Part shown: one piece after another, positions 1-64,000 of the stretch
How the letters are laid out: every line of letters starts with the position of its first letter
Position numbering within the stretch: position 1 is the first letter of the stretch
From: Candidatus Methanomethylicia archaeon
GTDB lineage: Archaea > Thermoproteota > Methanomethylicia > Culexarchaeales > Culexarchaeaceae
DNA: 64,000 nt
Reading direction: 5' to 3'
Assembly (NCBI GenBank): GCA_038727515.1
Contig: JAVYVS010000001.1
Coordinates: 192,001-256,000 of the forward strand
The notes under the pieces: model-generated
Databases searched by the model: none
What the model saw: the letters and a program-made list of their open reading frames with translations, nothing else
What the model was told of the DNA's origin: nothing
Position numbers and translations under genes: made by a program

Positions 1-22
1 TTACTGCTTCTATTAATTCCAT
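1..22 (-). CDS. 5' end of a gene running off the window, probably the TldE/PmbA partner
   Basis: ATG at 22-20 overlaps the tldD stop (TAATG) and reads MELIEAV. The identity is inferred only from the usual tldD-tldE pairing. Confidence 0.4.
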
Positions 23-1407
23 TACACCCTCCCCCCAACCATCATATTCTCAATTCTCATATGAGGTCCACCACATGTATTTCTCATTGATTGACCCATT
101 TTACCACAGAAGCTTGGATATATATCGAAATCCTTTGCTACTCCTGTTACATTTTTTAATGTTTCAAGTATAAATCCACTCATACTGAAATCCCTCAATC
201 TATCGGTTATTTCACCATTCTTTATGATATATGCTTCTTGTGCTCCAAATTGGAATATTCCTTCAGCTGGACTTACCTGTCCTCCTCTACCACCTTTAGC
301 ATATATTCCATACTTTATATCTTCAATTAATTCTTCAAAATTCATGTCTCCAGGTTGGAAGAATGTATTTGTCATTCTAACTATTGGTTGAAATCTATAA
401 TCTTGTGCTCTAGCATTTCCAGTTAATGGTAAACCCATTTTACCTGCAGCTTCTCTATTAGTTAGATACCCCTTTAATATCCCTTTTTGAATTATAACCT
501 TTCTTTGTGCTCTAATCCCTTCATCATCATATACATCTGTTCCAAATCTACCATTTATCGTAGCATCATCTATTAAAGTTACATGTTCAGAACCTATTTT
601 CTCACCTAGTTTTCCACGTAATATGCTTGTCCCCCTTAATACTCCATCTGCTTCTGATGCGTGTCCAATAGCTTCATGAGCTAGTAATCCTGAAAGTACT
701 CCATCTATTACAACTGTGAATTTTCCTCCTGGAGCTGGTTTAGCCTTTAATAATTCCATAGCTTTTTTGGCTGCTTCTCTAGATCTTTCTTCAGCATTCA
801 TTTTCTCAGTAACTTCAAATCCACCTAGCATTGCAAATCTATCTCTATATGATTGTATTAATCCAGCTTCTCTAGCATATGCCCACATACCCCAGTAAAC
901 CCATGAATTATTAATCTCTAATTGTGTACCATCACTTGTACATATAATCTTGTATTCAGAGTAATCATTGTAATTTGATGTTGTTTTTATATTTGGTGAT
1001 ACTTCCCTTGCAACATTATCTACATTTAATAGAAACTTTATTTTCTCTTCAATAGATACTTCTTCCAATGGTTCTTTCACATAGACTTTTACTTTATCCA
1101 TTGTTATAGTACTTGGAGCTAATTTTACTGGTTCTGTATCTATACTTGATTGCTTAGCCATTTTTATTGCTGTCGTTAATGCTGATTGTAATGAATCTTT
1201 ACTTATACTATTTGTTGTAGAGAAACCCCATCCACCCTTAAATAAGACTCTTATTGCAACACCTTGTTCTATTCCAGGTACTGCTGATATAACTTTTCCA
1301 TCTCTAACCTCTATATCTGTACTATGGAATTTTTGATATCTTGCTTCTACATACTCTAATCCTTCATTCACACCTTTATTTACCAACCATATTAATAAAT
1401 CCATCAT
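22..1407 (-). CDS. tldD: TldD/PmbA family metalloprotease (TldD subunit)
   Basis: HEAIGHASEAD motif, YDDEG, GNARAQ..PIVRMTNT and C-terminal CGKMGQ..GGPH. Confidence 0.93.
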   Translation of the reverse strand: MMDLLIWLVNKGVNEGLEYVEARYQKFHSTDIEVRDGKVISAVPGIEQGVAIRVLFKGGWGFSTTNSISKDSLQSALTTAIKMAKQSSIDTEPVKLAPSTITMDKVKVYVKEPLEEVSIEEKIKFLLNVDNVAREVSPNIKTTSNYNDYSEYKIICTSDGTQLEINNSWVYWGMWAYAREAGLIQSYRDRFAMLGGFEVTEKMNAEERSREAAKKAMELLKAKPAPGGKFTVVIDGVLSGLLAHEAIGHASEADGVLRGTSILRGKLGEKIGSEHVTLIDDATINGRFGTDVYDDEGIRAQRKVIIQKGILKGYLTNREAAGKMGLPLTGNARAQDYRFQPIVRMTNTFFQPGDMNFEELIEDIKYGIYAKGGRGGQVSPAEGIFQFGAQEAYIIKNGEITDRLRDFSMSGFILETLKNVTGVAKDFDIYPSFCGKMGQSMRNTCGGPHMRIENMMVGGRV

Positions 1408-1441
1408 GGCATTTTCAAAATAATATTTTTAAGATTATTTT

Positions 1442-2284
1442 TTATAATTTTCTAATCCAGAAATCAATCCAATACTCTAATGTTCTCTTTTTCATTTCTA
1501 ATCTTAATGGTTGATAAAACTCTATTTTGCTTATGATATCCATAATTTCATTTTTACCTAATCCTTTTTCTGAGAGTTCTTTTACTTCCATTTTTACTTT
1601 CTCCATAAAGTTTAGGTATTTTTCTACTTCCTCTTTTCCACATATTGGACCATGACCTGGAATTATCTTTTTTATCTTCATTTCTAAAATCATTTTTAAT
1701 GCTTTTATCCATTTATCTGGATCTGCTGTTGGGTCTCCTCCCCAAGGGAATGAATGGGAGAATATTATATCTCCAGAAAATAGTATTTCTTTATCTTTAA
1801 TGTATATTATGGATGAATCTTCTGTATGTCCACCAACGTTGATGATTTCCATATCTTCTAAAGTATATTTATCATCAAATACTTCATTTGGAGGTATTAT
1901 TTCACTTAATCCCTCATATAACCATGCGCTTTCAGGTCTTTCTACTTTTACTCTTTCAATTAAATTCTTTAATTCCTCCTTTCTCCATATGGTTTTCATG
2001 TTTTCCTCCATTATTTCTCTAAGTTTTCTATGTGAAATTATCTTACACTCTTTAAATTCTTGACATCCAAAGGTATGATCTGCATGGTAATGTGTTAATA
2101 TTAGATGTGTTATAGGCTTACTTGTTAATTTCATTATTTCATTTTTAGCTTCTCTTGCAATGGCTGGGAATCCTGCGTCAATAAATATAACTTTATCTTC
2201 ATAAATTATTGCTCCTATATTCCCTCCCTTTCCAAGTCTAGTATCCGCATATACATTCTCCAATACTTTCTCCAAGGTTTTCAC
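1442..2284 (-). CDS. MBL-fold metallo-hydrolase (cyclase-like)
   Basis: THYHADH, GGHT, FSGD and IPGHG motifs. Confidence 0.88.
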   Translation of the reverse strand: MKTLEKVLENVYADTRLGKGGNIGAIIYEDKVIFIDAGFPAIAREAKNEIMKLTSKPITHLILTHYHADHTFGCQEFKECKIISHRKLREIMEENMKTIWRKEELKNLIERVKVERPESAWLYEGLSEIIPPNEVFDDKYTLEDMEIINVGGHTEDSSIIYIKDKEILFSGDIIFSHSFPWGGDPTADPDKWIKALKMILEMKIKKIIPGHGPICGKEEVEKYLNFMEKVKMEVKELSEKGLGKNEIMDIISKIEFYQPLRLEMKKRTLEYWIDFWIRKL

Positions 2285-2384
2285 CGTTAAACATAATTCT
2301 ATTATTTATATATGAAGTATTTTGTTTATGGGTTACTGCAATGTAAAATATATTTATTACCAAAGTTATGTTTTATTGGTTTAT

Positions 2385-2765
2385 ATGTTGCTTCCCTGTG
2401 AGATTGCTGTTAAATTTGTTTTACCTAGTGTGAGGGCTGCTATTGCAACTAGGCTTATTTCAAATTATGGTTTAAAGCAAATGGATGCAGCTAAACTTTT
2501 AGGTATTAGTCAACCTGCTATTAGCTTATATACTAGACGTCTCCGTGGTGGTAAGTTACATCTTGAGGATTATCCAGATTTGACTGAGGCCATTGATAAA
2601 TTAGCTGGTATGCTGGTTAATGGTTATTCTAATTTTAATTCCTTTGTTGAAGAATTTTGTAGGATATGTAGACTTATTAAGTCTAAAGGTTTATTATGCT
2701 CATTTCATAAATTATTGGATTCAAATATTGATACCAGTAGATGTGATATTTGCAAATGTATTTAG
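2385..2765 (+). CDS. HTH transcriptional regulator (COG2522/ThiR-like N-terminus) with Cys-rich C-terminus
   Basis: MLLPCE..LPSVRAAIA..QMDAAKLLGISQPAISLY HTH; C-terminal CRIC..CSFH..CDIC. Start moved from 2322 to the ATG at 2385. Confidence 0.8.
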   Translation: MLLPCEIAVKFVLPSVRAAIATRLISNYGLKQMDAAKLLGISQPAISLYTRRLRGGKLHLEDYPDLTEAIDKLAGMLVNGYSNFNSFVEEFCRICRLIKSKGLLCSFHKLLDSNIDTSRCDICKCI

Positions 2766-2803
2766 GTGAAGCTTAATCTTAAAAATAGATATAAAATAAT
2801 TGT

Positions 2804-3220
2804 TTATACTGTTTTTATTTTTACTTCAACATTTTCCTTTAATGTCCATAAAACTGGGCAGTACTTTTCAGATAATTCGACTGCTTTTATAAGTTCTTCT
2901 TCTGGTATTCCTTCCGCTTTTATTTCAACTTCTATGGTTTTGTATCTCCTTGGAGTTTCCTCCATGGTTTCCCCTTTAACTACCACTTCAAATTTTTCTA
3001 CATTCAATTTTTTGGCATTTAGTATTCTTAGGGTTACTGATGATAGGCATCCTCCAAGTGCTGCTAATACTAATTCCATTGCTGAGGGGCCGTATCTCCT
3101 GTTTGCCCCTACAGTTTCCTCTGTTCCACCCATGGTTATTGTGAATCCTGTTTCTGTTACGGCTATTAGTCCTATCCCCTTATGTAATGAAACTCTTACT
3201 TCAGGCACATGTATCCCCAA
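2804..3220 (-). CDS. OsmC/YhfA family protein
   Basis: GPSAMELVLAALGGC and SEKYCPV two-cysteine signature. Confidence 0.88.
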   Translation of the reverse strand: MGIHVPEVRVSLHKGIGLIAVTETGFTITMGGTEETVGANRRYGPSAMELVLAALGGCLSSVTLRILNAKKLNVEKFEVVVKGETMEETPRRYKTIEVEIKAEGIPEEELIKAVELSEKYCPVLWTLKENVEVKIKTV

Positions 3221-3237
3221 ATGTTTATTTCAAATTT

Positions 3238-4014
3238 TTATTTAAGGTTTATTGGTTGATTTGGTAGATACCCTGTTAATTCTATGATTTTTATTATTTC
3301 TTCTTCTCTCTTCTTTGTGTATGTTAATTTTCTTTTTACATTGTCTATCCATGTAATATCGCTTCTCTTAGAATATTTTTCATAATATCCTTCTTCTTTG
3401 AGTTTTTCTATCATTATTTTTGCTGCTTCTATTAATTCATTGGGATCTGGTTCTCTATATTGGTTTATTGAGAGCATTATTTTTGTTGGTAATCTAGGTC
3501 TTATTGGCGGGTTTTCATCTGGATAACCAATGCATATTAGGAATAATGGTAGAACTCCATTTGGCAATTTTAATAGTTCAATTAACCTTTTGTTTGCTAA
3601 GGCTGTTCCAACGTAAACTGATGATAATCCAAGTGATTCTGCTGCTATCACTATGTTTTGTGCTGCTAGTGTTGCATCAATTATGGAGAATAATTTTACT
3701 TCGTATCCACATTCCATTTTTTGGTTATTGCATTCATCTATTGCATCTACTATTTTGAGTATTTTTCTTACGTCTGCACATACTACTAGTGTTATTGGGG
3801 CTTCAAGTATGAATGATTGTTTACCACATGCTTCATATACTTCTTTCCTTATTTTATCGTCTTTTACCCATATTATACTGTATGTTTGTAGTGAGCATGC
3901 TGTTGGAGCTCTTTGTCCTGCTTCAATTAATTTATAGACTATTTCTTCTGGTATTGGTGTGTTTTTAAATTTCCTTATTGTCCTTCTATTCATTATTACT
4001 TCTAGTGTTTTCAT
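3238..4014 (-). CDS. Nitroreductase family (NfsA/Frp-like) flavoprotein
   Basis: RRTIRKF, APTACSLQ, DATLAAQN..AESLGL, IGYPDE..RPRLP. Start ATG 4014 or GTG 4023. Confidence 0.88.
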   Translation of the reverse strand: MKTLEVIMNRRTIRKFKNTPIPEEIVYKLIEAGQRAPTACSLQTYSIIWVKDDKIRKEVYEACGKQSFILEAPITLVVCADVRKILKIVDAIDECNNQKMECGYEVKLFSIIDATLAAQNIVIAAESLGLSSVYVGTALANKRLIELLKLPNGVLPLFLICIGYPDENPPIRPRLPTKIMLSINQYREPDPNELIEAAKIMIEKLKEEGYYEKYSKRSDITWIDNVKRKLTYTKKREEEIIKIIELTGYLPNQPINLK

Positions 4015-5977
4015 GTTTTTCACCTTTATCTTTTGATTTTAGATATTTATCAAACCATTCCATCATATACTTCAATCTTTTTACTCTGTTTTTAGGTTTT
4101 CCAGATCTACTGAATACATGGCTTCCCTCTGTGAAGAGTAATAGTTTTGCTTCTTTTCTAAGATATTTTAGTGCTGTATAGAAGAGTAGTGCCTGGTCTA
4201 TGTAGCATCTATAGTCTTCCATGCTATGTATTATTAGTATTGGTGTTTGAACTTTATCTGCATGTGTTATTGGTGATTTATTTATCCATTCTTCTCTATT
4301 TGTCCACCAGTCTCCACCTATCTGGTCTGGTACAAAGTGGAATCCTATGTCTGTGGTTCCGAATTCTGCTAGCCAACAGCTTATTCCATTTAATGATACT
4401 GCTGCTTTAAATTTGTTTGTTTGTGTTATTATCCAGTTTGTCATATATCCTCCATAACTTATTCCTGTGATGCCTATTCTTTCTTCATCTATTGATGGAT
4501 AGGTTTTTGTAATGTAGTCTACCATTTCCATGAAGTCTTGGTAGTCTCTTTCACCATATTTCCTTCTTATGTCTGCAAATTCTTCACTGTATCCTCCGCT
4601 TCCTCTAATGTTTGCGTATACTACTATGTAGCCATTTGATGCGAAGATTTGATGTTCAAACATTAATGAATATCCAAATGTGCTTTTTGGTCCTCCATGT
4701 ATGAATATTATTGTGGGATATTTCTTCCCCTCCACATAGTTTACTGGTTTTATTAGCCATCCTTCAATTATTTCTCCATCTGATGCTTTAAATTGGAATT
4801 TCTCATGTGTTTGTAAGTATACTTCTTTTAGTATTTCATCGTTGAAGTTTGTTAATTTCCTTTCAATCCCATTTTCCATTACGTATATTTCTGCTGGTGT
4901 ATTTTCTGTTATTTTTGTGTATACGATTTTTCCATTTTTTACTTGGAAGTTGTCTATTATGAAGTTTCCTACAACTACTCCCTCTATATCCTCTGTTTTT
5001 AGATTCATTTTGTATATATTGTGTGTTCCACCTTTTGTTAATGTGAAGTATAATTCTTCTCTTTCTATTATTGGTGGTTGTGGTGATTGGTAAGGTCCTC
5101 TAACATCATAGTATATACTTAGATTTGTTTGATATCCTGTTTTACCTGTTAAATTCCTTATTTCTCCTGTGCTTATGTTTATCATCCATATTCCTTCATG
5201 TGTTGGATAGCCCCTTTTGTAATCATTTCCTTTGAAGTATATTCTTTCATTGCAGGGGCACCATGCCATTGGTCCTATACCCATGTCTGGATGATCTAAT
5301 CTTATTGTTTCTCCATTTTCTAAGTCTATTATATGTAGTTTTTGTTTTCTTGGTTCAAGATAGTTTGTTGTTGCTGCAAAAGCTATTTTCTTCCCATCAT
5401 TAGAGTATTTTGCCTCTATTATATTCATTTCTCCATGGGTTAATTGATTTATTTCTCCAGAATTTACTTCTATTTGGAATAGATGTATTTGTATGTGATG
5501 TGTAAATCCAATTCCATCAAACCATATTGGTATTCTGTCTATGAGTCTTGCTTCAGAATCTATTTCTCCACTTATCACCGGTGATCTGTATAGTATGTAT
5601 CTCCCATTTGGACTCCATGATGGTTGTATTATTCCAGTTTTACTTTTAATTATTAGTCTTGGTTCTCCACCCTTTATTGGTAGTAGCCATAATTCATTTC
5701 CAGGTTCTCTCTCCTTTATTGTTCTCTTTGATAAGAAGAGTATATATTTTCCATTTGGGCTCCATCTAGGCCATGTATCTGTGAAGCCATTTGTTGATAA
5801 TTCTATTTCCCCTGTTTCTGAGTTTATAATCCATATTTTTGAGTTGTATGTATTTCCTTCTTGATCTGGTTTTAGTGTTACGAAGGCTATGTATTTTCCA
5901 TTTGGGGATATTTGTGGGTCGTTTACTGATGTAAATCTATTGTAATCTTCTATTTTTAGTGGTCTCATAATTTTCAT
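3986..5977 (-). CDS. S9C family acylaminoacyl peptidase
   Basis: WSPNG beta-propeller repeats, IHGGP, GISYGG nucleophile elbow, D(YRC) and GSH catalytic residues. Confidence 0.93.
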   Translation of the reverse strand: MKIMRPLKIEDYNRFTSVNDPQISPNGKYIAFVTLKPDQEGNTYNSKIWIINSETGEIELSTNGFTDTWPRWSPNGKYILFLSKRTIKEREPGNELWLLPIKGGEPRLIIKSKTGIIQPSWSPNGRYILYRSPVISGEIDSEARLIDRIPIWFDGIGFTHHIQIHLFQIEVNSGEINQLTHGEMNIIEAKYSNDGKKIAFAATTNYLEPRKQKLHIIDLENGETIRLDHPDMGIGPMAWCPCNERIYFKGNDYKRGYPTHEGIWMINISTGEIRNLTGKTGYQTNLSIYYDVRGPYQSPQPPIIEREELYFTLTKGGTHNIYKMNLKTEDIEGVVVGNFIIDNFQVKNGKIVYTKITENTPAEIYVMENGIERKLTNFNDEILKEVYLQTHEKFQFKASDGEIIEGWLIKPVNYVEGKKYPTIIFIHGGPKSTFGYSLMFEHQIFASNGYIVVYANIRGSGGYSEEFADIRRKYGERDYQDFMEMVDYITKTYPSIDEERIGITGISYGGYMTNWIITQTNKFKAAVSLNGISCWLAEFGTTDIGFHFVPDQIGGDWWTNREEWINKSPITHADKVQTPILIIHSMEDYRCYIDQALLFYTALKYLRKEAKLLLFTEGSHVFSRSGKPKNRVKRLKYMMEWFDKYLKSKDKGEKHENTRSNNE

Positions 5978-6018
5978 TGTTAACTATATCATCTATTTTA
6001 TTTAATCTATTTGATTTG

Positions 6019-7035
6019 TTATGATTGTGTTAATTCATCTATTAATTTATTGTATATTTCTATGGCTTCTTCTTCACTTTTTACTCCTTTTATTATCATT
6101 CTTCCATTCTTGAATATGCTTACATCCTTTTCATCATATTTTATTGCTATCATAATTTCCGTTGATATTTTTATTTGGTATCGTTTAGATAGTTTTTCTC
6201 TAATTTCCTTTATGTTTATCTTCACTGGTTTTATTGGATTTACATTTATCGTGTTTCTTCCACATAGCCATGTTATTTTTGGTTGTGTTATTTCTATTTC
6301 GGTTTTTTGTTTGCATACTGGACAATTCTCTCTTTTGCTTATGTTTATTTTGTGGAATTCCATGGTTTTGAAATCACATACTAATAGTTTTCCCTTTAAT
6401 CCATTTTCTATTCCTGCTATTAGTTTTATTGCTTCCATTGCTTCTATGGATCCAATTATTCCTGGTGTTGCCCCTATTACTCCTCTTGTTTCACATGTGG
6501 GTATTAGGTTGTCATCTATTTTTGGGAATATGCATTCTAGGCATGGTGTTTCTGGTGGATGTATTACTGTTATATTTCCTTCTAATCCTATTGCTCCTGC
6601 GAATATGTATGGAATATTCTTTTTAACGCTTACTCTATTTATTATATATCTTGTAGTCATATTGTCGAGTCCATCCACTATAACGTCTACACCATCTAAG
6701 AGCTCTTCTGCATTTAATTGGTTTAAGTGTTCTGGTATTGGTTCTACTTTTACTTGTGGATTCATTTTTGATAGTTTTCTTGCTGCTACTTCAACTTTTG
6801 GTTGACCAATTTCACTTGGATCGTATAGTATTTGTCTATGTAGATTGTGTTCTTCAATTATGTCGTGATCTATTATTCTTATATGTCCGATTCCTGCTAA
6901 GGTTAGGTATATTGATGCTATGCTTCCAAGTCCTCCAATTCCTACAATAGCCACTTTTGCTTTCATTAATTTTCTTTGTCCTTCAATTCCAAGTTCTCTT
7001 AATGCTATCTGCCTTGAATAATATTCACTTATCAT
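6019..7035 (-). CDS. ThiF/MoeB/HesA family adenylyltransferase (E1-like) with C-terminal extra domain
   Basis: YSRQ, GIGGLG, NLHRQ, DGLDN, CLEC/CPVC Zn motifs, TCETRGV active Cys; LCGR..FKNGRMIIKG tail. Confidence 0.9.
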   Translation of the reverse strand: MISEYYSRQIALRELGIEGQRKLMKAKVAIVGIGGLGSIASIYLTLAGIGHIRIIDHDIIEEHNLHRQILYDPSEIGQPKVEVAARKLSKMNPQVKVEPIPEHLNQLNAEELLDGVDVIVDGLDNMTTRYIINRVSVKKNIPYIFAGAIGLEGNITVIHPPETPCLECIFPKIDDNLIPTCETRGVIGATPGIIGSIEAMEAIKLIAGIENGLKGKLLVCDFKTMEFHKINISKRENCPVCKQKTEIEITQPKITWLCGRNTINVNPIKPVKINIKEIREKLSKRYQIKISTEIMIAIKYDEKDVSIFKNGRMIIKGVKSEEEAIEIYNKLIDELTQS

Positions 7036-7079
7036 TTCGGGTTAATTCTATATTTTAATTTTGATTTATATGTTTTCTT

Positions 7080-8528
7080 TCACCATACTTTATTTGTTGT
7101 TTTCCAAGTTACGTATGCATATGGTATTGTTAAGGTTAGTATACATAGTGCTGATGCTTTGTAACCAAATATTAATAGGATTATCATTGCGATTAATCCC
7201 ATTATTGTTGTTATGCTTTCTATAATTCCAGATCTTCTGCTACTGCTTTTCTTTGCAATTTCTCCTTTTGGTGTGATATTCCATTTCTCTCTTTTACCGA
7301 ATATTATTTTTATGTCTTGTAACAGTATGTGTATAGCTAGTGCTGTGGCTAGTGCTGTGCATCTACCCATTATGGTTATGCTTTTCCATGTTTTTAATCC
7401 AAGTTTTTTTGCTGTATGCATGTATGATGCTGCTTCTAATGCTGATAATACTATTGTTATTGGTATTAGGGGTGTTATTTGGGATATGATATCCATTCTT
7501 ACTATTATTGATGATATTGCAAGTATTGCCATTGCAAAATTTGCTAGTACTGCTTGATATTGTAATAGATATAGTATTACATCTATCTTCCATATTAATG
7601 GTATTTTTGCATTAATTATTCTTGTGGCATTTTTCACTAGTGTTTGTACTGCTCCATATATCCATCTTGATTGTTGTTTTTTGAAATCTTCATAGTTTGA
7701 TGGAACTTCAACTTTTACTTCTGTTTCATCTAGATATCCAATGCGTTTACCTTTTGTTACTAGTTTTACTGATAGATCTAAGTCTTCTGCTAGTGATTCT
7801 TCATTCCAACCCCCTAATTCCATTAGTACATCTCTTTTGAATATGCATCCACATCCAGGTATTATTATTGGCTTTCTTGATATTGCTCTTCCCCTAAGTA
7901 TTATTGATGTTAGGAATTCCATGGAGATTGCTTGTGCTTCCGATATTGGTGAATCATTTATGTTTAATGTAGACCATTTTGTTGCAATTGCATCTAATTT
8001 TTCTCCTTCCATGTATGCTATTGCCTTTTCTATTAGATCTTCCTTTGGAATTGCATCTGCATCAAATACTACTATATATTTTCCATTACTTCTTTTTAAT
8101 GCGTAATTTAATGCTCCTGCTTTAAATCCTCTTCTTTCCTCTCTCCTATAGATTTTTATGTTTAAATTGTATTTAGATGATGCTTTCATAACTTCATTTT
8201 CAATGTTCATATACTTTTCCTTTGTATCATCGCTTACTATTATTATCTCCATTTTATCCTTTGGATATGATTGTTTTGATAATGCTTCTATCAATCTTAA
8301 AATTATATTTATTGATTCATTTACTGTTGGTATTATTACTGTTATTTCTGGTGCTTTCTCTAAGTCTAGATTGTACTTATTTATTTTGTATTCTCTTTTT
8401 CTTCCAATCCAGTAGTATATTGAATGGAATATTATTATTGTCCATACTAATGAATATATTGCAATTACTAGTATTGTTGCATGTATTGGTTGTATTGTTG
8501 GTGTCACTATTTGCAGCATTCTCATCAA
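7080..8528 (-). CDS. Membrane-bound processive GT2 glycosyltransferase (cellulose-synthase-like)
   Basis: DD, GFKAGALN, FDAD, AEDLD and QQSRW motifs; N- and C-terminal TM helices. Confidence 0.88.
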   Translation of the reverse strand: MMRMLQIVTPTIQPIHATILVIAIYSLVWTIIIFHSIYYWIGRKREYKINKYNLDLEKAPEITVIIPTVNESINIILRLIEALSKQSYPKDKMEIIIVSDDTKEKYMNIENEVMKASSKYNLNIKIYRREERRGFKAGALNYALKRSNGKYIVVFDADAIPKEDLIEKAIAYMEGEKLDAIATKWSTLNINDSPISEAQAISMEFLTSIILRGRAISRKPIIIPGCGCIFKRDVLMELGGWNEESLAEDLDLSVKLVTKGKRIGYLDETEVKVEVPSNYEDFKKQQSRWIYGAVQTLVKNATRIINAKIPLIWKIDVILYLLQYQAVLANFAMAILAISSIIVRMDIISQITPLIPITIVLSALEAASYMHTAKKLGLKTWKSITIMGRCTALATALAIHILLQDIKIIFGKREKWNITPKGEIAKKSSSRRSGIIESITTIMGLIAMIILLIFGYKASALCILTLTIPYAYVTWKTTNKVW

Positions 8529-8651
8529 TCCCTAGAGTTTAATGTAACTATGCTTTAATTCTTAAATTACAAGAGTATATTATCTACATTTTAATGTTTT
8601 GGTTTTGGATAGGTATATATTGTTGTTTACATGTTGTTATAATGTGTTTTT

Positions 8652-9515
8652 ATGAGGTTGACTGTGGATTTTGTTAAGTATCATGGATGTGGTAATGATT
8701 TTATAGTTGTAGATGAATTGGATGGTGAAGTTGTTCCTGAAAAATTTAAAGGTTTATTTTCAATGAAGGTTTGTCGTAGAAGGTTTTCTATTGGTGCTGA
8801 TGATGTTCTATTTATTGTTCCCTCCACGTGTGGTGCTCATGGTTTTATGAGGGTTCTTGAGCCTGATGGTACTGAAGCTGAAATGTGTGGTAATGGTTTA
8901 CGTTGTGTAGCCAGTTACTTATCTGAGAAATTTAATTTAAATGAATTGAAAATTGAAACTAAAGCTGGAGTTTTAAATGTGTGGAAGGTTGAAGATGGAT
9001 GGTTTAAAGTGAATATGGGTGTACTAAGGAAGACTTTTGGGGAATTGAAAAATTATGTTAATCTAAATTTTAGGGATGATGAAGAATTAATTGCTAAACG
9101 TTTAAAACTCCCATTACTGGGTGAAATTGAATTATCAATTGTTAATACCGGCGTCCCACATGTTGTAGTCTTTGTAGATGATGTAGATAAAATTGATTTA
9201 AACCTATATGCTGAAGCTATTTCAAAAAATAAAACATTATTTCCAGAAGGTATATGTGTGAATGTTGTTGAAGTTTTGAATGATCATTCCATTAAGGTTA
9301 GAACTTATGAAAGTGGCGTTTGGGATGAAACTTATGCTTGTGGAACTGGATCTACTGCTTCAGCTGCAGTAGCATATATACTTGGAAAAATTAAAAGTAG
9401 AACTGTTGATGTACATGTTCGTGGAGGATTACTAAAAATTATTGTTGATGACCCGTTATATATGATTGGACCTGTAGAAAAAGTTTTTACAGGTAGAATA
9501 ACTATTGAAATCTAA
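8652..9515 (+). CDS. dapF: Diaminopimelate epimerase (DapF)-family PLP-independent racemase; substrate pocket atypical
   Basis: KYHGCGNDF, EMCGNG, GVPH, ETYACGTG with both catalytic Cys. Several DAP-binding residues are substituted (see findings). Confidence 0.8.
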   Translation: MRLTVDFVKYHGCGNDFIVVDELDGEVVPEKFKGLFSMKVCRRRFSIGADDVLFIVPSTCGAHGFMRVLEPDGTEAEMCGNGLRCVASYLSEKFNLNELKIETKAGVLNVWKVEDGWFKVNMGVLRKTFGELKNYVNLNFRDDEELIAKRLKLPLLGEIELSIVNTGVPHVVVFVDDVDKIDLNLYAEAISKNKTLFPEGICVNVVEVLNDHSIKVRTYESGVWDETYACGTGSTASAAVAYILGKIKSRTVDVHVRGGLLKIIVDDPLYMIGPVEKVFTGRITIEI

Positions 9516-9541
9516 AAAATAAAAAGAAGTAAATTTATGGT

Positions 9542-10234
9542 TTATTTGCTTTTCTTCATGTAATCTAATGCTACTGCCACTACTAATGCTATTGCTGCTA
9601 TTACACATACGTATGGAGCTGGGTATGTGAAGTATAGGAATCTTATTCTCCCAATGAATAATGAAATTCTACTCATAATTGTTAATCCGAAGCTTCCTCC
9701 AAACCCTGCTACAAGAGTGTATCTACCAATTTTAGCCACAGTGTTTAATGGTCCTTTAAATTCTGCTGTGAAGTAGAAGTAGAATAATGCTGTTAATACT
9801 CCTATTGCCACTAATACTCCATCCAATGGCTTTGGTAGTAGGACTACTGTAGTTGTAGATTCACTTATTGTGGATCTAATTTGTTCAAGGAATTGCGTTT
9901 TTATGTATCTTGCCACTATTGTTCCAATGCTTGTTCCTAATACTATGGCTGTTGGATACCTGTATAGGTAGAAGTATTTTCTTGTGAAGAAGAAAATGTA
10001 TAGTAATCCAATTGGTACTGTTAGCCACCACCACCATTGCCCTTTAGAAACATAATCATAGAGGTATACCCATGCTGTGTCTACACTTATTAGTGTTGTA
10101 TATGCTGCAGCGGCACCCATGTATGCATGTTCTGCAATTCTGAAAAACCTATTTTCCTTGTAAAGCCAACTGAATAACATTAACGTTATTCCAGCGGCAA
10201 CTATCGTTACTATAGTATCCATACTTAGGGACAT
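9542..10234 (-). CDS. Uncharacterised polytopic membrane protein (4th gene of DUF6754 module)
   Basis: About 6-7 hydrophobic segments, YKENRFFRIAEH; abuts the upstream gene. Confidence 0.75.
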   Translation of the reverse strand: MSLSMDTIVTIVAAGITLMLFSWLYKENRFFRIAEHAYMGAAAAYTTLISVDTAWVYLYDYVSKGQWWWWLTVPIGLLYIFFFTRKYFYLYRYPTAIVLGTSIGTIVARYIKTQFLEQIRSTISESTTTVVLLPKPLDGVLVAIGVLTALFYFYFTAEFKGPLNTVAKIGRYTLVAGFGGSFGLTIMSRISLFIGRIRFLYFTYPAPYVCVIAAIALVVAVALDYMKKSK

Positions 10235-11077
10235 TTACATCCTCCTCCTAGATAGGAAGTATCCTATATTCCCAATTATTATGAAGATTACCGTTACTAG
10301 ATGTCCTAGGGATTGAGCATCCATTCCTGCTGCACCTTCTCCAGGTCTTTTAACTAGGATCTCGTATTCTGCTGCACCTCTCAATCCATTACAGAATCCA
10401 ACTATTTTATCTGGGTAGTATGGGTACATTCTTGAGACTAGTACTGCTCCTACAGCTCCACCAACTTTTGTTCCATAGACATCTGTGAGTTGTCTAACAA
10501 CCCAGTCTACTGAGCTGTTTCCGAAGTATATTGCTATTGCCCAATCTTTTGCTGTTCCTGTGGGTAGGTCTTGGAAGAATGGCATTTTCTTTAAATCATT
10601 GCCATATGCATCTTTACCTGTATAGAATACGTCTGCTGCTAATGCTGCTAATCCAACCTCATATTGTGGTATATATCCTAAATTAACATATTTCTTTCCA
10701 TAGTCTGGATGATCATTTGAAGCTCCTAAAATTGTTTTCATGGTTGATTCTATATATGGTACAGCTTCTGTTCGTGCTGCAAAGAATAAAACCCTTAAAC
10801 CTTTATTTACACAGTGTTGGAAAATTGCAAGTTCTGAGGGGTAGCATTCTGCTGCTGCAGCTGGGCTTTGATCATCTATAAATACTACTATGCTTCCTGG
10901 TGGAAGTTTATCTAGGAAGTTGTATAATCCAAGTGTTTCTGCACTATATTTTCCAAGGGGGATTCCTATTGGCCTCAGTATTGGTACGCTTACTGCTATC
11001 CAAACTAATAGGTATATATATCTTACATCTATGTTTTGTATTTTCTCCCATATTGTTTCTGGTTTTTTACTCTCCAC
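10235..11077 (-). CDS. Uncharacterised membrane-anchored alpha/beta-domain protein (3rd gene of DUF6754 module)
   Basis: N-terminal TM, soluble domain (YVNLGYIP, GLRGAAEYE), C-terminal TM after GMDAQSLGH. GTG start at 11077 follows a G-rich SD. Confidence 0.75.
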   Translation of the reverse strand: MESKKPETIWEKIQNIDVRYIYLLVWIAVSVPILRPIGIPLGKYSAETLGLYNFLDKLPPGSIVVFIDDQSPAAAAECYPSELAIFQHCVNKGLRVLFFAARTEAVPYIESTMKTILGASNDHPDYGKKYVNLGYIPQYEVGLAALAADVFYTGKDAYGNDLKKMPFFQDLPTGTAKDWAIAIYFGNSSVDWVVRQLTDVYGTKVGGAVGAVLVSRMYPYYPDKIVGFCNGLRGAAEYEILVKRPGEGAAGMDAQSLGHLVTVIFIIIGNIGYFLSRRRM

Positions 11078-11726
11078 GACCCATCCACCCCCTCTCATAT
11101 CCTAAGAGCATTCGTACATATAGTGCTAAAGTGGCCAGTAATCCTGATATTATTATAACTCTTGCTTCTGCTCTAACCCAAACGTTATTTACCCAATCTT
11201 TTAGCGGCACGAATCCAGGCCATATGAGTTCTCCTATTGGTGCATTTCCAAGCATTGCTATTATTCCAGCTAATAATAGTACTGTTGCTTCTACACTTCT
11301 AGCTCTAAAGGCTCTGTAGGCTGCTGAAGCTATGAAGAATACTAGTATAGAGTATATTGTCGAATCTCCTGGTGCTACTATTGCATTGAATACTTGAGTT
11401 ATGCTTGGTTCTACTGATGGTTTTATCCCTTGGAATGCATATCTAGCTAATCCCCATACTAATGGTACCCATAAGCATATGAGTAATACCCAGCTTTCAA
11501 TTCTTTTAGGTTCTCTTTGGATCCTCCTTGCGTGAATCCTGGTTAATAGTGTTACTGAAATTATTGCTGCAAAAGTTCCAATTATTGCCTGTGCCTTCCT
11601 AATATCTGCTGCCAGATTATTTATTGTTGGTTGTAGTACAAGTGTATCCATTGCTGTTATAAATGTTAAGATTACCATAATCATCCATGGTATATATCTT
11701 CTAATGACTATTGACATTTCATTCAT
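11067..11726 (-). CDS. Uncharacterised polytopic membrane protein (2nd gene of DUF6754 module)
   Basis: About 6 TM segments; FFIASAAYRAFRARSVEATVLL..MLGNAPIG. Confidence 0.75.
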   Translation of the reverse strand: MNEMSIVIRRYIPWMIMVILTFITAMDTLVLQPTINNLAADIRKAQAIIGTFAAIISVTLLTRIHARRIQREPKRIESWVLLICLWVPLVWGLARYAFQGIKPSVEPSITQVFNAIVAPGDSTIYSILVFFIASAAYRAFRARSVEATVLLLAGIIAMLGNAPIGELIWPGFVPLKDWVNNVWVRAEARVIIISGLLATLALYVRMLLGYERGWMGRGE

Positions 11727-11730
11727 CCCC

Positions 11731-12510
11731 CTATATATTTAATAGATCATAAAACCATCTATTTCCAAATGCCCAGAATATTAATCCAATTATTGTTAAT
11801 GCTAATCCAATTAGCCTTATAATGTCTTGTCCAAATATTGTCCCTATTTGTTCTGGCGTTCCTGCAACATAAGCTCCTGCAGTTATTAATTCTTCACTTA
11901 TTAATGTGTAGTCGCATGTGGCTATGAAGAATGGTATTTGATAGCTATTTGTTGTTCCAGCTATTTGTATTGCTCCAGCTCTAAATCCTGCTTCAGCTAA
12001 TATTAGTGATTCCGCTGCGAAGTATCCAAGTAATAGGTTTGCAGCAACTTTTTCTCTAAGTATTAATCCCATGGCTCCACTGGCGTATGCAAATTGCCTA
12101 TTGGAGAGCCATATAACATTTTCAGGTCTAAATTCATCTGGTTTTCCAGCCATTGTATATGCATTTTTAATTAAGTCTCTGGCAACTGGTTCTACTGTTG
12201 GATCTGAAAATGTAAATAGGAATCTAACACCATATTCTGCACATTTTTTAGCTACGTATTGGCATATACTTAATCCTGCAATGACCTGTGTATCTCCAAC
12301 TCCACCTAAACCAACTGTGTAATGTACTGGTCTACCCATTTCAGTGGCTCTGCCTATCGCTTCATCCAGGGCATCCATCCCTGGAAGTTTCCTAATTTTT
12401 GGTTTAATTACACCCTTCTTTGTAAAGTAGACCGCTAGGAATATTATGATTATTGAAGCAATGAACATCACTGTGGAACCAATATAGGTAGACCTAATAC
12501 TTAAACTCAT
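11731..12510 (-). CDS. DUF6754-domain membrane protein (1st gene of module)
   Basis: IRKLPGMDALDEAIGRATEMGRPV, FAAESLILAE, QIPFFIATCDYTLISEEL recognised as the DUF6754 signature; terminal TMs. Start moved to ATG 12510. Confidence 0.75.
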   Translation of the reverse strand: MSLSIRSTYIGSTVMFIASIIIIFLAVYFTKKGVIKPKIRKLPGMDALDEAIGRATEMGRPVHYTVGLGGVGDTQVIAGLSICQYVAKKCAEYGVRFLFTFSDPTVEPVARDLIKNAYTMAGKPDEFRPENVIWLSNRQFAYASGAMGLILREKVAANLLLGYFAAESLILAEAGFRAGAIQIAGTTNSYQIPFFIATCDYTLISEELITAGAYVAGTPEQIGTIFGQDIIRLIGLALTIIGLIFWAFGNRWFYDLLNI

Positions 12511-12636
12511 GTATGACTCTCTCCTTAAAACTTTTTCAAAAATGTAGTTCTCGTATATTTTTCTCAACTAATAGCTATTTATATTTTTCCTAAATTTTTC
12601 AAATTTTTTTCAATGAAAAGTTTAAATGAGTAAATT

Positions 12637-13344
12637 CTAATCCTTCTTTAATTTAGTAATTACATCTGGTTTATTACTTACAATTCCATCTATTCCACGA
12701 TTCTTTAATTCTAATGCAGTTTCATAATCATCTACAGTCCATGCTGCAATCATAAGTTTCAATTTATGTGCAAATTCTATTGCTTTAGCTGTTGCTAAAC
12801 GATAATATGGTAATGCAATTTTTGCACCTATCTTTTTAGCACCTAGAATTCCATCCATCGGTTTAATGTATATTAAGCCAACATTAGCTTTACTATTAAA
12901 TTTTAAAACTTCAATTAAGTGTTCAATATAGAATGATGTGAAGAGAACTGAATCCCATAATTTTCTAGCATTTACCTCCATAATTGCTGGTTTAATAGCT
13001 TCATTGGTTTTCAACTCTAAAAATATTATACATTTATCACCAATAAGGTCTAATGCTTCACTTAGTAAGGGCACTTTCTCATCCAATCCAATCTTAAGTT
13101 TGCTTACATAATCCCAATCAAGTTCAGCAATCTTACCACTACCATTGGTAGTTCTATCCACAGTTTCATCATGCATAATAACTGCTTTACCATCCCTCGT
13201 TACTCTAACATCCATTTCAATGGCATCAACACCAAAATCCAAAGCCAATTTAAAAGCACTCAAAGTATTCTCGGGTTTATAGGCACTTGCACCCCTATGC
13301 GCAACAACAAAAAACTTATTACGTAAATCATCAAACACAACCAT
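12637..13344 (-). CDS. ugpQ: Glycerophosphodiester phosphodiesterase
   Basis: AHRGAS..PENTL, EMDV, HD, ELK, WTVD, GIVSN. Start ATG 13344 after GAGGT. Confidence 0.92.
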   Translation of the reverse strand: MVVFDDLRNKFFVVAHRGASAYKPENTLSAFKLALDFGVDAIEMDVRVTRDGKAVIMHDETVDRTTNGSGKIAELDWDYVSKLKIGLDEKVPLLSEALDLIGDKCIIFLELKTNEAIKPAIMEVNARKLWDSVLFTSFYIEHLIEVLKFNSKANVGLIYIKPMDGILGAKKIGAKIALPYYRLATAKAIEFAHKLKLMIAAWTVDDYETALELKNRGIDGIVSNKPDVITKLKKD

Positions 13345-13390
13345 AAACACAACCTCAAACAATAATCTACACACATACAAATTTCACTTT

Positions 13391-13470
13391 CGCTACGCAA
13401 CCCAAAATTTTCGGGGGTTTGCTGGGGTTGGGGTGGCTCCGCAACCCGTCTTCTTCGGGTTGCGTCGCCG
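13391..13470. other. GC-rich structured intergenic element (hairpins); cis-RNA or miniature mobile element
   Basis: Perfect 9-bp stem CGCAACCCG(13440-48)/CGGGTTGCG(13456-64) extended by GGC/GCC; a second CGCAACCC copy at 13396-13403. Confidence 0.55.
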
Positions 13471-13508
13471 TTTATGCTAGGTTTAAATATTCCTCTTTAT
13501 ATTAAGGT

Positions 13509-15857
13509 TTGGATAAATTGGCTGGGGCTTTTAAGGTTAGGGTTGTTGGGATTGTTCAGGGGGTTGGCTTTAGACCATTCATATATAGGCTTGCCAAGAG
13601 GCTTGGTTTAAGGGGGTATGTGGTGAATCTTGGGGGTAGTGAAGTTGAGATTCACGTTGAAGGTGTTGATAGGGTTGGGCTGGAAAGATTTCTGGAGGCT
13701 ATGGAGAGGGAGAAGCCTCCGAGAACGGTGATAGAGAGGATAATGGTAATAGAGGTAGACTCAGAGGGGTACATGGACTTTAAAATACTGGAGAGTAAGG
13801 GGGAGATTGCATCTAGAAGCATGATTCCACCAGACACATCCATATGCGATGACTGTGTAAAGGAGATTCTAGACCCAAACAATAATGGTAGATTCTATGG
13901 GTATCACTGGAATAGCTGCGCATGGTGTGGACCTAGATTCTCCATGATGTATAGAACACCCTACGACCGTGAAAACACCTCCATGGGGAAATTCAAGCTT
14001 TGCAGTGAATGCGCTAAAAGCTACAGTGACCCCGAGGATCTAAGGAGGTTTCATGGGCAGGGGATAAGCTGCTTGAAATGTGGACCTAAAACCCATGTTT
14101 ATGGTATGGATGGATTGAGGATTGAGGTTGAGGATCCAGTGGAATTCGCTGTAAAGGTGATTTTGGAGGGTGGATTCATAGCTTTAAAGGGTGTAGGTGG
14201 ATTCCACATTGCATGTTTAGCTTCAAGGGATGATGTGGTGGCTGAATTGAGGAGGAGGAAGAAGAGGCCTCAGCAGCCCTTTGCATTGATGGCTAGAGAT
14301 TGGAGTGTGGTTTTAAGGCTTGTGGATCCACCTTTAGAGGCTAGAGGGCTTTTGGAGGGTCCACGGAAGCCTATACTAGTACTCCCCAAAAAATTGGGTG
14401 CACCAGTTTCAGAGCTTGTTGCACCTGGACTCTCCACCCTCGGGGTTATGCTCCCCTACACCGGCTTCCAAACCCTACTTTTAAATGGGATTCCAGAAGG
14501 CTTCCTAATTATGACTAGTGGGAATAGGAGTGGGAGACCTATGTGTACAAGTCTTGGCGAAGCTCTTGTAGAGCTTCGTGGAATAGTGGATTACATTGTG
14601 GATCATGAGAGGGAGATCGTGCATAGAGTGGATGATAGCGTGTTAAGGTTTACTGATGGTAGACCAGTCTTCCTCAGGAGGGGGAGGGGTTATGCTCCTG
14701 AATGGGTGGAGGTAGGCTTCAGAATCGTGGAGGCAGCGGCTGTGGGAGGTGAACTTCAAAGTGTGGGTGGAGTTGGATTTGAGGATAAGATTGTTTTAAC
14801 ACAGTTCATTGGGGATGTGGATGAACCAGCCCAGCTATGGAGTTTAGAACGTGAATTAAAATGGCTTATAGAGGTTTATGGGCTTAAACCTAGGATAATA
14901 GCCTTAGATATGCATCCACAATACTCCAATAGGCTGGTGGCGGAAAGGCTAGGTGAAACTTATGGTGCTAGGCTAATTGAAGTTCAACATCACCATGCCC
15001 ATGCAGCCACTGTAATAGGCGAATTAAAGGCTGAATCAAGCGAGAGGTTTATGGCTATAACCATTGATGGAACCGGATATGGTGAGGGAGGGGAAATCTG
15101 GGGTGGAGAAATACTATTGGCATCCCTGGAAAGCTATAAGCGTGTGGGAAGCATAAAACCCTTCACACTGCCAGGTGGAGATACAGCTGCAAGACACCCA
15201 GCAAAAACATTGGTAAGCCTATTAGCCTCAAATGGATACAGTGAGGAAGAAACCATTGAAATCCTATATAGACATGGAGTCATAGATGGATTCCCCCATG
15301 GAATAATAGAGGCGAAACTAACCCATAGATTAGCAGCCTCCAAAAGAGGATTTAAAACCTCAAGTCTAGGCAGGATTCTAGACGCCTTCTCCACACTCCT
15401 AGGAGCATGCAAAGAGAGAACCTATGAGGGGGAGCCAGCAATAAAACTTGAAGCCCTCGCAGACAATGTAAACCAGCCACCCATAGACCAAGAACCAAGA
15501 ATAACCATGGGTGAAAACAGACTCCTAATAGATGTAAAACCCCTATTGGAATGGACACTGGAAAACCTCAACACCATAGAAAAGGGTAGAATAGCCTTAA
15601 CCATACAATACAACCTCGGAAAAACCCTGGCGAAAACAGTCCTAGAAGCCTTAAAGGGGAGGAGAAACATTAGAAGAGAAGTAATAGTAAGTGGAGGAGC
15701 AGCAGTAAACACCCACATAATCAAAGGAATAAAAAGTATACTGAGAAAAGAAGGACTAGAGGTAATCCTACCATCAAAAACACCACCAGGAGACGGAGGA
15801 ATAGCCCTAGGACAAATACTAGTTGCATCTAGTGTAAACTTCAAATCCCAAATTTAA
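13509..15857 (+). CDS. hypF: [NiFe]-hydrogenase maturation carbamoyltransferase HypF
   Basis: Acylphosphatase domain GIVQGVGFRPF, two CxxC-x18-CxxC-type Zn fingers, KGVGGFH, QHHHAH, DGTGYG, PPGDGGIALGQ. Confidence 0.96.
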   Translation: MDKLAGAFKVRVVGIVQGVGFRPFIYRLAKRLGLRGYVVNLGGSEVEIHVEGVDRVGLERFLEAMEREKPPRTVIERIMVIEVDSEGYMDFKILESKGEIASRSMIPPDTSICDDCVKEILDPNNNGRFYGYHWNSCAWCGPRFSMMYRTPYDRENTSMGKFKLCSECAKSYSDPEDLRRFHGQGISCLKCGPKTHVYGMDGLRIEVEDPVEFAVKVILEGGFIALKGVGGFHIACLASRDDVVAELRRRKKRPQQPFALMARDWSVVLRLVDPPLEARGLLEGPRKPILVLPKKLGAPVSELVAPGLSTLGVMLPYTGFQTLLLNGIPEGFLIMTSGNRSGRPMCTSLGEALVELRGIVDYIVDHEREIVHRVDDSVLRFTDGRPVFLRRGRGYAPEWVEVGFRIVEAAAVGGELQSVGGVGFEDKIVLTQFIGDVDEPAQLWSLERELKWLIEVYGLKPRIIALDMHPQYSNRLVAERLGETYGARLIEVQHHHAHAATVIGELKAESSERFMAITIDGTGYGEGGEIWGGEILLASLESYKRVGSIKPFTLPGGDTAARHPAKTLVSLLASNGYSEEETIEILYRHGVIDGFPHGIIEAKLTHRLAASKRGFKTSSLGRILDAFSTLLGACKERTYEGEPAIKLEALADNVNQPPIDQEPRITMGENRLLIDVKPLLEWTLENLNTIEKGRIALTIQYNLGKTLAKTVLEALKGRRNIRREVIVSGGAAVNTHIIKGIKSILRKEGLEVILPSKTPPGDGGIALGQILVASSVNFKSQI

Positions 15858-16685
15858 AATGTCAGAATCAAGATCTAGAGGGCCAATAGCACCAGTATTC
15901 TCAGAGCTAAACCGCCCGAAACTTTCAGAACCAGGCTGCCAGAAACAAACACTTTGAAAGAGAAACTCACAATATTCACTTCCACGAGAAACACATTCAA
16001 CCTCACACCCATACAAACTCTTCCCAAGAAACCTACTAAACCACCCCTCAAGAAAACCTAAAATGAAAGATGACCCCCTAAACCCCTTAAGACCCCTACA
16101 AACTCTACACTCAATGGAATCATAAACCCTAACCTGCAGAAAACCAAGCTCAAGATCCACCTTCACAAGCTCAAGAGAACCAAACCCCAACCCACTAAAA
16201 AACGTAGACCCCACACTAAAAACAAGGTTGAAACTCCCCTGACCCACAAAACTAAGACAATAATCATGAAACTTACAGCCCATCTCAAAACCTATACTAT
16301 AGGAGACGGCAGGCGCAGTCACATTAAGAGTCTTAAACAAACCCTCAAACAAACTCTTAAACAAACCTCCAGTAAGAATCACATTCCTACCATCCAAAAC
16401 CTCCCAATAATAATCTTCAAAATAAACCTTGAAAACACCCTCAAAACTCCTCTTCAACCTATCCCTAACCTCATCAACAAAACCATTCAAATCACCATTA
16501 AACCCATCAAAACTAAGCAAAACCCCAACATAACTAGAATCACCCACACGAAAAGAATTTAAACCCAAAACCCTAACACCCTTAGAAGAAAGAAACTGCA
16601 AAACACTGGAAACACCATTAAAATCACGAATCAAATCACCTGGAATCATCATCTTAACAATCTTAACACTACCATCAACCTGCAT
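15819..16685 (-). CDS. ACT-like + V4R domain protein
   Basis: GFG..VYDSIEC..FILGFLEGW..EVEC..GSEYCEF V4R signature; N-terminal ferredoxin-like pattern. Confidence 0.78.
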   Translation of the reverse strand: MQVDGSVKIVKMMIPGDLIRDFNGVSSVLQFLSSKGVRVLGLNSFRVGDSSYVGVLLSFDGFNGDLNGFVDEVRDRLKRSFEGVFKVYFEDYYWEVLDGRNVILTGGLFKSLFEGLFKTLNVTAPAVSYSIGFEMGCKFHDYCLSFVGQGSFNLVFSVGSTFFSGLGFGSLELVKVDLELGFLQVRVYDSIECRVCRGLKGFRGSSFILGFLEGWFSRFLGKSLYGCEVECVSRGSEYCEFLFQSVCFWQPGSESFGRFSSENTGAIGPLDLDSDILNLGFEVYTRCN

Positions 16686-16815
16686 GTAAAACGCTATATA
16701 AAAACATTTAAGAAACTTATGAATGAGAAATCTAAAACCATGTTCAGAACAAAAATCTATACCAAAAATTCACAAACAATTTAAAACAAGCATAAAAATA
16801 CATAAACGACCAACC

Positions 16816-17481
16816 ATGAAAATAGGTAGAAATAAAAGGGGAATGATTGGAATAGAAGCAGCAATAATACTAATAGCCTTCGTAATAGTGGCATCAGCCT
16901 TCAGCTACATGGTAATCAGCATGGGGCTCGCATCCACACAAAGAGGAAAAGAAACCATAACCTCAAGCCTACAAGAAGTCTTAAGCCCACTAATCATAGA
17001 CGGATCCATAACCATAAAAACCGAAAACCAAAAGGTAACCGGCATAATAATCCCACTAAAAGTTTCAGGAGTATCATATGTACCCATGGGAGCCAATAGA
17101 ACCGTAGTCACACTAAAAATCAAATACGCAGACACATCAAAAGACCCAGTATCATACCCAAACATATATGTAGGAGTAAACACAACCATTGACCCAGCAA
17201 AAACAGGTTTCACAGACATCCTTGATGGTCTCAAATTCAAATACAAGGACAATGGTATAAATGCAACCGCCCAACTATTCCTAGAGGAAAACAATAAGGA
17301 TGACGCCTTCGACTTCTTTGAAAAGGGATACCTAGTAATAAAATTAGATCCCAGCCTAGATTTAACCTCTAGATGCGAAGTATACATTGAAGTTAGACCT
17401 GAAAAAGGAGCCCCACTCACAATAAACTTCATAATACCAGCAAACCTACCCACAGGAAACCACTACATAACAGTAGTATAA
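16816..17481 (+). CDS. arlB: Archaellin
   Basis: Class III signal peptide MKIGRNKRG|MIGIEAAIILIAFVIVAS with +5 Glu; C-terminal EVRPEKGAPL. Start moved to 16816. Confidence 0.93.
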   Translation: MKIGRNKRGMIGIEAAIILIAFVIVASAFSYMVISMGLASTQRGKETITSSLQEVLSPLIIDGSITIKTENQKVTGIIIPLKVSGVSYVPMGANRTVVTLKIKYADTSKDPVSYPNIYVGVNTTIDPAKTGFTDILDGLKFKYKDNGINATAQLFLEENNKDDAFDFFEKGYLVIKLDPSLDLTSRCEVYIEVRPEKGAPLTINFIIPANLPTGNHYITVV

Positions 17482-17503
17482 ACCACACCCTAAACCCTAC
17501 ACA

Positions 17504-17510
17504 TTTTTTT
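17504..17510 (+). terminator. oligo-T terminator after arlB
   Basis: T7 run 23 nt after the arlB stop in an otherwise T-poor region. Confidence 0.45.
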
Positions 17511-17546
17511 AAACCTTAACAAACATTTATTATTTATGGGTGGGGG

Positions 17547-18176
17547 ATGAAAATGGCGGGAAACGAGAAAGAAACCAGAGACAAAGAAATAGAAGAATTA
17601 AAGAAAACAGTGGAATCACTAAAGGAAGCCATAATGGACATTAGAACCACATTAAGCGAACTGGAAAACCCCTTCAACCTACTAAAATCCATAACTGATA
17701 TAGCCCCAAACATAATAAAACAGGGGGAAGAAACAAGCCAACCAAAACCAGAACCAAAAGAGAATGAAATAGAAGAGAAACCTGAAACCAAGAAGATAGA
17801 GGAAAAACCAATAGAAAAACCTGCACCACCACAACAGCCCCCAACACCAATGAGCACAACCTTCGGCTTCAACCTACTCAAATGGGCATGGATACTAATG
17901 GATGCGGGAATGAGCAAAGAAGACATCATGTCCATAACAAAATACTGTGAACTAGTGGGATACCTACCAAAAAACTCAAGCACACTAATAGAATACGCCC
18001 TAGACCCCATGTACAAAGCAAGACTTGGAGGATTAAACTATGATGAATTCACCCTAATAATATATAATGCAGCCAGAGCAGCAGGAGTAAACATTAGAAT
18101 AGAAAGCCTAGAGGAAATGGCCTTCAACCTACTAAGAAAAATACTCAAGAAGATAGAATATGAAGAGCATAGGTGA
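17547..18176 (+). CDS. Archaellum accessory protein, ArlC/D/E-like
   Basis: Coiled coil ending ELENPF, Pro/Glu/Lys linker, LLKWAWILMDAG..KYCELVGYL helical domain; no TM; lies between arlB and arlG. Confidence 0.6.
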   Translation: MKMAGNEKETRDKEIEELKKTVESLKEAIMDIRTTLSELENPFNLLKSITDIAPNIIKQGEETSQPKPEPKENEIEEKPETKKIEEKPIEKPAPPQQPPTPMSTTFGFNLLKWAWILMDAGMSKEDIMSITKYCELVGYLPKNSSTLIEYALDPMYKARLGGLNYDEFTLIIYNAARAAGVNIRIESLEEMAFNLLRKILKKIEYEEHR

Positions 18177-18664
18177 AATCCATGGGCTTTTCCACCACAT
18201 ACACTGAACTCATAATACTAATGGCATCCATAATACTAGCCACCACAGCCTCCACATACATCATATACATGTCAAACAACATCCAAACAAGCATAATGCA
18301 AATCACACAGGAAACAAGCAAATCACTAAACACGAGAATAGAAATAGTATACGCCACCATCATGAACGGCACAGAACAAGGATACAAAATCTATGCAAAA
18401 AACATAGGGCTAATAGCAATACACCAATACGAGGAAATAGACGTATACATAGGACCATATGGACAAGCAAAATACTATCGATACTCAAAAACCCCACAGG
18501 AAAACACCTTCACAATAATAGATGCAGATCAAGATGGAACATGGGAAATATGGGAAACCGCAGAAATAAAGGTATACACAACCCCCACAACCAATGGAAC
18601 AATAGAAGTAAGAATAAAACCATTAAATGGGCCCACAGCCACCTACATATTCACACCCCCATAA
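18173..18664 (+). CDS. arlG: Archaellum stator protein ArlG (FlaG)
   Basis: TELIILMASIILA TM, IYAKNIG, DGTWEIWETAEI; operon position. Confidence 0.8.
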   Translation: MKSMGFSTTYTELIILMASIILATTASTYIIYMSNNIQTSIMQITQETSKSLNTRIEIVYATIMNGTEQGYKIYAKNIGLIAIHQYEEIDVYIGPYGQAKYYRYSKTPQENTFTIIDADQDGTWEIWETAEIKVYTTPTTNGTIEVRIKPLNGPTATYIFTPP

Positions 18665-18676
18665 GGGGGGAAATAA

Positions 18677-19177
18677 ATGGGGATATCAACACCCATAACC
18701 ACCATAATACTATCCACCATAATAATCCTCACCATAACCACCACCTATCACACCCTCCTCACACAATCCACCACCATCATACAAAACCAGTTAAACACCA
18801 ACATAGAAAATAGAAACACAATACTAACAATAGAAAACGTACAAATACAAGAGAGAAGCATAACCCTAAAACTTAGAAACATAGCTGGAAACCCCATAAT
18901 ATTTGGAGGAGAAACATACAAATGGTGCAGCTTCATAATCTCATACAAAAGCCAAAATGAATGGGTAACAACACTAATAGAAAACTACACCATAACGAAA
19001 ATAGAAATCACAGGAACCAGCATAACCACAACAAACACAACACTAAACCCCGGGCAAGAAGCCACCATCACCATCAACATACCCCCCACCAACCCACCAA
19101 TACCCCCAAACACCATAGTAAAAATAGTATTCACAACAAACAATGGGGTAAAAACAACCTATGTAGGGGCGAGGTAA
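18677..19177 (+). CDS. arlF: Archaellum stator protein ArlF (FlaF)
   Basis: MGIS + TM, LNPGQE, FTTNNGV; operon position. Confidence 0.78.
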   Translation: MGISTPITTIILSTIIILTITTTYHTLLTQSTTIIQNQLNTNIENRNTILTIENVQIQERSITLKLRNIAGNPIIFGGETYKWCSFIISYKSQNEWVTTLIENYTITKIEITGTSITTTNTTLNPGQEATITINIPPTNPPIPPNTIVKIVFTTNNGVKTTYVGAR

Positions 19178-19888
19178 ATGGCCACCACAAAACTAATCCC
19201 CCTCACCATACCAGAACTAAACAAAGCCTTTGGAGGTGGAATACCAATCCCCAGCCTAATATCCATAGAAGGAGACCATGGAAGCGGAAAAACAGTAATC
19301 TCACAACACATACTCTACAGCATGGTGAAAAACGGGATAGAAGCCATAGTAATAACAACAGAAACCACAACAAAGGAATATGTAAAAATGATGCAAACAA
19401 TAAAACTAGATGTAACCAGGGAATACATAAAAGGCAAACTAAAAGTATACTCACTACACATAAGAGAAGGAGCCTGGAGCAAAGAACTAGCACCATACTT
19501 CCTACAAGCCCTAACAAGATTCCTAGAATCAAAAAACACATATGACAAATGCATACTAATAGACGACCTAAGCAACCTAGCACTAAACGTAGACAACATA
19601 AAACTATTAACCTTCATCACAAGAATAAGAAACCTAATCACCACAGGAAAAACCGTAATACTCACCTTCCACCCAAACTTCATAGACCAAGAAATAACAA
19701 GAGTAGTAAAAGCATCCAGCGAAATATACCTAACACTAGAAAGCAAAGTAGTAGGAGGACTCTCCATAAAAACCCTAAAAATAATAAAACTGTGGGGAAG
19801 CAAAGGGGAAAGAACACCCATAATAAACCTAGAAATAAACCCCACACTGGGATTAAGAGTCCTACCCATAGGAGAAGTATCCATATGA
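19178..19888 (+). CDS. arlH: Archaellum KaiC/RecA-like ATPase ArlH
   Basis: FGGGIP, GDHGSGKT, ITTE, IDDLS, TFHP, GLRVLP. Confidence 0.92.
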   Translation: MATTKLIPLTIPELNKAFGGGIPIPSLISIEGDHGSGKTVISQHILYSMVKNGIEAIVITTETTTKEYVKMMQTIKLDVTREYIKGKLKVYSLHIREGAWSKELAPYFLQALTRFLESKNTYDKCILIDDLSNLALNVDNIKLLTFITRIRNLITTGKTVILTFHPNFIDQEITRVVKASSEIYLTLESKVVGGLSIKTLKIIKLWGSKGERTPIINLEINPTLGLRVLPIGEVSI

Positions 19889-21537
19889 AGATAACCCAAA
19901 TCATAAAAACCACAAGAAAAAGAGAACAAGAGAAAAACATAGAAGTAAAAACACCATTAGACACGAAAATACCAGAAAAAATGGAAGACGCCATAAGAGA
20001 AAACCCACACCTAGAAGAATACCTAAAAAAACTAGGATCAAAACCAATCTACACACTAAAAATAGACCCCATAAAAACCATGGATAAAGAGATAATAATA
20101 CCACTACCACAAAGAATATTCATACACATAAACCCAGAGAAAAGAACCTACAAAATAATAGAACCAGAAAAACCATCACCAGAAATCATGGAGAAAATAG
20201 AGACAGCACTAGCCAGGATAATAGCGGAAAAAGACATACAAGTAACCACAGAAAACAAGATAAAAATAATAATGGAACTCCTCCCACAAGCCATAAGAAA
20301 AGCAAAAATAAAGGTAGACAAGAGAAGAGAAGAAGAACTATTATACCACATGCTAAGAGAAAAAGTTGGATACGGATTCCTAGACCCCTTCCTACTAGAC
20401 GAAAACCTAGAAGATATAAGCATACCAGGAGCAGGAAACATCTTCGTATACCATAGAGCATATGGATACCTAGAATCAAACATACACGTAGAAAAAAGCG
20501 AGATAGATAGAGTACTAAGAAGCATGGCTGAAAGACATGGAAAAATAATAAGCCACGTAAACCCAATACTAGACATACACCTACCAGATGGAAGCCGACT
20601 AAACATAGTATTCGGAGAAGACATAAGCCTACATGGAAGCAACTTCACCATAAGAAAATTCGCAAAAGAACCACTATCCATCGCACAACTAGTAAGGGGA
20701 AACACACTCACAGCAGAAATGGCAGCATACATGTGGATGCTAATAGAAGTCGGAGTATCCATGTTCATATGCGGAGAAACAGCCTCTGGAAAAACCACAA
20801 CCCTAAACGCACTACTATCCTTCATACCCTACTACAACAAAGTGGTAAGCATAGAAGAAACACCAGAAGTAAGACTACCACACAAAAACTGGGTTAGAGA
20901 AGTAACGAGACTACACACTGGAAGCCCAGTAACCATGTTCGACCTAGTAAAAGCAGCCCTAAGACAGAGACCAGACTACATAATAGTAGGAGAAATAAGA
21001 GGAGAAGAAGGGAGAATAGCCTTCCAAGCCATAAACACCGGACACCCCGTAGTCTCCACATTCCACGCAGGAACACTAACACAACTATTCCAAAGATTAA
21101 CCTCAGACCCAATAAACGTACCAAAATCACAAATAGACGGATTAAACATAACCATATTCCAAGCAAGAATAGAGAGAAATGGGAAATTCATAAGGAGAGT
21201 AACCACAGTAAACGAAATACTGGGATACAATGTAAAAACCGGAAACCTCATGTACATCCCCACATACATATACGACCCAGACGCAGACAAGCTAAGCAGC
21301 ACCGGAATAAGCTACCTACTAGAATCAAAAGTTCTACCAGCAAGAGGATGGAGCAGAGAACAACTACCAAAACTATACGAAGAACTATCAAAAAGAGCAG
21401 AAATAATAAGATGGCACAGCCAAAATGCGCCAAGATACCTAGACCTCTGGAAAACTGTAATCGAAGTAAACACCCTAGGCGTAGACCAAGTATATGAGAG
21501 AATCATGAGAGGCGAAAAACCATGGAGAGAAGACTAA
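19885..21537 (+). CDS. arlI: Archaellum motor ATPase ArlI
   Basis: NPHLEEYL, LEDIS, GETASGKTT, RQRPDYIIVGEIRG, TGH..STFHA. The ATG at 19885 overlaps the arlH stop (ATGA). Confidence 0.95.
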   Translation: MKITQIIKTTRKREQEKNIEVKTPLDTKIPEKMEDAIRENPHLEEYLKKLGSKPIYTLKIDPIKTMDKEIIIPLPQRIFIHINPEKRTYKIIEPEKPSPEIMEKIETALARIIAEKDIQVTTENKIKIIMELLPQAIRKAKIKVDKRREEELLYHMLREKVGYGFLDPFLLDENLEDISIPGAGNIFVYHRAYGYLESNIHVEKSEIDRVLRSMAERHGKIISHVNPILDIHLPDGSRLNIVFGEDISLHGSNFTIRKFAKEPLSIAQLVRGNTLTAEMAAYMWMLIEVGVSMFICGETASGKTTTLNALLSFIPYYNKVVSIEETPEVRLPHKNWVREVTRLHTGSPVTMFDLVKAALRQRPDYIIVGEIRGEEGRIAFQAINTGHPVVSTFHAGTLTQLFQRLTSDPINVPKSQIDGLNITIFQARIERNGKFIRRVTTVNEILGYNVKTGNLMYIPTYIYDPDADKLSSTGISYLLESKVLPARGWSREQLPKLYEELSKRAEIIRWHSQNAPRYLDLWKTVIEVNTLGVDQVYERIMRGEKPWRED

Positions 21538-23072
21538 CCACAATCATACTAATAGCATCAATAACCCCAATCATAATACTAATACACTATGGAAACCAGC
21601 TACTCACAGTAATCTACACAATCATACCAGCATCTATAGCAACCATAACAATAATAAACAGAATGAGTAAAAACATTGGGAAAATGGATATAAAACTTGC
21701 ACTAGCCATCACACACATGTACACACTATCACTAGGACAAACAGAACCAAGAACACTAATAGAATGCATATCACAATCAGATGAATACAAGGAGTATAGG
21801 AAAATCTTCAACACCATACTAAACCTAGCAATAAACCTAGCACAAGGATTAACAAAAGCCATCTCACAAGTAGCAGAAATGGTGAAACCACCATTAAAGG
21901 ATATATTGATAAGAATGGTGGAAGCCTTCTCCACCACAAAACCAAGAGACTACCTAGAACTGGAACACTCAACCATCATGGAAGAATACATGAGCTACCT
22001 AAACAGGACAATAGAAACCATAAGGCTACTTGGAGGAGTATATGGAACCTTCCAAAGCGTAGCCATCCTAATAATCTTAGTAACCATAACCATGAGCATA
22101 TTCCTCATAGACCCACAAACCATAATCCTCTCCTACATAGTATCAGCAACATCCACAATAGTAATACTACTAGCAATAAAACTAGTAACGCCAAGGGACA
22201 TCATGGTATACGCAGGAAAAGACTCCCCACCACACCAAACAGTTAGATATGCAGCCATAATACTAATTCCAACATCAATAATAATATTCATCACAATACA
22301 ATTAACAATAAAAATATCGGCAATAGCCTTCATATCAAGTGGATTAACCATCGCCATAACCGGATACATAGCTAGAAAACTAGAAAAGAAAGTGGCAAAA
22401 TACGATGAATACTATCCCACACTAATAAAAACAATAGGGGAAAACCTCTCAACAACACTAAACCCAAAAAGCGCATTAATATACTCAACACACGTACACC
22501 TAGGCCCACTAAAGAAACACGTTGAACACACCATAAGCTGGATAAACCTAGGATTAGACATAGAAAAATCCTTTAAACTCATGGCAGAAGAAACAGCCTC
22601 CCACACCATAAGAATAATGAATAAAATGCTCATAGACAGCATAAGAGTAGGAGCACCACCAATACAAGTAACAAAAACCATAGCAGACACAACCATAAAA
22701 ATCCTAGAAACAAGAAAGAGGAGAATAGCGACAGCAAGAGGAATGGAAGCCATAATACTAATGATGCACCCCATAACCATCCTAATACTAGCATCCATAA
22801 CCAACATACTAGATAAATTCACAAGACTAATCCCACCCACACAATACATAACACTAAACCCAATACCCACAAACATGATCAACCTTGGAAACATCATACT
22901 AATCTACACACTATCCATAATCAACGCTGCAACCATGACCATAGTTAGAGGAGGCTACCAATGGAGGATAACCCTAAACATAGCCATACTACTAATAATA
23001 AGCGGAATAATGCTCATAGCCTCAGACATAATCACCAACCGCCTACTACCCCCAATAACAATACCAATCTAA
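21522..23072 (+). CDS. arlJ: Archaellum membrane platform protein ArlJ
   Basis: Polytopic, two T2SSF-like cytoplasmic domains; follows arlI. Confidence 0.88.
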   Translation: MERRLTTIILIASITPIIILIHYGNQLLTVIYTIIPASIATITIINRMSKNIGKMDIKLALAITHMYTLSLGQTEPRTLIECISQSDEYKEYRKIFNTILNLAINLAQGLTKAISQVAEMVKPPLKDILIRMVEAFSTTKPRDYLELEHSTIMEEYMSYLNRTIETIRLLGGVYGTFQSVAILIILVTITMSIFLIDPQTIILSYIVSATSTIVILLAIKLVTPRDIMVYAGKDSPPHQTVRYAAIILIPTSIIIFITIQLTIKISAIAFISSGLTIAITGYIARKLEKKVAKYDEYYPTLIKTIGENLSTTLNPKSALIYSTHVHLGPLKKHVEHTISWINLGLDIEKSFKLMAEETASHTIRIMNKMLIDSIRVGAPPIQVTKTIADTTIKILETRKRRIATARGMEAIILMMHPITILILASITNILDKFTRLIPPTQYITLNPIPTNMINLGNIILIYTLSIINAATMTIVRGGYQWRITLNIAILLIISGIMLIASDIITNRLLPPITIPI

Positions 23073-23166
23073 AGGTGATGAAAAATGTTAAAAATAAAAC
23101 TAGACATAAATATTAAAGAACGTTAAAACGAGTTGCCTCCATAAACAACATATGGGGGCATTCAAC

Positions 23167-23475
23167 ATGTCCACAGACAGAATAAAAAACTTCATGAAAA
23201 GAAGAGACAGAATAACAATATACATAAGCATCCTAGAATCAATAATGGAATGCTCCTCAAAAAACGCAACTGGATACGCAAAATTCACACATGTAATGTA
23301 TAGATCAAACCTATCCTCACAAAGACTAAAAGAAAGACTACAAGAACTCTCATACCTAGACCTAATAACATGGGACAACCTAGGAATAAAACTAACACAC
23401 AAAGGAAAAAACTTCCTAGAAGAATACAAAAACCTAATGATAAAAATAGAGAAATACATAAAAATGAGAGATTAA
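23167..23475 (+). CDS. Winged-helix DNA-binding protein (COG3432/HTH_45-like)
   Basis: KRRDRITIYISIL..THVMYRSNLS..LTHKGKNFL. Confidence 0.8.
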   Translation: MSTDRIKNFMKRRDRITIYISILESIMECSSKNATGYAKFTHVMYRSNLSSQRLKERLQELSYLDLITWDNLGIKLTHKGKNFLEEYKNLMIKIEKYIKMRD

Positions 23476-23597
23476 ATCAAACAACCACAACCCCCAAATC
23501 ATATACACAATTAAACACTGAAAAACAAGTTAACCCCACAAAACACACCTAAAATTACACCACAAGAAATATATGTATTGAAAGAGATAGCAAAACC

Positions 23598-24299
23598 ATG
23601 AAATACATGAATAAGAAAATAACGGTTCTATCCATATTCATAATAATATTTCTAACGGCGACAACAGCAAACACATGGACAAAACCAAGCGAACAACTAT
23701 TAGTGATTGAATGGTCCCTGGAAAAAACAGGTCAAACCACGGGCAATAGCATACCCCCAGAAGACAATTCCATGACCAACACAAACTATAAACTATTAAA
23801 CTTCTACTGGCATACAACACCAATAAAATACTATGTAAACCCCTCAAACAAATATGGCTTCACAGCCAACCAAGTTGTAAACATAATCATAGCAGCAGCC
23901 AACACCTGGGACAACCAAACCAGTACAACACTCTTCCAATACATGGGCACAACAACAAAAACTGCTGGGAAGAGGGATGGAATCAACGTAATCTCATGGG
24001 GAGCATACAAAACCGGCGTAATAGCAGTCACATACATATGGTATATTGGAGACACCATAATTGAAACAGACACCAAACTAAACACCTACTATAAATGGAG
24101 TTTAAACGGTGAACCTGGAAAAATGGATCTACAAAACATAATGACACACGAATTCGGACACTGGTGTGGACTAGACGACCTATACACAGACCAAGACTAC
24201 TGGTTAACCATGTATGGATACACAGCCCCAGGCGAAACCTATAAACGCAGCCTTGGACTAGGAGACATACTAGGACTACAGGAAAGGTATGGACCTTGA
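23598..24299 (+). CDS. Secreted matrixin (M10-like) zinc metalloprotease
   Basis: Signal peptide, DGINVISWG, HEFGHWCGLDD, LTMYGY Met-turn, LGLGDILG. Confidence 0.87.
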   Translation: MKYMNKKITVLSIFIIIFLTATTANTWTKPSEQLLVIEWSLEKTGQTTGNSIPPEDNSMTNTNYKLLNFYWHTTPIKYYVNPSNKYGFTANQVVNIIIAAANTWDNQTSTTLFQYMGTTTKTAGKRDGINVISWGAYKTGVIAVTYIWYIGDTIIETDTKLNTYYKWSLNGEPGKMDLQNIMTHEFGHWCGLDDLYTDQDYWLTMYGYTAPGETYKRSLGLGDILGLQERYGP

Positions 24300-24436
24300 A
24301 AAACAAATTTAAATGCCCAATATGCGGAGAAAACTTCAACCAAATAGGGGAACTAGACAAACACCTCCAAGAAAAACATAAAAGAAGGGTTAAACTGAAA
24401 AAGATGGAACACCCAGAGAAAACCATGAAAACATAA
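24296..24436 (+). CDS. Small C2H2 zinc-finger protein (46 aa, not in ORF track)
   Basis: TTG start overlapping the upstream stop; MKNKFKCPICGENFNQIGELDKHLQEKH.. matches F-x-C-x2-C-x3-F-x5-L-x2-H-x4-H. Confidence 0.75.
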   Translation: MKNKFKCPICGENFNQIGELDKHLQEKHKRRVKLKKMEHPEKTMKT

Positions 24437-24476
24437 ACCAATATATACCTTAATAAACATAATGTTTTAACGGTGA

Positions 24477-25409
24477 ATGAAAACGACCCTACACTTCATA
24501 GATCCAAACAAAATCCACTATAAATGGGATAACAGCCTTAAACCAGCCCTAAAAATAAAACCCGGCGACAGAGTAGTATTCGAACTCAGAGACGTCTCAG
24601 ACAATCAGATAACACCAAACTCCACAGTAGAAGACCTAATCAAACTAGATTGGAATAGGGTATACCCACTCTCAGGACCCATATACATAGAAGGAGCAGA
24701 ACCAGGAGACGCACTAATAGTAAACGTTATAGACATTAAATGTAAAGGTTGGGGCTGGAGCGCCATAATCCCAGGATACGGCCTACTAGAAGAATTCGAT
24801 AAACCATACCTATACATCTGGGATCTAAGCGAAGGAACCTACACCACACTAAACAATAAAGCCTACATACCCCTAAACCCCTTCCCAGGAGTAATGGGAG
24901 TAGCACCAGCAAAACCAGGCCAACACCCAATCATGCCACCAGGACCCCACGGAGGAAACATGGACATAAGAAACCTAACCATAGGCTCCACACTAAAACT
25001 CCCAGTACAAGTGGAGGGAGCACTATTCTCCTGTGGAGACGGCCACGCAGCACAAGGAGATGGAGAAGTATGCGTAACAGCCATAGAAGCACCACTATAC
25101 CTAGTCCTAGAATTCAACCTAGAGAAAAACGCTGAACTAGAATACCCCCAAATAACCACATACATAGAACCAGAATTAGAAGCAGGAGAATACCATGTAA
25201 CCATGGGAATAAGCCCAAACCTAATGGAAGCAGCAAAAACCGCTGTTAGACAAATGATCAAACACCTAACCAGAAAATATGGATTCACAAGAGAAGAAGC
25301 CTACATACTAACAAGCATAACATGCCACCTAAAAATAAGTGAAATAGTGGATAAACCAAACTGGATAGTCACATGCCACCTACCACTACAAATACTCATA
25401 GAAACATAA
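24477..25409 (+). CDS. Acetamidase/formamidase family protein
   Basis: PLSGPIYIEGAEPGD, PFPGVMGV, HGGNMD, GDGHAAQGDGEVCVTAIE. Confidence 0.93.
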   Translation: MKTTLHFIDPNKIHYKWDNSLKPALKIKPGDRVVFELRDVSDNQITPNSTVEDLIKLDWNRVYPLSGPIYIEGAEPGDALIVNVIDIKCKGWGWSAIIPGYGLLEEFDKPYLYIWDLSEGTYTTLNNKAYIPLNPFPGVMGVAPAKPGQHPIMPPGPHGGNMDIRNLTIGSTLKLPVQVEGALFSCGDGHAAQGDGEVCVTAIEAPLYLVLEFNLEKNAELEYPQITTYIEPELEAGEYHVTMGISPNLMEAAKTAVRQMIKHLTRKYGFTREEAYILTSITCHLKISEIVDKPNWIVTCHLPLQILIET

Positions 25410-25448
25410 ATAACAATGGGTAAACATAAACTATAATGGTGAACCCCA

Positions 25449-26129
25449 ATGGAAATATTAAAGGGGGAATTAACAGAGAAAGAAATAAAAATCCTATACC
25501 TAGGATACTCAGCAATAATACTTAGAACTAGAAATCACACATTAATCTTCGACCCAGCAAACCTAATTGGGAAAAGAGAAATAGAAGAATTAAAAAATGC
25601 AAGAAACCTAATAACACTATACACCCACGACCACTACGACCATTACGATGAAAAAACACTAAAAGAAATATACAATCAAACACAATGCCCAATAATAATT
25701 GAACCAGCAATGACCATGAAAACAAGCATGATAATACCAAGAGAAAAAATATATCCAGCACAACCAGGAAAAACCATAGAAATCTACGGAGCAAAAATAA
25801 ATGGAATTAAAGGTCTACATAGAGGACCAATAACACTATACCACATAGAAGTAGACAACCTAAAAATATTCCATGGAGGAGACTCAGCATACGTAAAACT
25901 AGAAGGATACAAAGCAGACATAGCCATAACACCCACAGGAGACCCCTCACCCACAGCAAACCCAAAAGACGCATACAACATGATAAAAGACCTAAAACCA
26001 AAAATAGCAATACCCATACATGGATCAACAACACAACACAATGAATTCAAAAAACTAGTGGAAAAGGACATGCCAGAAATAAAAGTGGAATTAATAGAGA
26101 AGGGGAAAACATACACCATAAAAACATAA
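25449..26129 (+). CDS. MBL-fold metal-dependent hydrolase (UPF0173/UlaG-like)
   Basis: THDHYDH, FHGGDS, AIPIHG. Confidence 0.85.
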   Translation: MEILKGELTEKEIKILYLGYSAIILRTRNHTLIFDPANLIGKREIEELKNARNLITLYTHDHYDHYDEKTLKEIYNQTQCPIIIEPAMTMKTSMIIPREKIYPAQPGKTIEIYGAKINGIKGLHRGPITLYHIEVDNLKIFHGGDSAYVKLEGYKADIAITPTGDPSPTANPKDAYNMIKDLKPKIAIPIHGSTTQHNEFKKLVEKDMPEIKVELIEKGKTYTIKT

Positions 26130-26144
26130 TGAAGGGGGATAAAC

Positions 26145-26480
26145 ATGCAGAAACCAACAATAACCATAGAAGAATTCAATAAACTAGACATAAGAGTATG
26201 TAGAGTAATAGAAGCAGAAAGAATACCTGGAAAACAAAAACTACTAAAACTATTGGTAGACCTAGGACCACTAGGAACAAGAACAATAATAGCTGGAGGA
26301 GGAGAACACTACAACCCAGAAGACTACAAGGGAAAACTATTCATAGCCATAATAAATCTACAACCAAAAACCATAGCTGGAATAAAAAGCGAAGGAATGC
26401 TACTAGCAGCAGACCAAAATGGAAAACCAATATGGCTAACAACCATAAGTGAAACACCACCAGGAACCATAATAAGATAA
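26145..26480 (+). CDS. tRNA-binding OB-fold protein (Trbp111/CsaA/MetRS C-terminal-like)
   Basis: FNKLDIRV, KLLKLLVDLG, NLQPKTIAGIKSEGMLLAA. Confidence 0.9.
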   Translation: MQKPTITIEEFNKLDIRVCRVIEAERIPGKQKLLKLLVDLGPLGTRTIIAGGGEHYNPEDYKGKLFIAIINLQPKTIAGIKSEGMLLAADQNGKPIWLTTISETPPGTIIR

Positions 26481-26497
26481 ACTAAGAGGGAAACCAT

Positions 26498-27361
26498 ATG
26501 GAGATAAAAACCATTGGAGTAATCGGAGCAGGAACCATGGGAAGAGGAATAGCACAAATCTTCGCAGAAAACAAATTCCAAGTATTAATATACGATGTAA
26601 ACCCACAAGCATGCATAGAAGCCATAAACACCATTAAAAAACTATTGGATAGAGCAATAGAGAAAAAGGCTAAAACACCAATAGAAGCAGAAGAAACACT
26701 GAAGAGAATAAGGATATGCAATGAAATAAGAGAAGTAGCGGAAAACTCAGATCTAATAATAGAAGCAGTATACGAAGACATAAACGTGAAAAAAGAAGTT
26801 TTCAGAGAAATAGATAAATACGCAAAACCCAACGCCATAATAGCCTCCAACACATCATCCCTAAGCATAACAGAAATAGCCAACACCACAAAAAACCCAG
26901 CCAGAATACTTGGAATACACTTCTTCAACCCACCACAAATAATGAAGCTAGTGGAAATAGTAAAGGGAGAGAAAACATCCAATGAAACCATTGAAAAAGC
27001 CAAGAAGATAATTGAAGGCATAGGGAAAATACCAGTAGAAGTAATAGATTCACCAGGATTCATAGTAAACAGACTCCTAATACCATTCATAAATGAAGCA
27101 ATAGAACTAGTAGCACAAGGAATAGCAACACCCCACAACATAGATACAGCATGCAAACTAGGATTAAACCACCCCATGGGACCACTAGAACTAGCAGACT
27201 TCATAGGATTAGACATAGTACTAGCCATAATGGAAACCCTACACAATGAAACCAGAGACCCCAAATACCGACCAAGCCCACTACTAAAAAGAATGGTGAG
27301 AGCAGGATTACTCGGCAGAAAAACTGGAAAAGGATTCTATGATTACGGTGAGAAAAAATGA
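26498..27361 (+). CDS. hbd: 3-hydroxybutyryl-CoA (3-hydroxyacyl-CoA) dehydrogenase
   Basis: [48 protein letters not shown]. Confidence 0.94.
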
Positions 27362-28125
27362 AGACAACCATCACCAAACAAGAGGGAATAACAAGAATAA
27401 AACTATCCAATCCACCATTAAACCTAATAGACAATGAAACACTAAATGAACTAGAACAACACATAAAAAAGATTGAAGAAGACAATGAAACAAGAATAGT
27501 AATAATCGAGGGAGAAGGAAAAACCTTCTCAGCAGGAGCAGACATAAAAACATTCATGGAAGCAAACCCAGAAAAAGCCTATGAAATCTCCATAAAAGGA
27601 CAAAGGATAATGGAAGCCATAAGAAAATCAGGAAAAATATACATCGCCAAAGTACATGGATACGCCCTAGGAGGAGGATTAGAACTAGCATTAGCATGCC
27701 ACATAACCATAACATCAAAAACAGCGAAACTAGGATTACCAGAAACAACACTGGGATTAATACCAGGATGGACGGGAACACAAATCCTACCAAAACTAAT
27801 AGGAGAGAAAAAAGCCATAGAACTAATATTAACGGGAAACCAAATCACAGGAGAAGAAGCTGAAAAAATCGGATTAATAAACATAGCAGTAGAAGAAGAA
27901 AAACTAGAAGAGAAAACCATGGAAATAGCAAAAAGAATAATGGGAAATGCACCCATAGCAATCCAAAAAGCAAAAAAACTAGTAATAGAAGCAGAAGAAA
28001 AGAAATTAGAGGAAGGATTAAAAAGAGAAGCAGAAGAATTCAAGAAAATATTTGAAACAGAAGATTTAAGAGAAGGCTTAAAAGCCTTCAAAGAAAAGAG
28101 GAAACCAATATACAAAGGAAGATAA
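27358..28125 (+). CDS. Enoyl-CoA hydratase/crotonase
   Basis: [30 protein letters not shown]. Confidence 0.93.
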
Positions 28126-28126
28126 A

Positions 28127-28828
28127 ATGGAAAAAGAAGTAATAGTTAAACTAGAAAACATACATAAAGCCTATAAAATTGGAGAAAACCTATACTGGGC
28201 ATTAAAAGGAATAAACCTAGAAATAAGAAGTGGAGAATTAATATCAATAATGGGACCATCAGGATCAGGGAAAACAACACTACTAAACATGATGGGACTA
28301 CTAGATAAACCAACCATGGGAAAAATAATACTGGAGGGAAGAGACGTAAGCAAACTAGACGATAAAGAACTAGCAAAAATAAGAAACCGAAAAATAGGAT
28401 TCATATTTCAACAATTCAACCTAATAAATAGATTAACAGTACAAGAAAACATTGAACTACCCCTAATAGCAAGAGGAACCCCAAAAAACTTAAGAGAGAA
28501 AATGGCTATAGAAGCACTATTAAAAGCTGGAGGAGAAGAATCATGGCTAAAGAAGAGGCCAAACCAACTCAGCGGAGGACAACAACAAAGAGTAGCCATA
28601 GCAAGAGCACTAGTAACAAACCCAAAAATCATATTAGCAGATGAACCCACAGGAAACCTAGACTCAAACTCAGCGAGAAAAGTAGTGGAAACACTAGTAA
28701 AACTAAACGAAATGGGCCAAACAATAATAATAGTAACACACAACATCGAAGTAGCCAACTCCACACAAAAAATCTACCTACTAAGAGATGGAAAAATAAT
28801 TGGAATAAGAAAACCAGGAGAAACATAA
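28127..28828 (+). CDS. ABC transporter ATP-binding protein (LolD/MacB family)
   Basis: GPSGSGKT, GFIFQQFNL, LSGGQQQRVAIARAL, ILADEPTGNLD, VTH. Confidence 0.95.
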   Translation: MEKEVIVKLENIHKAYKIGENLYWALKGINLEIRSGELISIMGPSGSGKTTLLNMMGLLDKPTMGKIILEGRDVSKLDDKELAKIRNRKIGFIFQQFNLINRLTVQENIELPLIARGTPKNLREKMAIEALLKAGGEESWLKKRPNQLSGGQQQRVAIARALVTNPKIILADEPTGNLDSNSARKVVETLVKLNEMGQTIIIVTHNIEVANSTQKIYLLRDGKIIGIRKPGET

Positions 28829-28876
28829 ATACAATCTACACTAGGTAAAAAAGATTTAAACATATGTAAATAAAAA

Positions 28877-29290
28877 CATAAAATAGGCTTACCATAGCCA
28901 ATGACAAGAGCCCCAGCCTTAATAGGAAGAGACCAAGTAAACGCCCTCAGCCCAATAGAAGAAGTCAATGCCAAAGGAGGAATAAGATCACTGGGAGGAG
29001 CAAGAATAAGACTCTTCGCAGGTGATGCAAAGGGAGACCCAAAAATGGGAGCAGCAGAAACAGAAAAACTAATAACAGAACTCAAAGTAATATACTAGTA
29101 GGCGCATACCAAAGCACTGTAACAGCCACATACAGTGAAACCGCTGAGAGATATGGCATACCCCTCATAAACCCAGACTCCACACCCAAGCCTCACAGAA
29201 AGAGGATTCAAATAGTTCTTCAGAGTTACACCACACAATGGAATACTAGTGAAAAACATGGTTGACTTCGTAAAAGACCTACAAACAAAA
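28877..29290 (+). pseudogene. Decayed fragment of a branched-chain amino-acid ABC substrate-binding protein (LivJ/K-like)
   Basis: KIGLP*PMT..EEVNAKGGIRSLGGA..DAKGDP..EKLI / VGAYQSTVT..AERYGIP / PSLTERGFK*FFRVTP: two in-frame TAG stops, two frameshifts, truncated at both ends. Confidence 0.85.
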
Positions 29291-29548
29291 ACTACCCCAA
29301 GAACTTAAAAGATATGGAATACTAACAAAATTCATTGAATACTCAATAACCATGATGAAACAAGAAGAAATAAAACTATTAGAAGAAAAGATAGAGAAGA
29401 GGAAAAAGGAGTTGGAAACAATAAAAACCCTTGAAGACCTACAAATATTCTAAAACTTAATGTACAAATAAATAAAAACCTAGCCTCACATTTTTCAATT
29501 TAGAAAATTATCCTATACTTCTTCAATCCACCGCAAACATGAAATTAA

Positions 29549-29603
29549 TGGAAACACTAGTAAAACTAAATGAAATAGGTCAAACAATAGTAATAGCAAC
29601 CCA
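29549..29603 (+). repeat. Degenerate direct copy of 28686-28740 (3' part of the ABC ATPase gene)
   Basis: 49 of 55 nt identical by manual alignment; first 22 nt exact (TGGAAACACTAGTAAAACTAAA). Confidence 0.85.
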
Positions 29604-29667
29604 AACAAGATAAATCATACGATTACCGAATATAGATAAATATATATGACGTGAAAACCTTGTATTT

Positions 29668-32511
29668 ATGGAGAATATGAAGAAGACAACCATACTTATC
29701 ATAGCCCTAATATTTAGCATCCTAATACTAGTATACTGTAAAGCAGAGACTATAAACTTCCAAATACTAAATGTAACTTGGAAAACCACAGCCAACACAC
29801 CAGCATACCCAGGAAGCAGAAATGTACAGCTAAGAATAGAATTGAAATATAATGGTACAGAAACCATATATGCATGTAACGGTAGAATAGGGGATCTACC
29901 AAACGGAGTAACCCCAAGTGCAGGACAGGGATATATAAGCCCAGCAAGAAACCCCAATGGAACAACGGTAACCACCCTATATCCAGGAGACATAATATAC
30001 TTCACATACCAACTTGACATAGAGAAGACAGTTCAACCTGGAAACTACACCATAACCCTAACAATAAGCTATAGAACTGGAACATGGATAACTGTTGAGG
30101 AAAAATACCAAATAAACATAAACATAAACAGTTATCCACCAATAAATATCAGCATTATAGATGCATATTTCACACCATCCCCATACCCAAACACATTAAA
30201 CACAAATCTGAGGGTAACCCTTAGAAATAATGGCGAATCAAGAATAACAGGTGGAACAGTAAAACTAAATCTCCCAAGCAACTTCAACCCCACAGAAATG
30301 AAACTTCAACTTCCAGCCATAGATTTAGGTGGACAAGCAACCATAGAATTCAACAATATAAACATAGCTGAAAACACGCAGCCAAACATTTACACAGCCA
30401 CTATACAATTCAATGCCACACTACAAACAAGAGACGGCGTTACATACAACGATACCATAACGAGAAATGTAAATGTAAAAGTTGACCCAACGCCAAACCA
30501 CCTAAAAATACTCATACCAACAACACTACAATGGGGTGAAACGAGACCAACACCCACATATCAAAACACTAGATACACAGCCTTAACCATAACAATAATG
30601 AATAATGGTGGATACGATGCACAGGGGATAACAGCCACAGTAGAATCACAATACCTAAAACCAGTAAAACCAGTAGACACATATCAAGGAAGATTAACCA
30701 CTGGAGGAACATGCACAATAACCCTATACTATGACGTAGACCCATATACACCATTAAAATTCAATATACAAATAACATTATCATACTGGGTAGATCTAGG
30801 TGGAGGAACCATGACCAAAATCACATCCACACACACTCAAACAATAAACATAGAGGAAATGCCGAGGGGTGGAGGAACAGAAATAATATCCACCACATGG
30901 CAAAACAATATAAACGTATACCCAAACACTGAAAACGCTACACTACAAATAACCATAGCCAATAAACAACCATACACAATAAGAGGTTTAAAAGCCACCC
31001 TAAAACTTCCAAATGGTATGAGTGGAAACAATGGGGAATACTCTACAACCTACATTAATGGGCCAATACAATCCTATGCAACCACCACAATACCAATACA
31101 AATAAGTATTGGAGAAATAAAACCGGGGAAATACAAGGCAAAATTAACCCTAGAATACATTGCAGAAACAGGAGGACCTGGAACAAAATTCATAGATCAA
31201 CATGAAATAACAATAAACGTTATAAGCGATATAGAAGCCATAGAAGTAATAAACGTATACTGGATGCAATCAACAGTGGAACCAGGCACATACGGTGCAA
31301 CACTAAGAATAGACATTAGAAACAACTATATAGACGCCATGAATGGCCCAATAATGGAAATAAAACTTCCAAAGGGATTCATAAACGCCTTCGACAATAA
31401 AAGCAACACAATAAAAGTAACACCAGTAACACAACAAGCAATACAACAATTAATACAAACACCAACAAACCTACAAACAATACTCACATTAATGCAAACA
31501 TCAACACAACAAAAACAGCAATATACAAGAGGAGAAACACTAACATTCATAGCACCCATAAACATACATGTAAACAAAACTGGAATATACCATGCCAATA
31601 TAACACTATCATACATTGATGGATGGGGATGCAAAAGAACAGTGGAAGAAACCATTGAAATACCAATACTTGGAGCCACAAAATTCATAAATGCTGAAAT
31701 AAGTGGGAGAATAAACATAAAAAGTAGGTATACCACATTAAACCTAACATTAAATTGCATTGGAAGTTCACCAGCATACAACGTATACATAACCCTAAGA
31801 TCACTACAAACAAACCCAATACTAATAGCAACACCATCAAACATATACCTAGAAAAACTACATGGAGAAATAAACATACCAATAAAATTCGCATACAACC
31901 CCACAGCATCACAAACAGCCCTAGGAGCAACAACAATGATAAACTATGGAGTAATACCCATATCAATACAAATACAATATAGAGATGCCTCTGGAAATCA
32001 ACACACATATGAAACAACAATAGCAGTAGCCATAGAACCATACATAGACCTAATAATAAAGGAATTAAAAGCTGAATTAACCAATGGAAACCTAAAGATA
32101 AGTGGAACAATAATAAACTATGGTTCAGCCACAGCCTACAGAGTAAAAATACAAACAAAAACATTAAAAACAAAAACCATAGGTGAAACATACATAGGAG
32201 ACATAGAAGCAGGAGGACAAGCAGCCTTCAGAATAGATTTAAAGGGTGTAATGGAAACAGAGGAAAAAGCAGAAATAACAATAATATATCAAAACATATT
32301 CAATGAACAATACATGAGAAGCATAGAAACAGAAATAACCAAAATTGAAATCACAACACCAATAGTAAAACAAGAAGAAACACCAATAACAAGCCTACAC
32401 ATAATAACGATAGCAGTAATAATCTTCCTAGCAATCATAGGATTAATATCATATAAAACCTATAGAAACTACATGAGAAAATTAAAACTAATGGAAATCG
32501 GTGAAAAATAG
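29668..32511 (+). CDS. Large surface protein with repeated Ig-like/COG1361 (S-layer-domain) modules
   Basis: Signal peptide, repeated W..(Y/E)P(G/N)..L.I.(L/I).N..PG.Y modules, C-terminal TM with basic tail. Confidence 0.75.
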   Translation: MENMKKTTILIIALIFSILILVYCKAETINFQILNVTWKTTANTPAYPGSRNVQLRIELKYNGTETIYACNGRIGDLPNGVTPSAGQGYISPARNPNGTTVTTLYPGDIIYFTYQLDIEKTVQPGNYTITLTISYRTGTWITVEEKYQINININSYPPINISIIDAYFTPSPYPNTLNTNLRVTLRNNGESRITGGTVKLNLPSNFNPTEMKLQLPAIDLGGQATIEFNNINIAENTQPNIYTATIQFNATLQTRDGVTYNDTITRNVNVKVDPTPNHLKILIPTTLQWGETRPTPTYQNTRYTALTITIMNNGGYDAQGITATVESQYLKPVKPVDTYQGRLTTGGTCTITLYYDVDPYTPLKFNIQITLSYWVDLGGGTMTKITSTHTQTINIEEMPRGGGTEIISTTWQNNINVYPNTENATLQITIANKQPYTIRGLKATLKLPNGMSGNNGEYSTTYINGPIQSYATTTIPIQISIGEIKPGKYKAKLTLEYIAETGGPGTKFIDQHEITINVISDIEAIEVINVYWMQSTVEPGTYGATLRIDIRNNYIDAMNGPIMEIKLPKGFINAFDNKSNTIKVTPVTQQAIQQLIQTPTNLQTILTLMQTSTQQKQQYTRGETLTFIAPINIHVNKTGIYHANITLSYIDGWGCKRTVEETIEIPILGATKFINAEISGRINIKSRYTTLNLTLNCIGSSPAYNVYITLRSLQTNPILIATPSNIYLEKLHGEINIPIKFAYNPTASQTALGATTMINYGVIPISIQIQYRDASGNQHTYETTIAVAIEPYIDLIIKELKAELTNGNLKISGTIINYGSATAYRVKIQTKTLKTKTIGETYIGDIEAGGQAAFRIDLKGVMETEEKAEITIIYQNIFNEQYMRSIETEITKIEITTPIVKQEETPITSLHIITIAVIIFLAIIGLISYKTYRNYMRKLKLMEIGEK

Positions 32512-33731
32512 TGTACACAATAATACTGGATTCAATAAAACTTGCAATAAAAACATTAAAAGAGAGGAAAATTAGATCAACACTAACAATAATTGGAATA
32601 ACCATTGGACCAATGATAATAGTAATGATGGGATCAGTAGTCTCAGGATACTCCAATTACATTGTAAACCAAATATCCACACTAGGACAAAACACAGTAA
32701 TCATATACCCAGAATCGGGATACACCCTTACACAAGACGATTTAAACTATATTAAAAACCTAGAATACATTGAAGATGCAGAACCCTTCTATGCCACCCA
32801 AGGAATAATAAAGAGAGGTGGAAGTGAAATACAAGTATACATATACGCCATAAAAACAGAATTAATATTAAAAGCCATTGGAGGACTAGAAATACTCAAT
32901 GGGAAAAACCCAAGTGAAGGAAGTACAATAGAAGCATTAATAGGATATAAAATAGCATACGACCAAAATGGGGAAAACCATTACAATATTGGAGACGCCA
33001 TAACAATAACCATAAGAGAAATCCAAGGGGGGAAAATAGCAAAAATAAGAAATATAAATGTGATAGTATCAGGAGTATTAAGTGAATATGGAGGAGCACT
33101 ACTACTAAGCCCAGATCAAACAATAATACTAAACACTGAAGCAGGAAGAAAACTCCTAGGATTAAAGAATTGGAGTGGAATAATGATAATATTAAAAAAC
33201 TCAGAATACATAGGTGAATTCACATCCACCATGAGGGAAACATATAATGGGAAAATATCCATAATAGCCTTTGGAGCCATAGCCAACATAGCCACAAGCA
33301 TAACGAGAGCAATAAACTTCATAAACTATACAACATCAATATCAACATTAGCAGTAGCCATAGCGGGAATAATGGCAACCATGATAACATCAGTAATAGA
33401 AAGAACAAGGGAAATAGGGGTAATGAAGGCAGTAGGCTTCACAAATCAACAAGTAATCATACTAATACTCATGGAAGCATTAACCATGAGCATAATAGGG
33501 GGAACCATAGGAATAACACTAGGAATAATAGGGGCATATACACTATCAAGCCAGGGACTAAGAATAACCAGTGGAACAACAACCATAATAATAACAGCAC
33601 AACCAGAAATAACACCACAATTAATAACATCCACCATCATACTAACACTACTAGTGGGATTAATAGGTGGAGCACTACCATCATACATGGCAGCAAAAAT
33701 ACCACCAGCAACAGCATTAAGATACGAATAA
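32511..33731 (+). CDS. ABC transporter permease (MacB/FtsX family)
   Basis: RKIRSTLTIIGITIG, SVIERTREIGVMKAVG, AAKIPPATALRYE. Confidence 0.93.
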   Translation: MYTIILDSIKLAIKTLKERKIRSTLTIIGITIGPMIIVMMGSVVSGYSNYIVNQISTLGQNTVIIYPESGYTLTQDDLNYIKNLEYIEDAEPFYATQGIIKRGGSEIQVYIYAIKTELILKAIGGLEILNGKNPSEGSTIEALIGYKIAYDQNGENHYNIGDAITITIREIQGGKIAKIRNINVIVSGVLSEYGGALLLSPDQTIILNTEAGRKLLGLKNWSGIMIILKNSEYIGEFTSTMRETYNGKISIIAFGAIANIATSITRAINFINYTTSISTLAVAIAGIMATMITSVIERTREIGVMKAVGFTNQQVIILILMEALTMSIIGGTIGITLGIIGAYTLSSQGLRITSGTTTIIITAQPEITPQLITSTIILTLLVGLIGGALPSYMAAKIPPATALRYE

Positions 33732-33755
33732 AATTATCTTCTAAATCTAATTAAC

Positions 33756-34955
33756 TCAAGTTAAAGAGTACAATACTATTGTGAAGATAAGTGAAGCTAA
33801 AACACTAGGAATAAGATACCTATAGGATCTAGATAAATTACTATTAAAATATTGTGCCGTATAAACATAGCATAAATGTATTGGAGAAGCAATATAGAAG
33901 AGGTAACTACTAATATAAACTCTACTAATATCCTTAACGCTAACATCTATAAATCCACCTATTATTGGAAGAGATAAAACTATTCCAGTAAGCGGTGAAC
34001 CAGTAAATAAACCTAAAACCCCTGGAATAAAGTATTCCAATATCATTAATGGTATACCCATACCCCTCAGAAAATTAGAGAGAATACTTGAAGCTCCAGT
34101 TAAAGTAAAAGTTTTCTGGAGAAGCATAGTGCTAAAAGCTGTAAAAGCAATATTTCTAACCCTCCTATCAGAAGCAGCCTTCAAAATACTTCTAAAATCA
34201 ATTCTACAAATGAAGATTATCGTTAAAACCCCTAGAAAAACCCCTAAAGTCATACCGAAATCCCCAAAGAAAATCCTCAAGAAAATAGCTGACACTAAAG
34301 AGATAAATAATGGCATTATGGAAAACCATAATGGAGTTTTAGCCTTCTCCAAAACCATATTAGAAGAATGCACACCACCACGACGATGAAAAGTAATTAA
34401 ATAACCAATTAAAATCATGAATAAAGATGTGGGAAACTGCATAAAAATTAAACTCTCAATTGACGTACCAGTTAAAGCACTAATAGTAACCATTAAACTA
34501 CTAAGAGGATACACAAGGAATATAGTATGCCTAAACCATACATTAGCATAAACAGCCAATTCACTATTAAACCCTAAAATACCACTTAAAGCCTCAACAA
34601 TGGGAGCAGACATTAAAGCTCCACCAGCCACAGGAAGCAAACCAATAATTGCAGGAGTAATTACAATAGCAAGTTTAGGACTACGTAAAACCCTAGCAAC
34701 ACTTAAACCCAAATCTCTAATTAGAGTAGTTAACCTATAAAGTTCAGCTAGAAAAGCTATGAGAGATGAAGTTAAAATTAGATACCAAGTGGAATATGAA
34801 GATAAAACCTCAAAGAAAACATTAATGAAAACCATAGGTTTAAGAAGGAAAATTAGAAAGAGGGAAGCCATGAAAAGAGTTAAACCAACATCCAAACCCT
34901 TCTTAATAAAGACTAATATGAGCATGAAGGAAGCTAAAACCACTATTAAATCCAT
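33756..34955 (-). CDS. DUF401 family membrane protein (putative transporter)
   Basis: PAIIGLLPVAGGALMSAP, NVWFRH, SPIHLC. Start moved to 34955. Confidence 0.82.
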   Translation of the reverse strand: MDLIVVLASFMLILVFIKKGLDVGLTLFMASLFLIFLLKPMVFINVFFEVLSSYSTWYLILTSSLIAFLAELYRLTTLIRDLGLSVARVLRSPKLAIVITPAIIGLLPVAGGALMSAPIVEALSGILGFNSELAVYANVWFRHTIFLVYPLSSLMVTISALTGTSIESLIFMQFPTSLFMILIGYLITFHRRGGVHSSNMVLEKAKTPLWFSIMPLFISLVSAIFLRIFFGDFGMTLGVFLGVLTIIFICRIDFRSILKAASDRRVRNIAFTAFSTMLLQKTFTLTGASSILSNFLRGMGIPLMILEYFIPGVLGLFTGSPLTGIVLSLPIIGGFIDVSVKDISRVYISSYLFYIASPIHLCYVYTAQYFNSNLSRSYRYLIPSVLASLIFTIVLYSLT

Positions 34956-35060
34956 CACCACAAGACCACCACACATCAACACTATAAAGTGAATTATATT
35001 ATGAAGTATAAACATATTTTAAATTTTATGCAAACAAAAATTGGGGGATATATAAGTTTA

Positions 35061-35552
35061 TTATATTGGTATACCAGTATCCTCCTTAATACTTTCAAGG
35101 GAAACTGAAGTCAAAGTCTTCTCAACACCCACAACCTTCCTAAGCTTATCCACAATAAATTGCCCAAGCTCATTAACATCCCTAACTTTAACCTTTAAAA
35201 TCATATCCCAATCTCCAGTTATAATATGAACCTCTTGAACCTCTGGAAACTTTGAAATTTCCCTAGCAACCTCCCTTTGATCAAGCTTTCTACCTCCAGC
35301 CTCATAAGAAAAGGATACAAGTATAAAGGCAGTAGTGGAAAAACCAAGTTTCTTCTCATCTAAAATAGCAACATAATTCTTAATATAACCATCACGTTCA
35401 AGCCTCTTAACCCTAGAGTAAACAGTGGTTACAGGAGAATTAACAATTCTAGCTAAATCTTTAACTGTAGCTTTACCATCCCTCTGCAAAATTCTTAAAA
35501 TCTCTTTATCTCTATCATCAATCAGAGGAATCCACCCCCAAATAATACTCAA
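35061..35552 (-). CDS. Lrp/AsnC family transcriptional regulator
   Basis: DDRDKEILRILQRDG..RVKRLERDGYI, ITGDWDMILKV. Confidence 0.93.
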   Translation of the reverse strand: MSIIWGWIPLIDDRDKEILRILQRDGKATVKDLARIVNSPVTTVYSRVKRLERDGYIKNYVAILDEKKLGFSTTAFILVSFSYEAGGRKLDQREVAREISKFPEVQEVHIITGDWDMILKVKVRDVNELGQFIVDKLRKVVGVEKTLTSVSLESIKEDTGIPI

Positions 35553-35600
35553 TAAATCTATTTACGTAAATAATCCATTTAAAATTTACCAAAAAATCTT

Positions 35601-36206
35601 TCAATTTAAAACTTTATTCAAAACCTCCATGAAGTTTCCACCAATAATATTCAGAGATAAACGTAGAGTTTCAATATTAAATTCCAAATCAAAATCCAAA
35701 TCTAAAACACCCTTCAAACCCCTAGAACCTTTAACCCTATATAGATATATGGTGTAAGGCTTATCACTACACCATCTATGTACAATTTCATCAGCTTCCC
35801 AATCAGGTATTGGAATAGTATGAGTAACAATTCTAGTTCCAGGTTTACATTCAAATCTAATTTTATCCTTCAACAATGAATATGCTTCACTAGTTAAATA
35901 CATGTAAATTACATTAGCCCTAGAAATTGGGAAATAAATTAAATCACCACAAACCACTTGAGCTAAATGTTGAAGCCCATACTCCTTAACTCTAACCCAA
36001 GCCCTCCTACAAAGTTTACGATTAATCTCAACACCAATAGTAAATGCTTTAAATCTACTTGCAGAAGCTATAAGGACATCGCCATCACCACAACCAAGAT
36101 CAAAAACAATATCCCCACTATTAACTCCAGCAATACTTAAAGCATCTTCAGCTACATCTAAACCACTACTACAAAATGGGGCGAGAACCCTATTAACACT
36201 CATCAT
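35601..36206 (-). CDS. Class I SAM-dependent methyltransferase (protein-lysine MTase-like)
   Basis: DLGCGDG, GVEIN, IYMYL, KPGTRIVTH, IYLY. Confidence 0.8.
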   Translation of the reverse strand: MMSVNRVLAPFCSSGLDVAEDALSIAGVNSGDIVFDLGCGDGDVLIASASRFKAFTIGVEINRKLCRRAWVRVKEYGLQHLAQVVCGDLIYFPISRANVIYMYLTSEAYSLLKDKIRFECKPGTRIVTHTIPIPDWEADEIVHRWCSDKPYTIYLYRVKGSRGLKGVLDLDFDLEFNIETLRLSLNIIGGNFMEVLNKVLN

Positions 36207-36316
36207 ACAACCATTAAAGTAACACCTTTAAAAAGATATCTAACTCTGAGAATCAAACTTAAATATAAATTAAACATAAATTTTTAATCTAAATCATACA
36301 GTGTAAAAGCCTTTAA

Positions 36317-37537
36317 ATGGATGGTGTAGAAATGCCTAGACGATTAATAGTAGACCTCCTATCCATATATGTACCAGCCTTCTTCATAATGACTGGAATA
36401 TCCATAGTATCACCAATACTATCAATATATGCAAAAAGCTTCCAAATATCCTATACACTAGCAACATTAATAGTATCCATATATGCAATTGCAAGATTCA
36501 TAGCAGATATACCAGTGGGGATAATGGGTGATAAATGGGGTAGAAAGAAGGCTCTAGTACTAGGAACAATAATACTCACAGTATCAGCATTCCTCTGTGG
36601 AACAGCACAAACCTTCTATGAACTATTAATCTACAGATTTCTACAGGGATTTGGATCATCCATGTGGATGACCATGAGACAAGCAATGCTACAAGACATA
36701 CTAAAACCAGAGGAGAGGGGGAGGATAATGGGATACTTCCAAGCATTCATGTTAATTGGAAGCACCACAGGTCCAACAATAGGTGGAATACTAGCAGAAC
36801 ATTATGGTTTAAGAGCACCCTTCTATGCATATGGCTTCATGTCACTAATAGGATTCATACTCTCATACATATTCATTGAAGAAACAAAACATTACCAAAA
36901 ATTTGAAGCCACTGGAAAAGAAAATAACAGCCATTTATCACTTGAAGTAGTTTTAAAAATGCTTAAAAACCAGAGTTACATGGCTGCATGCATAGCTACA
37001 CTAACAATGTTTCTAACTAGAACAGGACTTAGAAATACTCTAATACCATTATATAGTGATAGTATAGGGATACATCCAGATGAAGTTGGATATGCCATAA
37101 CCCTATCAAATCTAGCTAATCTAGCAGTAACAATACCAGTAGGTCATGCTCTAGATAAATGGGGTAGAAAGAAGATTGTAGTATTAAGTTTAATGACATC
37201 AGCAATATCCACATCCACATTCATATTAGCAAAAGATTTTCAAGCAATATCCATAGCATGCATACTCCTAGGATTAACAACTGGTGCAGGTGGACAAGCA
37301 CCATTAGCCATGGCTTCAGATGCAAGCATAGATTACCCACATGGATTAGCCATGGGATTATACAGAGTATTTGGAGATATAGGCTTCATAATAGGGCCAA
37401 TAATGATTGGAATAATAGCTGATAGCATAGGCTTAATATATGGATTCCACTTTACAGCAATCTTCATAGCTTCAGCAGCATTATACGTACAAATCTTCGG
37501 TAGAGAAACATTAAACATAAAGAAGAATAAAACTTAA
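36317..37537 (+). CDS. MFS transporter
   Basis: About 12 TMs, duplicated DKWGRK motif A, RFLQG. Confidence 0.92.
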   Translation: MDGVEMPRRLIVDLLSIYVPAFFIMTGISIVSPILSIYAKSFQISYTLATLIVSIYAIARFIADIPVGIMGDKWGRKKALVLGTIILTVSAFLCGTAQTFYELLIYRFLQGFGSSMWMTMRQAMLQDILKPEERGRIMGYFQAFMLIGSTTGPTIGGILAEHYGLRAPFYAYGFMSLIGFILSYIFIEETKHYQKFEATGKENNSHLSLEVVLKMLKNQSYMAACIATLTMFLTRTGLRNTLIPLYSDSIGIHPDEVGYAITLSNLANLAVTIPVGHALDKWGRKKIVVLSLMTSAISTSTFILAKDFQAISIACILLGLTTGAGGQAPLAMASDASIDYPHGLAMGLYRVFGDIGFIIGPIMIGIIADSIGLIYGFHFTAIFIASAALYVQIFGRETLNIKKNKT

Positions 37538-37573
37538 AACCTTAAAAAACTAGATAAATTCAAAGGATAAATT

Positions 37574-38158
37574 TTGATTGCAACATTAATATCAGTTTAC
37601 GACAAGAGAAATCTAGAGAAAATCCTAAAACAAATAAGTAGATTGGGTATGGAAATAATAGCAACAAGTGGAACAGCAAAATATATTGGGGAACTAGGTT
37701 ATAAAGCCATTGAAACCTCAGAATACACGGGATTCAAAGAAGCACCCATGGGATTAATAAAAACATTACATCCAAAGATTTACGCTGGAATACTATTAAA
37801 CCCAAAAATACCAGAACATAGGGAATACATGGAGAAATATGGAGTGAAATGGATTAAAATGGTGATAGTAAACTTCTACCCCTTCAAAGAAGAATGCATA
37901 AAGGGTTTAGAGAAAGCAGTGGAAAACATTGATATAGGGGGAGTAGCAATGGTTAGAGCAGCAGCAAAAGCAGCATTACTATATGGAGAAACAATAGTAT
38001 TAACAAATCCAGATCAATACGATGAGGTGGTAAGTGAAATTGAAAATTATGGTTGGATTGAGAAAAAGAAGATAATTAAATTGGCTGTAGAAGCCTTCAA
38101 AAAAACTTGTGAATATGAAAATGAAATATCAAAATACTTGTTGGAGGCGTTGAAATGA
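37574..38158 (+). CDS. purH: IMP cyclohydrolase domain of PurH (stand-alone)
   Basis: ISVYDK, TSGTA, IKTLHPKIYAGIL, VNFYPF, ENIDIGG..RAAAK. Confidence 0.88.
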   Translation: MIATLISVYDKRNLEKILKQISRLGMEIIATSGTAKYIGELGYKAIETSEYTGFKEAPMGLIKTLHPKIYAGILLNPKIPEHREYMEKYGVKWIKMVIVNFYPFKEECIKGLEKAVENIDIGGVAMVRAAAKAALLYGETIVLTNPDQYDEVVSEIENYGWIEKKKIIKLAVEAFKKTCEYENEISKYLLEALK

Positions 38159-39276
38159 ATATTAAAAACATAAAGAGTCTAAGGGAAATATACAGTAGAC
38201 AATTAGAAAGCGAAAATCTACCGAGAGAATTAAAGATAATCATAGATGGAGTGGAATATAGATATAAGAGGATGGATTTAGAAGATGAAACATTAAAATT
38301 GAGGTATGGATTAAATCCACATCAATCATCAGCCATATATAAACCAGAAGATGATATGGGATTCAGTAAAATAAGATTATTAAAAACTGGGAAGGGAGGA
38401 TTATCATCAAATAATATAAATGATGGATACAATGCCATGAGGATAACATCATACTTCAAAGATAAAAGGGCAGTTTCAATAATAAAACATTTAAATCCAG
38501 CTGGAGTAGCCATAGGAGAACTCAACACCAATGGTGGATGGATAGTGGAAGAAGCATGGGGTGTAGATCCAAGAGCATCATATGGATGTGTAATGGGTTT
38601 AAACTTCAAAGTAGATTTTGAAACTGCAGAAGCAATAGTAAAACAAGATAAATATGTTGAATGCATATTTGCACCAGAATACAGTGAAGAAGCCCTAGAA
38701 ATCCTCTCTAAAAAGAGAAGTTTAAGGGTAATTGAAGTACCAATACCAAAAGTTCAAGATCCAATCCAAGAACATAAAATACCATTAAACATACGGGTAA
38801 TTGGAAATACAATAATCTTAGAAGAACACTTTAAAACAAAATTAACAAGTATAGAAAAGTTAAGGGAATTAGATGAAAAAACAGAAACAGGAGTAGTCAC
38901 CAATAGAAGACCAACACCAAAAGAAGAAGAATGGATGTTATATGCATGGTGGATATGTGCAGAAAAGAGTAGTAATGGAGTAGTATTATGGAGGGAGAAT
39001 AAAACCATAGCAGTAGCCTGTGGACAACAAGATAGAATTGGAGCAATAGAAATAGCCATAGAAAAAGCTAAGAGAAACAATCATAAAACCATGGGAAGCG
39101 TACTAGCTTCAGATGGTTTTATGCTCCCAGACAACATACCACCACTAGTAGAAGCAGGGGTAACAGCCATAATACAGCCTGGAGGATCAATACATGATGA
39201 ACAAATAATAGAGGAATGTAATAAACATGATATAGCAATGATATTCACTGGAGAAAGAATATTTAGACACTTCTAA
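38155..39276 (+). CDS. purH: AICAR formyltransferase domain of PurH (stand-alone)
   Basis: LRYGLNPHQ, KHLNPAG, ASDG, IIQPGGS, FTGERIFRH. Confidence 0.88.
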   Translation: MNIKNIKSLREIYSRQLESENLPRELKIIIDGVEYRYKRMDLEDETLKLRYGLNPHQSSAIYKPEDDMGFSKIRLLKTGKGGLSSNNINDGYNAMRITSYFKDKRAVSIIKHLNPAGVAIGELNTNGGWIVEEAWGVDPRASYGCVMGLNFKVDFETAEAIVKQDKYVECIFAPEYSEEALEILSKKRSLRVIEVPIPKVQDPIQEHKIPLNIRVIGNTIILEEHFKTKLTSIEKLRELDEKTETGVVTNRRPTPKEEEWMLYAWWICAEKSSNGVVLWRENKTIAVACGQQDRIGAIEIAIEKAKRNNHKTMGSVLASDGFMLPDNIPPLVEAGVTAIIQPGGSIHDEQIIEECNKHDIAMIFTGERIFRHF

Positions 39277-39327
39277 TAGTAAATAATATATATAGGTATG
39301 TTAAATACATATATAGGTGAAAATAAT

Positions 39328-39708
39328 ATGTGTCATTACCCACACCACCATAAACATGAAGAAGAAGAGGAATATCATCATGAAGAAATATGTCATCATA
39401 AAGCAATACCAATAAGAGGATTTGCACATCTAGCAGTATTAAAAATATTAAAGGATAAAAGCACTAGCGGAAGTGAAATACAGAAAACATTAAAAGAAAA
39501 TTATGGATTTGAAGTTCCTAGACCAATAATATATGGATTACTTAGGAGAATGGAGTTCATGGGATTACTCACATCAAGATGGGATACAAGTGAACCTGGA
39601 CCTGCAAAAAGAATATATACAATAACTGAAGAAGGATTAGAATATCTTAATAGAGGATTGGAAAAAGTAAGTAAGTTAAAGGGTTTAATAGAGAAACTCT
39701 TATCTTAA
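39328..39708 (+). CDS. PadR family transcriptional regulator with His/Glu-rich N-terminus
   Basis: IYGLLRRME..GPAKRIYTITEEG; start ATG 39328 after AGGTGA. Confidence 0.88.
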   Translation: MCHYPHHHKHEEEEEYHHEEICHHKAIPIRGFAHLAVLKILKDKSTSGSEIQKTLKENYGFEVPRPIIYGLLRRMEFMGLLTSRWDTSEPGPAKRIYTITEEGLEYLNRGLEKVSKLKGLIEKLLS

Positions 39709-39719
39709 ACCCCATTTTT

Positions 39720-40766
39720 CTAACGTTCTAAAACACTTAAACCCTCAATACATTTTAAAGCAAGATTTATAGAAGCTTTAATATCATCAACATGAGCTAT
39801 AGCTGAAGAACCATGAATATACCTACATGGAACAGCAATAACACCACTGGGAACACCTCCACGAGTTAAATGTATAGCGGCAGCATCAGTACTACCACTA
39901 GGAACACGTTTAAATTGATATGGAATATTATTCCTATCAGCAGTTTCCATAAGCACTTTTAAAACCTTTGGATGAGCAATCATACCAGCATCAGCAATAG
40001 TTAAAACAGGACCACGTTTTAGAAATGCTGGAATTTGATGGGATTTAACATCTGGAGTATCAGCGGCAAAAGTACCTTCAATAGCAATAGCATAATCTGG
40101 TTCCACAATCCAAGCAGCAGTTCTAGCACCCCTCAAACCAACCTCCTCTTGAACAGTGGCAACGAAAACCACATTAAACCTACTATCCTTAAGTTTCTGA
40201 AGAAGTTCCACAAGTATTAAACATCCAATTCTATCATCAAAAGCTTTACCAAAAATATAACCTAAACCTAAATCTCTAAATTCAGTATGGAAAACAGCTG
40301 GACAACCAATATCTAAACCTCTAGCTTTAACTTCATCAATACTTGTAGCACCAACATCAATATACATGTCCTCTATAGGTGGAACCTTATCACGACGTTC
40401 AGGGGGAGTAATATGTGGAGGAGTACTACCCACAACTCCATATACAAATCCACTTCTACCCTTAATCTTAATGATCTGTCCAGGAATTATTTGAGCTACA
40501 ACTCCACCTAGAGGATGAAAATATAGAAATCCCTTATCACTAACATTAGTTATTAGAAATCCCACTTCATCCATATGTGCAGCAATCATAATCCTTGGAA
40601 GACTACTATCACCATGTAAATAACCAATTAAATTTCCAAGTCTATCCACTTTAACCTCATCAGCAAATTTCTCAAATTCCATCTTCAATAAATCTCTAAC
40701 TTCATCTTCAAAACCAGGAGGCCCAAAGGCATTAGATAATTTAGCGAGATAATCTAAATTAACCAT
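39720..40766 (-). CDS. M42 family (TET) aminopeptidase
   Basis: AAHMDEVG, KAFDDRIG, VQEEVGLRGA, STDA, RYIH. Confidence 0.93.
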   Translation of the reverse strand: MVNLDYLAKLSNAFGPPGFEDEVRDLLKMEFEKFADEVKVDRLGNLIGYLHGDSSLPRIMIAAHMDEVGFLITNVSDKGFLYFHPLGGVVAQIIPGQIIKIKGRSGFVYGVVGSTPPHITPPERRDKVPPIEDMYIDVGATSIDEVKARGLDIGCPAVFHTEFRDLGLGYIFGKAFDDRIGCLILVELLQKLKDSRFNVVFVATVQEEVGLRGARTAAWIVEPDYAIAIEGTFAADTPDVKSHQIPAFLKRGPVLTIADAGMIAHPKVLKVLMETADRNNIPYQFKRVPSGSTDAAAIHLTRGGVPSGVIAVPCRYIHGSSAIAHVDDIKASINLALKCIEGLSVLER

Positions 40767-40854
40767 GAAAATAGTTATTAAAGGGAAATTAAAAAGTTTT
40801 ACCAACGAAAACTATATACAAATCATAGAACATATATCACCACAGTGAAACATA

Positions 40855-41364
40855 ATGAATGTTGAAGATGCCATTAAAATTAGGAGGAGCATTAGAAAAT
40901 ATAAGCCAATACCAATATCAGAAGAATCATTAATGAAAATCTTAGAGGCAGGTAGATTAGCCCCCTCAGCTGGGAATAGACAGCCATGGCATTTCATAGT
41001 TGTAAGAGATAAAAATATTAAAGAAGAAATCGTGAAAGCAGCTAGAAATCAGAAATTCATTGGAGAAGCAGATACAGTAATAGTGATTCTTGGAAACCCT
41101 GAAGCTTCACCAAGATGGTATCTACAAGATCCAATGATTGCAGCTCAAAACATGGTTCTACAAGCCACAGAATTAGGTTTAGGAACATGCTACATAGGGG
41201 CCTTCGATGAAAATCAAATAAAAAGTATACTCTCAATACCGGAAAACATGAAAGTCATATGTCTACTACCAATAGGAGTTCCAGATGAAACTCCACCACC
41301 AAAACCTAGAAAACCATTAACAGAAATAGTTTCACAAGAAAAATATGGAAACCCATTAAAATAG
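40855..41364 (+). CDS. Nitroreductase family protein
   Basis: RRSIRKY, APSAGNRQPWHF, LGLGTC. Confidence 0.92.
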   Translation: MNVEDAIKIRRSIRKYKPIPISEESLMKILEAGRLAPSAGNRQPWHFIVVRDKNIKEEIVKAARNQKFIGEADTVIVILGNPEASPRWYLQDPMIAAQNMVLQATELGLGTCYIGAFDENQIKSILSIPENMKVICLLPIGVPDETPPPKPRKPLTEIVSQEKYGNPLK

Positions 41365-41377
41365 ATGTGAAATAATT

Positions 41378-41806
41378 ATGGGAGATCTAGAGATTGCAAA
41401 GAAGATCTTAAGGGAGAGAAAATTAACATTAGCCATAGTTAAAAATAAAGAATTAATTTTTGAATCCAATGATCATGGAATAATAGGGTTTATAAATGCA
41501 ATAGAAGAATTAGGTGGAGAATTAAAGGGAGCTTATATGGCAGATAAAATTGTTGGTAGAGCAATAGCATTACTAGCAATATATTCAGGGATAAAAGGGG
41601 TATATGCAGAAATAATAAGTAAACATGGATTTAAAACATTGATTGAGGGAAATATTGAAGAGTTAGAATATGGGGAAATGGTGGATGCAATAATGGATAA
41701 AACTGGAAGGGAACTATGCCCCTTTGAAAGAGAAGCACAGGGAATAAATGATCCATCAAAAGCATACGAAAAATTCAAATTAATGATTAAAGCTTTAAAG
41801 GGATAG
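41378..41806 (+). CDS. DUF1893 (TM1506-like) protein
   Basis: ADKIVGRAIA and CPFE motifs. Confidence 0.82.
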   Translation: MGDLEIAKKILRERKLTLAIVKNKELIFESNDHGIIGFINAIEELGGELKGAYMADKIVGRAIALLAIYSGIKGVYAEIISKHGFKTLIEGNIEELEYGEMVDAIMDKTGRELCPFEREAQGINDPSKAYEKFKLMIKALKG

Positions 41807-41817
41807 GTGTATGGGAT

Positions 41818-42378
41818 TTGAAATCTAAAATCTTCTGGATATGTATAACGATATCAACAATGGTATTCACATTTGGAATAATTTCAGGATTAAAACAAAC
41901 TAGTATACCACCATTAGGAGAAGAAATACTAAATCCAATTAGAGAATTAGCAAAACAATACAAGCCATTTACAATATCCACATTTATGTTGATATTCTCA
42001 AAGAATCTCATTGCATTATTAACAATGTGGATTTCAGGCTTACTATTATCAATTCCAACCATTGTAAGTTTATGGATGAATGGCTACATAATAGGTTTAG
42101 TTGTAAATTTAAGTGGAAATATAACTTTAGCAATTCTTGGAATACTACCCCATGGAGTAATAGAAATTCCAGCTTTAATAATTGCAGGAGCCTCTGGAAT
42201 TAGAATTGGAATAGAAGTTACACGTAAACTTGCATCAATAATAACCCATAAAAATGCATCAATAAGGAGAGCATTAAAGGAAACTATTAAGCCAATGATG
42301 ATAAGCATAATACTATTAATTCCAGCAGCATTAATAGAGACATATATAACCCCACTAATAATGATGCTATTTAAATAA
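41818..42378 (+). CDS. SpoIIM/DUF95 family membrane protein
   Basis: NGYIIG, LPHGVIEIPA, AALIETYITP. Confidence 0.88.
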   Translation: MKSKIFWICITISTMVFTFGIISGLKQTSIPPLGEEILNPIRELAKQYKPFTISTFMLIFSKNLIALLTMWISGLLLSIPTIVSLWMNGYIIGLVVNLSGNITLAILGILPHGVIEIPALIIAGASGIRIGIEVTRKLASIITHKNASIRRALKETIKPMMISIILLIPAALIETYITPLIMMLFK

Positions 42379-42380
42379 AT

Positions 42381-43706
42381 TTAATGTGAAGTTAACCTGT
42401 AGAATAGACGCTCATAAAAATCCACAGTCTTATATAGCGATGAAACTTCAAGATACTCATTGGGACCATGAATATTACCGCCCACAGGCCCAAAATCAAT
42501 ACATTTAACACCAATAGGAGCGAAAAACCTAGAATCAGAAGCTCCACAAGCTTCAACAACACCACTCTTAACACCTAAACCATCTAAAACATCCAATGCA
42601 AACCTTACAATATCTTCATTTTCATCAGTATATAGATAGCCAATTCCACCACTAAACTCACATTCAGCTCCAGGAACATTCCTCAATAAAGTTTCCCTTA
42701 ATGGATGGAGAAAACCTAGATCAGTAGTCATAGCTCTAATATCAAAATTCAAATAGTGAACTCCACCACTATACATATAGTAGTTGGGGGTTATGGAAAC
42801 ACCAAAATCACTATATAATTCAGGTTTCAAGGGAGTTCTAACAAGAGGGATAACTGCTCTTAAAAGCTTTGTTAAACCTTCATCAACAATAACCCTTTCT
42901 CCATGAACATCTGGATTAACAAGTTCAAGTTCCACCAATCCAGGTATAACATTAGACTTAGAGAAATCACCTTTAATCCCAATAACATATAGATTTGGAT
43001 TCAACCTAAGATAGTATGAAGCTGCAATTAGAGGGTGAAGATCAACACCAGGCATGAAATATGCTGCATGTCTAGTCTCATAAACTGGAGTTTCAACATT
43101 AAATCTCTTACTAAACCTTATCCCATTAATTTCACGTTTAACCTCTTTAACCCTAACCCTAAAACCAAAACCACATCTTCGACGAACAATAACAAGCATA
43201 CCATTACCATCACCATTAACAAGGTAATCAGGTTTTAAACCAGCCTCTAAAAGTTTATCTCTAATCATACCTGCACCATTCCTACCACCAATCTCTTCAT
43301 CTCCAGTAAAGGCAAAGATGAGAGTCCCCTTAAATCCCCTAGAAACAATACGTTCAATAGCGCAAATCATAGCAGCAACATTAGATTTATCATCAATAGA
43401 ACCTCTACCATAAGCAACATCACCAACTAAAGTTAGAGTAAATGGATTATACTTCCACTCAGAAATATTTACTGGAACAGTATCGAAATGAGCCATAAAC
43501 ATTATGATGGGTTTACCTTCACCTAAAACTCCAAAAACACTATAAAACCCATTCTTCTCTAGAATTTCAGCATTAACACCAATACCATGAAGAATCTCAC
43601 GAATCTTATTTGGAGCTTCAACACTAGGCTTTAAACCTTGCTCAGGACTATTCACAGTATTAATACTAACAAGGTCTAAAAGTATCTTTAAAGGATCTAG
43701 AACCAT
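42381..43706 (-). CDS. M20 family metallopeptidase/deacylase (ArgE/DapE-like)
   Basis: AHFDTVP, GRGSIDDK, DEEIGG, SDSRFF, IHGPNE. Confidence 0.9.
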   Translation of the reverse strand: MVLDPLKILLDLVSINTVNSPEQGLKPSVEAPNKIREILHGIGVNAEILEKNGFYSVFGVLGEGKPIIMFMAHFDTVPVNISEWKYNPFTLTLVGDVAYGRGSIDDKSNVAAMICAIERIVSRGFKGTLIFAFTGDEEIGGRNGAGMIRDKLLEAGLKPDYLVNGDGNGMLVIVRRRCGFGFRVRVKEVKREINGIRFSKRFNVETPVYETRHAAYFMPGVDLHPLIAASYYLRLNPNLYVIGIKGDFSKSNVIPGLVELELVNPDVHGERVIVDEGLTKLLRAVIPLVRTPLKPELYSDFGVSITPNYYMYSGGVHYLNFDIRAMTTDLGFLHPLRETLLRNVPGAECEFSGGIGYLYTDENEDIVRFALDVLDGLGVKSGVVEACGASDSRFFAPIGVKCIDFGPVGGNIHGPNEYLEVSSLYKTVDFYERLFYRLTSH

Positions 43707-43792
43707 AAGGGGTTCACGATAAACATAACGTTAAAAAAGTATTTATACCTTTCAATACGTAAACGTTAAATCACCATAATCCAACATAAATA

Positions 43793-44350
43793 GTGATGAA
43801 TGGAAATACCCATAGAAAACCAAAACTAGAGAAGGAAGAAATCATATATAGGGGGAGAAGAGTAACATTAACAAAAAGATTCTATACCTTTAACAATGAA
43901 GAATTCATAAGGGAAATAGTGGTATTCGGTCAATCTGTAGCTATACTACCATTCAAAGATATGGATCAAGTGATATTAATAGAGCAATTCAGACCATCAC
44001 AAAATAAATGGATACTTGAAGTACCAGCAGGAGTAATAGAGGAAAATGAAAAACCTGAAGAAACAGCTGAAAGAGAACTTATTGAAGAAATAGGATATAA
44101 ACCTAACAAGCTGGTGAAAATGGCCTCCATATATATGTCACCGGGGTATAGTGATGAAATACTACATATATACATAGCATTAGATTTAACACGCATAGGA
44201 GAAAAACCGGAGAAGGGAGAGTTAATAAGAATTGTAACCATGAATTTCAATGAAGCTTTAAAGAAAATATTGAAGGAAGAAATTGTAGATGCAAAAACAT
44301 TATTAGCCTTCCTCTTAGCAAAAAGATACATTAAAGAGGGCTATAGCTAG
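43793..44350 (+). CDS. NUDIX hydrolase (ADP-ribose pyrophosphatase-like)
   Basis: QFRP, EVPAG..ERELIEEIGY Nudix box, SPG, DAKT. Confidence 0.9.
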   Translation: MMNGNTHRKPKLEKEEIIYRGRRVTLTKRFYTFNNEEFIREIVVFGQSVAILPFKDMDQVILIEQFRPSQNKWILEVPAGVIEENEKPEETAERELIEEIGYKPNKLVKMASIYMSPGYSDEILHIYIALDLTRIGEKPEKGELIRIVTMNFNEALKKILKEEIVDAKTLLAFLLAKRYIKEGYS

Positions 44351-45117
44351 AATACCTTCTCCCTAAATAATTCACTTAACATTAAATACTTCTCAAGCAA
44401 CATAACCCTACTAGAAAGCTTCTCCCTTAAATCTGGAAGTTCATCGCCAGTATAAATCTTATCCACAAGTATTGCTGGTCTAATAGTTAAAGCTTTAACT
44501 ACACTCTTATAATCTTCTATGGGTTCAACTTCTTCATAAACCTCTGGAAATCCACTTAAAACCTCAATTTTGATTTTACCAGTTAAAGTAGATAGAAAGA
44601 AGTCTACTTCAGCTTCTAGAAAATCCATTAAAGCTTCTTCATCTTTAAAACATCTTAAAGCCATTTCCAAAGCCTTCTCTAAATCAATAAATATATCATA
44701 GTATAATTGAGCATTCTCCTTCTTAGGATTCCAAATAATCTTAGGCTTCCAATCCAATCCATGATAACATTGATGTAGAAAACATAGGTATTCATGGTAT
44801 AAAATACCCTTTAACCTCTTTAAATCATAAGTTAATATCTTTGGAGCATATAATTGTATAGTTGGAATTAAAACACCAATGGATTTATCAAGTTTATAAA
44901 CAAAACCAGAAGAATAAATAAGTTTTAAACCTCCTGAAAACCTTCTAGTCATAAGTGCTTTATGAACTTCTAAATCTGCAATCCAAGGTAGATCAGTTTC
45001 AACTTCAAATCCACTGGTAATGTTTGGGAGAATATCCATAACAAGCTTACTTATATCTTCATCATAAATTTTAGTTGCACCTTCATAATCAATAACATTA
45101 ATCCTCATATAAATCAA
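44347..45117 (-). CDS. Hypothetical protein
   Basis: 256-aa ORF filling the gap with normal codon style; HEYLCFLHQCYH segment; no family recognised. Confidence 0.65.
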   Translation of the reverse strand: MIYMRINVIDYEGATKIYDEDISKLVMDILPNITSGFEVETDLPWIADLEVHKALMTRRFSGGLKLIYSSGFVYKLDKSIGVLIPTIQLYAPKILTYDLKRLKGILYHEYLCFLHQCYHGLDWKPKIIWNPKKENAQLYYDIFIDLEKALEMALRCFKDEEALMDFLEAEVDFFLSTLTGKIKIEVLSGFPEVYEEVEPIEDYKSVVKALTIRPAILVDKIYTGDELPDLREKLSSRVMLLEKYLMLSELFREKVF

Positions 45118-45198
45118 AAAGATATATGTTAAACATAGAGATAACCATTTCCAAAAACATAAACAATTAACTATATATATTAAAACGATATATTTCCA

Positions 45199-46374
45199 AT
45201 GATGGTTATGGATGTATCTAAGTATGCTAGGAGAGAACTTTTACAATTAGGTGAAAGACCAGCAACTAGAGCTCCTCTACCAAAAATGGAAAACATAATA
45301 AATCTAGGTGCTGGAGACCCAGATTTTAATCAACCTAGAATCGTAATGGAGAAAATTGTGGAAGCAATGGAAAAGGGATATACACATTACATGTTTGAAG
45401 GACTACCAGAATTCAAAAGAGCAGTTGCAGAATACTATTCAAAATATGGGGTAAAGATAGATCCAGATACCCAGGTTATACCAACATCAGGTGGAGGACC
45501 AGCAATATTCCATATACTTGCAGCATTAATAAATCCAGGGGATGAAGTAATAATATTTGATCCAGCATATCAAGGATATCTAAACCCAATAAGATACTTT
45601 GGTGGAGTAATAGTTAGAGCAAAAATGAAGAAAGATGAAAAAGGATATTTTAGACCAGACATAGAAAACTTGAAAAACGTAATAACAGAGAAAACAAAGC
45701 TTCTAATAATATGTAATCCAGATAATCCCACTGGATGCGTATTCAATGAAGAAGAATTAAATAGAATAGCAGAATTATCCAAGAAACATGACTTCCTAAT
45801 ACTATCAGATGAAATATACAATGAGTTTATATGGGGTGATAGAAATCATATAGCCATAATGGGTTTAGAGGGGATGATGGAGAGAACAATAGTGGCTATG
45901 AGCTTCTCAAAAATGTTTGCTTGGACTGGATGTAGATTAGGATATATAATAGCTTCACCGGAAATGGCGAATCTAATATCAAGAGTCCCATTGGGAATAT
46001 CTCCAGCACCAGTACCATTCCAATATGCGGGAGCATACCTATTAAGGGAGGGATGGGAATTCAATAAGATGATGAGAAGAGAATATGAGAAGAGGATAGA
46101 TTACTGTGTAAAGAGGTTAAATGAAATCCCTGGAATAAGATGCGTATATCCAGAAGCAACCTTCTACCTATTCCCAGAAATATCAGAAACAAAACTAAAT
46201 TCAGTAGAATATGCAAAGAGATTAATGGCAGAAGAAGGAGTAAGAGTAGTGGCAGGTTCAACCTTTGGATCTATGGGTGAAGGACATGTAAGATTAGCTC
46301 TAGTAGTACCCATGGAGAAACTTGTGGAAGCAATGGATAGAATAGAGAAATTCCATAAGAAGATAATGAAGTAA
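45199..46374 (+). CDS. Class I/II PLP-dependent (aspartate-type) aminotransferase
   Basis: GDPDF, NPDNPTG, SDEIY, SFSKMFAWTGCRLG. Confidence 0.93.
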   Translation: MMVMDVSKYARRELLQLGERPATRAPLPKMENIINLGAGDPDFNQPRIVMEKIVEAMEKGYTHYMFEGLPEFKRAVAEYYSKYGVKIDPDTQVIPTSGGGPAIFHILAALINPGDEVIIFDPAYQGYLNPIRYFGGVIVRAKMKKDEKGYFRPDIENLKNVITEKTKLLIICNPDNPTGCVFNEEELNRIAELSKKHDFLILSDEIYNEFIWGDRNHIAIMGLEGMMERTIVAMSFSKMFAWTGCRLGYIIASPEMANLISRVPLGISPAPVPFQYAGAYLLREGWEFNKMMRREYEKRIDYCVKRLNEIPGIRCVYPEATFYLFPEISETKLNSVEYAKRLMAEEGVRVVAGSTFGSMGEGHVRLALVVPMEKLVEAMDRIEKFHKKIMK

Positions 46375-46430
46375 CAAATTAAACTTTAAAGATAAATTTT
46401 TACATAAACAATTTCATAAGTAAAGGGGGA

Positions 46431-46444
46431 TTGTTATTTAACAA
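46431..46444. promoter_or_regulatory. Possible operator palindrome upstream of the ferredoxin gene
   Basis: TTGTTA-TT-TAACAA, flanked roughly symmetrically by ATTTCATAA (46411) and TTATGAAAT (46453). Confidence 0.25.
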
Positions 46445-46525
46445 TATGATAATTATGAAATGTATAAATGGAGATAGATGAAAATCTTAAATAAAATTTT
46501 TACATTATTGAAGGTATAGAACATT

Positions 46526-46810
46526 ATGAGCAATATGAGTGGAAGAAGCTTCGAAGTAGCGGTGATAGTTAATAGATGTAAGGGATGTAGAATATGTATA
46601 TCCATGTGTCCAAAGAAGGTTTTAGAGCAATCAAATGATATAAACGATTTTGGATACAATTATGCATACCCAAAGAATATTGATGAATGCATTGGATGTA
46701 AATTTTGTGAAATCTACTGTCCAGATTTTGCAATATATGTAAAACCCTCAGATAAACCTAAAGCAACTTTAAATAGAGTTAAAAAGGCTACAAAGGTTGT
46801 TGAAGAGTGA
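46526..46810 (+). CDS. 2x[4Fe-4S] ferredoxin (2-oxoacid:ferredoxin oxidoreductase delta-like)
   Basis: CKGCRICISMCP and CIGCKFCEIYCPDFAI. Confidence 0.9.
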   Translation: MSNMSGRSFEVAVIVNRCKGCRICISMCPKKVLEQSNDINDFGYNYAYPKNIDECIGCKFCEIYCPDFAIYVKPSDKPKATLNRVKKATKVVEE

Positions 46811-47171
46811 AATAATAGCCTGAAGGATAATCCTTTGAAAACTCCAGTAAAACTTTAACTCCAATATCTAAATCACTAATCTTCGCATTCTTTAAAATCC
46901 CTGGAAGTCTAATACCACCCTCAAACTCCACTAAAACAACAATATATGAATTAAACTTTTCAAAACCCTTTAATGGAACATGAACTTCAGTATAACTAAC
47001 AATAACACCAACCCTCCCAATCTCCATCCAAACTAAATCTTTTGAATCACAATATGGACAAAACATTTTTGGAGGTAGGAAAATCCTTCCACAATTATTA
47101 CATTTAACAGCCATAAACCTATTATTCTCACAAAATCTCTTGAAACTCTCTAAAGTAAATTCTTCAACCAT
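46788..47171 (-). CDS. DUF35 Zn-ribbon/OB-fold protein (thiolase partner)
   Basis: KCNNCG..PP..CPYC, SYTEVH; coupled to the thiolase. Start moved to 47171. Confidence 0.9.
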   Translation of the reverse strand: MVEEFTLESFKRFCENNRFMAVKCNNCGRIFLPPKMFCPYCDSKDLVWMEIGRVGVIVSYTEVHVPLKGFEKFNSYIVVLVEFEGGIRLPGILKNAKISDLDIGVKVLLEFSKDYPSGYYFTLQQPL

Positions 47172-48348
47172 AAAATTCACCCCCCACATATATGTGGACA
47201 ATGGCAGAGGCCCCTGAACCACCAACATTATGAGTTAAACCAATCTTAGCTTCATCAATCTGCCTTAAACCAGCTTTACCAGTTAATTGAAGAAAGATTT
47301 CACAAGCTTGAGCAACACCAGTAGCACCTACAGGGTGACCCTTAGCCTTTAAACCACCACTAGTATTAACTGGGATAGAACCATCCCTGAAAGTCTCACC
47401 ACGCTCAATAAGTTTACCACCCTCCCCAGGATTACAGAAACCAAGATCTTCATAAGCAATAATTTCAGCAATAGTAAAGCAATCATGGACTTCAGCTACA
47501 TCTACATCCATAGGAGATATACCAGCCATATCATAAGCTCTTCTAGCAGCAATCTTAGAAGCTTTTAAACTAGTTAAACTCTCCCTATTAATTAGACTTA
47601 TACTATCATGACCTTGACCAAAACCAATTATGTGTACAACATCATCAGAATACCTATACGCCAATTCAGGTTTCGTAAGAATTAGGCAAGCAGCACCATC
47701 AGATATAAGTGAACAATCATAAAGTTTTAAAGGCCAAGCAATAACCCTAGAACTTAAAACCTTATCTATAGTCACATTATCAACACCATACATATGGGCT
47801 TTAGGATTCAAATTAGCATTAGCATGATTCTTAACAGAGACTAAAGCCATCTGCTCTTGAGTAGTCCCATACTTCTTCATATGTGCAGTAGCCATTAAAG
47901 CGTATAATGCTGGAAAAGTTAATCCATTAATCTGCTCAAAGAAGTAATCTGAGGCTGTAGCTAAAATATCAGTTACATCTGAAGTGGGTAGATGAGTCAT
48001 CTTTTCAACTCCACCAACTAAAACAAAATCATAGAGACCAGAAGCTATAGCTATAACCCCCAATTTAAGGGCAACACCAGAAGATGCACATGCACATTCA
48101 ACTCTAAAACCATCAACTCCATTAAGTCCACACCACTCTAAATATATGGGTGCATTATGCTCTTGATGCTCAAACATACCACTCATCTGACCAATAAATG
48201 CAGCTTTAATCATATCCACAGAAAATTTTGGGATAGCATCTATACATTCCCTAAAAGCATCATAAAAAATCTCTCTAGCACTTTTACCAATAAGTTTACC
48301 AAACTTTGAAATACCAACAGATATAATAGAGGCTAAAGGCTTATTCAA
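47164..48348 (-). CDS. Thiolase (acetyl-CoA acyltransferase, archaeal SCP-x type)
   Basis: ECACASS, GVEKM, EVHDCF, GGLKAKGHPVGATG, HNVGG. Confidence 0.94.
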   Translation of the reverse strand: MNKPLASIISVGISKFGKLIGKSAREIFYDAFRECIDAIPKFSVDMIKAAFIGQMSGMFEHQEHNAPIYLEWCGLNGVDGFRVECACASSGVALKLGVIAIASGLYDFVLVGGVEKMTHLPTSDVTDILATASDYFFEQINGLTFPALYALMATAHMKKYGTTQEQMALVSVKNHANANLNPKAHMYGVDNVTIDKVLSSRVIAWPLKLYDCSLISDGAACLILTKPELAYRYSDDVVHIIGFGQGHDSISLINRESLTSLKASKIAARRAYDMAGISPMDVDVAEVHDCFTIAEIIAYEDLGFCNPGEGGKLIERGETFRDGSIPVNTSGGLKAKGHPVGATGVAQACEIFLQLTGKAGLRQIDEAKIGLTHNVGGSGASAIVHIYVGGEFYG

Positions 48349-48466
48349 AGATACTCCACCACAAATAATAAGTTATAATTCAACTTATAACCTTATTACA
48401 CACCCCCTTGAAATCTATGTTTCAATTATAAGATTTATCTAACCCTTAAATTAAATTAGTAAGTAG

Positions 48467-49390
48467 ATGTATATGGGCGTAAATAGAATCTTGAGCATAA
48501 CCCTAATAATAAGTTTAACCATAAATCTAGCTTTAACATCAATAATAATAGCTTTAAACATTAGGAGCAACCAACTTGAATCAATAATAGAAGAACTATC
48601 AATAGAAGTCTCAAAGAGCAATAGTATAATGGGAGAATTACAAGCACAATTAAACTATACAAAACAACAACTGGAATACTATCGTATGCAATTAGAATAC
48701 TATACAAAACTATACCAAAACAAAACTGGAATTCCACTCATTGGGAAATCAGAGGTAAATATTGTTGCAGTAAGAGTTATACAAGAAGACTTTTTCACAA
48801 CTTCATATGAAGGGGTAGTAATGAAAGCTGAAGTAGAATTAACACCTGGAGATGGCAAAATACTTGTAAATACAAAACCAAATATTGGAATAGACCTACA
48901 AGCAAGTGTTAGAATAGCGGCAGCTGTAGCCGAAAAATATACTGGAGTAAGTCTTGGAAGCACAAATGTAATCATATCAGTAATTGCAAATGAAGAAGTT
49001 GAAGTTGTAGATGGACCAAGTGCAGGTGCAGCCATAACAATAGCCATCATCTCAGCAATAACCAAACAATCAGTAAACAACACCATATACATAACTGGAA
49101 CAATAAATAGTGATGGAAGTATAGGACAAGTTGGGGGAATAATAGAGAAAGCTATAGCTTCAGCAAGAAATGGCTGTAAAATATTCCTAGTTCCAAAAGG
49201 TCAAGCACAAACACAAATACTAATACCAGTAGAAAAGGAGATTGGAAGAGGGATTAAGATCATAACATACCAATACAAAACTATAAACGTAGAACAATAC
49301 CTTAAAAGTATAGGATACCATTTGAAGATTATTGAAGTAAGCAACATAATTGAAGCATTAAATTATACATTGATTAAAGGTACATGGTGA
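48467..49390 (+). CDS. Membrane-anchored Lon-like S16 protease domain protein (no ATPase; COG1750-like)
   Basis: N-terminal TM + coiled coil; DGPSAG (Ser) and QVGGIIEK (Lys) dyad. Confidence 0.85.
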   Translation: MYMGVNRILSITLIISLTINLALTSIIIALNIRSNQLESIIEELSIEVSKSNSIMGELQAQLNYTKQQLEYYRMQLEYYTKLYQNKTGIPLIGKSEVNIVAVRVIQEDFFTTSYEGVVMKAEVELTPGDGKILVNTKPNIGIDLQASVRIAAAVAEKYTGVSLGSTNVIISVIANEEVEVVDGPSAGAAITIAIISAITKQSVNNTIYITGTINSDGSIGQVGGIIEKAIASARNGCKIFLVPKGQAQTQILIPVEKEIGRGIKIITYQYKTINVEQYLKSIGYHLKIIEVSNIIEALNYTLIKGTW

Positions 49391-50187
49391 TTAAAATGGA
49401 TTTAAATGAAACATTAATTGAAATAGCCAAGAGAATCCAGATTAAAGCTTCAGAGAAATTGAAGCATAAACCAATAAGTGAAGAGGAAGGAGCGAAAATA
49501 GATGTTGAATTAGAAGAGGAAATAATAAGATTCTTGAGGGAAAGATATAGTTATTTCACATTTATAGGTGAAGAAACTGGGAAACATGTTTATGGAAGTG
49601 GAAAACCAATATTTATAGTAGACCCCTTAGATGGAAGCTTAAATGCTTATAGGGGATATCCCATATACTCCACATCGATAGCGGTAGCAGAAGAAAACAA
49701 TTTCAGAAGTATAATTGGTGGAATAGTAATGAATCTAGTTACTGGAGATACATTCATAGGGTTAAAGGGGTTTGGTGTAAAATTAAATGGGAGGAGAGTA
49801 ACCCCAAGTAAAGTGAAAAATTTAAGTGAAGCATTAATTGCTGTAGACATGAATATTAGGGGGAAATATCTACAACACTTAAAACTTGTAACACCATTAA
49901 TAAGTGAAGCAAAACATGTAAGATTCATAGGGACAGATGCTCTAGAAACATGTTTTGTAGCAGCTGGAATCTGCGATGCCTTCATAGATTTGAGGGGAGT
50001 ATTAAGATTAACAGATTTTGCTGCAGCATGCTTCATGGTTAAAGAAGCTGGAGGAATAGTAATCAATGAATATGGATCAACATTAGACTTTGAATTCAAT
50101 GATAACATTAGATCAAAATATATTGCAGCAGCAAACATGGAATTAGCAAAAGAAATAATTAATAGAATTAAAAGCGTTATTGAATGA
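49384..50187 (+). CDS. suhB: Inositol monophosphatase/fructose-1,6-bisphosphatase family
   Basis: GEE, VDPLDGSLN, DFAAA..EAGG. Confidence 0.88.
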   Translation: MVIKMDLNETLIEIAKRIQIKASEKLKHKPISEEEGAKIDVELEEEIIRFLRERYSYFTFIGEETGKHVYGSGKPIFIVDPLDGSLNAYRGYPIYSTSIAVAEENNFRSIIGGIVMNLVTGDTFIGLKGFGVKLNGRRVTPSKVKNLSEALIAVDMNIRGKYLQHLKLVTPLISEAKHVRFIGTDALETCFVAAGICDAFIDLRGVLRLTDFAAACFMVKEAGGIVINEYGSTLDFEFNDNIRSKYIAAANMELAKEIINRIKSVIE

Positions 50188-50851
50188 GTTCACAAATAGC
50201 TCTAGCTAAAGCAGTTCTAGCAGTTAAAATCATAAAGTTTCCACAACTCTTTAAAACATCTCTTTGAGCAAGATTATAACCAATACAATCCATAATTATC
50301 ATTTTAACGTTATCACCCCTTAATTTCCCACCAATAATTCTAAAATCATTTAAACTTGCAGTATATGGGGATATGGCATAAACCTTTAAATCTTCAAATA
50401 ATCCACTCCACTTCAATTTTGCATACTCCAATTGTTCCATAGCTGGAATTAAAACCGCCACGGAACCACTATAGGATAAGCCAGAGGCAAACCCCTTCAA
50501 AATCTTCTCAGGGTAAACTATGGGTATAGAAGCTTTATAACGTGGAAATTCACCAGAACATAAAATTCCAATAACATCAACATTGGAAGCCTCCAACTTC
50601 TTTACACATTCACCCACTAAAGGTAGAATCTTCTCTTTAGAAATCTTAACTTCAAAACCATCCCTCATCCTAGTAACATAAACTGTTTCTCCAGCCTCCG
50701 GCTTAAATTTAACTTCAACTTCACTTTTACTTAAACCATCAAGAGCACCTACTTCTAAAACATCTATATTACTTGGTAAAAACTTCAAGATATCACTTGT
50801 AACATCAATTCTAGGAGATTGCCCAATAGTTATAAAACCAATCCTAACCAT
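50177..50851 (-). CDS. aroM: AroM family protein
   Basis: TIGQSPRID, GALDGL, VTRMRDG, LCSGEF, SPY, MDCIGY. Start moved to 50851. Confidence 0.85.
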   Translation of the reverse strand: MVRIGFITIGQSPRIDVTSDILKFLPSNIDVLEVGALDGLSKSEVEVKFKPEAGETVYVTRMRDGFEVKISKEKILPLVGECVKKLEASNVDVIGILCSGEFPRYKASIPIVYPEKILKGFASGLSYSGSVAVLIPAMEQLEYAKLKWSGLFEDLKVYAISPYTASLNDFRIIGGKLRGDNVKMIIMDCIGYNLAQRDVLKSCGNFMILTARTALARAICELIQ

Positions 50852-50942
50852 AAATAACACCAATAAAACATTGATAGACAAGAATAAATATCTTGTATAA
50901 CAGAAATAATTAAGAATACATGAATGATTTGGTGATAAACTA

Positions 50943-53762
50943 ATGGGTAAAGCATGGCATTCAATGGAAATCAATGAAATCCTAAGGGAATTAAACACAA
51001 ATTTAAATGGATTAACACATGAAGAAGCTAAGAAGAGATTGGAGAAATATGGTTATAATGAAATTAAAACTGTTAAACGTAGAACACCACTACAAATGTT
51101 TCTAGATGAATTTAAGGATATATTCATATTATTGTTAATTGCTGCATCCATATTTTCAGCAGTAATCGGATACTGGGAATTAATCCATGGTGGAGAATTC
51201 ATGGAATCTTTTGCAGATGTTATAACGATAATGGCCATAGTAATGTTATGCGCTATAACAGGATTTATACAGGAATATAGAGCGGAAAAAGCTGTTGAAG
51301 CCCTGAGAAAAATGGCAGCTCCAAAAGCAAGAGTAATACGTAATGGAATTGAAGAAGTCATACCTGCAAGAGAACTAGTCCCGGGAGACATAATATTATT
51401 GGAAGAAGGTGATAGAATACCGGCAGATGCACGATTAATAGAAGCCATAGAGTTAAGGACAAATGAAGCAATATTAACTGGAGAATCCACATCAGTAATA
51501 AAGGAGGTAACAACCCTAAGGGAGGATACACATATAGGTGAAAGGAGAAACATGGTTTTCTCAGCAACACACACAGTACATGGAAGAGGAAAAGCAATAG
51601 TTGTAGCCACTGGAATGAACACAGAATTCGGGAAAATAGCGGAAATGGTTCAAACACTAGAGGAAGAAGAAACACCACTACAAAGAAAACTAAACATTTT
51701 CGCATCAAAAATAGCGAAAATAGTAATTGCAGTATGTGCATTAATCTTCGTACTTGAAGCCTTTGAAGTATTTATGCAAAAAACCTTTGAAATTGAAGGA
51801 TTTATACAAGCATTCATGTCTTCAATAGCTTTAGCAATATCAGCAGTACCAGAGGGGCTACCAGCAATAGTAACAATAGCCCTAGCACTAGGAGCAAGAG
51901 AACTAGCAAAAAGAAATGCCATCATAAGAAAGCTATCAGCAGCAGAAAGCCTAGGATCAGTAACAGTAATATGCTCAGATAAAACTGGAACTATAACAAA
52001 AGGGGAAATGACGGTAAGGAGAATATATGTGGATGGAAGGTTAACAGAGGTAACTGGAGTGGGATATGAACCAAAGGGAGAATTCAAAATTGGGAATGAA
52101 ACCCTAAATCCAGAGGGAAACTTAAAACTTCTACTTCAAATAGGAGCATTATGCAATAATGCTAAACTAAGAAGAAATGAAAACAATAATTCATGGGAAA
52201 TCTTTGGAGACCCCACGGAAGGAGCATTAATAGTAGCAGCAGAAAAAGCTGGAATTAAAAGAGAAGAATTAGAGAAAAATTATCCGCGAATAGGAGAAAT
52301 ACCATTCTCCTCAGAGAGAAAACGTATGACAACAATACATAAAACACCTGAAGGAGAAATACATGCATACATGAAGGGAGCTCCAGAAATAGTCTTAGGT
52401 AAATGTAGTAAAATAATAGAAAATGGAATAGAAATACCATTAACAGAAGAACATAGAAAGAAAATATTAAAATTGAATGAAGAAATGGCTTCAAATGCTT
52501 TAAGAATATTGGCAATGGCATACAGGAAGCTACCACCAACAATAATGGAATACAATGAAAATATAGAATCAGAAATGATCTTCGTAGGATTAGAGGGAAT
52601 GATAGATCCACCGAGAGAAGAAGCCATAGAAGCAAATAAATTATGTCAAAAAGCAGGAATAAAAACAATAATGATAACTGGAGACCATAAACTCACAGCC
52701 ATAGCCGTAGCAAAAGAAGTTGGAATATTTAAAGAGGGAGATATAGCGGTAACAGGGGAAGAACTAGACAAAATGAGCGATGAAGAATTTGAGAAAATAG
52801 TGGAGAAAATCACGGTCTACGCAAGAGTTTCACCAGCACATAAACTAAGAATAGTAAAAGCATTAAAGAAGAGGGGGCATATAGTGGCTATGACTGGAGA
52901 TGGAGTAAACGATGCACCAGCAGTAAAAGCTGCAGATGTTGGAATAGCCATGGGAATAACTGGAACAGACGTAACAAAGGAGTCAGCAGACATCATACTA
53001 GCAGATGACAATTTTGCAACAATAGTTAGAGCAGTAGAATATGGAAGAGTAATATACGACAACATAAGAAAATATGCAAGATTCCTATTAGCATGCAACT
53101 TCGACGAACTACTAGTTATAGGATCCTTCGCAATTCTAGGTGGATTATTCGGTGCAGAATACTTCCCACTACCACTCTTACCAGCAATGATACTATGGAT
53201 AAACCTAGTAACAGATGGAGCGCCAGCAGTAGCATTAGCCACAGACCCCCCAGACATAGACGTAATGAATAGACCACCAAGAAAACCAGAGGAAGGAATA
53301 CTACATGGCATGCTAGCATTCATAATAGCATCATTCATACTCCAAGCCACAGGAACAATACTAGTCTTCTGCCTAGAATACTATGTTTGGCCAACATATC
53401 CATGGAACTTCCCATGGGGAATAGATGAAGAAGCAAGACAATTAACATATAGAGAAGCAACAACAGCAGCCTTCGTACAAGCTGCATTATTCGAACTCTT
53501 CGTAGTCTGGAATTGTAGATCTGAAAAACAAAGTGTATGGAAAATGGGTAGAAAAGCTCTACAAAACAAATTCTTCGTAATATCAGTCATAGCTTCAACA
53601 ATCATAACATTAGCAATAACATACATACCAATAACACAACAATTATTCCATCTATCCCCACTAAACCTAAAAGACTTAACATATATAATGGCAGTATCAA
53701 GCTGGGGTCTATTCGTACTACCGGAAATATTCATGAACAAGAAGATACTAAAATGGCACTAA
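50943..53762 (+). CDS. P-type cation-transporting ATPase (P2A, Ca2+-type)
   Basis: LTGES, VPEGLP, DKTGT, KGAPE, TGDH, TGDGVNDAPA, WINLVTD. Confidence 0.95.
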   Translation: MGKAWHSMEINEILRELNTNLNGLTHEEAKKRLEKYGYNEIKTVKRRTPLQMFLDEFKDIFILLLIAASIFSAVIGYWELIHGGEFMESFADVITIMAIVMLCAITGFIQEYRAEKAVEALRKMAAPKARVIRNGIEEVIPARELVPGDIILLEEGDRIPADARLIEAIELRTNEAILTGESTSVIKEVTTLREDTHIGERRNMVFSATHTVHGRGKAIVVATGMNTEFGKIAEMVQTLEEEETPLQRKLNIFASKIAKIVIAVCALIFVLEAFEVFMQKTFEIEGFIQAFMSSIALAISAVPEGLPAIVTIALALGARELAKRNAIIRKLSAAESLGSVTVICSDKTGTITKGEMTVRRIYVDGRLTEVTGVGYEPKGEFKIGNETLNPEGNLKLLLQIGALCNNAKLRRNENNNSWEIFGDPTEGALIVAAEKAGIKREELEKNYPRIGEIPFSSERKRMTTIHKTPEGEIHAYMKGAPEIVLGKCSKIIENGIEIPLTEEHRKKILKLNEEMASNALRILAMAYRKLPPTIMEYNENIESEMIFVGLEGMIDPPREEAIEANKLCQKAGIKTIMITGDHKLTAIAVAKEVGIFKEGDIAVTGEELDKMSDEEFEKIVEKITVYARVSPAHKLRIVKALKKRGHIVAMTGDGVNDAPAVKAADVGIAMGITGTDVTKESADIILADDNFATIVRAVEYGRVIYDNIRKYARFLLACNFDELLVIGSFAILGGLFGAEYFPLPLLPAMILWINLVTDGAPAVALATDPPDIDVMNRPPRKPEEGILHGMLAFIIASFILQATGTILVFCLEYYVWPTYPWNFPWGIDEEARQLTYREATTAAFVQAALFELFVVWNCRSEKQSVWKMGRKALQNKFFVISVIASTIITLAITYIPITQQLFHLSPLNLKDLTYIMAVSSWGLFVLPEIFMNKKILKWH

Positions 53763-53809
53763 AAACTAAATTCTTATTTCTAGTTATTAGAACAATTACA
53801 ATTGTGAAC

Positions 53810-53843
53810 TTTAAACACAAATATAAGAGGCTTTGTGTTTAAA
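53810..53843. terminator. 12-bp perfect inverted repeat between convergent genes (possible bidirectional terminator)
   Basis: TTTAAACACAAA-10 nt-TTTGTGTTTAAA. Confidence 0.4.
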
Positions 53844-53885
53844 TATAATAACTTTTGAATTTTTCATAATCTTTTTTGTTTAAGT

Positions 53886-54857
53886 TTATTTCCATTCTTT
53901 TGTTTTTAGATACTTGGATATTGTTAAGGCGGCTGTTGCTCCTTGTCCTGCTGCTATCACATACTGATTTTCTATTCCTGTTATGTCTCCAGCTGCACAT
54001 AACCCTCTTATATTTGTTCTCATCCTCTCATCTACCTTTATATATCCTTGTTCTGTGAATTGTAGAGGTAGTTTTTTTACGGGTTCTATGTTTGGAGTTT
54101 GTCCTATGGATATGAATACTCCATCAACCTCTAATTCCATTATACTTTTATCTTCAGTGTTTTCTAGTATTACCTTTTCAAGTTTTTTTGTCCCTTTAAA
54201 TTCTAGTGGTTTGTATGGTGTTAAAGTTTCAACGTTTTCTTTTGATAACGCTAGTTTTTGTAGGTATGGTTCTGCTCTAAATTCCCGTCTTCTATGTATC
54301 CAATAGACTTTTTTACATATGTTTGATAGGTATTCTGTGTATGTTGCAGCAGTGTTGCCTCCACCTATTACTGCAACAATCTTATTCCTATAGAAGGGGC
54401 CATCACAAGTAGCACAATAACTTACTCCCCTTCCAAGAAATTCATCTTCTCCTGGAACTCCAAGTTTATTATGTGTTGTTCCAGTGGCTATTATTACTGC
54501 TTTTGAGATATACGTCTTTCCACTTCCCGTTTTCACAGAGAATCTTTGTTCATTTACCAGATCTATTTCTTTAACTTCTTCAAATATTATTGGTACATTG
54601 AATTTCTCCAATTGAATTCTAATTTTCTCTGATAATTCTATTCCACTTATTGTGGGATAACCTGGATAATTCTCTATTAAATGTGTGATTAATAGATTTC
54701 CACCAATACCCACTTTATCTATTAAAAGTGTTTTTAATGCTTGTCTAGAGGTATATATTGCAGCCGTACATCCAGCTATTCCTGCACCTACAATTATAAC
54801 ATCATATTCTTCTTCAATTTCCACAGGCTTTTCCGGTTTAAGTATTATTGTTTGCAT
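53886..54857 (-). CDS. trxB: Thioredoxin-disulfide reductase
   Basis: GAGIAG, IENYPG, GVSYCATCDG, GGGNTA, AAGD. Confidence 0.94.
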   Translation of the reverse strand: MQTIILKPEKPVEIEEEYDVIIVGAGIAGCTAAIYTSRQALKTLLIDKVGIGGNLLITHLIENYPGYPTISGIELSEKIRIQLEKFNVPIIFEEVKEIDLVNEQRFSVKTGSGKTYISKAVIIATGTTHNKLGVPGEDEFLGRGVSYCATCDGPFYRNKIVAVIGGGNTAATYTEYLSNICKKVYWIHRRREFRAEPYLQKLALSKENVETLTPYKPLEFKGTKKLEKVILENTEDKSIMELEVDGVFISIGQTPNIEPVKKLPLQFTEQGYIKVDERMRTNIRGLCAAGDITGIENQYVIAAGQGATAALTISKYLKTKEWK

Positions 54858-54893
54858 AAAACATAGTTATCATAACCTATGATATAACGTTTT

Positions 54894-55664
54894 TTATATG
54901 GCATCATAGTATAGTTTAAAACCAGAATCTGTTTTCTCAATTTTAACTATCTTTATCTCGTTTATTTCTCCAGTATTTGATAAGTGAGTTCCAGTGCATG
55001 GTATCCCATTGATACCTTCAATAATTACAATCCTATATTTATCTGCTTTTGGAAGTCTATCAAGATTTGGAGCATTAAATGCATATCTACTTAGATCTTT
55101 ATATTCAACCCAAACGCATCTAACCTTCCTATGCTCTCTTACAATTTTATTTGCCTCATTATAAATAACCCTAATCTTATCTTCACTTGGAATTTCAGCT
55201 TTATATTCAATATATGCTTCTGGTGGACTATGATTTGCACTTAAAGTTTCAATTAATCCACCATAAGCTTCCCCAACGGCATAATCTAATACATGCCCTG
55301 CAGTATGAAGCTTCATAATTTTAATTCTCTTCTCCCAATCAAGAATACATTTCACCATTAAATCAGTTTTCACTATTTCAGGGGATCCATAAATGAGCTT
55401 TATATAATGAAATATTACATCATCAACTTCCAATACCTTTAAAATATTGAATTTAAATCCTTCCCCAATAATTAATCCAGAATCTCCATCTTGTCCACCA
55501 CCTTTAGGATGAAATATGGTTTTATCAAGGGTTATGTATGCTCGATCCTTCTTCTCCCAATGAACACCCATAATCGTAGATTCAATTTCCCTTATATATG
55601 GATCTTCAAGATATACTTTGAAAGTTTTAGGGGTAATTTTAGCTATCTCTCTTATATCCACCAT
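54894..55664 (-). CDS. alaX: Alanyl-tRNA editing protein AlaX
   Basis: TIFHPKGGGQDGD, HTAGH and PCTGTH Zn motifs. Confidence 0.9.
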   Translation of the reverse strand: MVDIREIAKITPKTFKVYLEDPYIREIESTIMGVHWEKKDRAYITLDKTIFHPKGGGQDGDSGLIIGEGFKFNILKVLEVDDVIFHYIKLIYGSPEIVKTDLMVKCILDWEKRIKIMKLHTAGHVLDYAVGEAYGGLIETLSANHSPPEAYIEYKAEIPSEDKIRVIYNEANKIVREHRKVRCVWVEYKDLSRYAFNAPNLDRLPKADKYRIVIIEGINGIPCTGTHLSNTGEINEIKIVKIEKTDSGFKLYYDAI

Positions 55665-55802
55665 AAATATCGAAATTAAATATTGTCTAACATATGTTTA
55701 AATATATCACCTTCTAAAGAATCAATTAATGTAATGAAAATATTTTGCAAAAAAAGAGTAATATTTATATGATATTATACCATATATTTGCAATGAAGAA
55801 TT

Positions 55803-56585
55803 ATGTATTTTGAACCATTACCAATAGTGATATCAAAAGATAATAGGGTAAGTGTTTTATATGTAATGTTTAGCAAGGAAGCAATACATGAAATAGGAAT
55901 ATTAAAAGATTTAAGTGAGATAATTGCTGAAGAAGGAATACCAATAATAAAGTTTTTCAGTAGTAATTCCAATGTGGCAATTTTCATGGATACCACTGAT
56001 GAAGCAAAGCTATCTAAAGTTTTAGAGAAATTGAAGAGTAGAGTAAAATACGTGGAAAACTTTGGGATACATATATCAGATATTAAGGGGTTTGCATCAA
56101 TTTCAAATTCATATCCAAAATTATTTGGTGAAAGAATATTGATACTACGTGAAACAGCATTCAAATCACTAATAGAATGTATACTGGAAAATCTAAAGAT
56201 AACTCCACAAATAGTGTTATACTTAGTTGGTAGAAGAATGGGTGAAGAATACTACAAAAGCCATCGAGAAATATTTAAAACAGACTTAGAATCCACTGTG
56301 AGAATCGCAGAGAAATTATTTACATTAACAGGTTTTGGAAGGTTGGAGGTTGTTAGAAGGAGTTTTGATCCATTAGAGATTGAGTATGATGTTTATGATT
56401 GTATTGAGTGTAAGATTAATTTTGAAGCTGGTAGGAAAATTAAATCATCACTAATAAGAGGATTAATAGAAGGATATTACACAAAACTATTGGGAAGAGA
56501 AGTAGAATGCATAGAAGAAGAATGCATAACACAAGAAAAAGAAAAATGCAAATTCAAAATAAAACCAATAGAAATAAAAGCATAA
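55803..56585 (+). CDS. ACT-like + V4R domain protein
   Basis: GILKDLSEIIAEEGIPI ACT-like motif; GFG..YDCIEC..LIRGLIEG..EEEC..KCKF. Confidence 0.8.
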   Translation: MYFEPLPIVISKDNRVSVLYVMFSKEAIHEIGILKDLSEIIAEEGIPIIKFFSSNSNVAIFMDTTDEAKLSKVLEKLKSRVKYVENFGIHISDIKGFASISNSYPKLFGERILILRETAFKSLIECILENLKITPQIVLYLVGRRMGEEYYKSHREIFKTDLESTVRIAEKLFTLTGFGRLEVVRRSFDPLEIEYDVYDCIECKINFEAGRKIKSSLIRGLIEGYYTKLLGREVECIEEECITQEKEKCKFKIKPIEIKA

Positions 56586-56619
56586 ATGTTAAATTAATTG
56601 GATTATAATCTTTATTAAT

Positions 56620-58506
56620 ATGGGTTTAGTTGATGAATTTGAGTGGTTAGAGAATATTGAGGATTCAAAGGTTTTGGATTGGGCTAGGAATTTGAATTTA
56701 AAGTTTAAATCTGAATTTAATGTTCTTTCAGATAATATTTATCCTAGGGTTCTTGATGTTTATAGGTTTCCAATAATATTAGTTATGAATTTAACTAGTA
56801 GAGGTATATATTTACTTGTTAGAGAATATGATTCTTATAAAATTAGATTATTGAATTTTGATGGAGAATTAAGTGACATTGTTGATTCTAAGGATTTAGG
56901 GAGGGATATTGTTATACATAGTTTGTATTCAAATGCTTCTGGAAGTAGGATTGCATATGCATATTCTATTGGTGGTTCTGATGAAAGTAAAATTAAGATT
57001 TTAGATGCATTTTCCATGGAGGAGATTGATGAACTTGAAGGTTTTGTACATTCGATAACTTGGATTGATGATGAGAGATATTATTATGTTAGAGCTTTTA
57101 GGAGGGGTTTAACTCCCGATGGTGTTAAGCCTCCAGCCACTAGAATATTTTTGAGGGAAAATGGTTCTGAAACCTTTATTGAAAGTATTAAACCTCCATC
57201 AATGCACTATATTGATTTGAGGAGTTCAAATCATGGTGATAAAGCTTTATTAACTATTAGTTGTGGTTGGGTTGGAGTTGAATTTTGGTCTGGAGATCTT
57301 GATAAACCTGAAGATTGGAGGCATGTATATGGTGATTTGAAATCTATAACTGAACCTATGGATTACATTAATGGAAGGTATATAGTCATATATTATGGTT
57401 CAGAGGGTAATGGTGATGTTAGGGTTGTTTGGGATGGAGGATGTGAAATTATAGTGGGGGAGGATGATTTAAATCCAATTTTAGGTGGAATTGTTACTGA
57501 TAATGGGATTATACTGCATAAATTGTTTAATGCATCTTCAAAATTAGAGTTTTATGATTTTAATGGTGTATTTATAAGGAGATTAGATTTTCCAAAACCT
57601 GTAACTATTAGGAATTTACAGTATTGTAATGGTAAAACTACATTTAAAGTTGAATCTTTCTTAATGCCATATCAGATACATCTCCTCCATGATGATAAAC
57701 ATGAAATTCTAGCTTCCATGGAGATTGATTTTGATCATGAGATAATTGAAGATACAGCTGTATCAAGAGATGGAACAAGGATACATTTCTTTATGGTTAA
57801 AGGTAGAGGTAAACCTATTGATAAAGTGCTGCTTTATGGTTATGGTGGATTTAGAATATCTTTAACTCCAACATTTACACCTATAGTGAAGATATTATTG
57901 GAGGATGGATTGACATATGCTGTTGCAAATATTAGGGGTGGATTGGAGTATGGGGAGAAGTGGCATAAGGCTGGAATGCTACATAATAAGCAGAATGTAT
58001 TTGAGGATTTCAAAGCTGTTATAAAGAAGCTTAAGAGTTTTGGAGCTAAGGTGGCTATTACCGGTAGGAGTAATGGTGGACTCTTAGTCTCAGCAATAAT
58101 AACTCAAACCCCTGAAATTGTGGATTGCGCAGTAATTGGATATCCAGTGATTGATATGCTTAAATTTCATAAGCTTCACCCTGGAGTAGCAAAATTATGG
58201 ATTTTAGAATATGGAGATCCAGAAAACCCCTTTGATAGGGAATATCTATTAAAGTATTCACCATATCACAATTTAAAGTCAAACTTAAAATATCCACCAA
58301 CAATGATTTACACTGGTTTAAAGGATGATAGAGTTCATCCAGCTCATGCATTAAAATTTGCAGCTAAACTTCTAAGTGTTGGAGCTAATGTTTATCTTAG
58401 GCTTGAGGAAATGAGTGGTCACATAGGTGCATCTCCAGAAGTTAGAGCGAGAGAGGAATCTGATATTCTAGCTTTTATATATCATTTCCTTAAGGTTTAC
58501 CGCTAA
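56620..58506 (+). CDS. Prolyl oligopeptidase (S9A)
   Basis: YGYGGF, NIRGGLEYGEKWH, GRSNGGL, DDRVHP, SGH. Confidence 0.94.
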   Translation: MGLVDEFEWLENIEDSKVLDWARNLNLKFKSEFNVLSDNIYPRVLDVYRFPIILVMNLTSRGIYLLVREYDSYKIRLLNFDGELSDIVDSKDLGRDIVIHSLYSNASGSRIAYAYSIGGSDESKIKILDAFSMEEIDELEGFVHSITWIDDERYYYVRAFRRGLTPDGVKPPATRIFLRENGSETFIESIKPPSMHYIDLRSSNHGDKALLTISCGWVGVEFWSGDLDKPEDWRHVYGDLKSITEPMDYINGRYIVIYYGSEGNGDVRVVWDGGCEIIVGEDDLNPILGGIVTDNGIILHKLFNASSKLEFYDFNGVFIRRLDFPKPVTIRNLQYCNGKTTFKVESFLMPYQIHLLHDDKHEILASMEIDFDHEIIEDTAVSRDGTRIHFFMVKGRGKPIDKVLLYGYGGFRISLTPTFTPIVKILLEDGLTYAVANIRGGLEYGEKWHKAGMLHNKQNVFEDFKAVIKKLKSFGAKVAITGRSNGGLLVSAIITQTPEIVDCAVIGYPVIDMLKFHKLHPGVAKLWILEYGDPENPFDREYLLKYSPYHNLKSNLKYPPTMIYTGLKDDRVHPAHALKFAAKLLSVGANVYLRLEEMSGHIGASPEVRAREESDILAFIYHFLKVYR

Positions 58507-60874
58507 CTTTAGGTTTAAAGAAATCCGTTAAAGTTTTAGTTTTACCTAAACTCATTATTTGTTCTTCCCTTACTCCAAATACTTCTAGTATTCTTGAAAC
58601 TGCTGGTAAAACTTGATTTGAAATATAGTATTCTACATCCAATTGATCTTTTGAAGCCAACATGTATGGTATAGCCCTTTCATAAAGTTTCCCAGTACCA
58701 ATGGAAATTATGTATCCAACTTTATCACCTAGTGAGAGGCTGAAGCCTTTTTCCTTAAGTATCCTTGCAGCTTCAACATGTGGAGCTTTAACTTCATATT
58801 CACTTAAATCCTTGGTTAAAGTCTTCCAAATAATATACTCTTTGAATGGTATTTCTCCCTTCCTCATTCTTCCAATGAAACTTCTAATGAAATCTAAAGC
58901 TTTATTAACACCTTCACCATGCATAATTATCTCTAAAACCCTTTCTTGAGCAATCTTAGCCACATTAGCCCAATCTCCACGAACCACTTCCAAACCAACA
59001 AAATCCAATCTACCATCTTCAAGTAATCCACAATACCTCTTTTTAGCTTCAGTAAACAGTATTCTAACATAAACTTTATCTATCCTAGCTTCAAAACCAA
59101 GTTCACTTCTAATTCTACCCAACAATTTCTCCACGAGTTCAGGTTTATATTCTACGAATAAGCTATCAGTATCACCATAAACAACTTTTAAACCTATTTC
59201 ACTGGAGATTTTAAGAGTATTTGAAATTAGACTTCTACCCCAAGCAGTTACAGCTTCAGCTACAGGTTTAATATACCATCTAGCACCAATCCAACCAGCA
59301 TAACCATACATGGCATTTGAAATAACTTTTATAGCCTTCTGTCTAGCATCTAAAACCTTATATAATGGATCTTCTGAGCTTAAACTCTTAATTACACTTC
59401 TAATGTTATCTCTAACTTCAATTAAAGTTTTCAATACATCCCTATAGAATCCTGGAGGATCCCTTCTAAATCTATGTTTAACTTCAGGTGCAATGTATAC
59501 TCCACACGGTGGCTCAGGTTCTTCTGGTGGTATATATGTATCTGGGGAAACATTATATGTTAACATTATACTTGGATACATACTTCTAAAATCTATTACT
59601 GCAACATTTTCATGTAATCCAGGTTTAGGTTGTAAAACTATTGCTCCAGCATAGGGTTGATATAATACTTCCTTCCTCTTTGGAACAAGTTCACCAAATC
59701 TATATGCATTCCTAATCAAGAACCATTCAACTCTAAATCCAACAGCAGCTGTACCAATGAAATCCAATGGTAAACCAACGAGATATGATAATTGAATTGC
59801 AAAATCAATTATGGCTCTATAAACACCCATAATCCTCTTAACGTTATCCATGGAATACCTGTATAAATCCCCTCTTCTATTTGGATCACGCCAATAATCT
59901 TGAACTTCAAAATCCTCTATTACACCCTCAGCCTTCATAACTCCAAGATACTCAGCAATATTCTCTAAACTCTTAACTTTAACCTCTTGAAATTCATCTG
60001 CAAAATCAAATAGATCAAGATTTATCCTACCAGTAATAGATATATGCCCATACAAACTTGTATGTGGTTCACTTCCAACTCTATCAATACATAACTTTAA
60101 ACCATTCCTTCTAGCTCTCTCCAATAAGTATGGTATAAGTCTAGAATTAGAACCATAACTGACAATTATATCTGGATCATATGAATTCACATAATCAATG
60201 AACCTCTTTAAAATATTTAAATCACTTAGATCTTCACCTACAGTAAACATCTTTTCTACGCCATCACCATCAATAGTTGAAATTACAATTATAGGGTCTT
60301 TCTCAGGTTTTGGTGAGCCAGATGAACTTAAACAAATAAACCAAAATCCAAGAATCTTAAGTTTTGGAATACTTGGATCTTCAATGGATATAGGTTTATC
60401 AAGAGCTAAATAGATGGAATCAACCTTAACATTACCATACCCATCTAAAGGTTCACAATCCACTTCAATCCATCCACAAGGTCTAATTCCATTATCAATT
60501 AAATATCTAAGTGTAAATCTAATATCATATTCATAAACATCTAAAATATTTGGTAAACCCTTAACTTTAGAAGCAGTATCATCCACTCTATCTGGATCAC
60601 TACAATAAATTTTTAAAGCTTTAACATTCTTACCAAAAACCTTTCTTTCACAAACTTCAAAACCAATTACATTACGTGGAAAAAGTCTAAGAATACTATT
60701 ACCAATATCTTCAGCATTAACATCACCTTTTAAAACAGCATAGAAATATGGTTTAAACCTTCTATCAACAATAAGAATTCTACGTTCATCACTTGTTATA
60801 CCCCAAAGCCACACCTCTGGAATTCCATTTCTAAATTCATAATTTAAATCCAAAAGCCAAAATTTAATCTTCAA
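58490..60874 (-). CDS. polB3: Family B DNA polymerase, PolB3 type, with degenerate 3'-5' exonuclease
   Basis: DFRSMYPS, KVISNAMYGY, YGDTDS and KKRY intact; C-terminal PIP-like TLTDFF; exonuclease acidic residues absent. Confidence 0.93.
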   Translation of the reverse strand: MKIKFWLLDLNYEFRNGIPEVWLWGITSDERRILIVDRRFKPYFYAVLKGDVNAEDIGNSILRLFPRNVIGFEVCERKVFGKNVKALKIYCSDPDRVDDTASKVKGLPNILDVYEYDIRFTLRYLIDNGIRPCGWIEVDCEPLDGYGNVKVDSIYLALDKPISIEDPSIPKLKILGFWFICLSSSGSPKPEKDPIIVISTIDGDGVEKMFTVGEDLSDLNILKRFIDYVNSYDPDIIVSYGSNSRLIPYLLERARRNGLKLCIDRVGSEPHTSLYGHISITGRINLDLFDFADEFQEVKVKSLENIAEYLGVMKAEGVIEDFEVQDYWRDPNRRGDLYRYSMDNVKRIMGVYRAIIDFAIQLSYLVGLPLDFIGTAAVGFRVEWFLIRNAYRFGELVPKRKEVLYQPYAGAIVLQPKPGLHENVAVIDFRSMYPSIMLTYNVSPDTYIPPEEPEPPCGVYIAPEVKHRFRRDPPGFYRDVLKTLIEVRDNIRSVIKSLSSEDPLYKVLDARQKAIKVISNAMYGYAGWIGARWYIKPVAEAVTAWGRSLISNTLKISSEIGLKVVYGDTDSLFVEYKPELVEKLLGRIRSELGFEARIDKVYVRILFTEAKKRYCGLLEDGRLDFVGLEVVRGDWANVAKIAQERVLEIIMHGEGVNKALDFIRSFIGRMRKGEIPFKEYIIWKTLTKDLSEYEVKAPHVEAARILKEKGFSLSLGDKVGYIISIGTGKLYERAIPYMLASKDQLDVEYYISNQVLPAVSRILEVFGVREEQIMSLGKTKTLTDFFKPKVSGKP

Positions 60875-60945
60875 ATCTCATCCTAAATCTATATTGGATT
60901 AGTTAACCCTAAAATTTTTCCTCTAAACGTGTTAAGTTATAGTGT

Positions 60946-61080
60946 ATGATTGAAGGAGATTACTGTAGATTTAGAATCGCAAGAAATTATGGGGAAATCT
61001 ATTGTAAATTTTGGTGTAGAGTTATGGTTAAATGTCCATGTCAACATCATCTATATGGTTGGTGGGGTAGGAAATGGTGA
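60946..61080 (+). CDS. Putative small Cys-rich protein (44 aa, not in ORF track)
   Basis: MIEGDYCRFRIARNYGEIYCKFWCRVMVKCPCQHHLYGWWGRKW; its stop overlaps the next start (ATGGTGA). Confidence 0.45.
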   Translation: MIEGDYCRFRIARNYGEIYCKFWCRVMVKCPCQHHLYGWWGRKW

Positions 61081-61565
61081 AAAAAGAATGTGCAGAACAA
61101 GTGGAAATAGCTGTAAAAAGAATTGCACTATTACATATAGCATATGTTAAAGTATTGGTTAAAGAATTTGGTGAGGAGAAGGCTAAAGAACTATCTTTGA
61201 AAGCAATAATGGAGTATGGTAAACTCATCGGTGAAAGAATAAAGAGGGGTTTACCAGACTTTCCAAAATATGGAGCTAGTGAAAAGACTGAGGGAAATAG
61301 AGTTTATGGATGTAAGATAGCAGAAGTATTCTTGGAATACAATATGGCAAAATTTGGATGCATATATTGCTATGTAGATCCAGCGAAATCAATGATGGTA
61401 AACCCAGAAAAGAAGGTTATACATACCTCATGCATACTTACAGGAGACGGCTACTGTACATTTGAAATCTATGATACTACAACCACGGAGAGAGAAGCTT
61501 TTAAAAATGGAAGTATAGAGTGGAGTAAAGTTGATAAAAAACTTTATGAAAACATTTTCACCTAA
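61074..61565 (+). CDS. ATC-hydrolase-like (V4R clan) protein
   Basis: RIALLH..FGEE..AIMEYG, GCKIA, YCYVDPAK, GDGYCTF. Confidence 0.75.
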   Translation: MVKKECAEQVEIAVKRIALLHIAYVKVLVKEFGEEKAKELSLKAIMEYGKLIGERIKRGLPDFPKYGASEKTEGNRVYGCKIAEVFLEYNMAKFGCIYCYVDPAKSMMVNPEKKVIHTSCILTGDGYCTFEIYDTTTTEREAFKNGSIEWSKVDKKLYENIFT

Positions 61566-61647
61566 ATAAACCTTCAACATACAAACGAAATAAATATAAC
61601 AACCCTCTTTTTGATTTAAACATTTAGAGTTTGATTAGGGTGATAAC

Positions 61648-61872
61648 ATGGTTGAAGAACCACCTAAACCACTGGTAAAATCAGTTTTAAACGTGAATCT
61701 ACCTCCAAAAATAAGGGTTGGAAGAGGATTTAGCATAGGAGAATTAAAGGAGGTGGGATTAACAGTTAAAGATGCTAGAAAACTTGGATTAAGAGTTGAC
61801 TTAAATAGGAGGAGTAAACATGAATTCAACATAGAAGCCCTCAAAGGATACTTAGAAAAATTAAAGAAATAA
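61648..61872 (+). CDS. rpl13e: 50S ribosomal protein L13e
   Basis: [39 protein letters not shown]. Confidence 0.92.
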
Positions 61873-61905
61873 AATTAAATATTATACGACTGAGAGATCA
61901 TAAAG

Positions 61906-61916
61906 TTTTTTTTTTT
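61906..61916 (+). terminator. oligo-T terminator after rpl13e
   Basis: T11 run about 34 nt after the stop. Confidence 0.55.
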
Positions 61917-61950
61917 GGAAGAAATTATAGTTATTCTGGGCGGCATTAAG

Positions 61951-62766
61951 ATGGCTGAAGGAGAAGGTGAAACTGAGATTTTCTATCCAAAGGAGATCAT
62001 GACTTTACAACTACATAAACCTTGTAAAATAGCTACTATACGTGTTGAAATAGACCCAGAAGCATATTATAAGGTTGGTATACTACATGATCTTTCAGAA
62101 AACTTCTATGTTCACGGAATAAATATTTTAGGTGTATATTCAACGCAGTATCCAGACCAATATGGATACATAACGTTTTTTGTAGATGTAACTCAAGTTG
62201 CGGAAAAGGTTTTAGATGAAGTTTCAAAATCTCTTAGGGGTATTGATGGAGTTGTAGATGTAATGGTTTATGTAAGCCCAGTGGAAGGCGTTGCAGTAGA
62301 CCCAAAGACTATGCCACTTGCTATGGGTTCCAGAGCTATAATACTCATGAAACATAGCTTTAAGTGTATTGTCGAGGAATTTCATAAGAGGAGGTGGTGG
62401 CTTCTATTGAATGCTCTTGGTAAAGAAATTGGAAAGGCAGGTTTTAGGGATCATGAGAGATTTGTGGGAAGAGATATTGATAAACTCTTTAAAATGGCTG
62501 AAATTAGGTTTTCAGTGAGTGGATTCGGTTTTTGGGAGACTGTGAAAGCAGATGTGGATTCAGGGGAGTTCATTATAAGGGTTCATCATTCCATTGAATG
62601 TGATATTGGACTTGAAATTGAGGGTTATACTGGTTCACACTTTGTTAGAGGTATGATTGAAGGTTGGCTTATGGAGTTAATGGGTAAAAGTGATGTTACA
62701 GGGTTTGAAGCGAAATGTCTTGCTAGAGGAGACCCCTACTGTGAATTTCATTTCAAAATTAAGTGA
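61951..62766 (+). CDS. ACT-like + V4R domain protein
   Basis: GILHDLSENFYVHGINI; GFG..HHSIEC..FVRGMIEGW..EAKCLARGDPYCEF. Start moved to 61951. Confidence 0.83.
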   Translation: MAEGEGETEIFYPKEIMTLQLHKPCKIATIRVEIDPEAYYKVGILHDLSENFYVHGINILGVYSTQYPDQYGYITFFVDVTQVAEKVLDEVSKSLRGIDGVVDVMVYVSPVEGVAVDPKTMPLAMGSRAIILMKHSFKCIVEEFHKRRWWLLLNALGKEIGKAGFRDHERFVGRDIDKLFKMAEIRFSVSGFGFWETVKADVDSGEFIIRVHHSIECDIGLEIEGYTGSHFVRGMIEGWLMELMGKSDVTGFEAKCLARGDPYCEFHFKIK

Positions 62767-62768
62767 AT

Positions 62769-64000
62769 TTAAAATTGAAAATGAAGTATATACAATTCTA
62801 CCCATAATATGGTTGAGGCTGTAATAACTTCAATTATTGATAGCATCCCTCCAATCTTCAAGTAATCTCTAAGCCTAATGTTTAAACCTCTACTTCTAAC
62901 TATTTCAAGCCACATTAAAATTGCCAGTGAACCAAATGGGAAGAAGTGTGGGCCTAAATTGTTTCCTATAATGTTAGAGAATATTAAATTGTAGTATAGT
63001 TTTTGTGATGGATTACATTGTGTATATGCTTTTTCAATGGATATTAAGCCTATCATGGTCATAGGCCAATTGTTCATGAAGCTTGCTCCTATAGTAACTA
63101 TTAAACTTGGAATCACAGTTGATAGTATTGATGGGAATTCTGAACCCCACAATAGTAGATTTGCAAATAATGTTTCAATACCAATATGTCTAAGGCCTTG
63201 AACCACTAAGAATATTCCAACCATAAATACAAGTATATCCCAATTAACCTCCAACAATATGTTTACTACACCTTTAGCTTCTTCTGGCATTACATATTTT
63301 GACTTTGGTGTTACAAATATAGTTTTACGTGTAACTGCATAATATAATAGTAGTATTATGGCTCCAGAGAAAAGGATTATTGAAACTGGAATTCTATGTA
63401 GAGATGTATATACATATCCTAAATCAATCGATACCAATACTGCTATAATAACCTTTAGATCCATTGGATCCATTGGGTAGTGAAGCATTTGATGAACATC
63501 CTCCAAAAACTTTTTTGGGATACTCTTCTTAAAAATTGAATAAACTACAAATATGCTAATTATTATTGTTGGTATTGCTATTGGACCCATAAATTTAAGG
63601 TGGTCTATAAAGGTATACTTAAAGAAATCTGCAGAAACGATGTTTACTGGATTACTTGTTATAAATGGCATTGCAGCTGTGTCAGCTATTAATCCAGTTG
63701 CAAAGATGTATGCAATCCTCCCCTCATAGGGTATTGTTGGCTGTCTAATTATTTCAATAACGATTGGTGTTAAGATTAGTATGGCTGTATCATTGGCAAA
63801 TAATATGCTTACCAAAGCTGTTAATAAGGTTATGTAAAAATATACTTTAACTCCACTTCCATGGGCTAAATTAATTATCTTCATAGCTGCCCATTTAAAG
63901 AATCCCATGGCGTTAAGAGTAGCGGAAAGTATTAGTATACCAATGAAAGCTAAAGCTGCATCCCAAACAATTTCTAAAGCTTCAAAAACATCATTTAAAC
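62769..64000 (-). CDS. arsB: ArsB/NhaD family anion permease (5' end outside window)
   Basis: ANDTAILILTP, DTAAMP..SNPVN, NNWP, GSLAILMW. The frame stays open past 63908 to the window edge (LNDVFEALEIVWDAAL..). Confidence 0.85.
   Translation of the reverse strand, partial: LNDVFEALEIVWDAALAFIGILILSATLNAMGFFKWAAMKIINLAHGSGVKVYFYITLLTALVSILFANDTAILILTPIVIEIIRQPTIPYEGRIAYIFATGLIADTAAMPFITSNPVNIVSADFFKYTFIDHLKFMGPIAIPTIIISIFVVYSIFKKSIPKKFLEDVHQMLHYPMDPMDLKVIIAVLVSIDLGYVYTSLHRIPVSIILFSGAIILLLYYAVTRKTIFVTPKSKYVMPEEAKGVVNILLEVNWDILVFMVGIFLVVQGLRHIGIETLFANLLLWGSEFPSILSTVIPSLIVTIGASFMNNWPMTMIGLISIEKAYTQCNPSQKLYYNLIFSNIIGNNLGPHFFPFGSLAILMWLEIVRSRGLNIRLRDYLKIGGMLSIIEVITASTILWVELYILHFQF

Follow-up and report, generated by a model that had tools for sequence, protein, structure and literature searches.

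A sharp strand-bias flip beside an archaellum operon probably marks a replication pole, more likely a terminus than an origin, in an uncultured archaeal lineage

We observed a sharp flip of strand bias, independent of gene direction, in a 64,000-nt stretch of the genome of an archaeon from a hot spring, a relative of Culexarchaeia (the window; genome G000, contig C1, positions 192,001-256,000 of the forward strand). The skew around it was unique in the genome, conserved in relatives, graded with distance and marked by its own base signature. From these properties we infer a link to replication. The flip is probably a replication pole, and a terminus (probability roughly 0.6) is favored over an origin, which we consider unlikely. 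A single-strand mechanism may have shaped its surroundings. The explanation as a whole, in which a pole of replication-linked asymmetry lies where forks converge and carries an added zone of single-strand damage, stands at about even odds.

Skew was measured on the + strand at fourfold-degenerate sites (AT4f, GC4f) and at third positions (AT3, GC3). We compared G000 with G003, which belongs to a different genus, and with G004, G005, G007 and G013 (closed, same class). The G000 and G003 assemblies are not closed, and distances between poles are given by synteny. G013 was tried as a calibrator of polarity and rejected, its skew being too weak (|AT4f| ≤0.2).

Strand bias in the window

Raw AT skew per kb ranged from -0.2 to -0.41 over 1-9 kb and from +0.36 to +0.52 over 15-35 kb. 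AT4f was -0.5 to -0.8 over 2-12 kb and +0.7 to +0.97, with C exceeding G, over 15.8-33.7 kb; values of about +0.5-0.65 persisted to 53.8 kb. The main sign change spanned ~3 kb (window 12.6-15.3 kb) and lies among the following features:

1-12567, no strand: left flank; + strand T-rich and slightly G-rich at silent sites, with the same sign in + and - genes
12637-13380, - strand: GDPD gene (Pfam PF03009); 5' half locally A/C-rich on the + strand
13391-13470, no strand: nested GC-rich hairpin at the local A/C-to-G/T switch
13509-15857, + strand: hypF (Pfam); first 1.5 kb G/T-rich, last 0.6 kb A/C-rich
15250-33731, no strand: hot-zone core; AT4f +0.7 to +0.97, GC4f -0.3 to -1.0
Genes of the hot-zone core: V4R (- strand), the archaellum operon arlB-arlJ (16723-23072), M10 peptidase, formamidase, MBL, 3HCDH, ECH, ABC and FtsX
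33756-53771, no strand: decaying tail; AT4f +0.35 to +0.69 in both gene directions
53772-56579, no strand: strain-variable inverted segment with a thioredoxin-reductase-like gene, an AlaX-like gene and a V4R paralogue

A first-pass annotation of the window had claimed that the bias ignores gene direction, and the sign of the fourfold skew was indeed the same in + and - genes. On the T-rich left, + genes had + strand AT4f values of -0.66 (2322-2765) and -0.33 (8652-9515). In the A-rich part, the values for - genes were +0.86 (V4R, 15819-16685), +0.59 (DUF401, 33756-35015), +0.57 (39720-40805), +0.56 (42381-43706) and +0.64 (47164-48348). The opposite bias reported for two co-oriented genes at 56.6 kb was reproduced (55803-56585, +0.43; 56620-58506, -0.22). 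Genes on either side of the flip are directed away from it. The pattern was not that of transcription-associated asymmetry, in that hot-zone - genes mirrored + genes. Only two components followed transcription: GC3, at +0.28 for the coding strand, and an AT3 gradient running weakly from 5' to 3'. The silent-site flip previously placed at 60.9 kb did not hold up; what changes there is mainly GC skew, with gene direction.

At finer scale, the alternation described earlier was confirmed: to the right of the T-rich flank, the + strand was A/C-rich at ~13.0-13.5 kb, G/T-rich at 13.5-15.0 kb and A/C-rich from 15.25 kb. Both G-free runs were exact (85 nt, 16432-16516; 107 nt, 18683-18789), with 0.003 runs of at least 85 nt expected in 64 kb. 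AT4f in the left flank was -0.26 to -0.50 at 1-2.3 kb and -0.33 to -0.80 at 2.3-12.6 kb, and G/(G+A) there reached 0.39 versus ~0.19 in the bulk. In the hot-zone core, T made up only 2-7% of + strand fourfold sites and C/(C+T) was 0.58-0.95. In the decaying tail C/(C+T) went from 0.42 down to ~0.3 (bulk, 0.18).

The bias also reshaped proteins, with composition shifts of up to 4.6 SD, in support of the strong strand-specific mutational process that had been proposed. Together with T at 2-7% of fourfold sites, these shifts mean that local mutation pressure rather than selection sets the codon and amino-acid use of dozens of genes. Such bias distorts phylogenies, gene callers and detectors of horizontal transfer; a codon model scored real hot-zone genes poorly.

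Two poles in the genome

Genome-wide, the bias was about ±0.35 at fourfold sites in domains of hundreds of kb, with almost no bulk GC skew; G weakly accompanied A in the bulk. The minority sign was found in just 10 of the 268 genes of C1:320-679 kb. Independence of the sign from gene direction was also seen in G003 and G007. We observed only two large-scale poles, of which one is the sharp flip and the other a broad gradient lying more or less opposite. Apart from the ends of the inverted segment described below, the other sharp A-to-T flips were gene-border blips. The earlier proposal of a process starting at many discrete sites is not supported.

The hot zone had no equal elsewhere. In an AT3 scan of the genome (1506 intervals of 2 kb), all 19 intervals with |AT3| ≥0.55 fell in C1:195-227 kb. 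The base composition of the A-rich strand was A.58, C.06, G.07 and T.28 in the bulk and A.69, C.19, G.05 and T.07 in the hot zone, where C/(C+T) fell from 0.95 to 0.3 across 35 kb. The hot zone extends at least 12 kb to the left edge of the window and ~40 kb on the archaellum side. It carries a second, much stronger footprint in addition to the ordinary asymmetry, over ~40 kb to either side of the flip. Additional sign changes occur at C1:246-307 kb, and skew is patchy at C1:246-306 kb. A strain-variable region of patchy skew adjoins one side of the flip; CRISPR arrays 75 and 142 kb from the flip lie on the other side.

The opposite pole is a 190-kb linear gradient. In G003 it spans 250-440 kb, where skew declines linearly from +0.5 to -0.45, and cdc6 genes flank it at 225 and 484 kb. 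The corresponding broad zone of G000 (C3:87-216 kb and the start of C5) holds or adjoins both cdc6 genes, the 16S rRNA gene and 30 of the 36 tRNA genes found. It also contains a 1.9-kb gap (74% AT, A=T, unique terminal repeats) that is syntenic with a 1.7-kb gap at the center of the G003 gradient. In G007, cdc6 likewise lies within a zone of fading skew. The distance from flip to gradient center is ~770-830 kb of 1.7 Mb (G003, by synteny between assemblies that are not closed). An origin located at cdc6 itself was rejected, as skew did not change sign at C3:54 kb, C5:103 kb or G003:C1:225 and 484 kb. The candidate oriC gap likewise showed no skew step. A patchwork of inverted genes as the basis of the broad gradient was rejected too, because per-gene skews were unimodal.

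Terminus or origin

We propose that two replication forks may converge at the flip and that the opposite pole, with the initiator genes and other marks of an origin region, would be the origin side. In the hot zone, A and C have been lost in favor of G and T on the strand whose 3' end points toward the flip, and the signal is maximal beside the flip and falls with distance. This A>G and C>T pattern would be expected if A and C were deaminated in single-stranded DNA. Its likely cause would be that DNA at one fixed site repeatedly stays single-stranded for long periods at high temperature. A candidate route is 5'-to-3' resection of ends from forks that stalled, collapsed or completed at the flip; alternatively, the lagging-strand template may be long-lived at stalled forks.

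A more specific version, in which every round of termination at a fixed site exposes tens of kb of one strand and so scars ~30 genes in a mitochondria-like way, and initiation is dispersed over a ~190-kb zone bounded by Orc1/Cdc6 genes, is rather doubtful. We know of no description of either a fixed terminus or a dispersed initiation zone in archaea and, to our knowledge, archaea have no known fork trap. If the terminus reading is true, a single genome sequence would mark a replication pole of an uncultured archaeal class and would record a site of habitual single-strandedness in a hot environment. The pairing of a sharp, hot pole with a broad, linear one would allow a direct test of how replication starts and ends in this lineage.

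An origin at the flip, with the A(+C)-rich strand leading and the opposite gradient serving as a zone of random fork fusion, is unlikely. It draws on the resemblance of the two poles to those of Thermococcales, in which oriC shows the sharp and the terminus the broad skew (PMC2958812). Leading strands of yeasts are A+C-rich (PMC3459929), so that polarity cannot be assumed. Of the 20 tRNA genes in strong domains, 14 are on the A-rich strand, which also carries the RNA polymerase cluster and the spc cluster of ribosomal-protein genes. If the T-rich strand were leading, these genes would be head-on to replication, which counts against a terminus. The T-rich strand has 55% of coding bases and a 58-gene translation cluster, which counts against an origin. 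Divergence of genes from the flip and the weak bulk excess of G over C on the A-rich strand would also suit an origin. On that reading, the hot zone would stem from events in the first 20-40 kb: an exposed leading-strand template, a special polymerase regime or repeated abortive starts. Its start-adjacent maximum, decaying outward, contradicts the prediction of helicase-polymerase uncoupling. Contig C1, which carries the flip, has no cdc6, and at the flip we found no long gap or binding-site-like repeats. Both cdc6 genes, rRNA, most tRNA genes and the AT-rich, repeat-bearing gap are at the other pole in two genera.

Gene direction was rejected as a compass for fork movement, being contradictory: RNA polymerase, spc and tRNA genes point one way, the translation cluster and coding bases the other, and genes diverge from both poles. 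The sharpness of the flip (~3 kb) beside a broad opposite pole is counter-evidence to a terminus, as are the lack of a skew step at cdc6 or the candidate oriC gap, the divergence of genes from the flip and the want of any known archaeal fork trap. Under the usual rule that leading strands have G>C, the weak association of G with A in the bulk is consistent with an A-rich leading strand.

Center of the flip

The large T-to-A flip lies inside hypF at ~15.0-15.25 kb; in G003, hypF is missing from the corresponding place. In all three of G000, G003 and G004, the left side of the flip ends with the GDPD gene. The hairpin has the same position in G003 and G004, where the stem sequence differs yet still pairs. 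Rfam gave no match for the hairpin, within the window or in C1:270-330 kb. Gaps in the G000 flip region are just 128 nt and 37 nt, without repeated elements resembling binding sites, and no origin-like features were found at the sharp flip. Archaeal dif sites have 11-bp inverted arms and a 6-bp spacer, conserved in sequence among relatives (PMC2958812). Unlike a Xer/dif site, the central hairpin is built with different arm and spacer lengths and does not share its sequence between G000 and G003. A repeat scan of window 12400-17000 returned only low-complexity similarity. ORB-like repeats at the flip or near cdc6 were rejected as candidates (only tRNA genes and low-complexity matches), and a search for the ORB core with an approximate query sequence gave no meaningful cluster.

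We also considered that the hot zone might mark a site-specific break, nick or start of DNA transfer, such as a hot spot of recombination in the archaellum region, unrelated to replication and placed on the bulk flip by coincidence. The geometry fits 5'-to-3' resection, as exposed strands end 3' at the center and the signal decays outward, and a conserved hairpin is found at the center. We regard this as improbable: the zone coincides with the only sharp large-scale bulk sign change in both G000 and G003, which chance would produce about once in 100 cases given a target of 10-20 kb in 1.6 Mb. G007 has an archaellum operon without a flip, so the archaellum locus as such is not the cause.

Conservation in relatives

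G003 kept the gene order around the flip (50-84% amino acid identity). The flip itself, its polarity and the greater strength of the archaellum side are shared as well; the hot zone of G003 covers 42 kb on the GDPD side. In G004, the main flip and hot zone were syntenic, in agreement. The window stretch was found in 15 runs of at least seven studies. Because the main flip is present in syntenic G003, it is neither a misassembly nor a recent inversion, and it did not coincide with a synteny breakpoint, a check that the first-pass annotation had proposed. An account of the flips as artefactual or recently rearranged (through MAG misassembly, inversion or foreign DNA of other composition) is true of 53.8-56.6 kb and could touch the patchy C1:246-306 kb, but it is highly improbable in general. 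The main flip and hot zone recur in the independent assembly from another genus and in G004. Inversions would yield equal numbers of sharp jumps of each sign, where the strong jumps were 10/10 A-to-T, and the genes of the hot zone serve housekeeping and motility and are inherited vertically.

Comparison with known systems

Replication-associated strand asymmetry is known as chirochores and as the GC and AT skew of Lobry 1996 (reviewed in PMC3269012, PMC3269016). As in other prokaryotes, silent-site skew here is independent of gene direction and probably forms two domains per chromosome with roughly opposite sign changes. Unlike in those systems, A versus T is the main component (0.35 at fourfold sites) with almost no bulk GC skew, one pole is linear over 190 kb, the other reaches 0.97 with a different base signature, and there is no sign change at the cdc6 genes.

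In vertebrate mitochondria, strand asymmetry is graded by time spent single-stranded during strand-displacement replication (PMC3269012, PMC10730292). The bias we observed has a comparable magnitude. A and C are lost from one strand (A>G, C>T), with an A>G component that is graded along the DNA from a fixed point, and protein composition follows. The likeness is one of composition; this is a 1.6 Mb cellular chromosome, and its mirror-symmetric gradient is confined to ~40 kb on each side of one site.

At the E. coli terminus, forks fuse, breaks occur and ends are resected around dif and Ter (overview, PMC7174701). The flip would likewise be a unique site opposite the origin region, with ends resected outward for tens of kb. 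We identified neither a fork trap nor, at the flip, a dif-like site; the hairpin at the center lacks the sequence conservation of dif. We know of no comparable compositional footprint described at the E. coli terminus.

For mammalian skew N-domains and the skew jumps at yeast origins, direction needs calibrating per lineage (PMC3459929). Sharp jumps of one polarity with gradual returns are shared with our data; the kilobase sawtooth here differs in being tied to gene borders (±1 kb) and not spaced as replication units. GRINS, genetic repeats of intense nucleotide skews reportedly described by Nivina et al. in 2021, are similar in that skew is locally intense in coding DNA. Unlike GRINS, the zone covers dozens of unrelated genes, and no repeat family was found (window 12400-17000 scanned).

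Small flips and the inverted segment

Sharp jumps comprised 17 A-to-T versus 5 T-to-A, and 10 versus 0 at steps of at least 0.8. A-to-T jumps were intergenic in 14 of 17 cases (P = 3e-11) and every T-to-A jump lay within a gene, in line with the earlier description of sharp, intergenic A-to-T flips and genic T-to-A transitions. A shared hairpin or motif was sought at the 17 sharp A-to-T sites and none was found. Away from the main flip and the inverted segment, sharp A-to-T flips are blips of ±1 kb at gene borders. These kilobase blips are gene-border effects; underlying them is a weak general 5'-to-3' gradient on coding strands (AT3 -0.07 to +0.11).

An inverted segment, variable between strains, has its two ends at the sharp A-to-T flips of 53.8 and 56.6 kb. 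Rearrangement under skew, one of two explanations offered previously, thus applies to these two flips, though not to the main flip, around which synteny extends to G003 and G004. In G005, the segment is in reverse order and orientation. Logan contigs from four runs break at 53771/53830 and 56380-56579, with one piece there at double depth, and an opposite-strand joint is present at the segment in three runs.

Strand asymmetry in the window and across the genome

The window corresponds to C1:192001-256000 of the source genome (1.59 Mb, 12 contigs, 33% GC). This genome and its relatives were analysed as assemblies that are not closed. Genes outside the window were called with a simple codon model, and those in relatives with a purine-at-position-1 heuristic. 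Window genes were curated by Pfam because strongly skewed genes score poorly in the codon model. By Pfam, the ORFs in the skewed zone are real genes (genes to its left are listed last):

Skewed zone: hypF, a V4R gene, the archaellum operon from arlB to arlJ, M10 peptidase, formamidase, MBL hydrolase
Skewed zone, further genes: 3-hydroxyacyl-CoA dehydrogenase, enoyl-CoA hydratase, ABC and FtsX transporter parts, DUF401
Left side: GDPD, a DUF6754 module, DapF, peptidases

The closest named relatives of the window's ArlI were from Candidatus Culexmicrobium and from MAGs labelled Methanomethylicota, Bathyarchaeota or Nitrososphaerota. Runs containing window DNA, 15 in all, came from hot-spring metagenomes.

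Raw AT skew was -0.2 to -0.41 across 1-9 kb and +0.36 to +0.52 across 15-35 kb. At fourfold sites, + strand AT skew (AT4f) was -0.33 to -0.80 in all genes at 2.3-12.6 kb, two + genes included, and +0.30 to +0.97 in all genes at 15.8-53.7 kb, - genes included (V4R +0.86, DUF401 +0.59, others +0.35 to +0.67). We refer to the switch at 12.6-15.3 kb (about C1:205 kb) as the main flip and to the extreme tract beside it (core 15250-33731) as the hot zone. The first-pass annotation had described a fine A/C versus G/T pattern near the main flip, two G-free runs and two co-oriented genes of opposite bias at 56.6 kb; we observed all of these as described. A further flip claimed at 60.9 kb was absent at silent sites.

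T made up just 2-7% of fourfold sites at 16-30 kb in the curated gene list. C/(C+T) fell from 0.79-0.95 at 16-28 kb through 0.6-0.7 and 0.36-0.42 to ~0.3 at 40-52 kb, compared to 0.18 in the bulk genome. The left flank was milder, with G/(G+A) reaching 0.39. Protein composition followed DNA skew in the hot zone, as had been proposed: products of all + genes (17/17) were enriched in K, N, T, Q, P and H over F, G, V, W and C (z +1.1 to +4.6), and the V4R protein on the opposite strand scored z = -4.3 on this scale.

Beyond the window, C1:307-679 kb and C3:1-87 kb had a fourfold AT skew of ~+0.35, and C2 together with most of C4-C7 had one of ~-0.33, with equal values in + and - genes. Just 10 of the 268 genes at C1:320-679 kb had the minority sign. 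GC skew at third positions followed gene direction (+0.28 on coding strands), whereas third-position AT skew (AT3) did not. An |AT3| of at least 0.55 occurred in 19 of 1506 two-kb windows, all 19 within C1:195-227 kb. The asymmetry is genome-wide, not local, and the window is special in its degree.

Base composition at fourfold sites of the A-rich strand was A.58, C.06, G.07, T.28 in bulk, where G goes weakly with A, and A.69, C.19, G.05, T.07 in the hot zone. The extra change in the hot zone is T to C on the A-rich strand (A to G opposite), plus C to T on the opposite strand. We also observed a hot-zone-type signature of opposite sense in a 35-kb block at C1:271-306 kb (AT4f about -0.4 to -0.6, fourfold GC skew +0.3 to +0.8), which terminates at 306.7-307.7 kb, where the skew changes fairly sharply, and whose genes are poorly conserved in the related genome G003. 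Either this block once belonged to the hot zone and has since been inverted, or it constitutes a second pole of lesser strength. The window also encodes, 45 kb from the main flip, a family B DNA polymerase paralogue (window 58490-60874, - strand, Pfam DNA_pol_B plus exo domain), which may or may not be relevant to the mutation bias.

Conservation of the main flip

In G003 (same family, other genus), contig C3 preserves the order of the genes found at 0-51 kb of the window, at 50-84% protein identity. The flip, its polarity and its side asymmetry were the same as in the source genome: the archaellum side had an AT4f of -0.84 to -0.87, the GDPD side one of +0.5 to +0.7 over 40 kb. In G003, the flip is flanked by a short V4R-like gene and arlB, and the relative G004 has the same junction. 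Because hypF is missing from this place in G003, it is not the cause of the flip. Recurrence in these sequences indicates that the main flip is not an artefact. G007 (other family, same order) showed bulk asymmetry across 200 kb, and we found no flip at its archaellum operon.

In two order-level relatives, alignments to the arlI orthologues from the genome search crossed stop codons, 13 of them in G007 (C1:35723-37654) and 6 in G011 (C228:729-2657). This points to decay of the archaellum operons, or to a problem with the reading frame or genetic code.

Next to the start of GDPD, and coinciding exactly with the local A/C-to-G/T switch, is a GC-rich nested hairpin of ~80 nt. It was kept in 3/3 genomes, with differing stem sequence and retained pairing. 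In both G003 and G004, a tandem 13-nt direct repeat (CAAYGTTACATAA x2) occurs in the arlB promoter region and is a likely binding site for a regulator.

Nested hairpin: window 13391-13470; G003:C3:30877-30946; G004 stretch L166, about 1640-1720
CAAYGTTACATAA repeat: G003 stretch L074, 10261-10286 (G003:C3:30261-30286); L166, about 2300-2330

The hairpin matched no Rfam family and is not dif-like by a published definition (PMC2958812). Possible explanations are a small RNA not yet known, a structure with a regulatory role or a cruciform in the DNA.

A broad gradient with a candidate origin

On G003:C1 (1.08 Mb), AT4f was +0.35 to +0.5 up to 250 kb, fell near-linearly to -0.45 by ~440-480 kb and stayed negative to 1 Mb. 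The cdc6 genes, at 225 and 484 kb, mark both edges of this gradient. In the source genome, the equivalent zone comprises C3:87-216 kb and the beginning of C5, where per-gene skews were unimodal and not patchwork-like. In or beside this zone are:

C3:54 kb and C5:103 kb: cdc6 genes
C3:173 kb: 16S rRNA

The zone also holds an RNA polymerase cluster and a 58-gene translation cluster. Together, C3 and C5 (21% of the genome) carry 30 of the 36 tRNA genes detected, a count that probably misses intron-bearing ones. A gene-free gap at C3:183476-185401 (1.9 kb, 74% AT, A=709, T=710) has a copy at each end of a 12-mer found just twice genome-wide, and a 7-mer enriched 15-fold. ATGTGAY motifs cluster in this gap. 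A syntenic 1.7-kb gap (G003:C1:338456-340175) lies at the G003 gradient centre, about midway between the cdc6 genes. This conserved gap is a candidate replication origin. We found no skew step at the gap or at the cdc6 genes. The G007 cdc6 sits in a fading zone of bulk skew.

Synteny (C1:306.7 kb = G003:C1:1069 kb) placed the main flip ~770-830 kb from the gradient centre in a 1.7-Mb genome, roughly opposite it.

Terminus or origin at the main flip

We consider the main flip to be a replication terminus with a probability of about 0.6; an origin there is unlikely, and so, to a similar degree, is some other explanation. Skew polarity alone decides nothing, because the direction of replication skew is not universal: leading strands of yeast are A+C rich (PMC3459929).

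An origin would accord with the shapes of the two poles, since in Thermococcales skew is sharp at oriC and broad at the terminus (PMC2958812), as at the main flip and the other pole, respectively. The weak association of G with A in bulk also favors it, as do the RNA polymerase and spc ribosomal-protein clusters and 14 of 20 tRNA genes in strong domains, all on the A-rich strand. However, it is the other pole that has, in two genera, both initiator genes, the rRNA, the majority of tRNA genes and the sole origin-like gap, and nothing origin-like lies at the main flip, where gaps are just 128 and 37 nt. Three further observations count for a terminus: the T-rich strand carries 55% of coding bases, CRISPR arrays are present on one side of the flip at distances of 75 and 142 kb, and its opposite side borders a strain-variable region of patchy skew. 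The hot-zone geometry also fits a terminus: the damaged strands have their 3' ends at the centre, and the signal fades outward. End resection or stalled converging forks would produce such a geometry, which uncoupled synthesis from an origin does not predict.

Neither the terminus model nor the origin model explains the smooth 190-kb gradient without a step at the cdc6 pole. Dispersed initiation or random fork fusion would each give such a smooth shape.

Two of the three CRISPR arrays are within 150 kb of the main flip, in a zone of patchy skew:

C1:62884-64677: 23 repeats
C1:129691-131837: 29 repeats
C6:75005-77087: 32 repeats

Smaller flips and an inverted segment

A genome scan for sharp skew changes (scale ~500 nt) gave 17 A-to-T and 5 T-to-A jumps; for steps of at least 0.8, the counts were 10 and 0. 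These jumps were blips of +/-1 kb, and GC skew, which was not used for picking, shifted in the matching sense. The A-to-T jumps were intergenic in 14/17 cases, whether the context was divergent, convergent or tandem, and we found no common motif at the sharp sites. Across coding strands of all long genes, AT3 rose from a 5'-end value of -0.07 to a 3'-end value of +0.11, and this drift looked alike for genes on either strand. The drift accounts for the earlier observation, borne out here, that T-to-A transitions are gradual inside genes and A-to-T flips sharp between them.

The 53.8 and 56.6 kb flips are of another kind than these blips: the segment between them is an inverted, strain-variable piece. 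In the relative G005, its three genes are in reverse order and orientation. Logan contigs from four runs of four studies ended at 53771/53830 and 56380-56579, with a 200-nt piece at double depth. An opposite-strand joint was present in three runs, and one contig joined 53773 directly to the reverse complement of 56577. The window encodes three V4R-domain paralogues within its 64 kb:

Window 15819-16685
Window 55803-56585
Window 61915-62766

Those near 53.8-56.6 kb, at the ends of the inverted segment, may act as substrates for its recombination.

Follow-up and report, generated by a model that had tools for sequence, protein, structure and literature searches.

An archaeal DapF-family protein with an altered distal pocket: a candidate PLP-independent amino-acid racemase

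The gene coding for P0001, a protein of the diaminopimelate epimerase (DapF) family, is predicted from its sequence and a structure model to encode a functional cofactor-free amino-acid racemase that has ceased to recognise diaminopimelate (DAP) by its zwitterionic far end; this is the best explanation of its features. The gene lies in a stretch of 64,000 nucleotides, referred to as the window, from an organism of the Culexarchaeales. P0001 is a non-biosynthetic DapF derivative that takes no part in making lysine de novo, because Asd, DapB and DapL are lacking from the genome and from the order. It is predicted to act in nutrient salvage, where it probably flips a lysine-like amino acid. The leading reading, tentatively held and somewhat short of probable, is that of a racemase for a basic amino acid similar to lysine or ornithine, as the preliminary description had proposed and as the present results support in part; we infer purely by reasoning both this choice of substrate and the direction of use.

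Gene, fold and catalytic residues

The reading frame opens with an ATG at 8652 and closes with a TAA ending at 9515 (Table 1). It is the only gene of the DapF family in the window's genome, where it is present in a single copy. Two TATA-like stretches, approximately 30 nt and 8 nt 5' of the ATG, constitute a candidate promoter. The gene looks monocistronic since the genes downstream are convergent, and its convergence on the DUF6754 module, described previously, was observed again. The order of the GT2 gene, the P0001 gene and two DUF6754-module genes is only kept within the family; the divergent GT2/P0001 pairing is kept in the sister genus and absent in the sister family. Neither the neighbouring genes nor synteny across the family gave any clue to the substrate, and no ligase or other tailoring gene was found adjoining P0001. 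The statement that no other dap or lys gene is nearby held: lysA is approximately 350 kb away, and the sole aminotransferase of DapL type in the window (45289-46350) scored 237 bits where the DapL model requires 593.

Table 1. Coordinates of the P0001 gene, its key codons and its surroundings in the window
Feature	Position	Strand	Evidence
Predicted DapF-fold, two-cysteine, PLP-independent epimerase/racemase gene	8652..9515	+	ORF, 287 aa, P0001
AT-rich intergenic region of 123 nt between P0001 and the divergent GT2 glycosyltransferase gene	8529..8651	+	sequence, ORF layout
Asp51 at the Q44 position; common to the nearest archaeal clade P0009-P0023, which still has R209	8802..8804	+	alignment
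Glu70 at the N64 position; the usual state in a large archaeal subclade (98/104 members in the tree set)	8859..8861	+	alignment
First catalytic Cys79 with Gly80-Asn81 (E. coli C73-G74-N75); putative catalytic base and alpha-carboxylate ligands	8886..8894	+	alignment, PMC8225329
Val168 at the N157 position; Glu in sister lineages, Val usual in methanogen DapFs	9153..9155	+	alignment
Cys202 at the N190 position; rare, 2/150 nearest representatives	9255..9257	+	alignment
Glu220-Ser221 at E208-R209; distal-amine ligand kept, distal-carboxylate salt-bridge Arg lost	9309..9314	+	alignment
Second catalytic Cys230 with Gly231-Thr232 (E. coli C217-G218-S219)	9339..9347	+	alignment
DUF6754 genes, convergent with P0001	9542-12567	-	ORF layout

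P0001 is a DapF-family protein by its sequence and by its modelled fold. It scored 239.6 bits against the DapF equivalog model TIGR00652 (cut-off 114.65) and 172.5 bits, in two domains, against the Pfam DAP_epimerase model PF01678 (cut-off 34.7). Scores remained below the cut-off for the HisR/CntK histidine racemase model NF052224 (24.9 bits against 400) and for the bifunctional DapF/glutamate racemase model NF038284 (134.5 bits against 350). The AF2 model (pLDDT 95.3, pTM 0.91) is made of two pseudo-symmetric alpha/beta domains with the predicted active site between them. Foldseek searches with this model gave TM scores of 0.82-0.86 at 29-35% identity to solved DapFs, including 0.85 to 9mro and 3ejx, and among the 22 matches listed from the best 26 ranks all were solved DapFs but one, DcsC. 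Solved DapFs include those of H. influenzae (2GKE/1GQZ), E. coli (4IJZ) and a cyanobacterium (9MRO).

P0001 is 31.7% identical to the DapF of E. coli K-12 (MAFFT), and HMMER alignments to the solved DapFs 9mro, 5ha4 and 3ejx give the same residue equivalences. All the proximal ligands, contacting the alpha-carboxylate and the alpha-amine, are kept together with the catalytic cysteine pair: N11 corresponds to N15, C73 to C79, G74/N75 to G80/N81, H159 to H170, C217 to C230, G218/S219 to G231/T232 and the distal-amine ligand E208 to E220. The two catalytic cysteines reported earlier are thus in place, in the motifs EMCGNG (Cys79) and ACGTG (Cys230), and the other motifs quoted at the time (GADD, LEPDG, GVPH, ICVNV and YESG) were all found in the protein. 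The first cysteine and the glycine following it are invariant in an alignment of 60 sequences.

The distal pocket and its history

In DapF, N64, N157 and N190 hydrogen-bond the distal carboxylate of DAP, R209 forms a salt bridge with it and E208 holds the distal amine, according to the passage of PMC8225329 that cites Pillai 2006; the preliminary description had assigned the same roles. P0001 shows Q44 replaced by D51, N64 by E70, N157 by V168, N190 by C202 and R209 by S221 in the MAFFT alignment. These five changes and the retention of E208 agree with what had been aligned by eye, and the HMMER alignments concur. The claimed loss of the carboxylate site was also recovered: N64, N157, N190 and R209 are all replaced, and no compensating lysine or arginine was gained in the pocket of the P0001 clade relative to its sister clades. 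Acidic residues are present as claimed (D51, E70 and E220). A carboxylate might still find hydrogen-bond partners in Ser221, Cys202, Asn204 and Tyr228, and part of the pocket is made less polar by Val168, Cys202 and Tyr228.

To see how rare each change is, the 150 nearest representatives of clusters at 50% identity were compared. Of these, 142 have R209 and 145 have N190, S209 and C190 being found in two each. By contrast, V157 is the majority state (75/150), as is G44 (114/150), Q44 itself occurs in only eight representatives and E64 in 28; G/D44 with E64 is typical of a large archaeal subclade. Of the five changes, only the rare N190C and R209S are thus distinctive; Q44D, N64E and N157V are lineage background. 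Genome contigs were also searched with patterns of the universal DapF motifs, the query being the alignment of the acidic-pocket clade. The 80 loci retrieved were generic DapFs of at most 42% identity and supplied lysA-dapF operons with Q64/V157. V157 and Q64 are seen in a DapF directly downstream of lysA, and R209S by itself in a DapF overlapping dapA, with which it is translationally coupled. The loss of N64 and N157 is only weakly diagnostic, because both positions are variable among DapFs and a DapF of a lysA-dapF operon itself has Q64 and V157.

The pocket of the P0001 family was altered stepwise, from DEENR through DEICR to DEVCS at positions 44/64/157/190/209. N190C and R209S arose a second, independent time within a Thermoplasmata clade, in the nested sequence P0041. 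A joint loss of E157 and R209 as a compensating charge pair was considered and rejected, P0041, P0147 and P0149 being without R209 yet acidic at 157. In the P0001 family the altered pocket is invariant, both among eight cluster representatives that have diverged to 75% identity and in another three genomes. P0001 is under purifying selection and selectively maintained: dN/dS ranges from 0.08 to 0.19, including within-genus pairs at dS 0.14-0.38, the reading frame is intact in every genome examined and branch lengths are not inflated.

Lysine metabolism in the order and the settings of relatives

Searches of the window's genome, which is 93.6% complete, found no Asd, no DapB C-terminal domain, no DapL and no Ddh. 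The upstream context expected of a DAP pathway (DapA/DapB with DapL or DapD/C/E) was accordingly not recovered, whereas LysA is present and canonical. In the 11 Culexarchaeales genomes searched, the only trace of Asd was a fragment on a contig that looks foreign; Asd is present in all 29 genomes of the rest of the class. Canonical DapB, DapL and Ddh were likewise not found, and the genomes without Asd and canonical DapB include G003, which is 99% complete. The alternative AAA/LysW route yielded a partial match only to the LysX model (151 bits against a cut-off of 276).

DapF-like proteins and LysA co-occur in the order, in nine and ten respectively of the 11 other Culexarchaeales genomes searched, and both are missing from the 29 genomes of the rest of the class. 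The Culexarchaeales LysA keeps every meso-DAP ligand (K54, R271, R307, Y311 and CES) and is unchanged while the DapF-like pocket changed. Its gene pairs with that of a DppA-like D-aminopeptidase in six genomes of two families. The presence of this orphan DapF-like gene, of a canonical LysA with a D-aminopeptidase-like gene and of an order-wide loss of Asd suggests that the lysine of these hot-spring and vent archaea comes from recycled D-amino acids and cell-wall material of bacteria.

Genomes of close relatives belonging to the E64/E157 subclade were informative in this respect. Two Thermoplasmata, G041 and G042 (the latter a single 1.42 Mb contig), have neither LysA nor DapB. The archaeal E64/E157 subclade thus works without a DAP pathway, and its function is independent of LysA because LysA is absent from these genomes. 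Three diverged Thermoplasmata members lie in a conserved cluster with oligopeptide ABC ATPases, an M20 peptidase, an Amidohydro_3 protein (D-aminoacylase family) and an Aminotran_3 protein, to which an S58 (DmpA-type) peptidase is added in two of the three; the P0147 gene also follows an M20 peptidase gene. The genes of the DEECK subclade are flanked by CapK-like ligases in polysaccharide clusters, and repurposing inside this subclade is therefore real.

Candidate substrates of P0001

The DapF fold has been repurposed before, in CntK and DcsC, as stated earlier; DcsC (7VDY) superposes on the P0001 model with a TM score of 0.85, no worse than DapF. DcsC, acting on O-ureidoserine, and CntK/HisR (9CR1), acting on histidine, are two-cysteine racemases of DapF fold, as proposed for P0001. 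Unlike P0001, both belong to dedicated biosynthetic clusters; P0001 scores 77 bits to 7vdy and 20 to 9cr1 (E = 0.003, the match being confined to the C-terminal 70 residues), against 161 to the DapF 9mro.

A precedent absent from the preliminary description is PddB/DabR of Streptoalloteichus hindustanus, a PLP-independent and strict 2,4-diaminobutyrate racemase devoid of DAP activity (PMC8225329). This DapF homologue keeps E208, has N64, N157 and N190 replaced and carries R209V (PMC8225329). P0001, compared by description, likewise keeps E208 and the proximal ligands, has the three asparagines replaced and is non-basic at R209. PddB, whose substrate is a diamino acid without distal carboxylate, is the best functional analogy for P0001. 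The analogy has its limits: PddB is actinobacterial, weakly similar to DapF and coupled to a polymer synthetase in secondary metabolism, whereas P0001 is much closer to true DapFs, has gained the acidic residues D51 and E70, and no poly-Dab synthetase gene lies near it. PddB moreover rejects lysine and ornithine. Lysine racemization itself is catalyzed by Lyr of Proteus mirabilis, a PLP-dependent enzyme of alanine-racemase type (PMC3485190) whose fold and chemistry are unrelated. A full-text literature search returned no report of a PLP-independent lysine racemase, and cofactor-free lysine and ornithine racemases were named as still to be discovered in the 2021 PddB paper (PMC8225329).

As a basic amino-acid racemase, P0001 would act in both directions on a free amino acid whose side chain is cationic and about as long as that of lysine, converting D to L and L to D; lysine is the first candidate and ornithine the second. 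Cys79 and Cys230 would act as a thiolate/thiol pair, the alpha-proton being taken and returned on opposite faces. As in DapF, Gly80-Asn81 together with Gly231-Thr232 would bind the alpha-carboxylate, and Asn15 the alpha-amine. The side-chain ammonium would be held by Glu220, Glu70 and Asp51, while Val168, Cys202 and Ser221 would line the space that the distal carboxylate of DAP occupies in DapF. Such an activity could serve salvage in a peptide-fermenting hyperthermophile unable to make lysine de novo, where D-isomers supplied by necromass, by bacterial walls or by thermal racemisation would become L-amino acids that the cell can use; LysA would provide a separate, parallel route from scavenged meso-DAP to lysine. 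The lost carboxylate ligands, the selective maintenance, the PddB precedent and the lack of a de novo pathway argue for this proposal. Against it, Q44D, N64E and N157V are lineage background, P0001 is the sole DapF of its genome, a canonical LysA co-occurs and no pathway consuming D-lysine or D-ornithine was found in searches for KamA and KamD/OraE.

The main rival, possible though doubtful, is that P0001 still interconverts LL- and meso-DAP and, with LysA, makes lysine out of DAP salvaged from the peptidoglycan of bacteria; the altered pocket would then reflect tolerated drift or thermoadaptation. No biosynthetic LL-DAP would be available to it since the genome is without Asd, DapB and DapL. 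The co-occurrence of the sole, equivalog-level DapF homologue (240 against 115 bits) with LysA resembles a two-step module for DAP-to-lysine salvage, LysA has all its meso-DAP ligands, and its pairing with the D-aminopeptidase fits the use of peptidoglycan peptides. The retained E208 and proximal ligands, the four residues that may still bind a carboxylate and the R209S found in a dapF-dapA operon are also consistent with a DAP substrate. However, all four carboxylate ligands are lost from a pocket with three acidic residues and no base, and PddB, which shows the same pattern, has no DAP activity (PMC8225329). Peptidoglycan DAP is moreover mostly meso, the direct substrate of LysA, so that an epimerase is unneeded for this route. 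LysA stayed as it was while the DapF-like pocket was altered, and close relatives of the same subclade are found in genomes without any LysA.

A racemase or epimerase for a substrate other than DAP or a simple basic amino acid is unlikely; such substrates would include histidine, neutral or sulfur-containing amino acids, amino acids in N-acyl or peptide linkage, and those destined for a cell-surface glycan. The retuning of the fold to O-ureidoserine and histidine and the lower polarity of part of the pocket make it conceivable, and a glycan is evoked by the CapK-like ligases around the DEECK genes and by the divergent GT2 gene. Nevertheless, the match to the histidine racemase model is negligible, three acidic residues at the distal site favour a cationic group, and GT2 is on the opposite strand in a pairing that the sister family lacks, with no ligase or tailoring gene beside P0001. 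It is most improbable that P0001 is decaying or catalytically dead, a DapF left behind when the DAP pathway was lost: the upstream pathway and the specificity residues are indeed gone, but the frame is intact, the cysteine pair and the proximal ligands are invariant, dN/dS is low even within genera, the structure model is confident and the branches are not inflated.

P0001 and its relatives are everywhere annotated as diaminopimelate epimerase. Automated pathway calls taking 'dapF' as evidence of a DAP route are wrong for these archaea, because the genomes checked are without Asd and canonical DapB, and the two Thermoplasmata also without LysA. The basic amino-acid racemase reading, if true, would add a new specificity to a well-studied fold and provide a thermostable catalyst of practical value for D-lysine. 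A broader and rather unlikely proposal is that P0001, perhaps with the whole acidic-pocket (E64/E157) subclade of archaeal 'DapFs', is the first PLP-independent lysine/ornithine racemase, forming a cofactor-free system of D-amino-acid salvage in peptide-fermenting archaea; 'dapF' calls in such genomes would then mislead pathway reconstruction.

Links to amino-acid fermentation were considered and rejected. For ornithine, the window's genome carries a gene similar to Ord (2,4-diaminopentanoate dehydrogenase) that scores 319 bits, the cut-off being 400, and is conserved in the order. Its neighbours have housekeeping roles (diphthine synthase, V-ATPase subunit D, proteasome), and the gene was rejected as support for the link. 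The KamD/OraE aminomutase domain (PF09043) was not found, a weak result because the control of that search gave no signal. For lysine, KamA was not found in the Culexarchaeales genomes G000, G003 and G007. KamA-family genes do occur near the Thermoplasmata homologues, but those genomes are without the Kce/BKACE family and the adjoining thiolase, HMGCS-like and DUF35 genes look like a mevalonate-pathway trio, so that no coherent pathway emerged. Relatives are also without a Kce-like gene that, in the window's genome, is fused in an operon with a class IV aminotransferase.

Family, fold and distal pocket of the DapF-like protein

The family and fold of the window's protein are clearly those of DapF. 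It matches Pfam DAP_epimerase over two domains (172 bits) and the NCBIfam DapF equivalog TIGR00652 at 239.6 bits (cut-off 114.65). The nearest solved structures are all DapFs (9mro, E = 4.6e-46), the structures of O-ureidoserine racemase and histidine racemase being far weaker matches. The AlphaFold2 model built from a 60-sequence alignment (pLDDT 95.3, pTM 0.91) aligns with DapF structures at TM 0.82-0.86. The gene is preceded by an AT-rich spacer of 123 nt containing TATA-like stretches, beyond which lies a divergent GT2 glycosyltransferase gene, and on its 3' side it faces four minus-strand genes of the DUF6754 module, the convergence reported in the preliminary description. Given these neighbours, the gene looks monocistronic.

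Alignment to E. coli K-12 DapF (32% identity) bears out the two catalytic cysteines, the kept E208 and the five substitutions that had been read by eye. N11, C73-G74-N75, H159, E208 and C217-G218-S/T219 are retained, and the replacements are Q44D, N64E, N157V, N190C and R209S. The ligand roles then assigned to DapF residues also agree with the literature: the reacting carboxylate of DAP is bound by G74, N75, G218 and S219, the reacting amine by N11, the distal amine by E208 with Q44, and the distal carboxylate by hydrogen bonds from N64, N157 and N190 and a salt bridge from R209 (PMC8225329, citing Pillai 2006). All four distal-carboxylate ligands are lost in the window's protein, in which D51, E70 and E220 (E. 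coli positions 44, 64 and 208) lie around the distal site and no base is left.

Coordinates of the features discussed (ranges without a prefix are window positions; G000, the window's genome; G009, a Culexmicrobium genome of the sister family; L, loci)
Feature	Location	Strand	Remarks
DapF-like ORF, uninterrupted, 287 aa	8652-9515	+	Read from sequence
S9 prolyl-oligopeptidase-family peptidase with beta-propeller	3986-5977	-	Close upstream of GT2 gene
ThiF-family E1-like protein, C-terminal TBP-like domain	6019-7035	-	Close upstream of GT2 gene
Class I aminotransferase	45289-46350	+	DapL2 model 237 bits (cut-off 593), plant-type DapL model 105 bits; rejected as DapL, generic aminotransferase
DppA-like gene and canonical lysA	G000:C1:550575-552200 (outside window); L006 1492-3619	-	DppA-like 269 bits, cut-off 430
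Ord-like dehydrogenase, 349 aa	G000:C5:9309-10358 (L036)		2,4-diaminopentanoate dehydrogenase-like, 319 bits vs 400
3-keto-5-aminohexanoate-cleavage-enzyme-like gene	G000:C2:44801-46552 (L137 8802-10552)	-	331 bits vs 382; overlaps class IV (branched-chain / D-amino-acid) aminotransferase gene by 4 nt
Canonical asd(fragment)-dapB-lysA-dapF cluster	G009:C10:3-6194 (L023, L026, L032)		One contig
Thermoplasmata cluster, GEENR-type DapF-like	L047 1241-10266; L130 1944-9383; one further contig		Two oligopeptide-ABC ATPases, S58 (DmpA-type) peptidase (2/3), M20 peptidase; then divergent Amidohydro_3 (D-aminoacylase family), DapF-like, convergent Aminotran_3, two CoA-transferase subunits
C190, K209, N159 DapF-like subclade	L043 8573-12000; L138 4608-8408		Between CapK-like adenylate-forming ligases, Wzx/Wzy polysaccharide clusters

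Descent of the pocket and the acidic-pocket subclade

Residue states were tabulated for two sets, the 120 best matches among 5.8 billion proteins and the representatives of the 150 nearest clusters at 50% identity. Among the latter, G44 (114/150) and V157 (75/150) are the majority states, E64 occurs in 28 and marks a large archaeal subclade, and R209, N190 and E208 are conserved (142, 145 and 149, respectively). An archaeal DapF with G44, Q64, V157, N190 and R209 is encoded directly 3' of lysA (locus L054). Three of the five substitutions are therefore lineage background: of the changes taken as signs of a rewired pocket only N190C and R209S are distinctive, and Q44D, N64E and N157V are not.

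A phylogeny of 192 sequences (FastTree, rooted on E. coli) gives a stepwise path which, written as the residues at positions 44, 64, 157, 190 and 209, leads from DEENR (P0017 and many others) through DEICR (P0009) to DEVCS. The DEVCS clade contains the window's protein and seven further cluster representatives, with identity down to 75%. Its fixed differences from the sister clades include E157V, R209S, L215Y and D71E, and no gain of Lys or Arg relative to them was seen in the sequence comparison. The C190/S209 pair arose separately in P0041 (GQECS), nested with support in a Thermoplasmata GEENR clade, and R209 was further lost within the acidic-pocket subclade (archaeal E64/E157 proteins) in P0147 (A), P0149 (I) and a C190/K209 group. 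Ser at 209 is also found in P0229, an otherwise canonical DapF (G44, N64, V157, N190) whose gene overlaps dapA; the source is a single 3.1-kb metagenomic contig, so the residue may reflect either an error in sequencing or natural variation.

The acidic-pocket subclade is not dependent on LysA. LysA and DapB were sought in two Thermoplasmata genomes, and neither was found in that of P0050 (GEENR; a single 1.42 Mb contig with one DapF-like gene; top LysA match 58 bits) or in that of P0041. A conserved cluster surrounds the DapF-like gene in three members from Thermoplasmata whose mutual identity is about 55%. The P0147 gene comes after an M20 peptidase gene beside Opp permease genes, and an M1 aminopeptidase gene precedes that of P0041. 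The C190/K209 group (P0057, P0078), which also has N159, is a clear case of repurposing; its probable role is to provide a D-amino acid with which glycans are decorated.

Lysine metabolism in Culexarchaeales

Gene absences refer to six-frame profile searches of genomes 90-99% complete, that of the window being 93.6% complete (1.59 Mb). It holds a single DapF-family gene. As for dapA, dapB, dapL and lysA, which the preliminary description had proposed to look for, the genome encodes LysA (457 bits) and two DapA-like aldolases, both at cut-off; the DapB C-terminal domain, DapL (top match 248 bits vs 593) and Ddh were not found in it. Aspartate-semialdehyde dehydrogenase (Asd) was not found there either, with a model that matches 14/14 control genomes. 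The DapB model scores highest on an Ord-like dehydrogenase with a DapB-type N-terminal domain, conserved across the order among housekeeping genes; this might be either a DapB of non-canonical type or some unrelated dehydrogenase of amino acids. Of five genomes tested for the BKACE family, only that of the window gave a match.

Comparison of 40 relatives revealed a complementary pattern. Asd is present in all 29 genomes of the class outside the order, none of which has the DapF-like gene; LysA-like matches there are lower-scoring, below cut-off and confined to one other family. Among the 11 other genomes of the order, nine have the DapF-like gene and ten LysA, and Asd is represented by one fragment on one foreign-looking contig, which also carries the order's only canonical DapB. 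De novo DAP synthesis is therefore impossible in Culexarchaeales, and the window's gene is not a biosynthetic dapF. The pattern suggests that the whole order has lost the aspartate-family pathway and relies on salvage. The contig in question, C10 of G009, encodes a DapF 40% identical to the window's protein and a LysA only 35% identical to that of the order; with 8% estimated contamination in this genome, it is either foreign or a recent transfer. The G009 orthologue of the window's protein is 59% identical to it and 99.65% identical to a Candidatus Culexmicrobium cathedralense protein (NCBI), which places the window's genome within Culexarchaeales, in the order's other family. The published description of Culexarchaeia, as hyperthermophilic generalist anaerobes that take up peptides and amino acids and ferment them, makes no mention of lysine or DAP (PMC9723716).

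The LysA of the order retains the PLP lysine, R271, the specificity-helix R307/Y311 and CES (E. coli numbering) in every genome, alike in S209 and R209 families. The specificity-helix arginine is a ligand of the meso-DAP carboxylate (PMC7857480). The gene directly 5' of lysA codes for a DppA-like D-aminopeptidase in six genomes, namely all four from the window's family plus two from the sister family. The intact ligands and this gene pair thus suggest that meso-DAP is salvaged from peptidoglycan peptides and converted to lysine, for which the pair may form a module acting on DAP peptides. Of all the evidence, that on LysA argues most strongly for DAP remaining a metabolite in the order, and it thereby keeps alive a role for the window's protein as a salvage epimerase.

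Substrate of the window's protein

The protein agrees with DapF in profile, fold and catalytic residues but departs from it at the distal-carboxylate site and in pathway context, and is therefore described as a DapF-family derivative, not a diaminopimelate epimerase. Its closest functional likeness would be the 2,4-diaminobutyrate racemase PddB/DabR, although it belongs to a separate lineage and is much more DapF-like. The authors of PddB name PLP-independent lysine and ornithine racemases as undiscovered (PMC8225329); our full-text literature search found no paper reporting one.

The window's protein is tentatively proposed to be a racemase of basic, Lys- or Orn-like amino acids. It is possible, if rather doubtful, that it is instead a DAP epimerase retained for salvage. 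It is the sole homologue in its genome, the gene and LysA occur together throughout the order, R209S is known from P0229, and a carboxylate might still be weakly bound by Ser, Cys, Asn and Tyr side chains. Moreover, no pathway consuming D-Lys or D-Orn was found: KamA was not detected in three genomes of the order (G000, G003, G007), nor the KamD/OraE domain, in a search whose control was silent. Nevertheless, the pocket, with all four carboxylate ligands gone, three acidic residues around the distal site and no base, is conserved, and the C190/S209 pair evolved convergently. PddB, which shares this residue pattern, is a strict diamino-acid racemase inert on DAP (PMC8225329), and meso-DAP salvage needs no epimerase. 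Action on some other substrate appears unlikely. That the gene is dead is highly improbable, since it is under purifying selection: pairwise Nei-Gojobori dN/dS in the S209 clade is 0.08-0.19, a range that includes within-genus pairs with unsaturated dS (0.14-0.38), the branches of the clade are not inflated (FastTree), and neither the catalytic residues nor the new pocket vary across it.

Follow-up and report, generated by a model that had tools for sequence, protein, structure and literature searches.

Among described protein families, the closest to the locus analyzed here are the Pfam entry DUF6754, which covers a single subunit (A1) of a four-gene A1-B1-A2-B2 cassette and assigns it no function, the subunits B1, A2 and B2 having no family, and the GlmL/MutL accessory protein of glutamate (methylaspartate) mutase together with Or-4, which resemble an actin-fold (ASKHA) partner of the cassette. 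Literature searches on DUF6754, PF20539, GlmL with membrane or ASKHA terms, and a Thermofilum pendens transporter found no relevant paper. No paper found describes the four-gene unit or its ASKHA partner, and no member has been studied.

The window, that is, the whole 64,000-nucleotide stretch of archaeal DNA that was analyzed, carries the cassette as four coupled minus-strand genes at positions 9542–12510 (Table 1). All four open reading frames were present and their junctions were as first noted: A1 and B1 are separated by a 4-nt gap, B1 and A2 overlap by 11 nt from the GTG start of A2 or by 32 nt from the alternative ATG, and A2 and B2 adjoin with a 0-nt gap. A Shine-Dalgarno-like AAGGAGAGAG lies 6 nt upstream of the A1 start codon (12510), and GAGGGGGTGGA precedes the GTG start of A2. 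The oligo-T tract of the putative terminator overlaps the 3′ end of the convergent dapF gene.

Table 1. Features of the four-gene cassette, in window positions; the last three features are putative and were read from the sequence.
Feature	Position	Strand	Description
A1	11731-12510	minus	259 aa from ATG at 12510; Pfam DUF6754 member
B1	11067-11726	minus	219 aa; polytopic membrane protein (ORF, alignment, hydropathy and K+R profile)
A2	10235-11077	minus	280 aa from GTG; alternative ATG at 11098 gives 10235-11098, 287 aa
B2	9542-10234	minus	230 aa; polytopic membrane protein (ORF, alignment, hydropathy profile)
Putative archaeal operon promoter	12551-12591	minus	Upstream A/T-rich stretch containing two TATA-like boxes
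TATA-like boxes of putative promoter	12584-12576; 12560-12554	minus	ATATAAATA; AAATATA
Putative archaeal terminator	9514-9530	minus	Oligo-T tract CTTCTTTTTATTTTTT just past the B2 stop codon

A cassette was defined operationally as a same-strand series A1-B1-A2-B2 whose genes overlap or are separated by short gaps, which is the arrangement of the window locus. The source genome, a Methanomethylicia MAG of a hot-spring archaeon with 1.59 Mb and 93.6% completeness, contains eight cassettes, all in the same gene order. Of 80 loci fetched from other genomes, including those of Bathyarchaeia, Bacillota, WOR-3, Poribacteria, Eisenbacteria, Cloacimonadota and others, all that were long enough to show the order had the same one. 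The neighborhood survey thus established a strictly syntenic four-gene unit, as the preliminary description had supposed. Eightfold recurrence in one genome and constant order in the loci of other genomes put the cassette far beyond chance, and A1, B1, A2 and B2 have been inherited, duplicated and diverged as one block. Carriers in the phylum samples had three to ten diverged copies each, and in a small genome the cassettes can account for 1.5% of the sequence. A1 is matched by more than 7000 protein clusters (90% identity), with at least 598 A1 matches in species-representative genomes, and the carriers, mainly uncultured anaerobes, belong to the archaea and to at least a dozen bacterial phyla.

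A1 proved to be a full-length member of DUF6754 (PF20539; E 7.6e-83, 278 bits against a gathering cut-off of 27, model positions 11–254 of 257), and B1, A2 and B2 had no match in Pfam or NCBIfam, DUF6754 included. In the AlphaFold2 models of both A1 (pLDDT 95.1) and A2 (pLDDT 95.3), a Rossmann-like alpha/beta domain of ~190 aa is flanked by one TM helix at each terminus, which bears out the architecture originally proposed for the first and third genes. The domain of A1 (about residues 32–218) is highly conserved, with G67, G162 to E167, G185-T186 and G205-E206-E207 located after strands beta1, beta4, beta5 and beta6, and the C-terminal TM helix of A2 has conserved His259 and Asn270. About six TM segments had been proposed for each of the other two genes; the alignment-averaged hydropathy and K+R profile of B1 predicted six segments with both termini inside, and averaged hydropathy indicated about seven hydrophobic segments in B2. 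The alignments revealed a conserved FIASAAYRAFRAR motif and an invariant R189 in B1, and invariant E35, F153, F155 and G179 in B2. Conservation is highest in the predicted cytoplasmic domain of A1 (majority fraction 0.66) and lowest in the outer domain of A2 (0.46), and identity among paralogs is 42.6% for the A1 domain versus 32–34% in the other subunits.

As had been anticipated, no known transporter, respiratory complex or other enzyme complex was matched, and searches of Pfam, NCBIfam, Foldseek and PDB sequence profiles yielded no known system or solved structure that resembles the unit. At E ≤ 1, the cassette proteins had no match in Pfam or NCBIfam to the TRAP, TTT or PTS permease families (DctQ/DctM, TctA/TctB, EIIC/EIID); no match to ABC_tran or BPD_transp was found in the four cassette proteins or in the ASKHA module, so that neither an ABC nor an ECF transporter was recognized. 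Foldseek searches against the PDB returned generic Rossmann-like matches only, with a best E of 0.015 for A1 and 3e-4 for A2, and profile searches of PDB sequences gave nothing for A1, A2, B1 or B2.

Across the family, the K+R bias predicted a cytoplasmic A1 domain in 93 of 94 sequences and an extracytoplasmic A2 domain in 76 of 84, with A1 oriented N-out, A2 N-in, B1 N-in and B2 N-out. Many bacterial A1 proteins have large extracytoplasmic-type domains: about 1300 long forms were found, in which either terminus may bear beta-propeller, PKD, FN3 or Ig domains, and such outside-type terminal fusions agree with a cytoplasmic central domain. No fusion of A1 to MutL occurred among the best 120 A1 long forms, and the search found no fused or longer forms of A2, which is weak evidence. 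The K+R bias and the A1 fusions place the two soluble domains on opposite sides of the membrane, A1 inside and A2 outside, a prediction that contradicts the original proposal that both lie over the same face. The fused domains are typical of surface and polymer-binding proteins, and could suit an envelope or surface machine instead of an importer, that is, an exporter, a flippase, or a complex that assembles or anchors a surface polymer, a lipid or a protein, in which the ASKHA module would be the cytoplasmic motor or chaperone. We consider such a machine unlikely, as so many diverged copies in each genome (three to ten) would be unusual for housekeeping biogenesis, glycosyltransferase and envelope genes are not recurrent beside the cassettes, and the system occurs in both archaea and bacteria, whose envelopes are very different. 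Domains on opposite sides of the membrane would also fit a sensor, in which the outer domain of A2 senses a ligand and the inner domain of A1 signals to the ASKHA protein as a nucleotide-dependent switch, and the degenerate catalytic motif of the archaeal ASKHA copies (see below) points in the same direction. However, neither the cassette and the module nor their recurrent neighbors were seen to contain an output domain of the kinase, MCP, GGDEF or DNA-binding type, and two polytopic subunits with 13 TM segments exceed a sensor's need, which makes this reading very improbable.

An ancient duplication of an A-B pair had been proposed as the origin of the cassette. BLASTP gave no match between A1 and A2 or between B1 and B2. 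Then, hhalign was run on paralog-only and deep alignments, with block-shuffled and reversed alignments as controls. The A1/A2 comparison gave a score of 26.1 (P 0.008), which 4 of 60 block shuffles equaled, and the B1/B2 comparison a score of 20.9 (P 0.03), which the reversed control exceeded. Because these weak matches are not clearly above the controls, we claim no duplication. The weak A1/A2 alignment is in structural register, the structural elements of A1 and A2 follow one another in the same order, and 13 fold matches stand in the top 50 of both; the duplication would be favored solely by this common modeled architecture.

The adjacent racemase gene had been taken as a clue to the substrate. 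DapF adjoins the cassette only within the same taxonomic family and is absent from the other seven cassettes of the genome; owing to this restricted adjacency, it was rejected as a functional partner and is regarded as a local passenger. No conserved fifth gene was found beside the eight cassettes, whose neighbors are heterogeneous, with no substrate-related gene consistently linked; several cassettes lie beside peptidases or amidohydrolases. A DppA-like M55 aminopeptidase and LysA flank the ASKHA module across the order, a synteny confined to close relatives and 2 of the 80 other loci, and no SBP_bac_5 peptide-binding protein was found in the 93.6%-complete genome.

A link between such clusters and a GlmL-like ASKHA ATPase had been suggested in the preliminary description, which saw no such gene here. 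This absence is correct for the window but not for the genome, in which a single copy of a long-form (about 600-aa) GlmL-like protein is encoded at G000:C1:553926-555782, about 350 kb from the window cassette, with a 384-aa barrel-hybrid/KOW partner directly downstream; cassette, ASKHA protein and adjacent partner thus occur in the same genome. The link is real, the ASKHA gene adjoining the cassette in about 20 of the 80 loci, with perfect co-occurrence in two phylum samples. In the window's phylum, with 301 genomes sampled, nine have a full DUF6754 match, and the same nine and no others have the long-form protein (one copy each, 68–95% identity), a tenth genome having a DUF6754 fragment at a contig end only; among 251 genomes of the phylum of a Symbiobacterium MAG, the 19 strong carriers are the same 19 with full-length ASKHA matches (above 600 bits), and both counts come from related genomes that are not statistically independent. 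One module copy is present per 3–8 membrane units in the source archaeon and its order. In the Symbiobacterium MAG (locus L034), the cassette adjoins the module; a cultured strain of Symbiobacterium thermophilum exists, and the system is within reach of experiment. Upstream of the ASKHA gene lies the gene of a 148-aa protein that is conserved among members of the order; it was excluded from the module, since it does not match the small proteins at the same position in bacteria.

These data bear on the original model as a whole, namely a parallel, ATPase-free heterotetramer that arose by A-B duplication, carries its two soluble domains as ligand binders on the same face and has amino acids or peptides as proposed substrates because of the racemase. 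The common element order and fold matches of A1 and A2, and their weak alignment in register, speak for it. On the other side, the model is already contradicted by the opposite predicted orientations of A1 and A2 and, as to ATPase independence, by the obligate co-occurrence of the ASKHA module (9/9 and 19/19 carrier genomes); with sequence similarity not clearly above shuffled controls and DapF adjacency limited to one family, it is highly implausible as written.

The ASKHA protein matched Pfam MutL (PF13941; 404 bits, residues 20–493) and fell below the cut-offs of GlmL (NF040745; 209.5 vs 475), Or-4 (NF040744; 207.8 vs 600) and glmL_fam (TIGR01319; 143 vs 204). In common with GlmL and Or-4 it retains the MutL match, the phosphate-1 motif (DxGSTTxK) and the adenosine motif (GxGG), both motifs being invariant in the alignment; it differs from them in an additional C-terminal region of about 125 aa, in its link to membrane cassettes and in its surroundings, no mutase or hydantoinase partner gene being seen beside its gene. 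The phosphate-2 motif is GVGLGGATTN in all nine aligned archaeal copies versus GVDIGGATTD in bacteria. As both aspartates are replaced, ATP hydrolysis by the ASKHA protein of the source archaeon appears doubtful. A profile search of PDB sequences gave nothing for this protein, and a faint KOW/NusG match only (E 0.06) for its partner.

The ASKHA protein was then folded jointly with residues 33–220 of A1. The three runs gave ipSAE values of 0.59, 0.57 and 0.59, the best of three controls reaching 0.00; the runs agreed in at least 90% of contacts, and the pLDDT of the partner chain was 83 or higher. For comparison, 58 of 80 solved complexes attained the pass mark, as did 2 of 110 mismatched pairs; 7 of those 80 complexes and both passing mismatches had an ipSAE of 0.60 or under. 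These counts hold only roughly here because custom alignments were used. Recall of a known complex can be set aside, since no solved relative exists. The joint fold gives weak support to a predicted docking of the ASKHA protein on the cytoplasmic domain of A1. Such docking would also fit a self-sufficient (secondary or facilitated) transporter coupled to metabolic trapping, in which the ASKHA protein would be not an energizer but a cytoplasmic enzyme or chaperone on A1 that modifies or passes on the substrate, like the hydantoinase/oxoprolinase or GlmL-type reactivase branch. Its MutL relatives are enzymes and reactivases, not transport ATPases; the archaeal copies lack the phosphate-2 aspartates yet remain 65–68% identical to bacterial copies; and the conserved A1 residues sit where Rossmann-like domains bind ligands. 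Nevertheless, to serve eight diverged units whose outer domains vary, a single enzyme would have to be very broad in its specificity, and the subthreshold scores against all three GlmL-type families and the lack of mutase or hydantoinase genes beside the ASKHA gene also argue against trapping, which we therefore regard as improbable.

Since full matches were confined, in both phylum samples, to genomes with an actin-fold ATPase-like protein, we read the cassette as probably part of a new kind of modular uptake machine; transport itself is what we infer, because no component resembles a known transporter. Our best explanation, held tentatively and at somewhat less than an even chance, is that the cassette encodes one membrane unit, specific for its substrate, in a modular uptake system whose units a common actin-fold module serves. 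Block inheritance, the co-occurrence with the module, the opposite orientations of A1 and A2 and the joint fold speak for this reading; the altered phosphate-2 motif of the archaeal ASKHA copies, the weakness of the docking support, the heterogeneous neighbors of the cassettes and the limited LysA/M55 synteny speak against it. B1 and B2 would make the transmembrane path, the variable Rossmann-like domain of A2 would select the substrate outside the cell, and the very conserved Rossmann-like domain of A1 would be the cytoplasmic docking place of the common module, which, once docked, would drive or gate uptake. A conserved A1 inside and a variable A2 outside fit a common docking face with variable specificity. 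Peptide- or amino-acid-derived compounds would be the best guess for the substrate, in the context of the peptidase and amidohydrolase neighbors, the M55 and LysA genes beside the module and the missing SBP_bac_5 protein. A more specific and rather speculative version, which is probably not correct in full, sees an antiparallel pair of A-B modules, in which a TM-Rossmann-TM subunit and its polytopic partner were duplicated and flipped, so that the outward Rossmann domain selects the substrate and the inward one docks the common actin-fold protein; this would be a new primary-active (or nucleotide-gated) transporter class powered by an ASKHA protein, not a P-loop ATPase. If the actin-fold link is one of energy coupling, it would represent a new way to power membrane transport and would also account for an unexplained part of the nutrition of many uncultured peptide-fermenting microbes.

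Compared with known systems, the fold matches of the A domains to RCK/KTN proteins (TrkA, KtrA, MthK) and transhydrogenase dIII belong to a flat list shared with SDRs, sirtuins, PGK and GT-B halves, and neither sequence similarity nor a conserved dinucleotide-binding motif links the A domains to these proteins. Inverted-topology pairs such as the EmrE-type SMR proteins (e.g., YdgE/YdgF) and Fluc/CrcB are alike in that adjacent genes encode products of opposite K+R bias, as in A1/A2 and B1/B2, which implies opposite orientation. The partners in those pairs, however, are clearly homologous small TM proteins, whereas the similarity within A1/A2 and B1/B2 is not clearly above controls and each A subunit has a 190-aa soluble domain, the two being predicted on opposite membrane faces. 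The shared-energizer systems, namely group II ECF transporters, PTS EI/HPr with many EII permeases, and ABC importers with tethered binding domains, differ from the cassette, which is built from unrelated parts: ABC, EcfT, EII and HPr domains are all absent from it, neither sequence nor fold revealed a relation to these systems, and the putative energizer of the cassette has a predicted actin/Hsp70 fold, which to our knowledge drives no solute transporter. The logic that we propose is nevertheless the same, with one conserved cytoplasmic module and many scattered, diverged membrane units, each with a variable outward domain and a conserved inward docking domain, and by this analogy the cassettes would be the diverged units that a single module serves.

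The ORF listing revealed four minus-strand ORFs in the window region 9542-12510, encoding the cassette proteins A1, B1, A2 and B2, with a 4-nt gap between A1 and B1, an 11-nt overlap between B1 and A2 (32 nt if A2 starts at the ATG) and A2 directly abutting B2. The stretch AAGGAGAGAG located 5′ of A1 appears Shine-Dalgarno-like, and GAGGGGGTGGA stands before the A2 GTG; the cassette is preceded by A/T-rich sequence containing putative TATA-like boxes, and an oligo-T tract, a putative terminator, lies 3′ of B2. A1 is a full-length DUF6754 protein (Pfam, E 7.6e-83), and B1, A2 and B2 gave zero matches in Pfam or NCBIfam. The AlphaFold2 models of A1 and A2 (pLDDT 95.1 and 95.3) are alike, with the elements in identical order: each starts with a TM helix and a lead-in helix, continues with a doubly wound beta-alpha domain and ends in a long C-terminal TM helix. 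Averaged hydropathy indicated 6 TM segments in B1 and roughly 7 in B2. The preliminary description was therefore correct on gene layout and architecture. Along the window, AT skew is about -0.3 at 1-12 kb and switches to +0.4 to +0.5 at 16-34 kb; GC climbs to 0.45 at 14-16 kb, the site of a 782-aa ORF (13509-15857); this shift probably reflects gene-strand purine bias.

Coordinates of the cassette genes in the window and of the ASKHA gene on contig C1 of the same genome (G000)
Feature	Position	Strand	Basis	Remark
A1	11731-12510	-	ORF, 259 aa	
B1	11067-11726	-	ORF, 219 aa	
A2	10235-11077 from GTG (280 aa), or to 11098 from ATG (287 aa)	-	ORF	
B2	9542-10234	-	ORF, 230 aa	
ASKHA protein	G000:C1:553926-555782 (= L018:5924-7783)	minus strand of locus L018	Pfam MutL	~350 kb from the window cassette

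Using the four proteins as tblastn queries, we found eight cassettes in the 1.59-Mb genome, all ordered A1-B1-A2-B2 and sharing 25-80% identity. In the cassette near 634 kb of C1 (G000:C1:633963-634778), an in-frame TAA splits A1 into 149-aa and 101-aa ORFs, a sign of a pseudogene or else of an assembly error, and the remaining three genes are intact. Comparison of the neighbours yielded no fifth gene common to all eight. A1 has more than 7000 relatives at cluster level and at least 598 matches in species-representative genomes; the nearest public A1 shares 98% identity and bears the label Candidatus Methanomethylicia archaeon. The four-gene order recurred elsewhere: in 80 loci retained from a scan of species-representative genomes with our own HMMs for the four families, it is kept wherever the contig allows, the hosts being Bathyarchaeia, Bacillota including Symbiobacterium, WOR-3, Eisenbacteria, Poribacteria, Cloacimonadota, Zixibacteria, Armatimonadota and others.

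The four genes had been taken for a heterotetramer from an ancient duplication pairing genes 1 and 3, and 2 and 4. A1 and A2 indeed have a common architecture and 13 of the top 50 fold representatives in common, their modelled fold being of generic Rossmann type, but the profile comparisons did not clearly exceed their controls. The hhalign of A1 with A2 gave P 0.008 over 63 columns in structural register (A1 50-120 with A2 53-121), a score matched by 4 of 60 block-shuffled A2 alignments, and that of B1 with B2 gave P 0.03, with a reversed B2 alignment outscoring the real one. The A/A′ and B/B′ duplication is plausible rather than shown.

To assign membrane orientation, K+R was counted in the 15 residues flanking the TM helices. 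The domain side of A1 carried 5.3 versus 2.0 on the terminal side (n = 94; domain side richer in 93), and that of A2 3.15 versus 5.21 (n = 84; terminal side equal or richer in 76). From these opposite biases, the A1 domain is therefore predicted to be cytoplasmic with both termini outside, and the A2 domain to lie outside, its two termini being inside. Longer forms of A1, of which there are about 1300, carry PQQ beta-propeller, FN3, PKD or Ig domains at the N- or C-terminus; these are typical extracytoplasmic modules and independently support A1 termini outside. An envelope or export machine has to be weighed here too, as an unlikely reading. In the hydropathy/K+R profile B1 reads N-in and B2 N-out, and thus A1 and A2 look mutually inverted, as do B1 and B2. 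The parallel, ATPase-free arrangement proposed initially, with both soluble domains on one membrane face, conflicts with the predicted opposite faces of A1 and A2 and is very improbable.

The preliminary description mentioned a GlmL-like ASKHA ATPase as often accompanying similar clusters and saw no such gene here, which holds for the window but not for the genome, where a single Pfam MutL match (619 aa, E 1e-121) was detected. Since it scores under the NCBIfam cut-offs for GlmL (209 < 475 bits), Or-4 (208 < 600) and glmL_fam (143 < 204), this protein is, as judged from its sequence, distinct from GlmL proper. Directly after its gene comes a 384-aa partner with weak RnfC_N barrel-hybrid, KOW and biotinyl-like signals, followed by a DppA-like M55 aminopeptidase and LysA; the 148-aa protein before it is conserved only within the order. 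The link was substantiated: about 20 of the 80 loci have the ASKHA gene plus its partner immediately next to the cassette. DUF6754 occurred in 10 of 301 genomes sampled from the window's phylum, namely all 8 of the window's order (3-8 copies each), one distant genome and one with a contig-end fragment; the long-form ASKHA protein was present in exactly these genomes, the fragment-only one excepted, and always in one copy (identity 87-95% within the order, 68% in the distant genome). Among 251 genomes from the phylum of a Symbiobacterium MAG, the 19 strong DUF6754 carriers were exactly the 19 with full-length ASKHA matches above 600 bits, the remaining matches being short GlmL-like proteins (150-195 bits) and one partial match of 457 bits. 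Carriers in both samples are related and so not independent; the co-occurrence recurs in two domains of life. Bacterial carriers often have at least two long-form ASKHA genes, with up to 7 matches per genome (Bacillota loci L022, L025, L034, L046 and L069), and two sometimes flank the cassette within a single locus; in the archaea the gene is single-copy.

The most conserved part of the unit is the A1 cytoplasmic domain (majority fraction 0.66, paralog identity 42.6%) and the least conserved the A2 outer domain (0.46). Nearly invariant A1 residues follow strands beta1, beta4, beta5 and beta6, at the edge where Rossmann-like domains usually bind ligands, and His259 and Asn270 are kept in the C-terminal TM helix of A2. 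When the ASKHA protein was folded jointly with residues 33-220 of A1, the ipSAE values were 0.59, 0.57 and 0.59 (best of three controls 0.00), with at least 90% of contacts shared between runs and partner pLDDT of at least 83. By way of comparison, 58 of 80 solved complexes cleared the pass mark, as did 2 of 110 mismatched pairs, and only 7 of those 80 complexes plus both passing mismatches lay at or below 0.60, counts that hold only roughly because our own alignments were used. The models weakly support docking of the ASKHA protein on the A1 domain. The mean identity of the ASKHA protein across bacteria and archaea is 59%, and its phosphate-2 motif reads GVGLGGATTN in 9 of 9 aligned archaeal copies and GVDIGGATTD in 15 of 15 bacterial ones. 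Both aspartates are gone in the archaeal copies, yet the proteins remain 51-68% identical to the copy of the window genome; the loss would count against ATP-driven action in this archaeon. A role of the ASKHA protein in metabolic trapping or as a chaperone is conceivable, if rather doubtful. That the unit is a sensor seems improbable. Most likely, though tentatively, we propose a modular uptake system, in which the four-protein unit would give specificity and translocation and the common actin-fold module would act on the A1 cytoplasmic domain.

The genomic context on substrate is weak and mixed. Beside the eight cassettes lie, among unrelated genes, those for S49, M28 and M20 peptidases, an amidohydrolase, DUF885 and an S-Me-THD-like protein, and OppD/F-like ABC ATPases (8 loci), S9 peptidases (5) and GcvP (5) recur near cassettes in other genomes. 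The window genome (93.6% complete) encodes about 23 ABC ATPase domains and many peptidases, and no SBP_bac_5 (Opp/Dpp-type) peptide-binding protein was found in it. DapF (8652-9515), the neighbouring racemase previously read as a functional hint, adjoins the cassette only within the taxonomic family and was therefore rejected as a partner and regarded as a passenger. In the order's relatives the ASKHA module is followed by LysA (458 bits, cut-off 298) and the M55 D-aminopeptidase (L018:2567-4694); DapB was not found in the window genome, and two DapA-like matches were borderline. LysA, M55 and DapF without DapB may indicate that diaminopimelate-containing peptides are salvaged instead of lysine being made de novo. 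Directly upstream of another DUF6754 cassette, co-directional and with a 66-nt gap, lie genes for a biotin-carrier protein and an OadA-like carboxyltransferase (PYC_OADA; G000:C2:283981-285877, L113:3482-5378), raising a possible link to a decarboxylase sodium pump.

Foldseek searches with the A1 and A2 models returned generic matches only, PDB sequence-profile searches returned nothing for the four cassette proteins, the ASKHA protein or its partner, and no mention of DUF6754 or PF20539 was found in the literature. The system resembles nothing specific; the finding is real, and the window genes are one copy of a widespread, undescribed system.

Follow-up and report, generated by a model that had tools for sequence, protein, structure and literature searches.

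Pfu, KOD and Vent, the textbook high-fidelity proofreading DNA polymerases, are PolB3 enzymes. The PolB3 group is used here as defined by Makarova et al. 2014 and as B3 of Kazlauskas et al. 2020. In T. kodakarensis and M. maripaludis no polymerase other than PolD is essential, and the PolB3 of Sulfolobales is dispensable and linked to repair (PMC8782868, PMC7785828). For an archaeal family-B enzyme to bypass lesions, its exonuclease must first be inactivated, and the bypass ability of Tgo-Pol arises from a longer fingers loop and loss of the exonuclease together (PMC4150786). No description of an exonuclease-dead PolB3 clade was found in the literature searched. A PolB3-type gene of this kind is reported here from a 64,000-nucleotide stretch of a Candidatus Methanomethylicia genome (GCA_038727515.1, JAVYVS010000001.1:192001-256000), called the window below. 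Its polymerase residues are intact and all four carboxylates of its proofreading site are replaced.

The polymerase gene and its exonuclease site

The gene occupies positions 58490-60874 on the minus strand, begins with TTG and encodes 794 amino acids, as judged from the open reading frame, the Pfam matches and the alignment to the Pyrobaculum calidifontis polymerase 5mdn. Membership in family B is given by two domains that both exceed the Pfam curated cut-offs, the polymerase domain (PF00136 DNA_pol_B; 4.9e-64, 217 bits, cut-off 23) and the exonuclease domain (PF03104 DNA_pol_B_exo1; 6.7e-25, 88 bits, cut-off 23). Among solved structures the best match is 5mdn, with 750 bits over residues 4-786, followed by the Thermococcales PolB enzymes with about 410 bits. 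For Sulfolobus PolB1 (1s5j) the score is only 135 bits, and the alignment covers the polymerase part alone. The score for 5mdn is thus far above that for 1s5j, and the enzyme is therefore of the PolB3 type. In phylogenetic trees it also nests among the PolB3 of Thermoproteota, with euryarchaeal PolB3 as outgroup. The neighbouring genes are unrelated to replication (a peptidase S9, V4R/ACT proteins, an ATC-hydrolase-like protein and ArsB), and a genome of the same family has only a V4R gene and a thioredoxin-reductase-like gene in common with this neighbourhood; the PolB3 loci of sister families are short.

The polymerase motifs were compared with the family-B references DxxSLYPS (A), KxxxNSxYG (B) and YGDTDS (C). 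Motif A reads DFRSMYPS (59570-59593, minus strand), with the catalytic D428 and the steric-gate Y433. Motif B reads KVISNAMYG (59303-59329, minus strand) and motif C reads YGDTDS (59162-59179, minus strand; D568 and D570). All three are intact by alignment and translation, as is the KKRY motif, and D428, D568, D570 and the other polymerase-motif residues show no variation across 22 aligned diverse relatives. The C-terminus carries a PIP-like box, TKTLTDFF (58517-58540, minus strand), which is without the canonical PIP glutamine and has L-x-x-F-F. The pattern xLT[DE]FF recurs at the C-terminus of the 120 nearest homologues, and residues 777-794 form a disordered tail in the AF2 model (pLDDT below 50). 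From this tail we infer that the enzyme would bind PCNA.

The exonuclease motifs differ from this picture. The HMMER alignment to 5mdn is gap-free at all of them, and their coordinates were confirmed by translation. ExoI reads FWFI where FDIE is expected (60335-60346, minus strand; W178 and I180), with LGFWFIC aligned to LAFDIEV of 5mdn. ExoII reads YGSNSRLIPYL where YNSNxFDWPYL is expected (60125-60157, minus strand; G241, R245 and L246), the counterpart in 5mdn being YNSNGFDWPYL. ExoIII reads YSMDN where YxxxD is expected (59843-59857, minus strand; N344), aligned to YVLDD. The four metal ligands, which are D141, E143, D215 and D315 in Pfu, are W178, I180, L246 and N344 here, and the asparagine and phenylalanine of ExoII are likewise substituted, by glycine and arginine. 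Where a proofreading-proficient enzyme carries its carboxylates (ExoI DxE, ExoII Nx2-3FD, ExoIII Yx3D), this protein has W, I, L and N. Around the degenerate motifs, the flanking sequences GSPKPEKDPII and DPDIIV have been retained. An earlier note on this DNA had read the same three motifs from the sequence alone and had placed them at 59840-60360; it was correct in every detail, its span covers ExoI to ExoIII, and the flanks, polymerase motifs and tail that it called conserved are all present. These residues support the conclusion that the exonuclease would be unable to bind its metals.

The changes are not noise. First, DEDD is found at the four positions in 110 of 151 PolB3 representatives (50% identity clusters). 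Secondly, the PolB3 reading frame occurs without indels on contigs from three hot-spring metagenomes of separate studies; these copies differ from the window gene by 22 synonymous and 11 non-synonymous substitutions, none of them at the motifs. Therefore the motif changes are neither chance nor error. Third, relatives that are 68-99% identical have the same exonuclease state.

The exonuclease domain is kept under purifying selection as a folded scaffold. Between two genomes of the host's own family (a 91%-identical relative was left out), the gene as a whole has a dN/dS of 0.074, and the domain values are 0.082 (exonuclease) and 0.040 (palm). Over the 120 homologues the mean identity is 47% in the N-terminal domain, 55% in the exonuclease domain and 68% in the palm. 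The AF2 model has a mean pLDDT of 88.5, with blocks of the exonuclease domain at 75-96, and its top Foldseek match is 5mdn (TM 0.84-0.87; 0.84-0.89 for 5mdn and the Thermococcales enzymes together). In one metatranscriptome four contigs fall on the PolB3 gene, a hint that it may be expressed, although DNA carried into the library could explain them.

Distribution and phylogeny of the exonuclease loss

The predicted loss of exonuclease function is an old trait of a large PolB3 clade and not peculiar to this genome. The ExoI and ExoIII carboxylates are missing in 120 of the 120 nearest homologues, which are mostly named Bathyarchaeia; their ExoI is F-S-x-I/V-C, their ExoIII F-S-x-x-N, and their polymerase motifs are perfect. 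The ExoII aspartate is retained in most of them and lost only in the seven closest (P0001-P0007); the window's family lacks this fourth carboxylate as well, a new observation. Among the 50%-identity representatives, the nearest clusters (E 1e-233 to 1e-150) are mostly exonuclease-degenerate too.

A FastTree phylogeny of 92 PolB3 sequences contains a clade of 38 rows, all with the exonuclease lost, at 100% support. Bathyarchaeia make up 28 of these rows, and the window's family is their sister (99%). The clade also holds Methanodesulfokora (Korarchaeia), MAGs labelled Geothermarchaeota and 'Thaumarchaeota', and two further families of the window's own class. When the columns of the Exo motifs were removed, the IQ-TREE topology was unchanged and the exonuclease-dead clade persisted (18 rows, 100%). 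Only two changes of exonuclease state are required on the tree.

The names of the best PolB3 matches would suggest a bathyarchaeial host. This was ruled out by the PolB1 of the genome and by membership in its GTDB class. Proteins named Candidatus Methanomethylicia match the host PolB1 at 82-85% identity and those of Nezhaarchaeales and Methanosuratincola at about 56%, and the class comprises 46 genomes that are at least 80% complete, including Nezhaarchaeales-like and Methanosuratincola-like members. Thus the exonuclease-dead type extends beyond Bathyarchaeia, into a host whose relatives have another type of PolB3.

This conflict is evident when the families of the class (f1 to f9, f1 being the host's own) are compared. 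PolB3 in f1 is of the WILN or WTIN type and 69-75% identical to the window enzyme, which is itself 57-60% identical to the exonuclease-dead PolB3 of Bathyarchaeia. In f2 and f3, which belong to the same order as f1, identity is 44-46%; ExoI is kept and the aspartates of ExoII and ExoIII are lost (DQTS, DEVA, DEVS). The PolB3 of f4 and f5 lies within the exonuclease-dead clade at 42-44% identity, f7, f8 and f9 have DEDD enzymes at 46-49% identity, and PolB3 was not found in f6 when searched with the window PolB3 as query. AU tests reject trees that group f1, f2 and f3 (p = 6.6e-44) or the whole class (p = 5e-7). The f1 enzyme branches with Bathyarchaeia and apart from the PolB3 of its own order; therefore it is a xenologue or an old paralogue and not a vertical copy. 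A Bathyarchaeia-like PolB3 would occupy the place of the order's own type, either by transfer with replacement or by sorting of an old paralogue, and it was probably borrowed by transfer. The order's own PolB3, in f2 and f3, is by its motif residues degenerating independently in ExoII and ExoIII, which is a second, partial loss still under way.

Candidate roles and strand asymmetry

The host genome (1.59 Mb, 12 contigs, 93.6% complete) encodes other polymerases that appear able to proofread. A separate PolB1-type gene of 875 amino acids has intact exonuclease motifs (DIE, NGDDFD, YCFRD). Both subunits of PolD, DP2 and DP1, were found, and DP1 has the phosphoesterase motifs DLH, GDIVD, GNHD and GHLH. 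One PCNA gene was found, and no PolY, PolB2 or third PolB in this 93.6% complete assembly. A similar set (PolB3, PolB1-like and PolD) was present in five of five Bathyarchaeia genomes checked. Families f1-f5 and f8 of the class have PolD, f7 and f9 lack it, and 17 of 24 genomes of f6 carry it. PolY is found in 13 of the 24 genomes of the PolB3-less f6 versus 0 of 22 PolB3-bearing genomes, the host included, a complementary distribution that is also new.

The best explanation of the residue states, selection, fold, phylogeny and polymerase inventory, and one that we consider fairly probable as a whole, is that the window encodes an active PolB3 with dead proofreading, from an old clade, which acts as a PCNA-tethered accessory enzyme beside PolD and PolB1. 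PolB3 would copy DNA, and its 3'-5' exonuclease domain would stay as a folded scaffold without proofreading. Bulk accurate replication would most likely be carried out by PolD, PolB1 or both, and PolB3, most likely tethered to PCNA through its C-terminal tail, may serve in gap filling, repair synthesis or extension past lesions or mismatches, tasks in which proofreading would be needless or obstructive. The distribution of PolB1, PolD and PolY, read together with the literature, favours an accessory, damage-tolerance or gap-filling role. The earlier note had likewise proposed an active, PCNA-binding, non-proofreading polymerase; on sequence grounds that part stands, given the intact polymerase site, missing ligands, conserved tail and single PCNA gene, and 'accessory' is the best reading of its place in the cell. 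It had further called such an enzyme suited to lesion bypass or strand displacement. An elongated fingers loop was considered as a signature of bypass and rejected, since in the 5mdn alignment the loop is no longer than that of the exonuclease-intact P. calidifontis enzyme; lesion bypass is therefore not implied by the sequence.

It might also be argued that PolB3 proofreading became redundant once PolD and PolB1 were present. Among 72 rows, 34 have the exonuclease lost and PolD present, 29 have it intact without PolD, seven have it intact with PolD and two have it lost without PolD; these counts are descriptive only, because the tree holds two independent transitions. The redundancy argument is loose, because the PolD-bearing f8 keeps its exonuclease site intact and at least two exonuclease-dead lineages show no PolD. 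PolB3 may also be a regular fork polymerase with proofreading supplied in trans.

A broader reading is possible and we put it forward tentatively. Exonuclease-dead PolB3 would be a distinct, mobile archaeal class, a counterpart of Pol alpha and Pol zeta, with a single origin in three-polymerase Thermoproteota. It would displace native PolB3, as in f1, and the native PolB3 of the sister families would independently be losing ExoII and ExoIII carboxylates. If true, this would mean that selection has acted repeatedly against proofreading by PolB3 in lineages that already have PolD and PolB1. A large natural branch of PolB3 appears to have proofreading switched off while its exonuclease domain is kept under selection, and such naturally exonuclease-minus, thermostable family-B polymerases may have practical use.

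Other explanations are less likely than the accessory role. One is that PolB3 is a primer-extension polymerase analogous to Pol alpha; it would extend primase products over a short distance and then hand off to PolD or PolB1, and could therefore do without proofreading. The exonuclease-dead clade does occur mainly in lineages with PolB1, PolB3 and PolD (the five Bathyarchaeia checked and f1-f5), and Pol alpha is a precedent for a family-B polymerase that has kept its exonuclease domain in inactivated form (PMC7544198, PMC12680538). However, the locus has neither a primase fusion nor primase neighbours, the protein lacks a C-terminal Zn domain like that of Pol alpha, and the archaeal primase itself has been reported to make the DNA part of the primer (PMC8782868), and we regard this explanation as unlikely.

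More doubtful still is that the exonuclease domain is more than a scaffold and has gained a different activity or serves in binding; it might, for instance, keep hold of a mismatched 3' end until DP1 or PolB1 removes it in trans. Constraint on the domain is stronger than on the N-terminal domain, and in Bathyarchaeia the replacements are conservative and conserved (FS[IMT]IC and FSMEN, with the ExoII aspartate kept). The replacements in f1, however, consist of bulky, hydrophobic residues (W, I/T, L/I) that vary between genera (WILN versus WTIN), unlike a newly built site.

The earlier note had also speculated that the enzyme contributes to the extreme strand asymmetry of this DNA. In its strongest form, PolB3 would regularly copy one strand at the fork and its errors would create the asymmetry. 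There is indeed a real asymmetry. At third codon positions the sign of the host's plus-strand A/T skew is shared by genes of either orientation and holds over hundreds of kb, and the G/C skew tracks gene orientation. The orientation-independent A/T component, |S_AT|, was calculated per segment of about 20 kb (22 kb in the host) and has a median of 0.244 over 62 segments of the host genome. Within the class, strong skew is found only in families with a degenerate exonuclease, f1 (0.29-0.31) and f3 (0.23 on two long contigs), and the exonuclease-intact f7-f9 have 0.04-0.08.

Nevertheless, the wider comparison goes against the link. The median |S_AT| is 0.040 at 32 exonuclease-lost PolB3 loci (mostly Bathyarchaeia with the sister enzyme, several from hot springs) and 0.029 at 32 exonuclease-intact loci, which is not different (p = 0.57), and the host lies far above the 32 exonuclease-lost loci (p = 3e-11). 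Thus genomes with exonuclease-dead PolB3 are generally without unusual skew, the very outcome that the earlier note had named as refuting the connection. Weak skew is also found in f2, f4 and f5 (0.04-0.10), all of them exonuclease-degenerate, and in f3 outside the two long contigs (0.06-0.09 on another contig and in two other genomes). Since f1 and f3 share the skew and carry different PolB3 clades, the skew follows the order of the organism and not the enzyme, and as the two belong to one order the association within the class amounts to one event. In addition, the skew is patchy inside genomes; contig 2 of genome G006, for example, has 0.07. The block of the window where the skew is most extreme (about 16.7-33.7 kb; A/T skew of 0.55-0.89 at third positions) begins at an archaellin/pilin gene and its T2SSE/T2SSF operon, which points to a local and not a polymerase-wide cause. 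An exonuclease-dead PolB3 is clearly insufficient for the skew. It may contribute, the positive support being that single phylogenetic event, and we consider it very improbable that a one-strand fork polymerase created the asymmetry.

Lastly, the view that the gene is a relic which is decaying or no longer functions, or that its substitutions are assembly errors, is refuted for practical purposes and hardly credible: one domain has lost its catalytic residues and a whole family, f6, shows that the gene can be lost, but the frame is unbroken, dN/dS is about 0.07, the polymerase residues are all invariant, and relatives and three independent metagenomes repeat the same state.

Comparison with known polymerases

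The closest described enzymes are the crenarchaeal PolB3, that is, the P. calidifontis polymerase and the Dpo3/PolB3 of Sulfolobales. The window enzyme is like them in family, length and domain order, and like 5mdn in its polymerase motifs and the length of its fingers loop. They keep DEDD and have an active exonuclease (PMC7785828 for Sulfolobales), whereas the window PolB3 has none of the four carboxylates.

The exonuclease-dead PolB3 of Bathyarchaeia shares with the window enzyme the loss of the ExoI and ExoIII carboxylates and the tail xLTDFF. It mostly keeps the ExoII aspartate and has serine at the first ExoI position, where the window's family has tryptophan, with leucine or isoleucine at ExoII. 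The hosts also differ, that of the window being a member of Methanomethylicia.

Archaeal PolB2 (Dpo2), a translesion extender, is likewise without a working exonuclease and is used in damage tolerance (PMC8764526). It has a degenerate motif C with one aspartate, no ExoIII, and an operon with RadA-like and arCOG07300 genes (PMC4104785, PMC7544198). The window enzyme is not a PolB2, as its YGDTDS is perfect, its ExoIII region is present and its neighbours are unrelated.

The eukaryotic Pol alpha and Pol zeta belong to a different PolB clade and have C-terminal Zn or Fe-S domains and dedicated subunits, none of which is seen with the window PolB3. The resemblance lies in their design: the polymerase is active, the exonuclease domain is still there but inactivated, and the enzymes work alongside replicases that proofread (PMC7544198). 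The window PolB3, whose activity is predicted from its residues, would be built in the same way. A division of labour between accurate and inaccurate family-B polymerases would thus have evolved in archaea too, and not only in eukaryotes.

Native PolB3 of the order and distribution of polymerases in the class

The native PolB3 type of the order is displayed by five loci from two other families of the order (L018-L020, L023 and L025, in families f2 and f3). These proteins retain the Asp and Glu of ExoI, while the Asp of ExoII is replaced by Val or Thr and both the Tyr and Asp of ExoIII are gone, with the motif reading HSxxA/S. The polymerase motifs of these proteins are perfect. Judged from these motifs, the f2/f3 enzymes represent a second, independent route to a PolB3 that is predicted to be deficient in proofreading.

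Within the class Methanomethylicia, PolY was identified only in the family that lacks PolB3, where 13 of the 24 genomes carry it. Families f7 and f9, which are Nezhaarchaeales-like, retain a PolB3 with an intact exonuclease, and PolD was not found in any of their genomes (0 of 10). In addition, PolD, PolB3 and PolY were all not found in the four genomes of genus g15 of family f6.

Separately, three PolB3 contigs of clearly archaeal type (loci L051, L056 and L091) were located inside MAGs with bacterial names, namely Acidoferrum, Limnocylindrales and Acidobacteriota. These are probably binning errors in the public records.

Strand asymmetry in the genome and in the window

Across the contigs C1-C6 of the window's own genome, third-position A/T skew is about 0.25, extends over the scale of a replichore and is independent of gene orientation. 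For example, it is negative across 308 kb of C2 and positive from 300 to 678 kb of C1. Third-position G/C skew tracks gene orientation, with G in excess of C on the coding strand by about 0.28. On C1 the sign of the skew switches near 200, 255 and 300 kb, and the PolB3 gene (58490-60874, minus strand) is located near the switch at ~255 kb.

In the window, the most extreme third-position skew was observed in a block of co-directional plus-strand genes (window 16723-33731, and C1 at about 200-250 kb), with coding-strand values of +0.55 to +0.89 for A/T and -0.19 to -0.67 for G/C. The block starts with an archaellin/pilin gene (16723-17481), which is followed by an ATPase gene of the T2SSE type (19549-21537) and then by a T2SSF-like gene (21522-23072). 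Immediately upstream, the opposite-strand gene at 15819-16685 (minus) has an A/T skew of -0.81 on its own coding strand, and thus the same plus-strand bias as the block. From 33.7 kb to about 54 kb of the window, genes of either orientation have a plus-strand A excess of ~0.4.

V4R-domain genes near PolB3

The minus-strand gene at 15819-16685 encodes one of three V4R-domain paralogues in the window, two of which contain an ACT domain. The other two V4R genes (55803-56585 and 61915-62766, both plus strand) border the PolB3 region, and in a genome of the same family (locus L007) PolB3 likewise has a V4R gene next to it.
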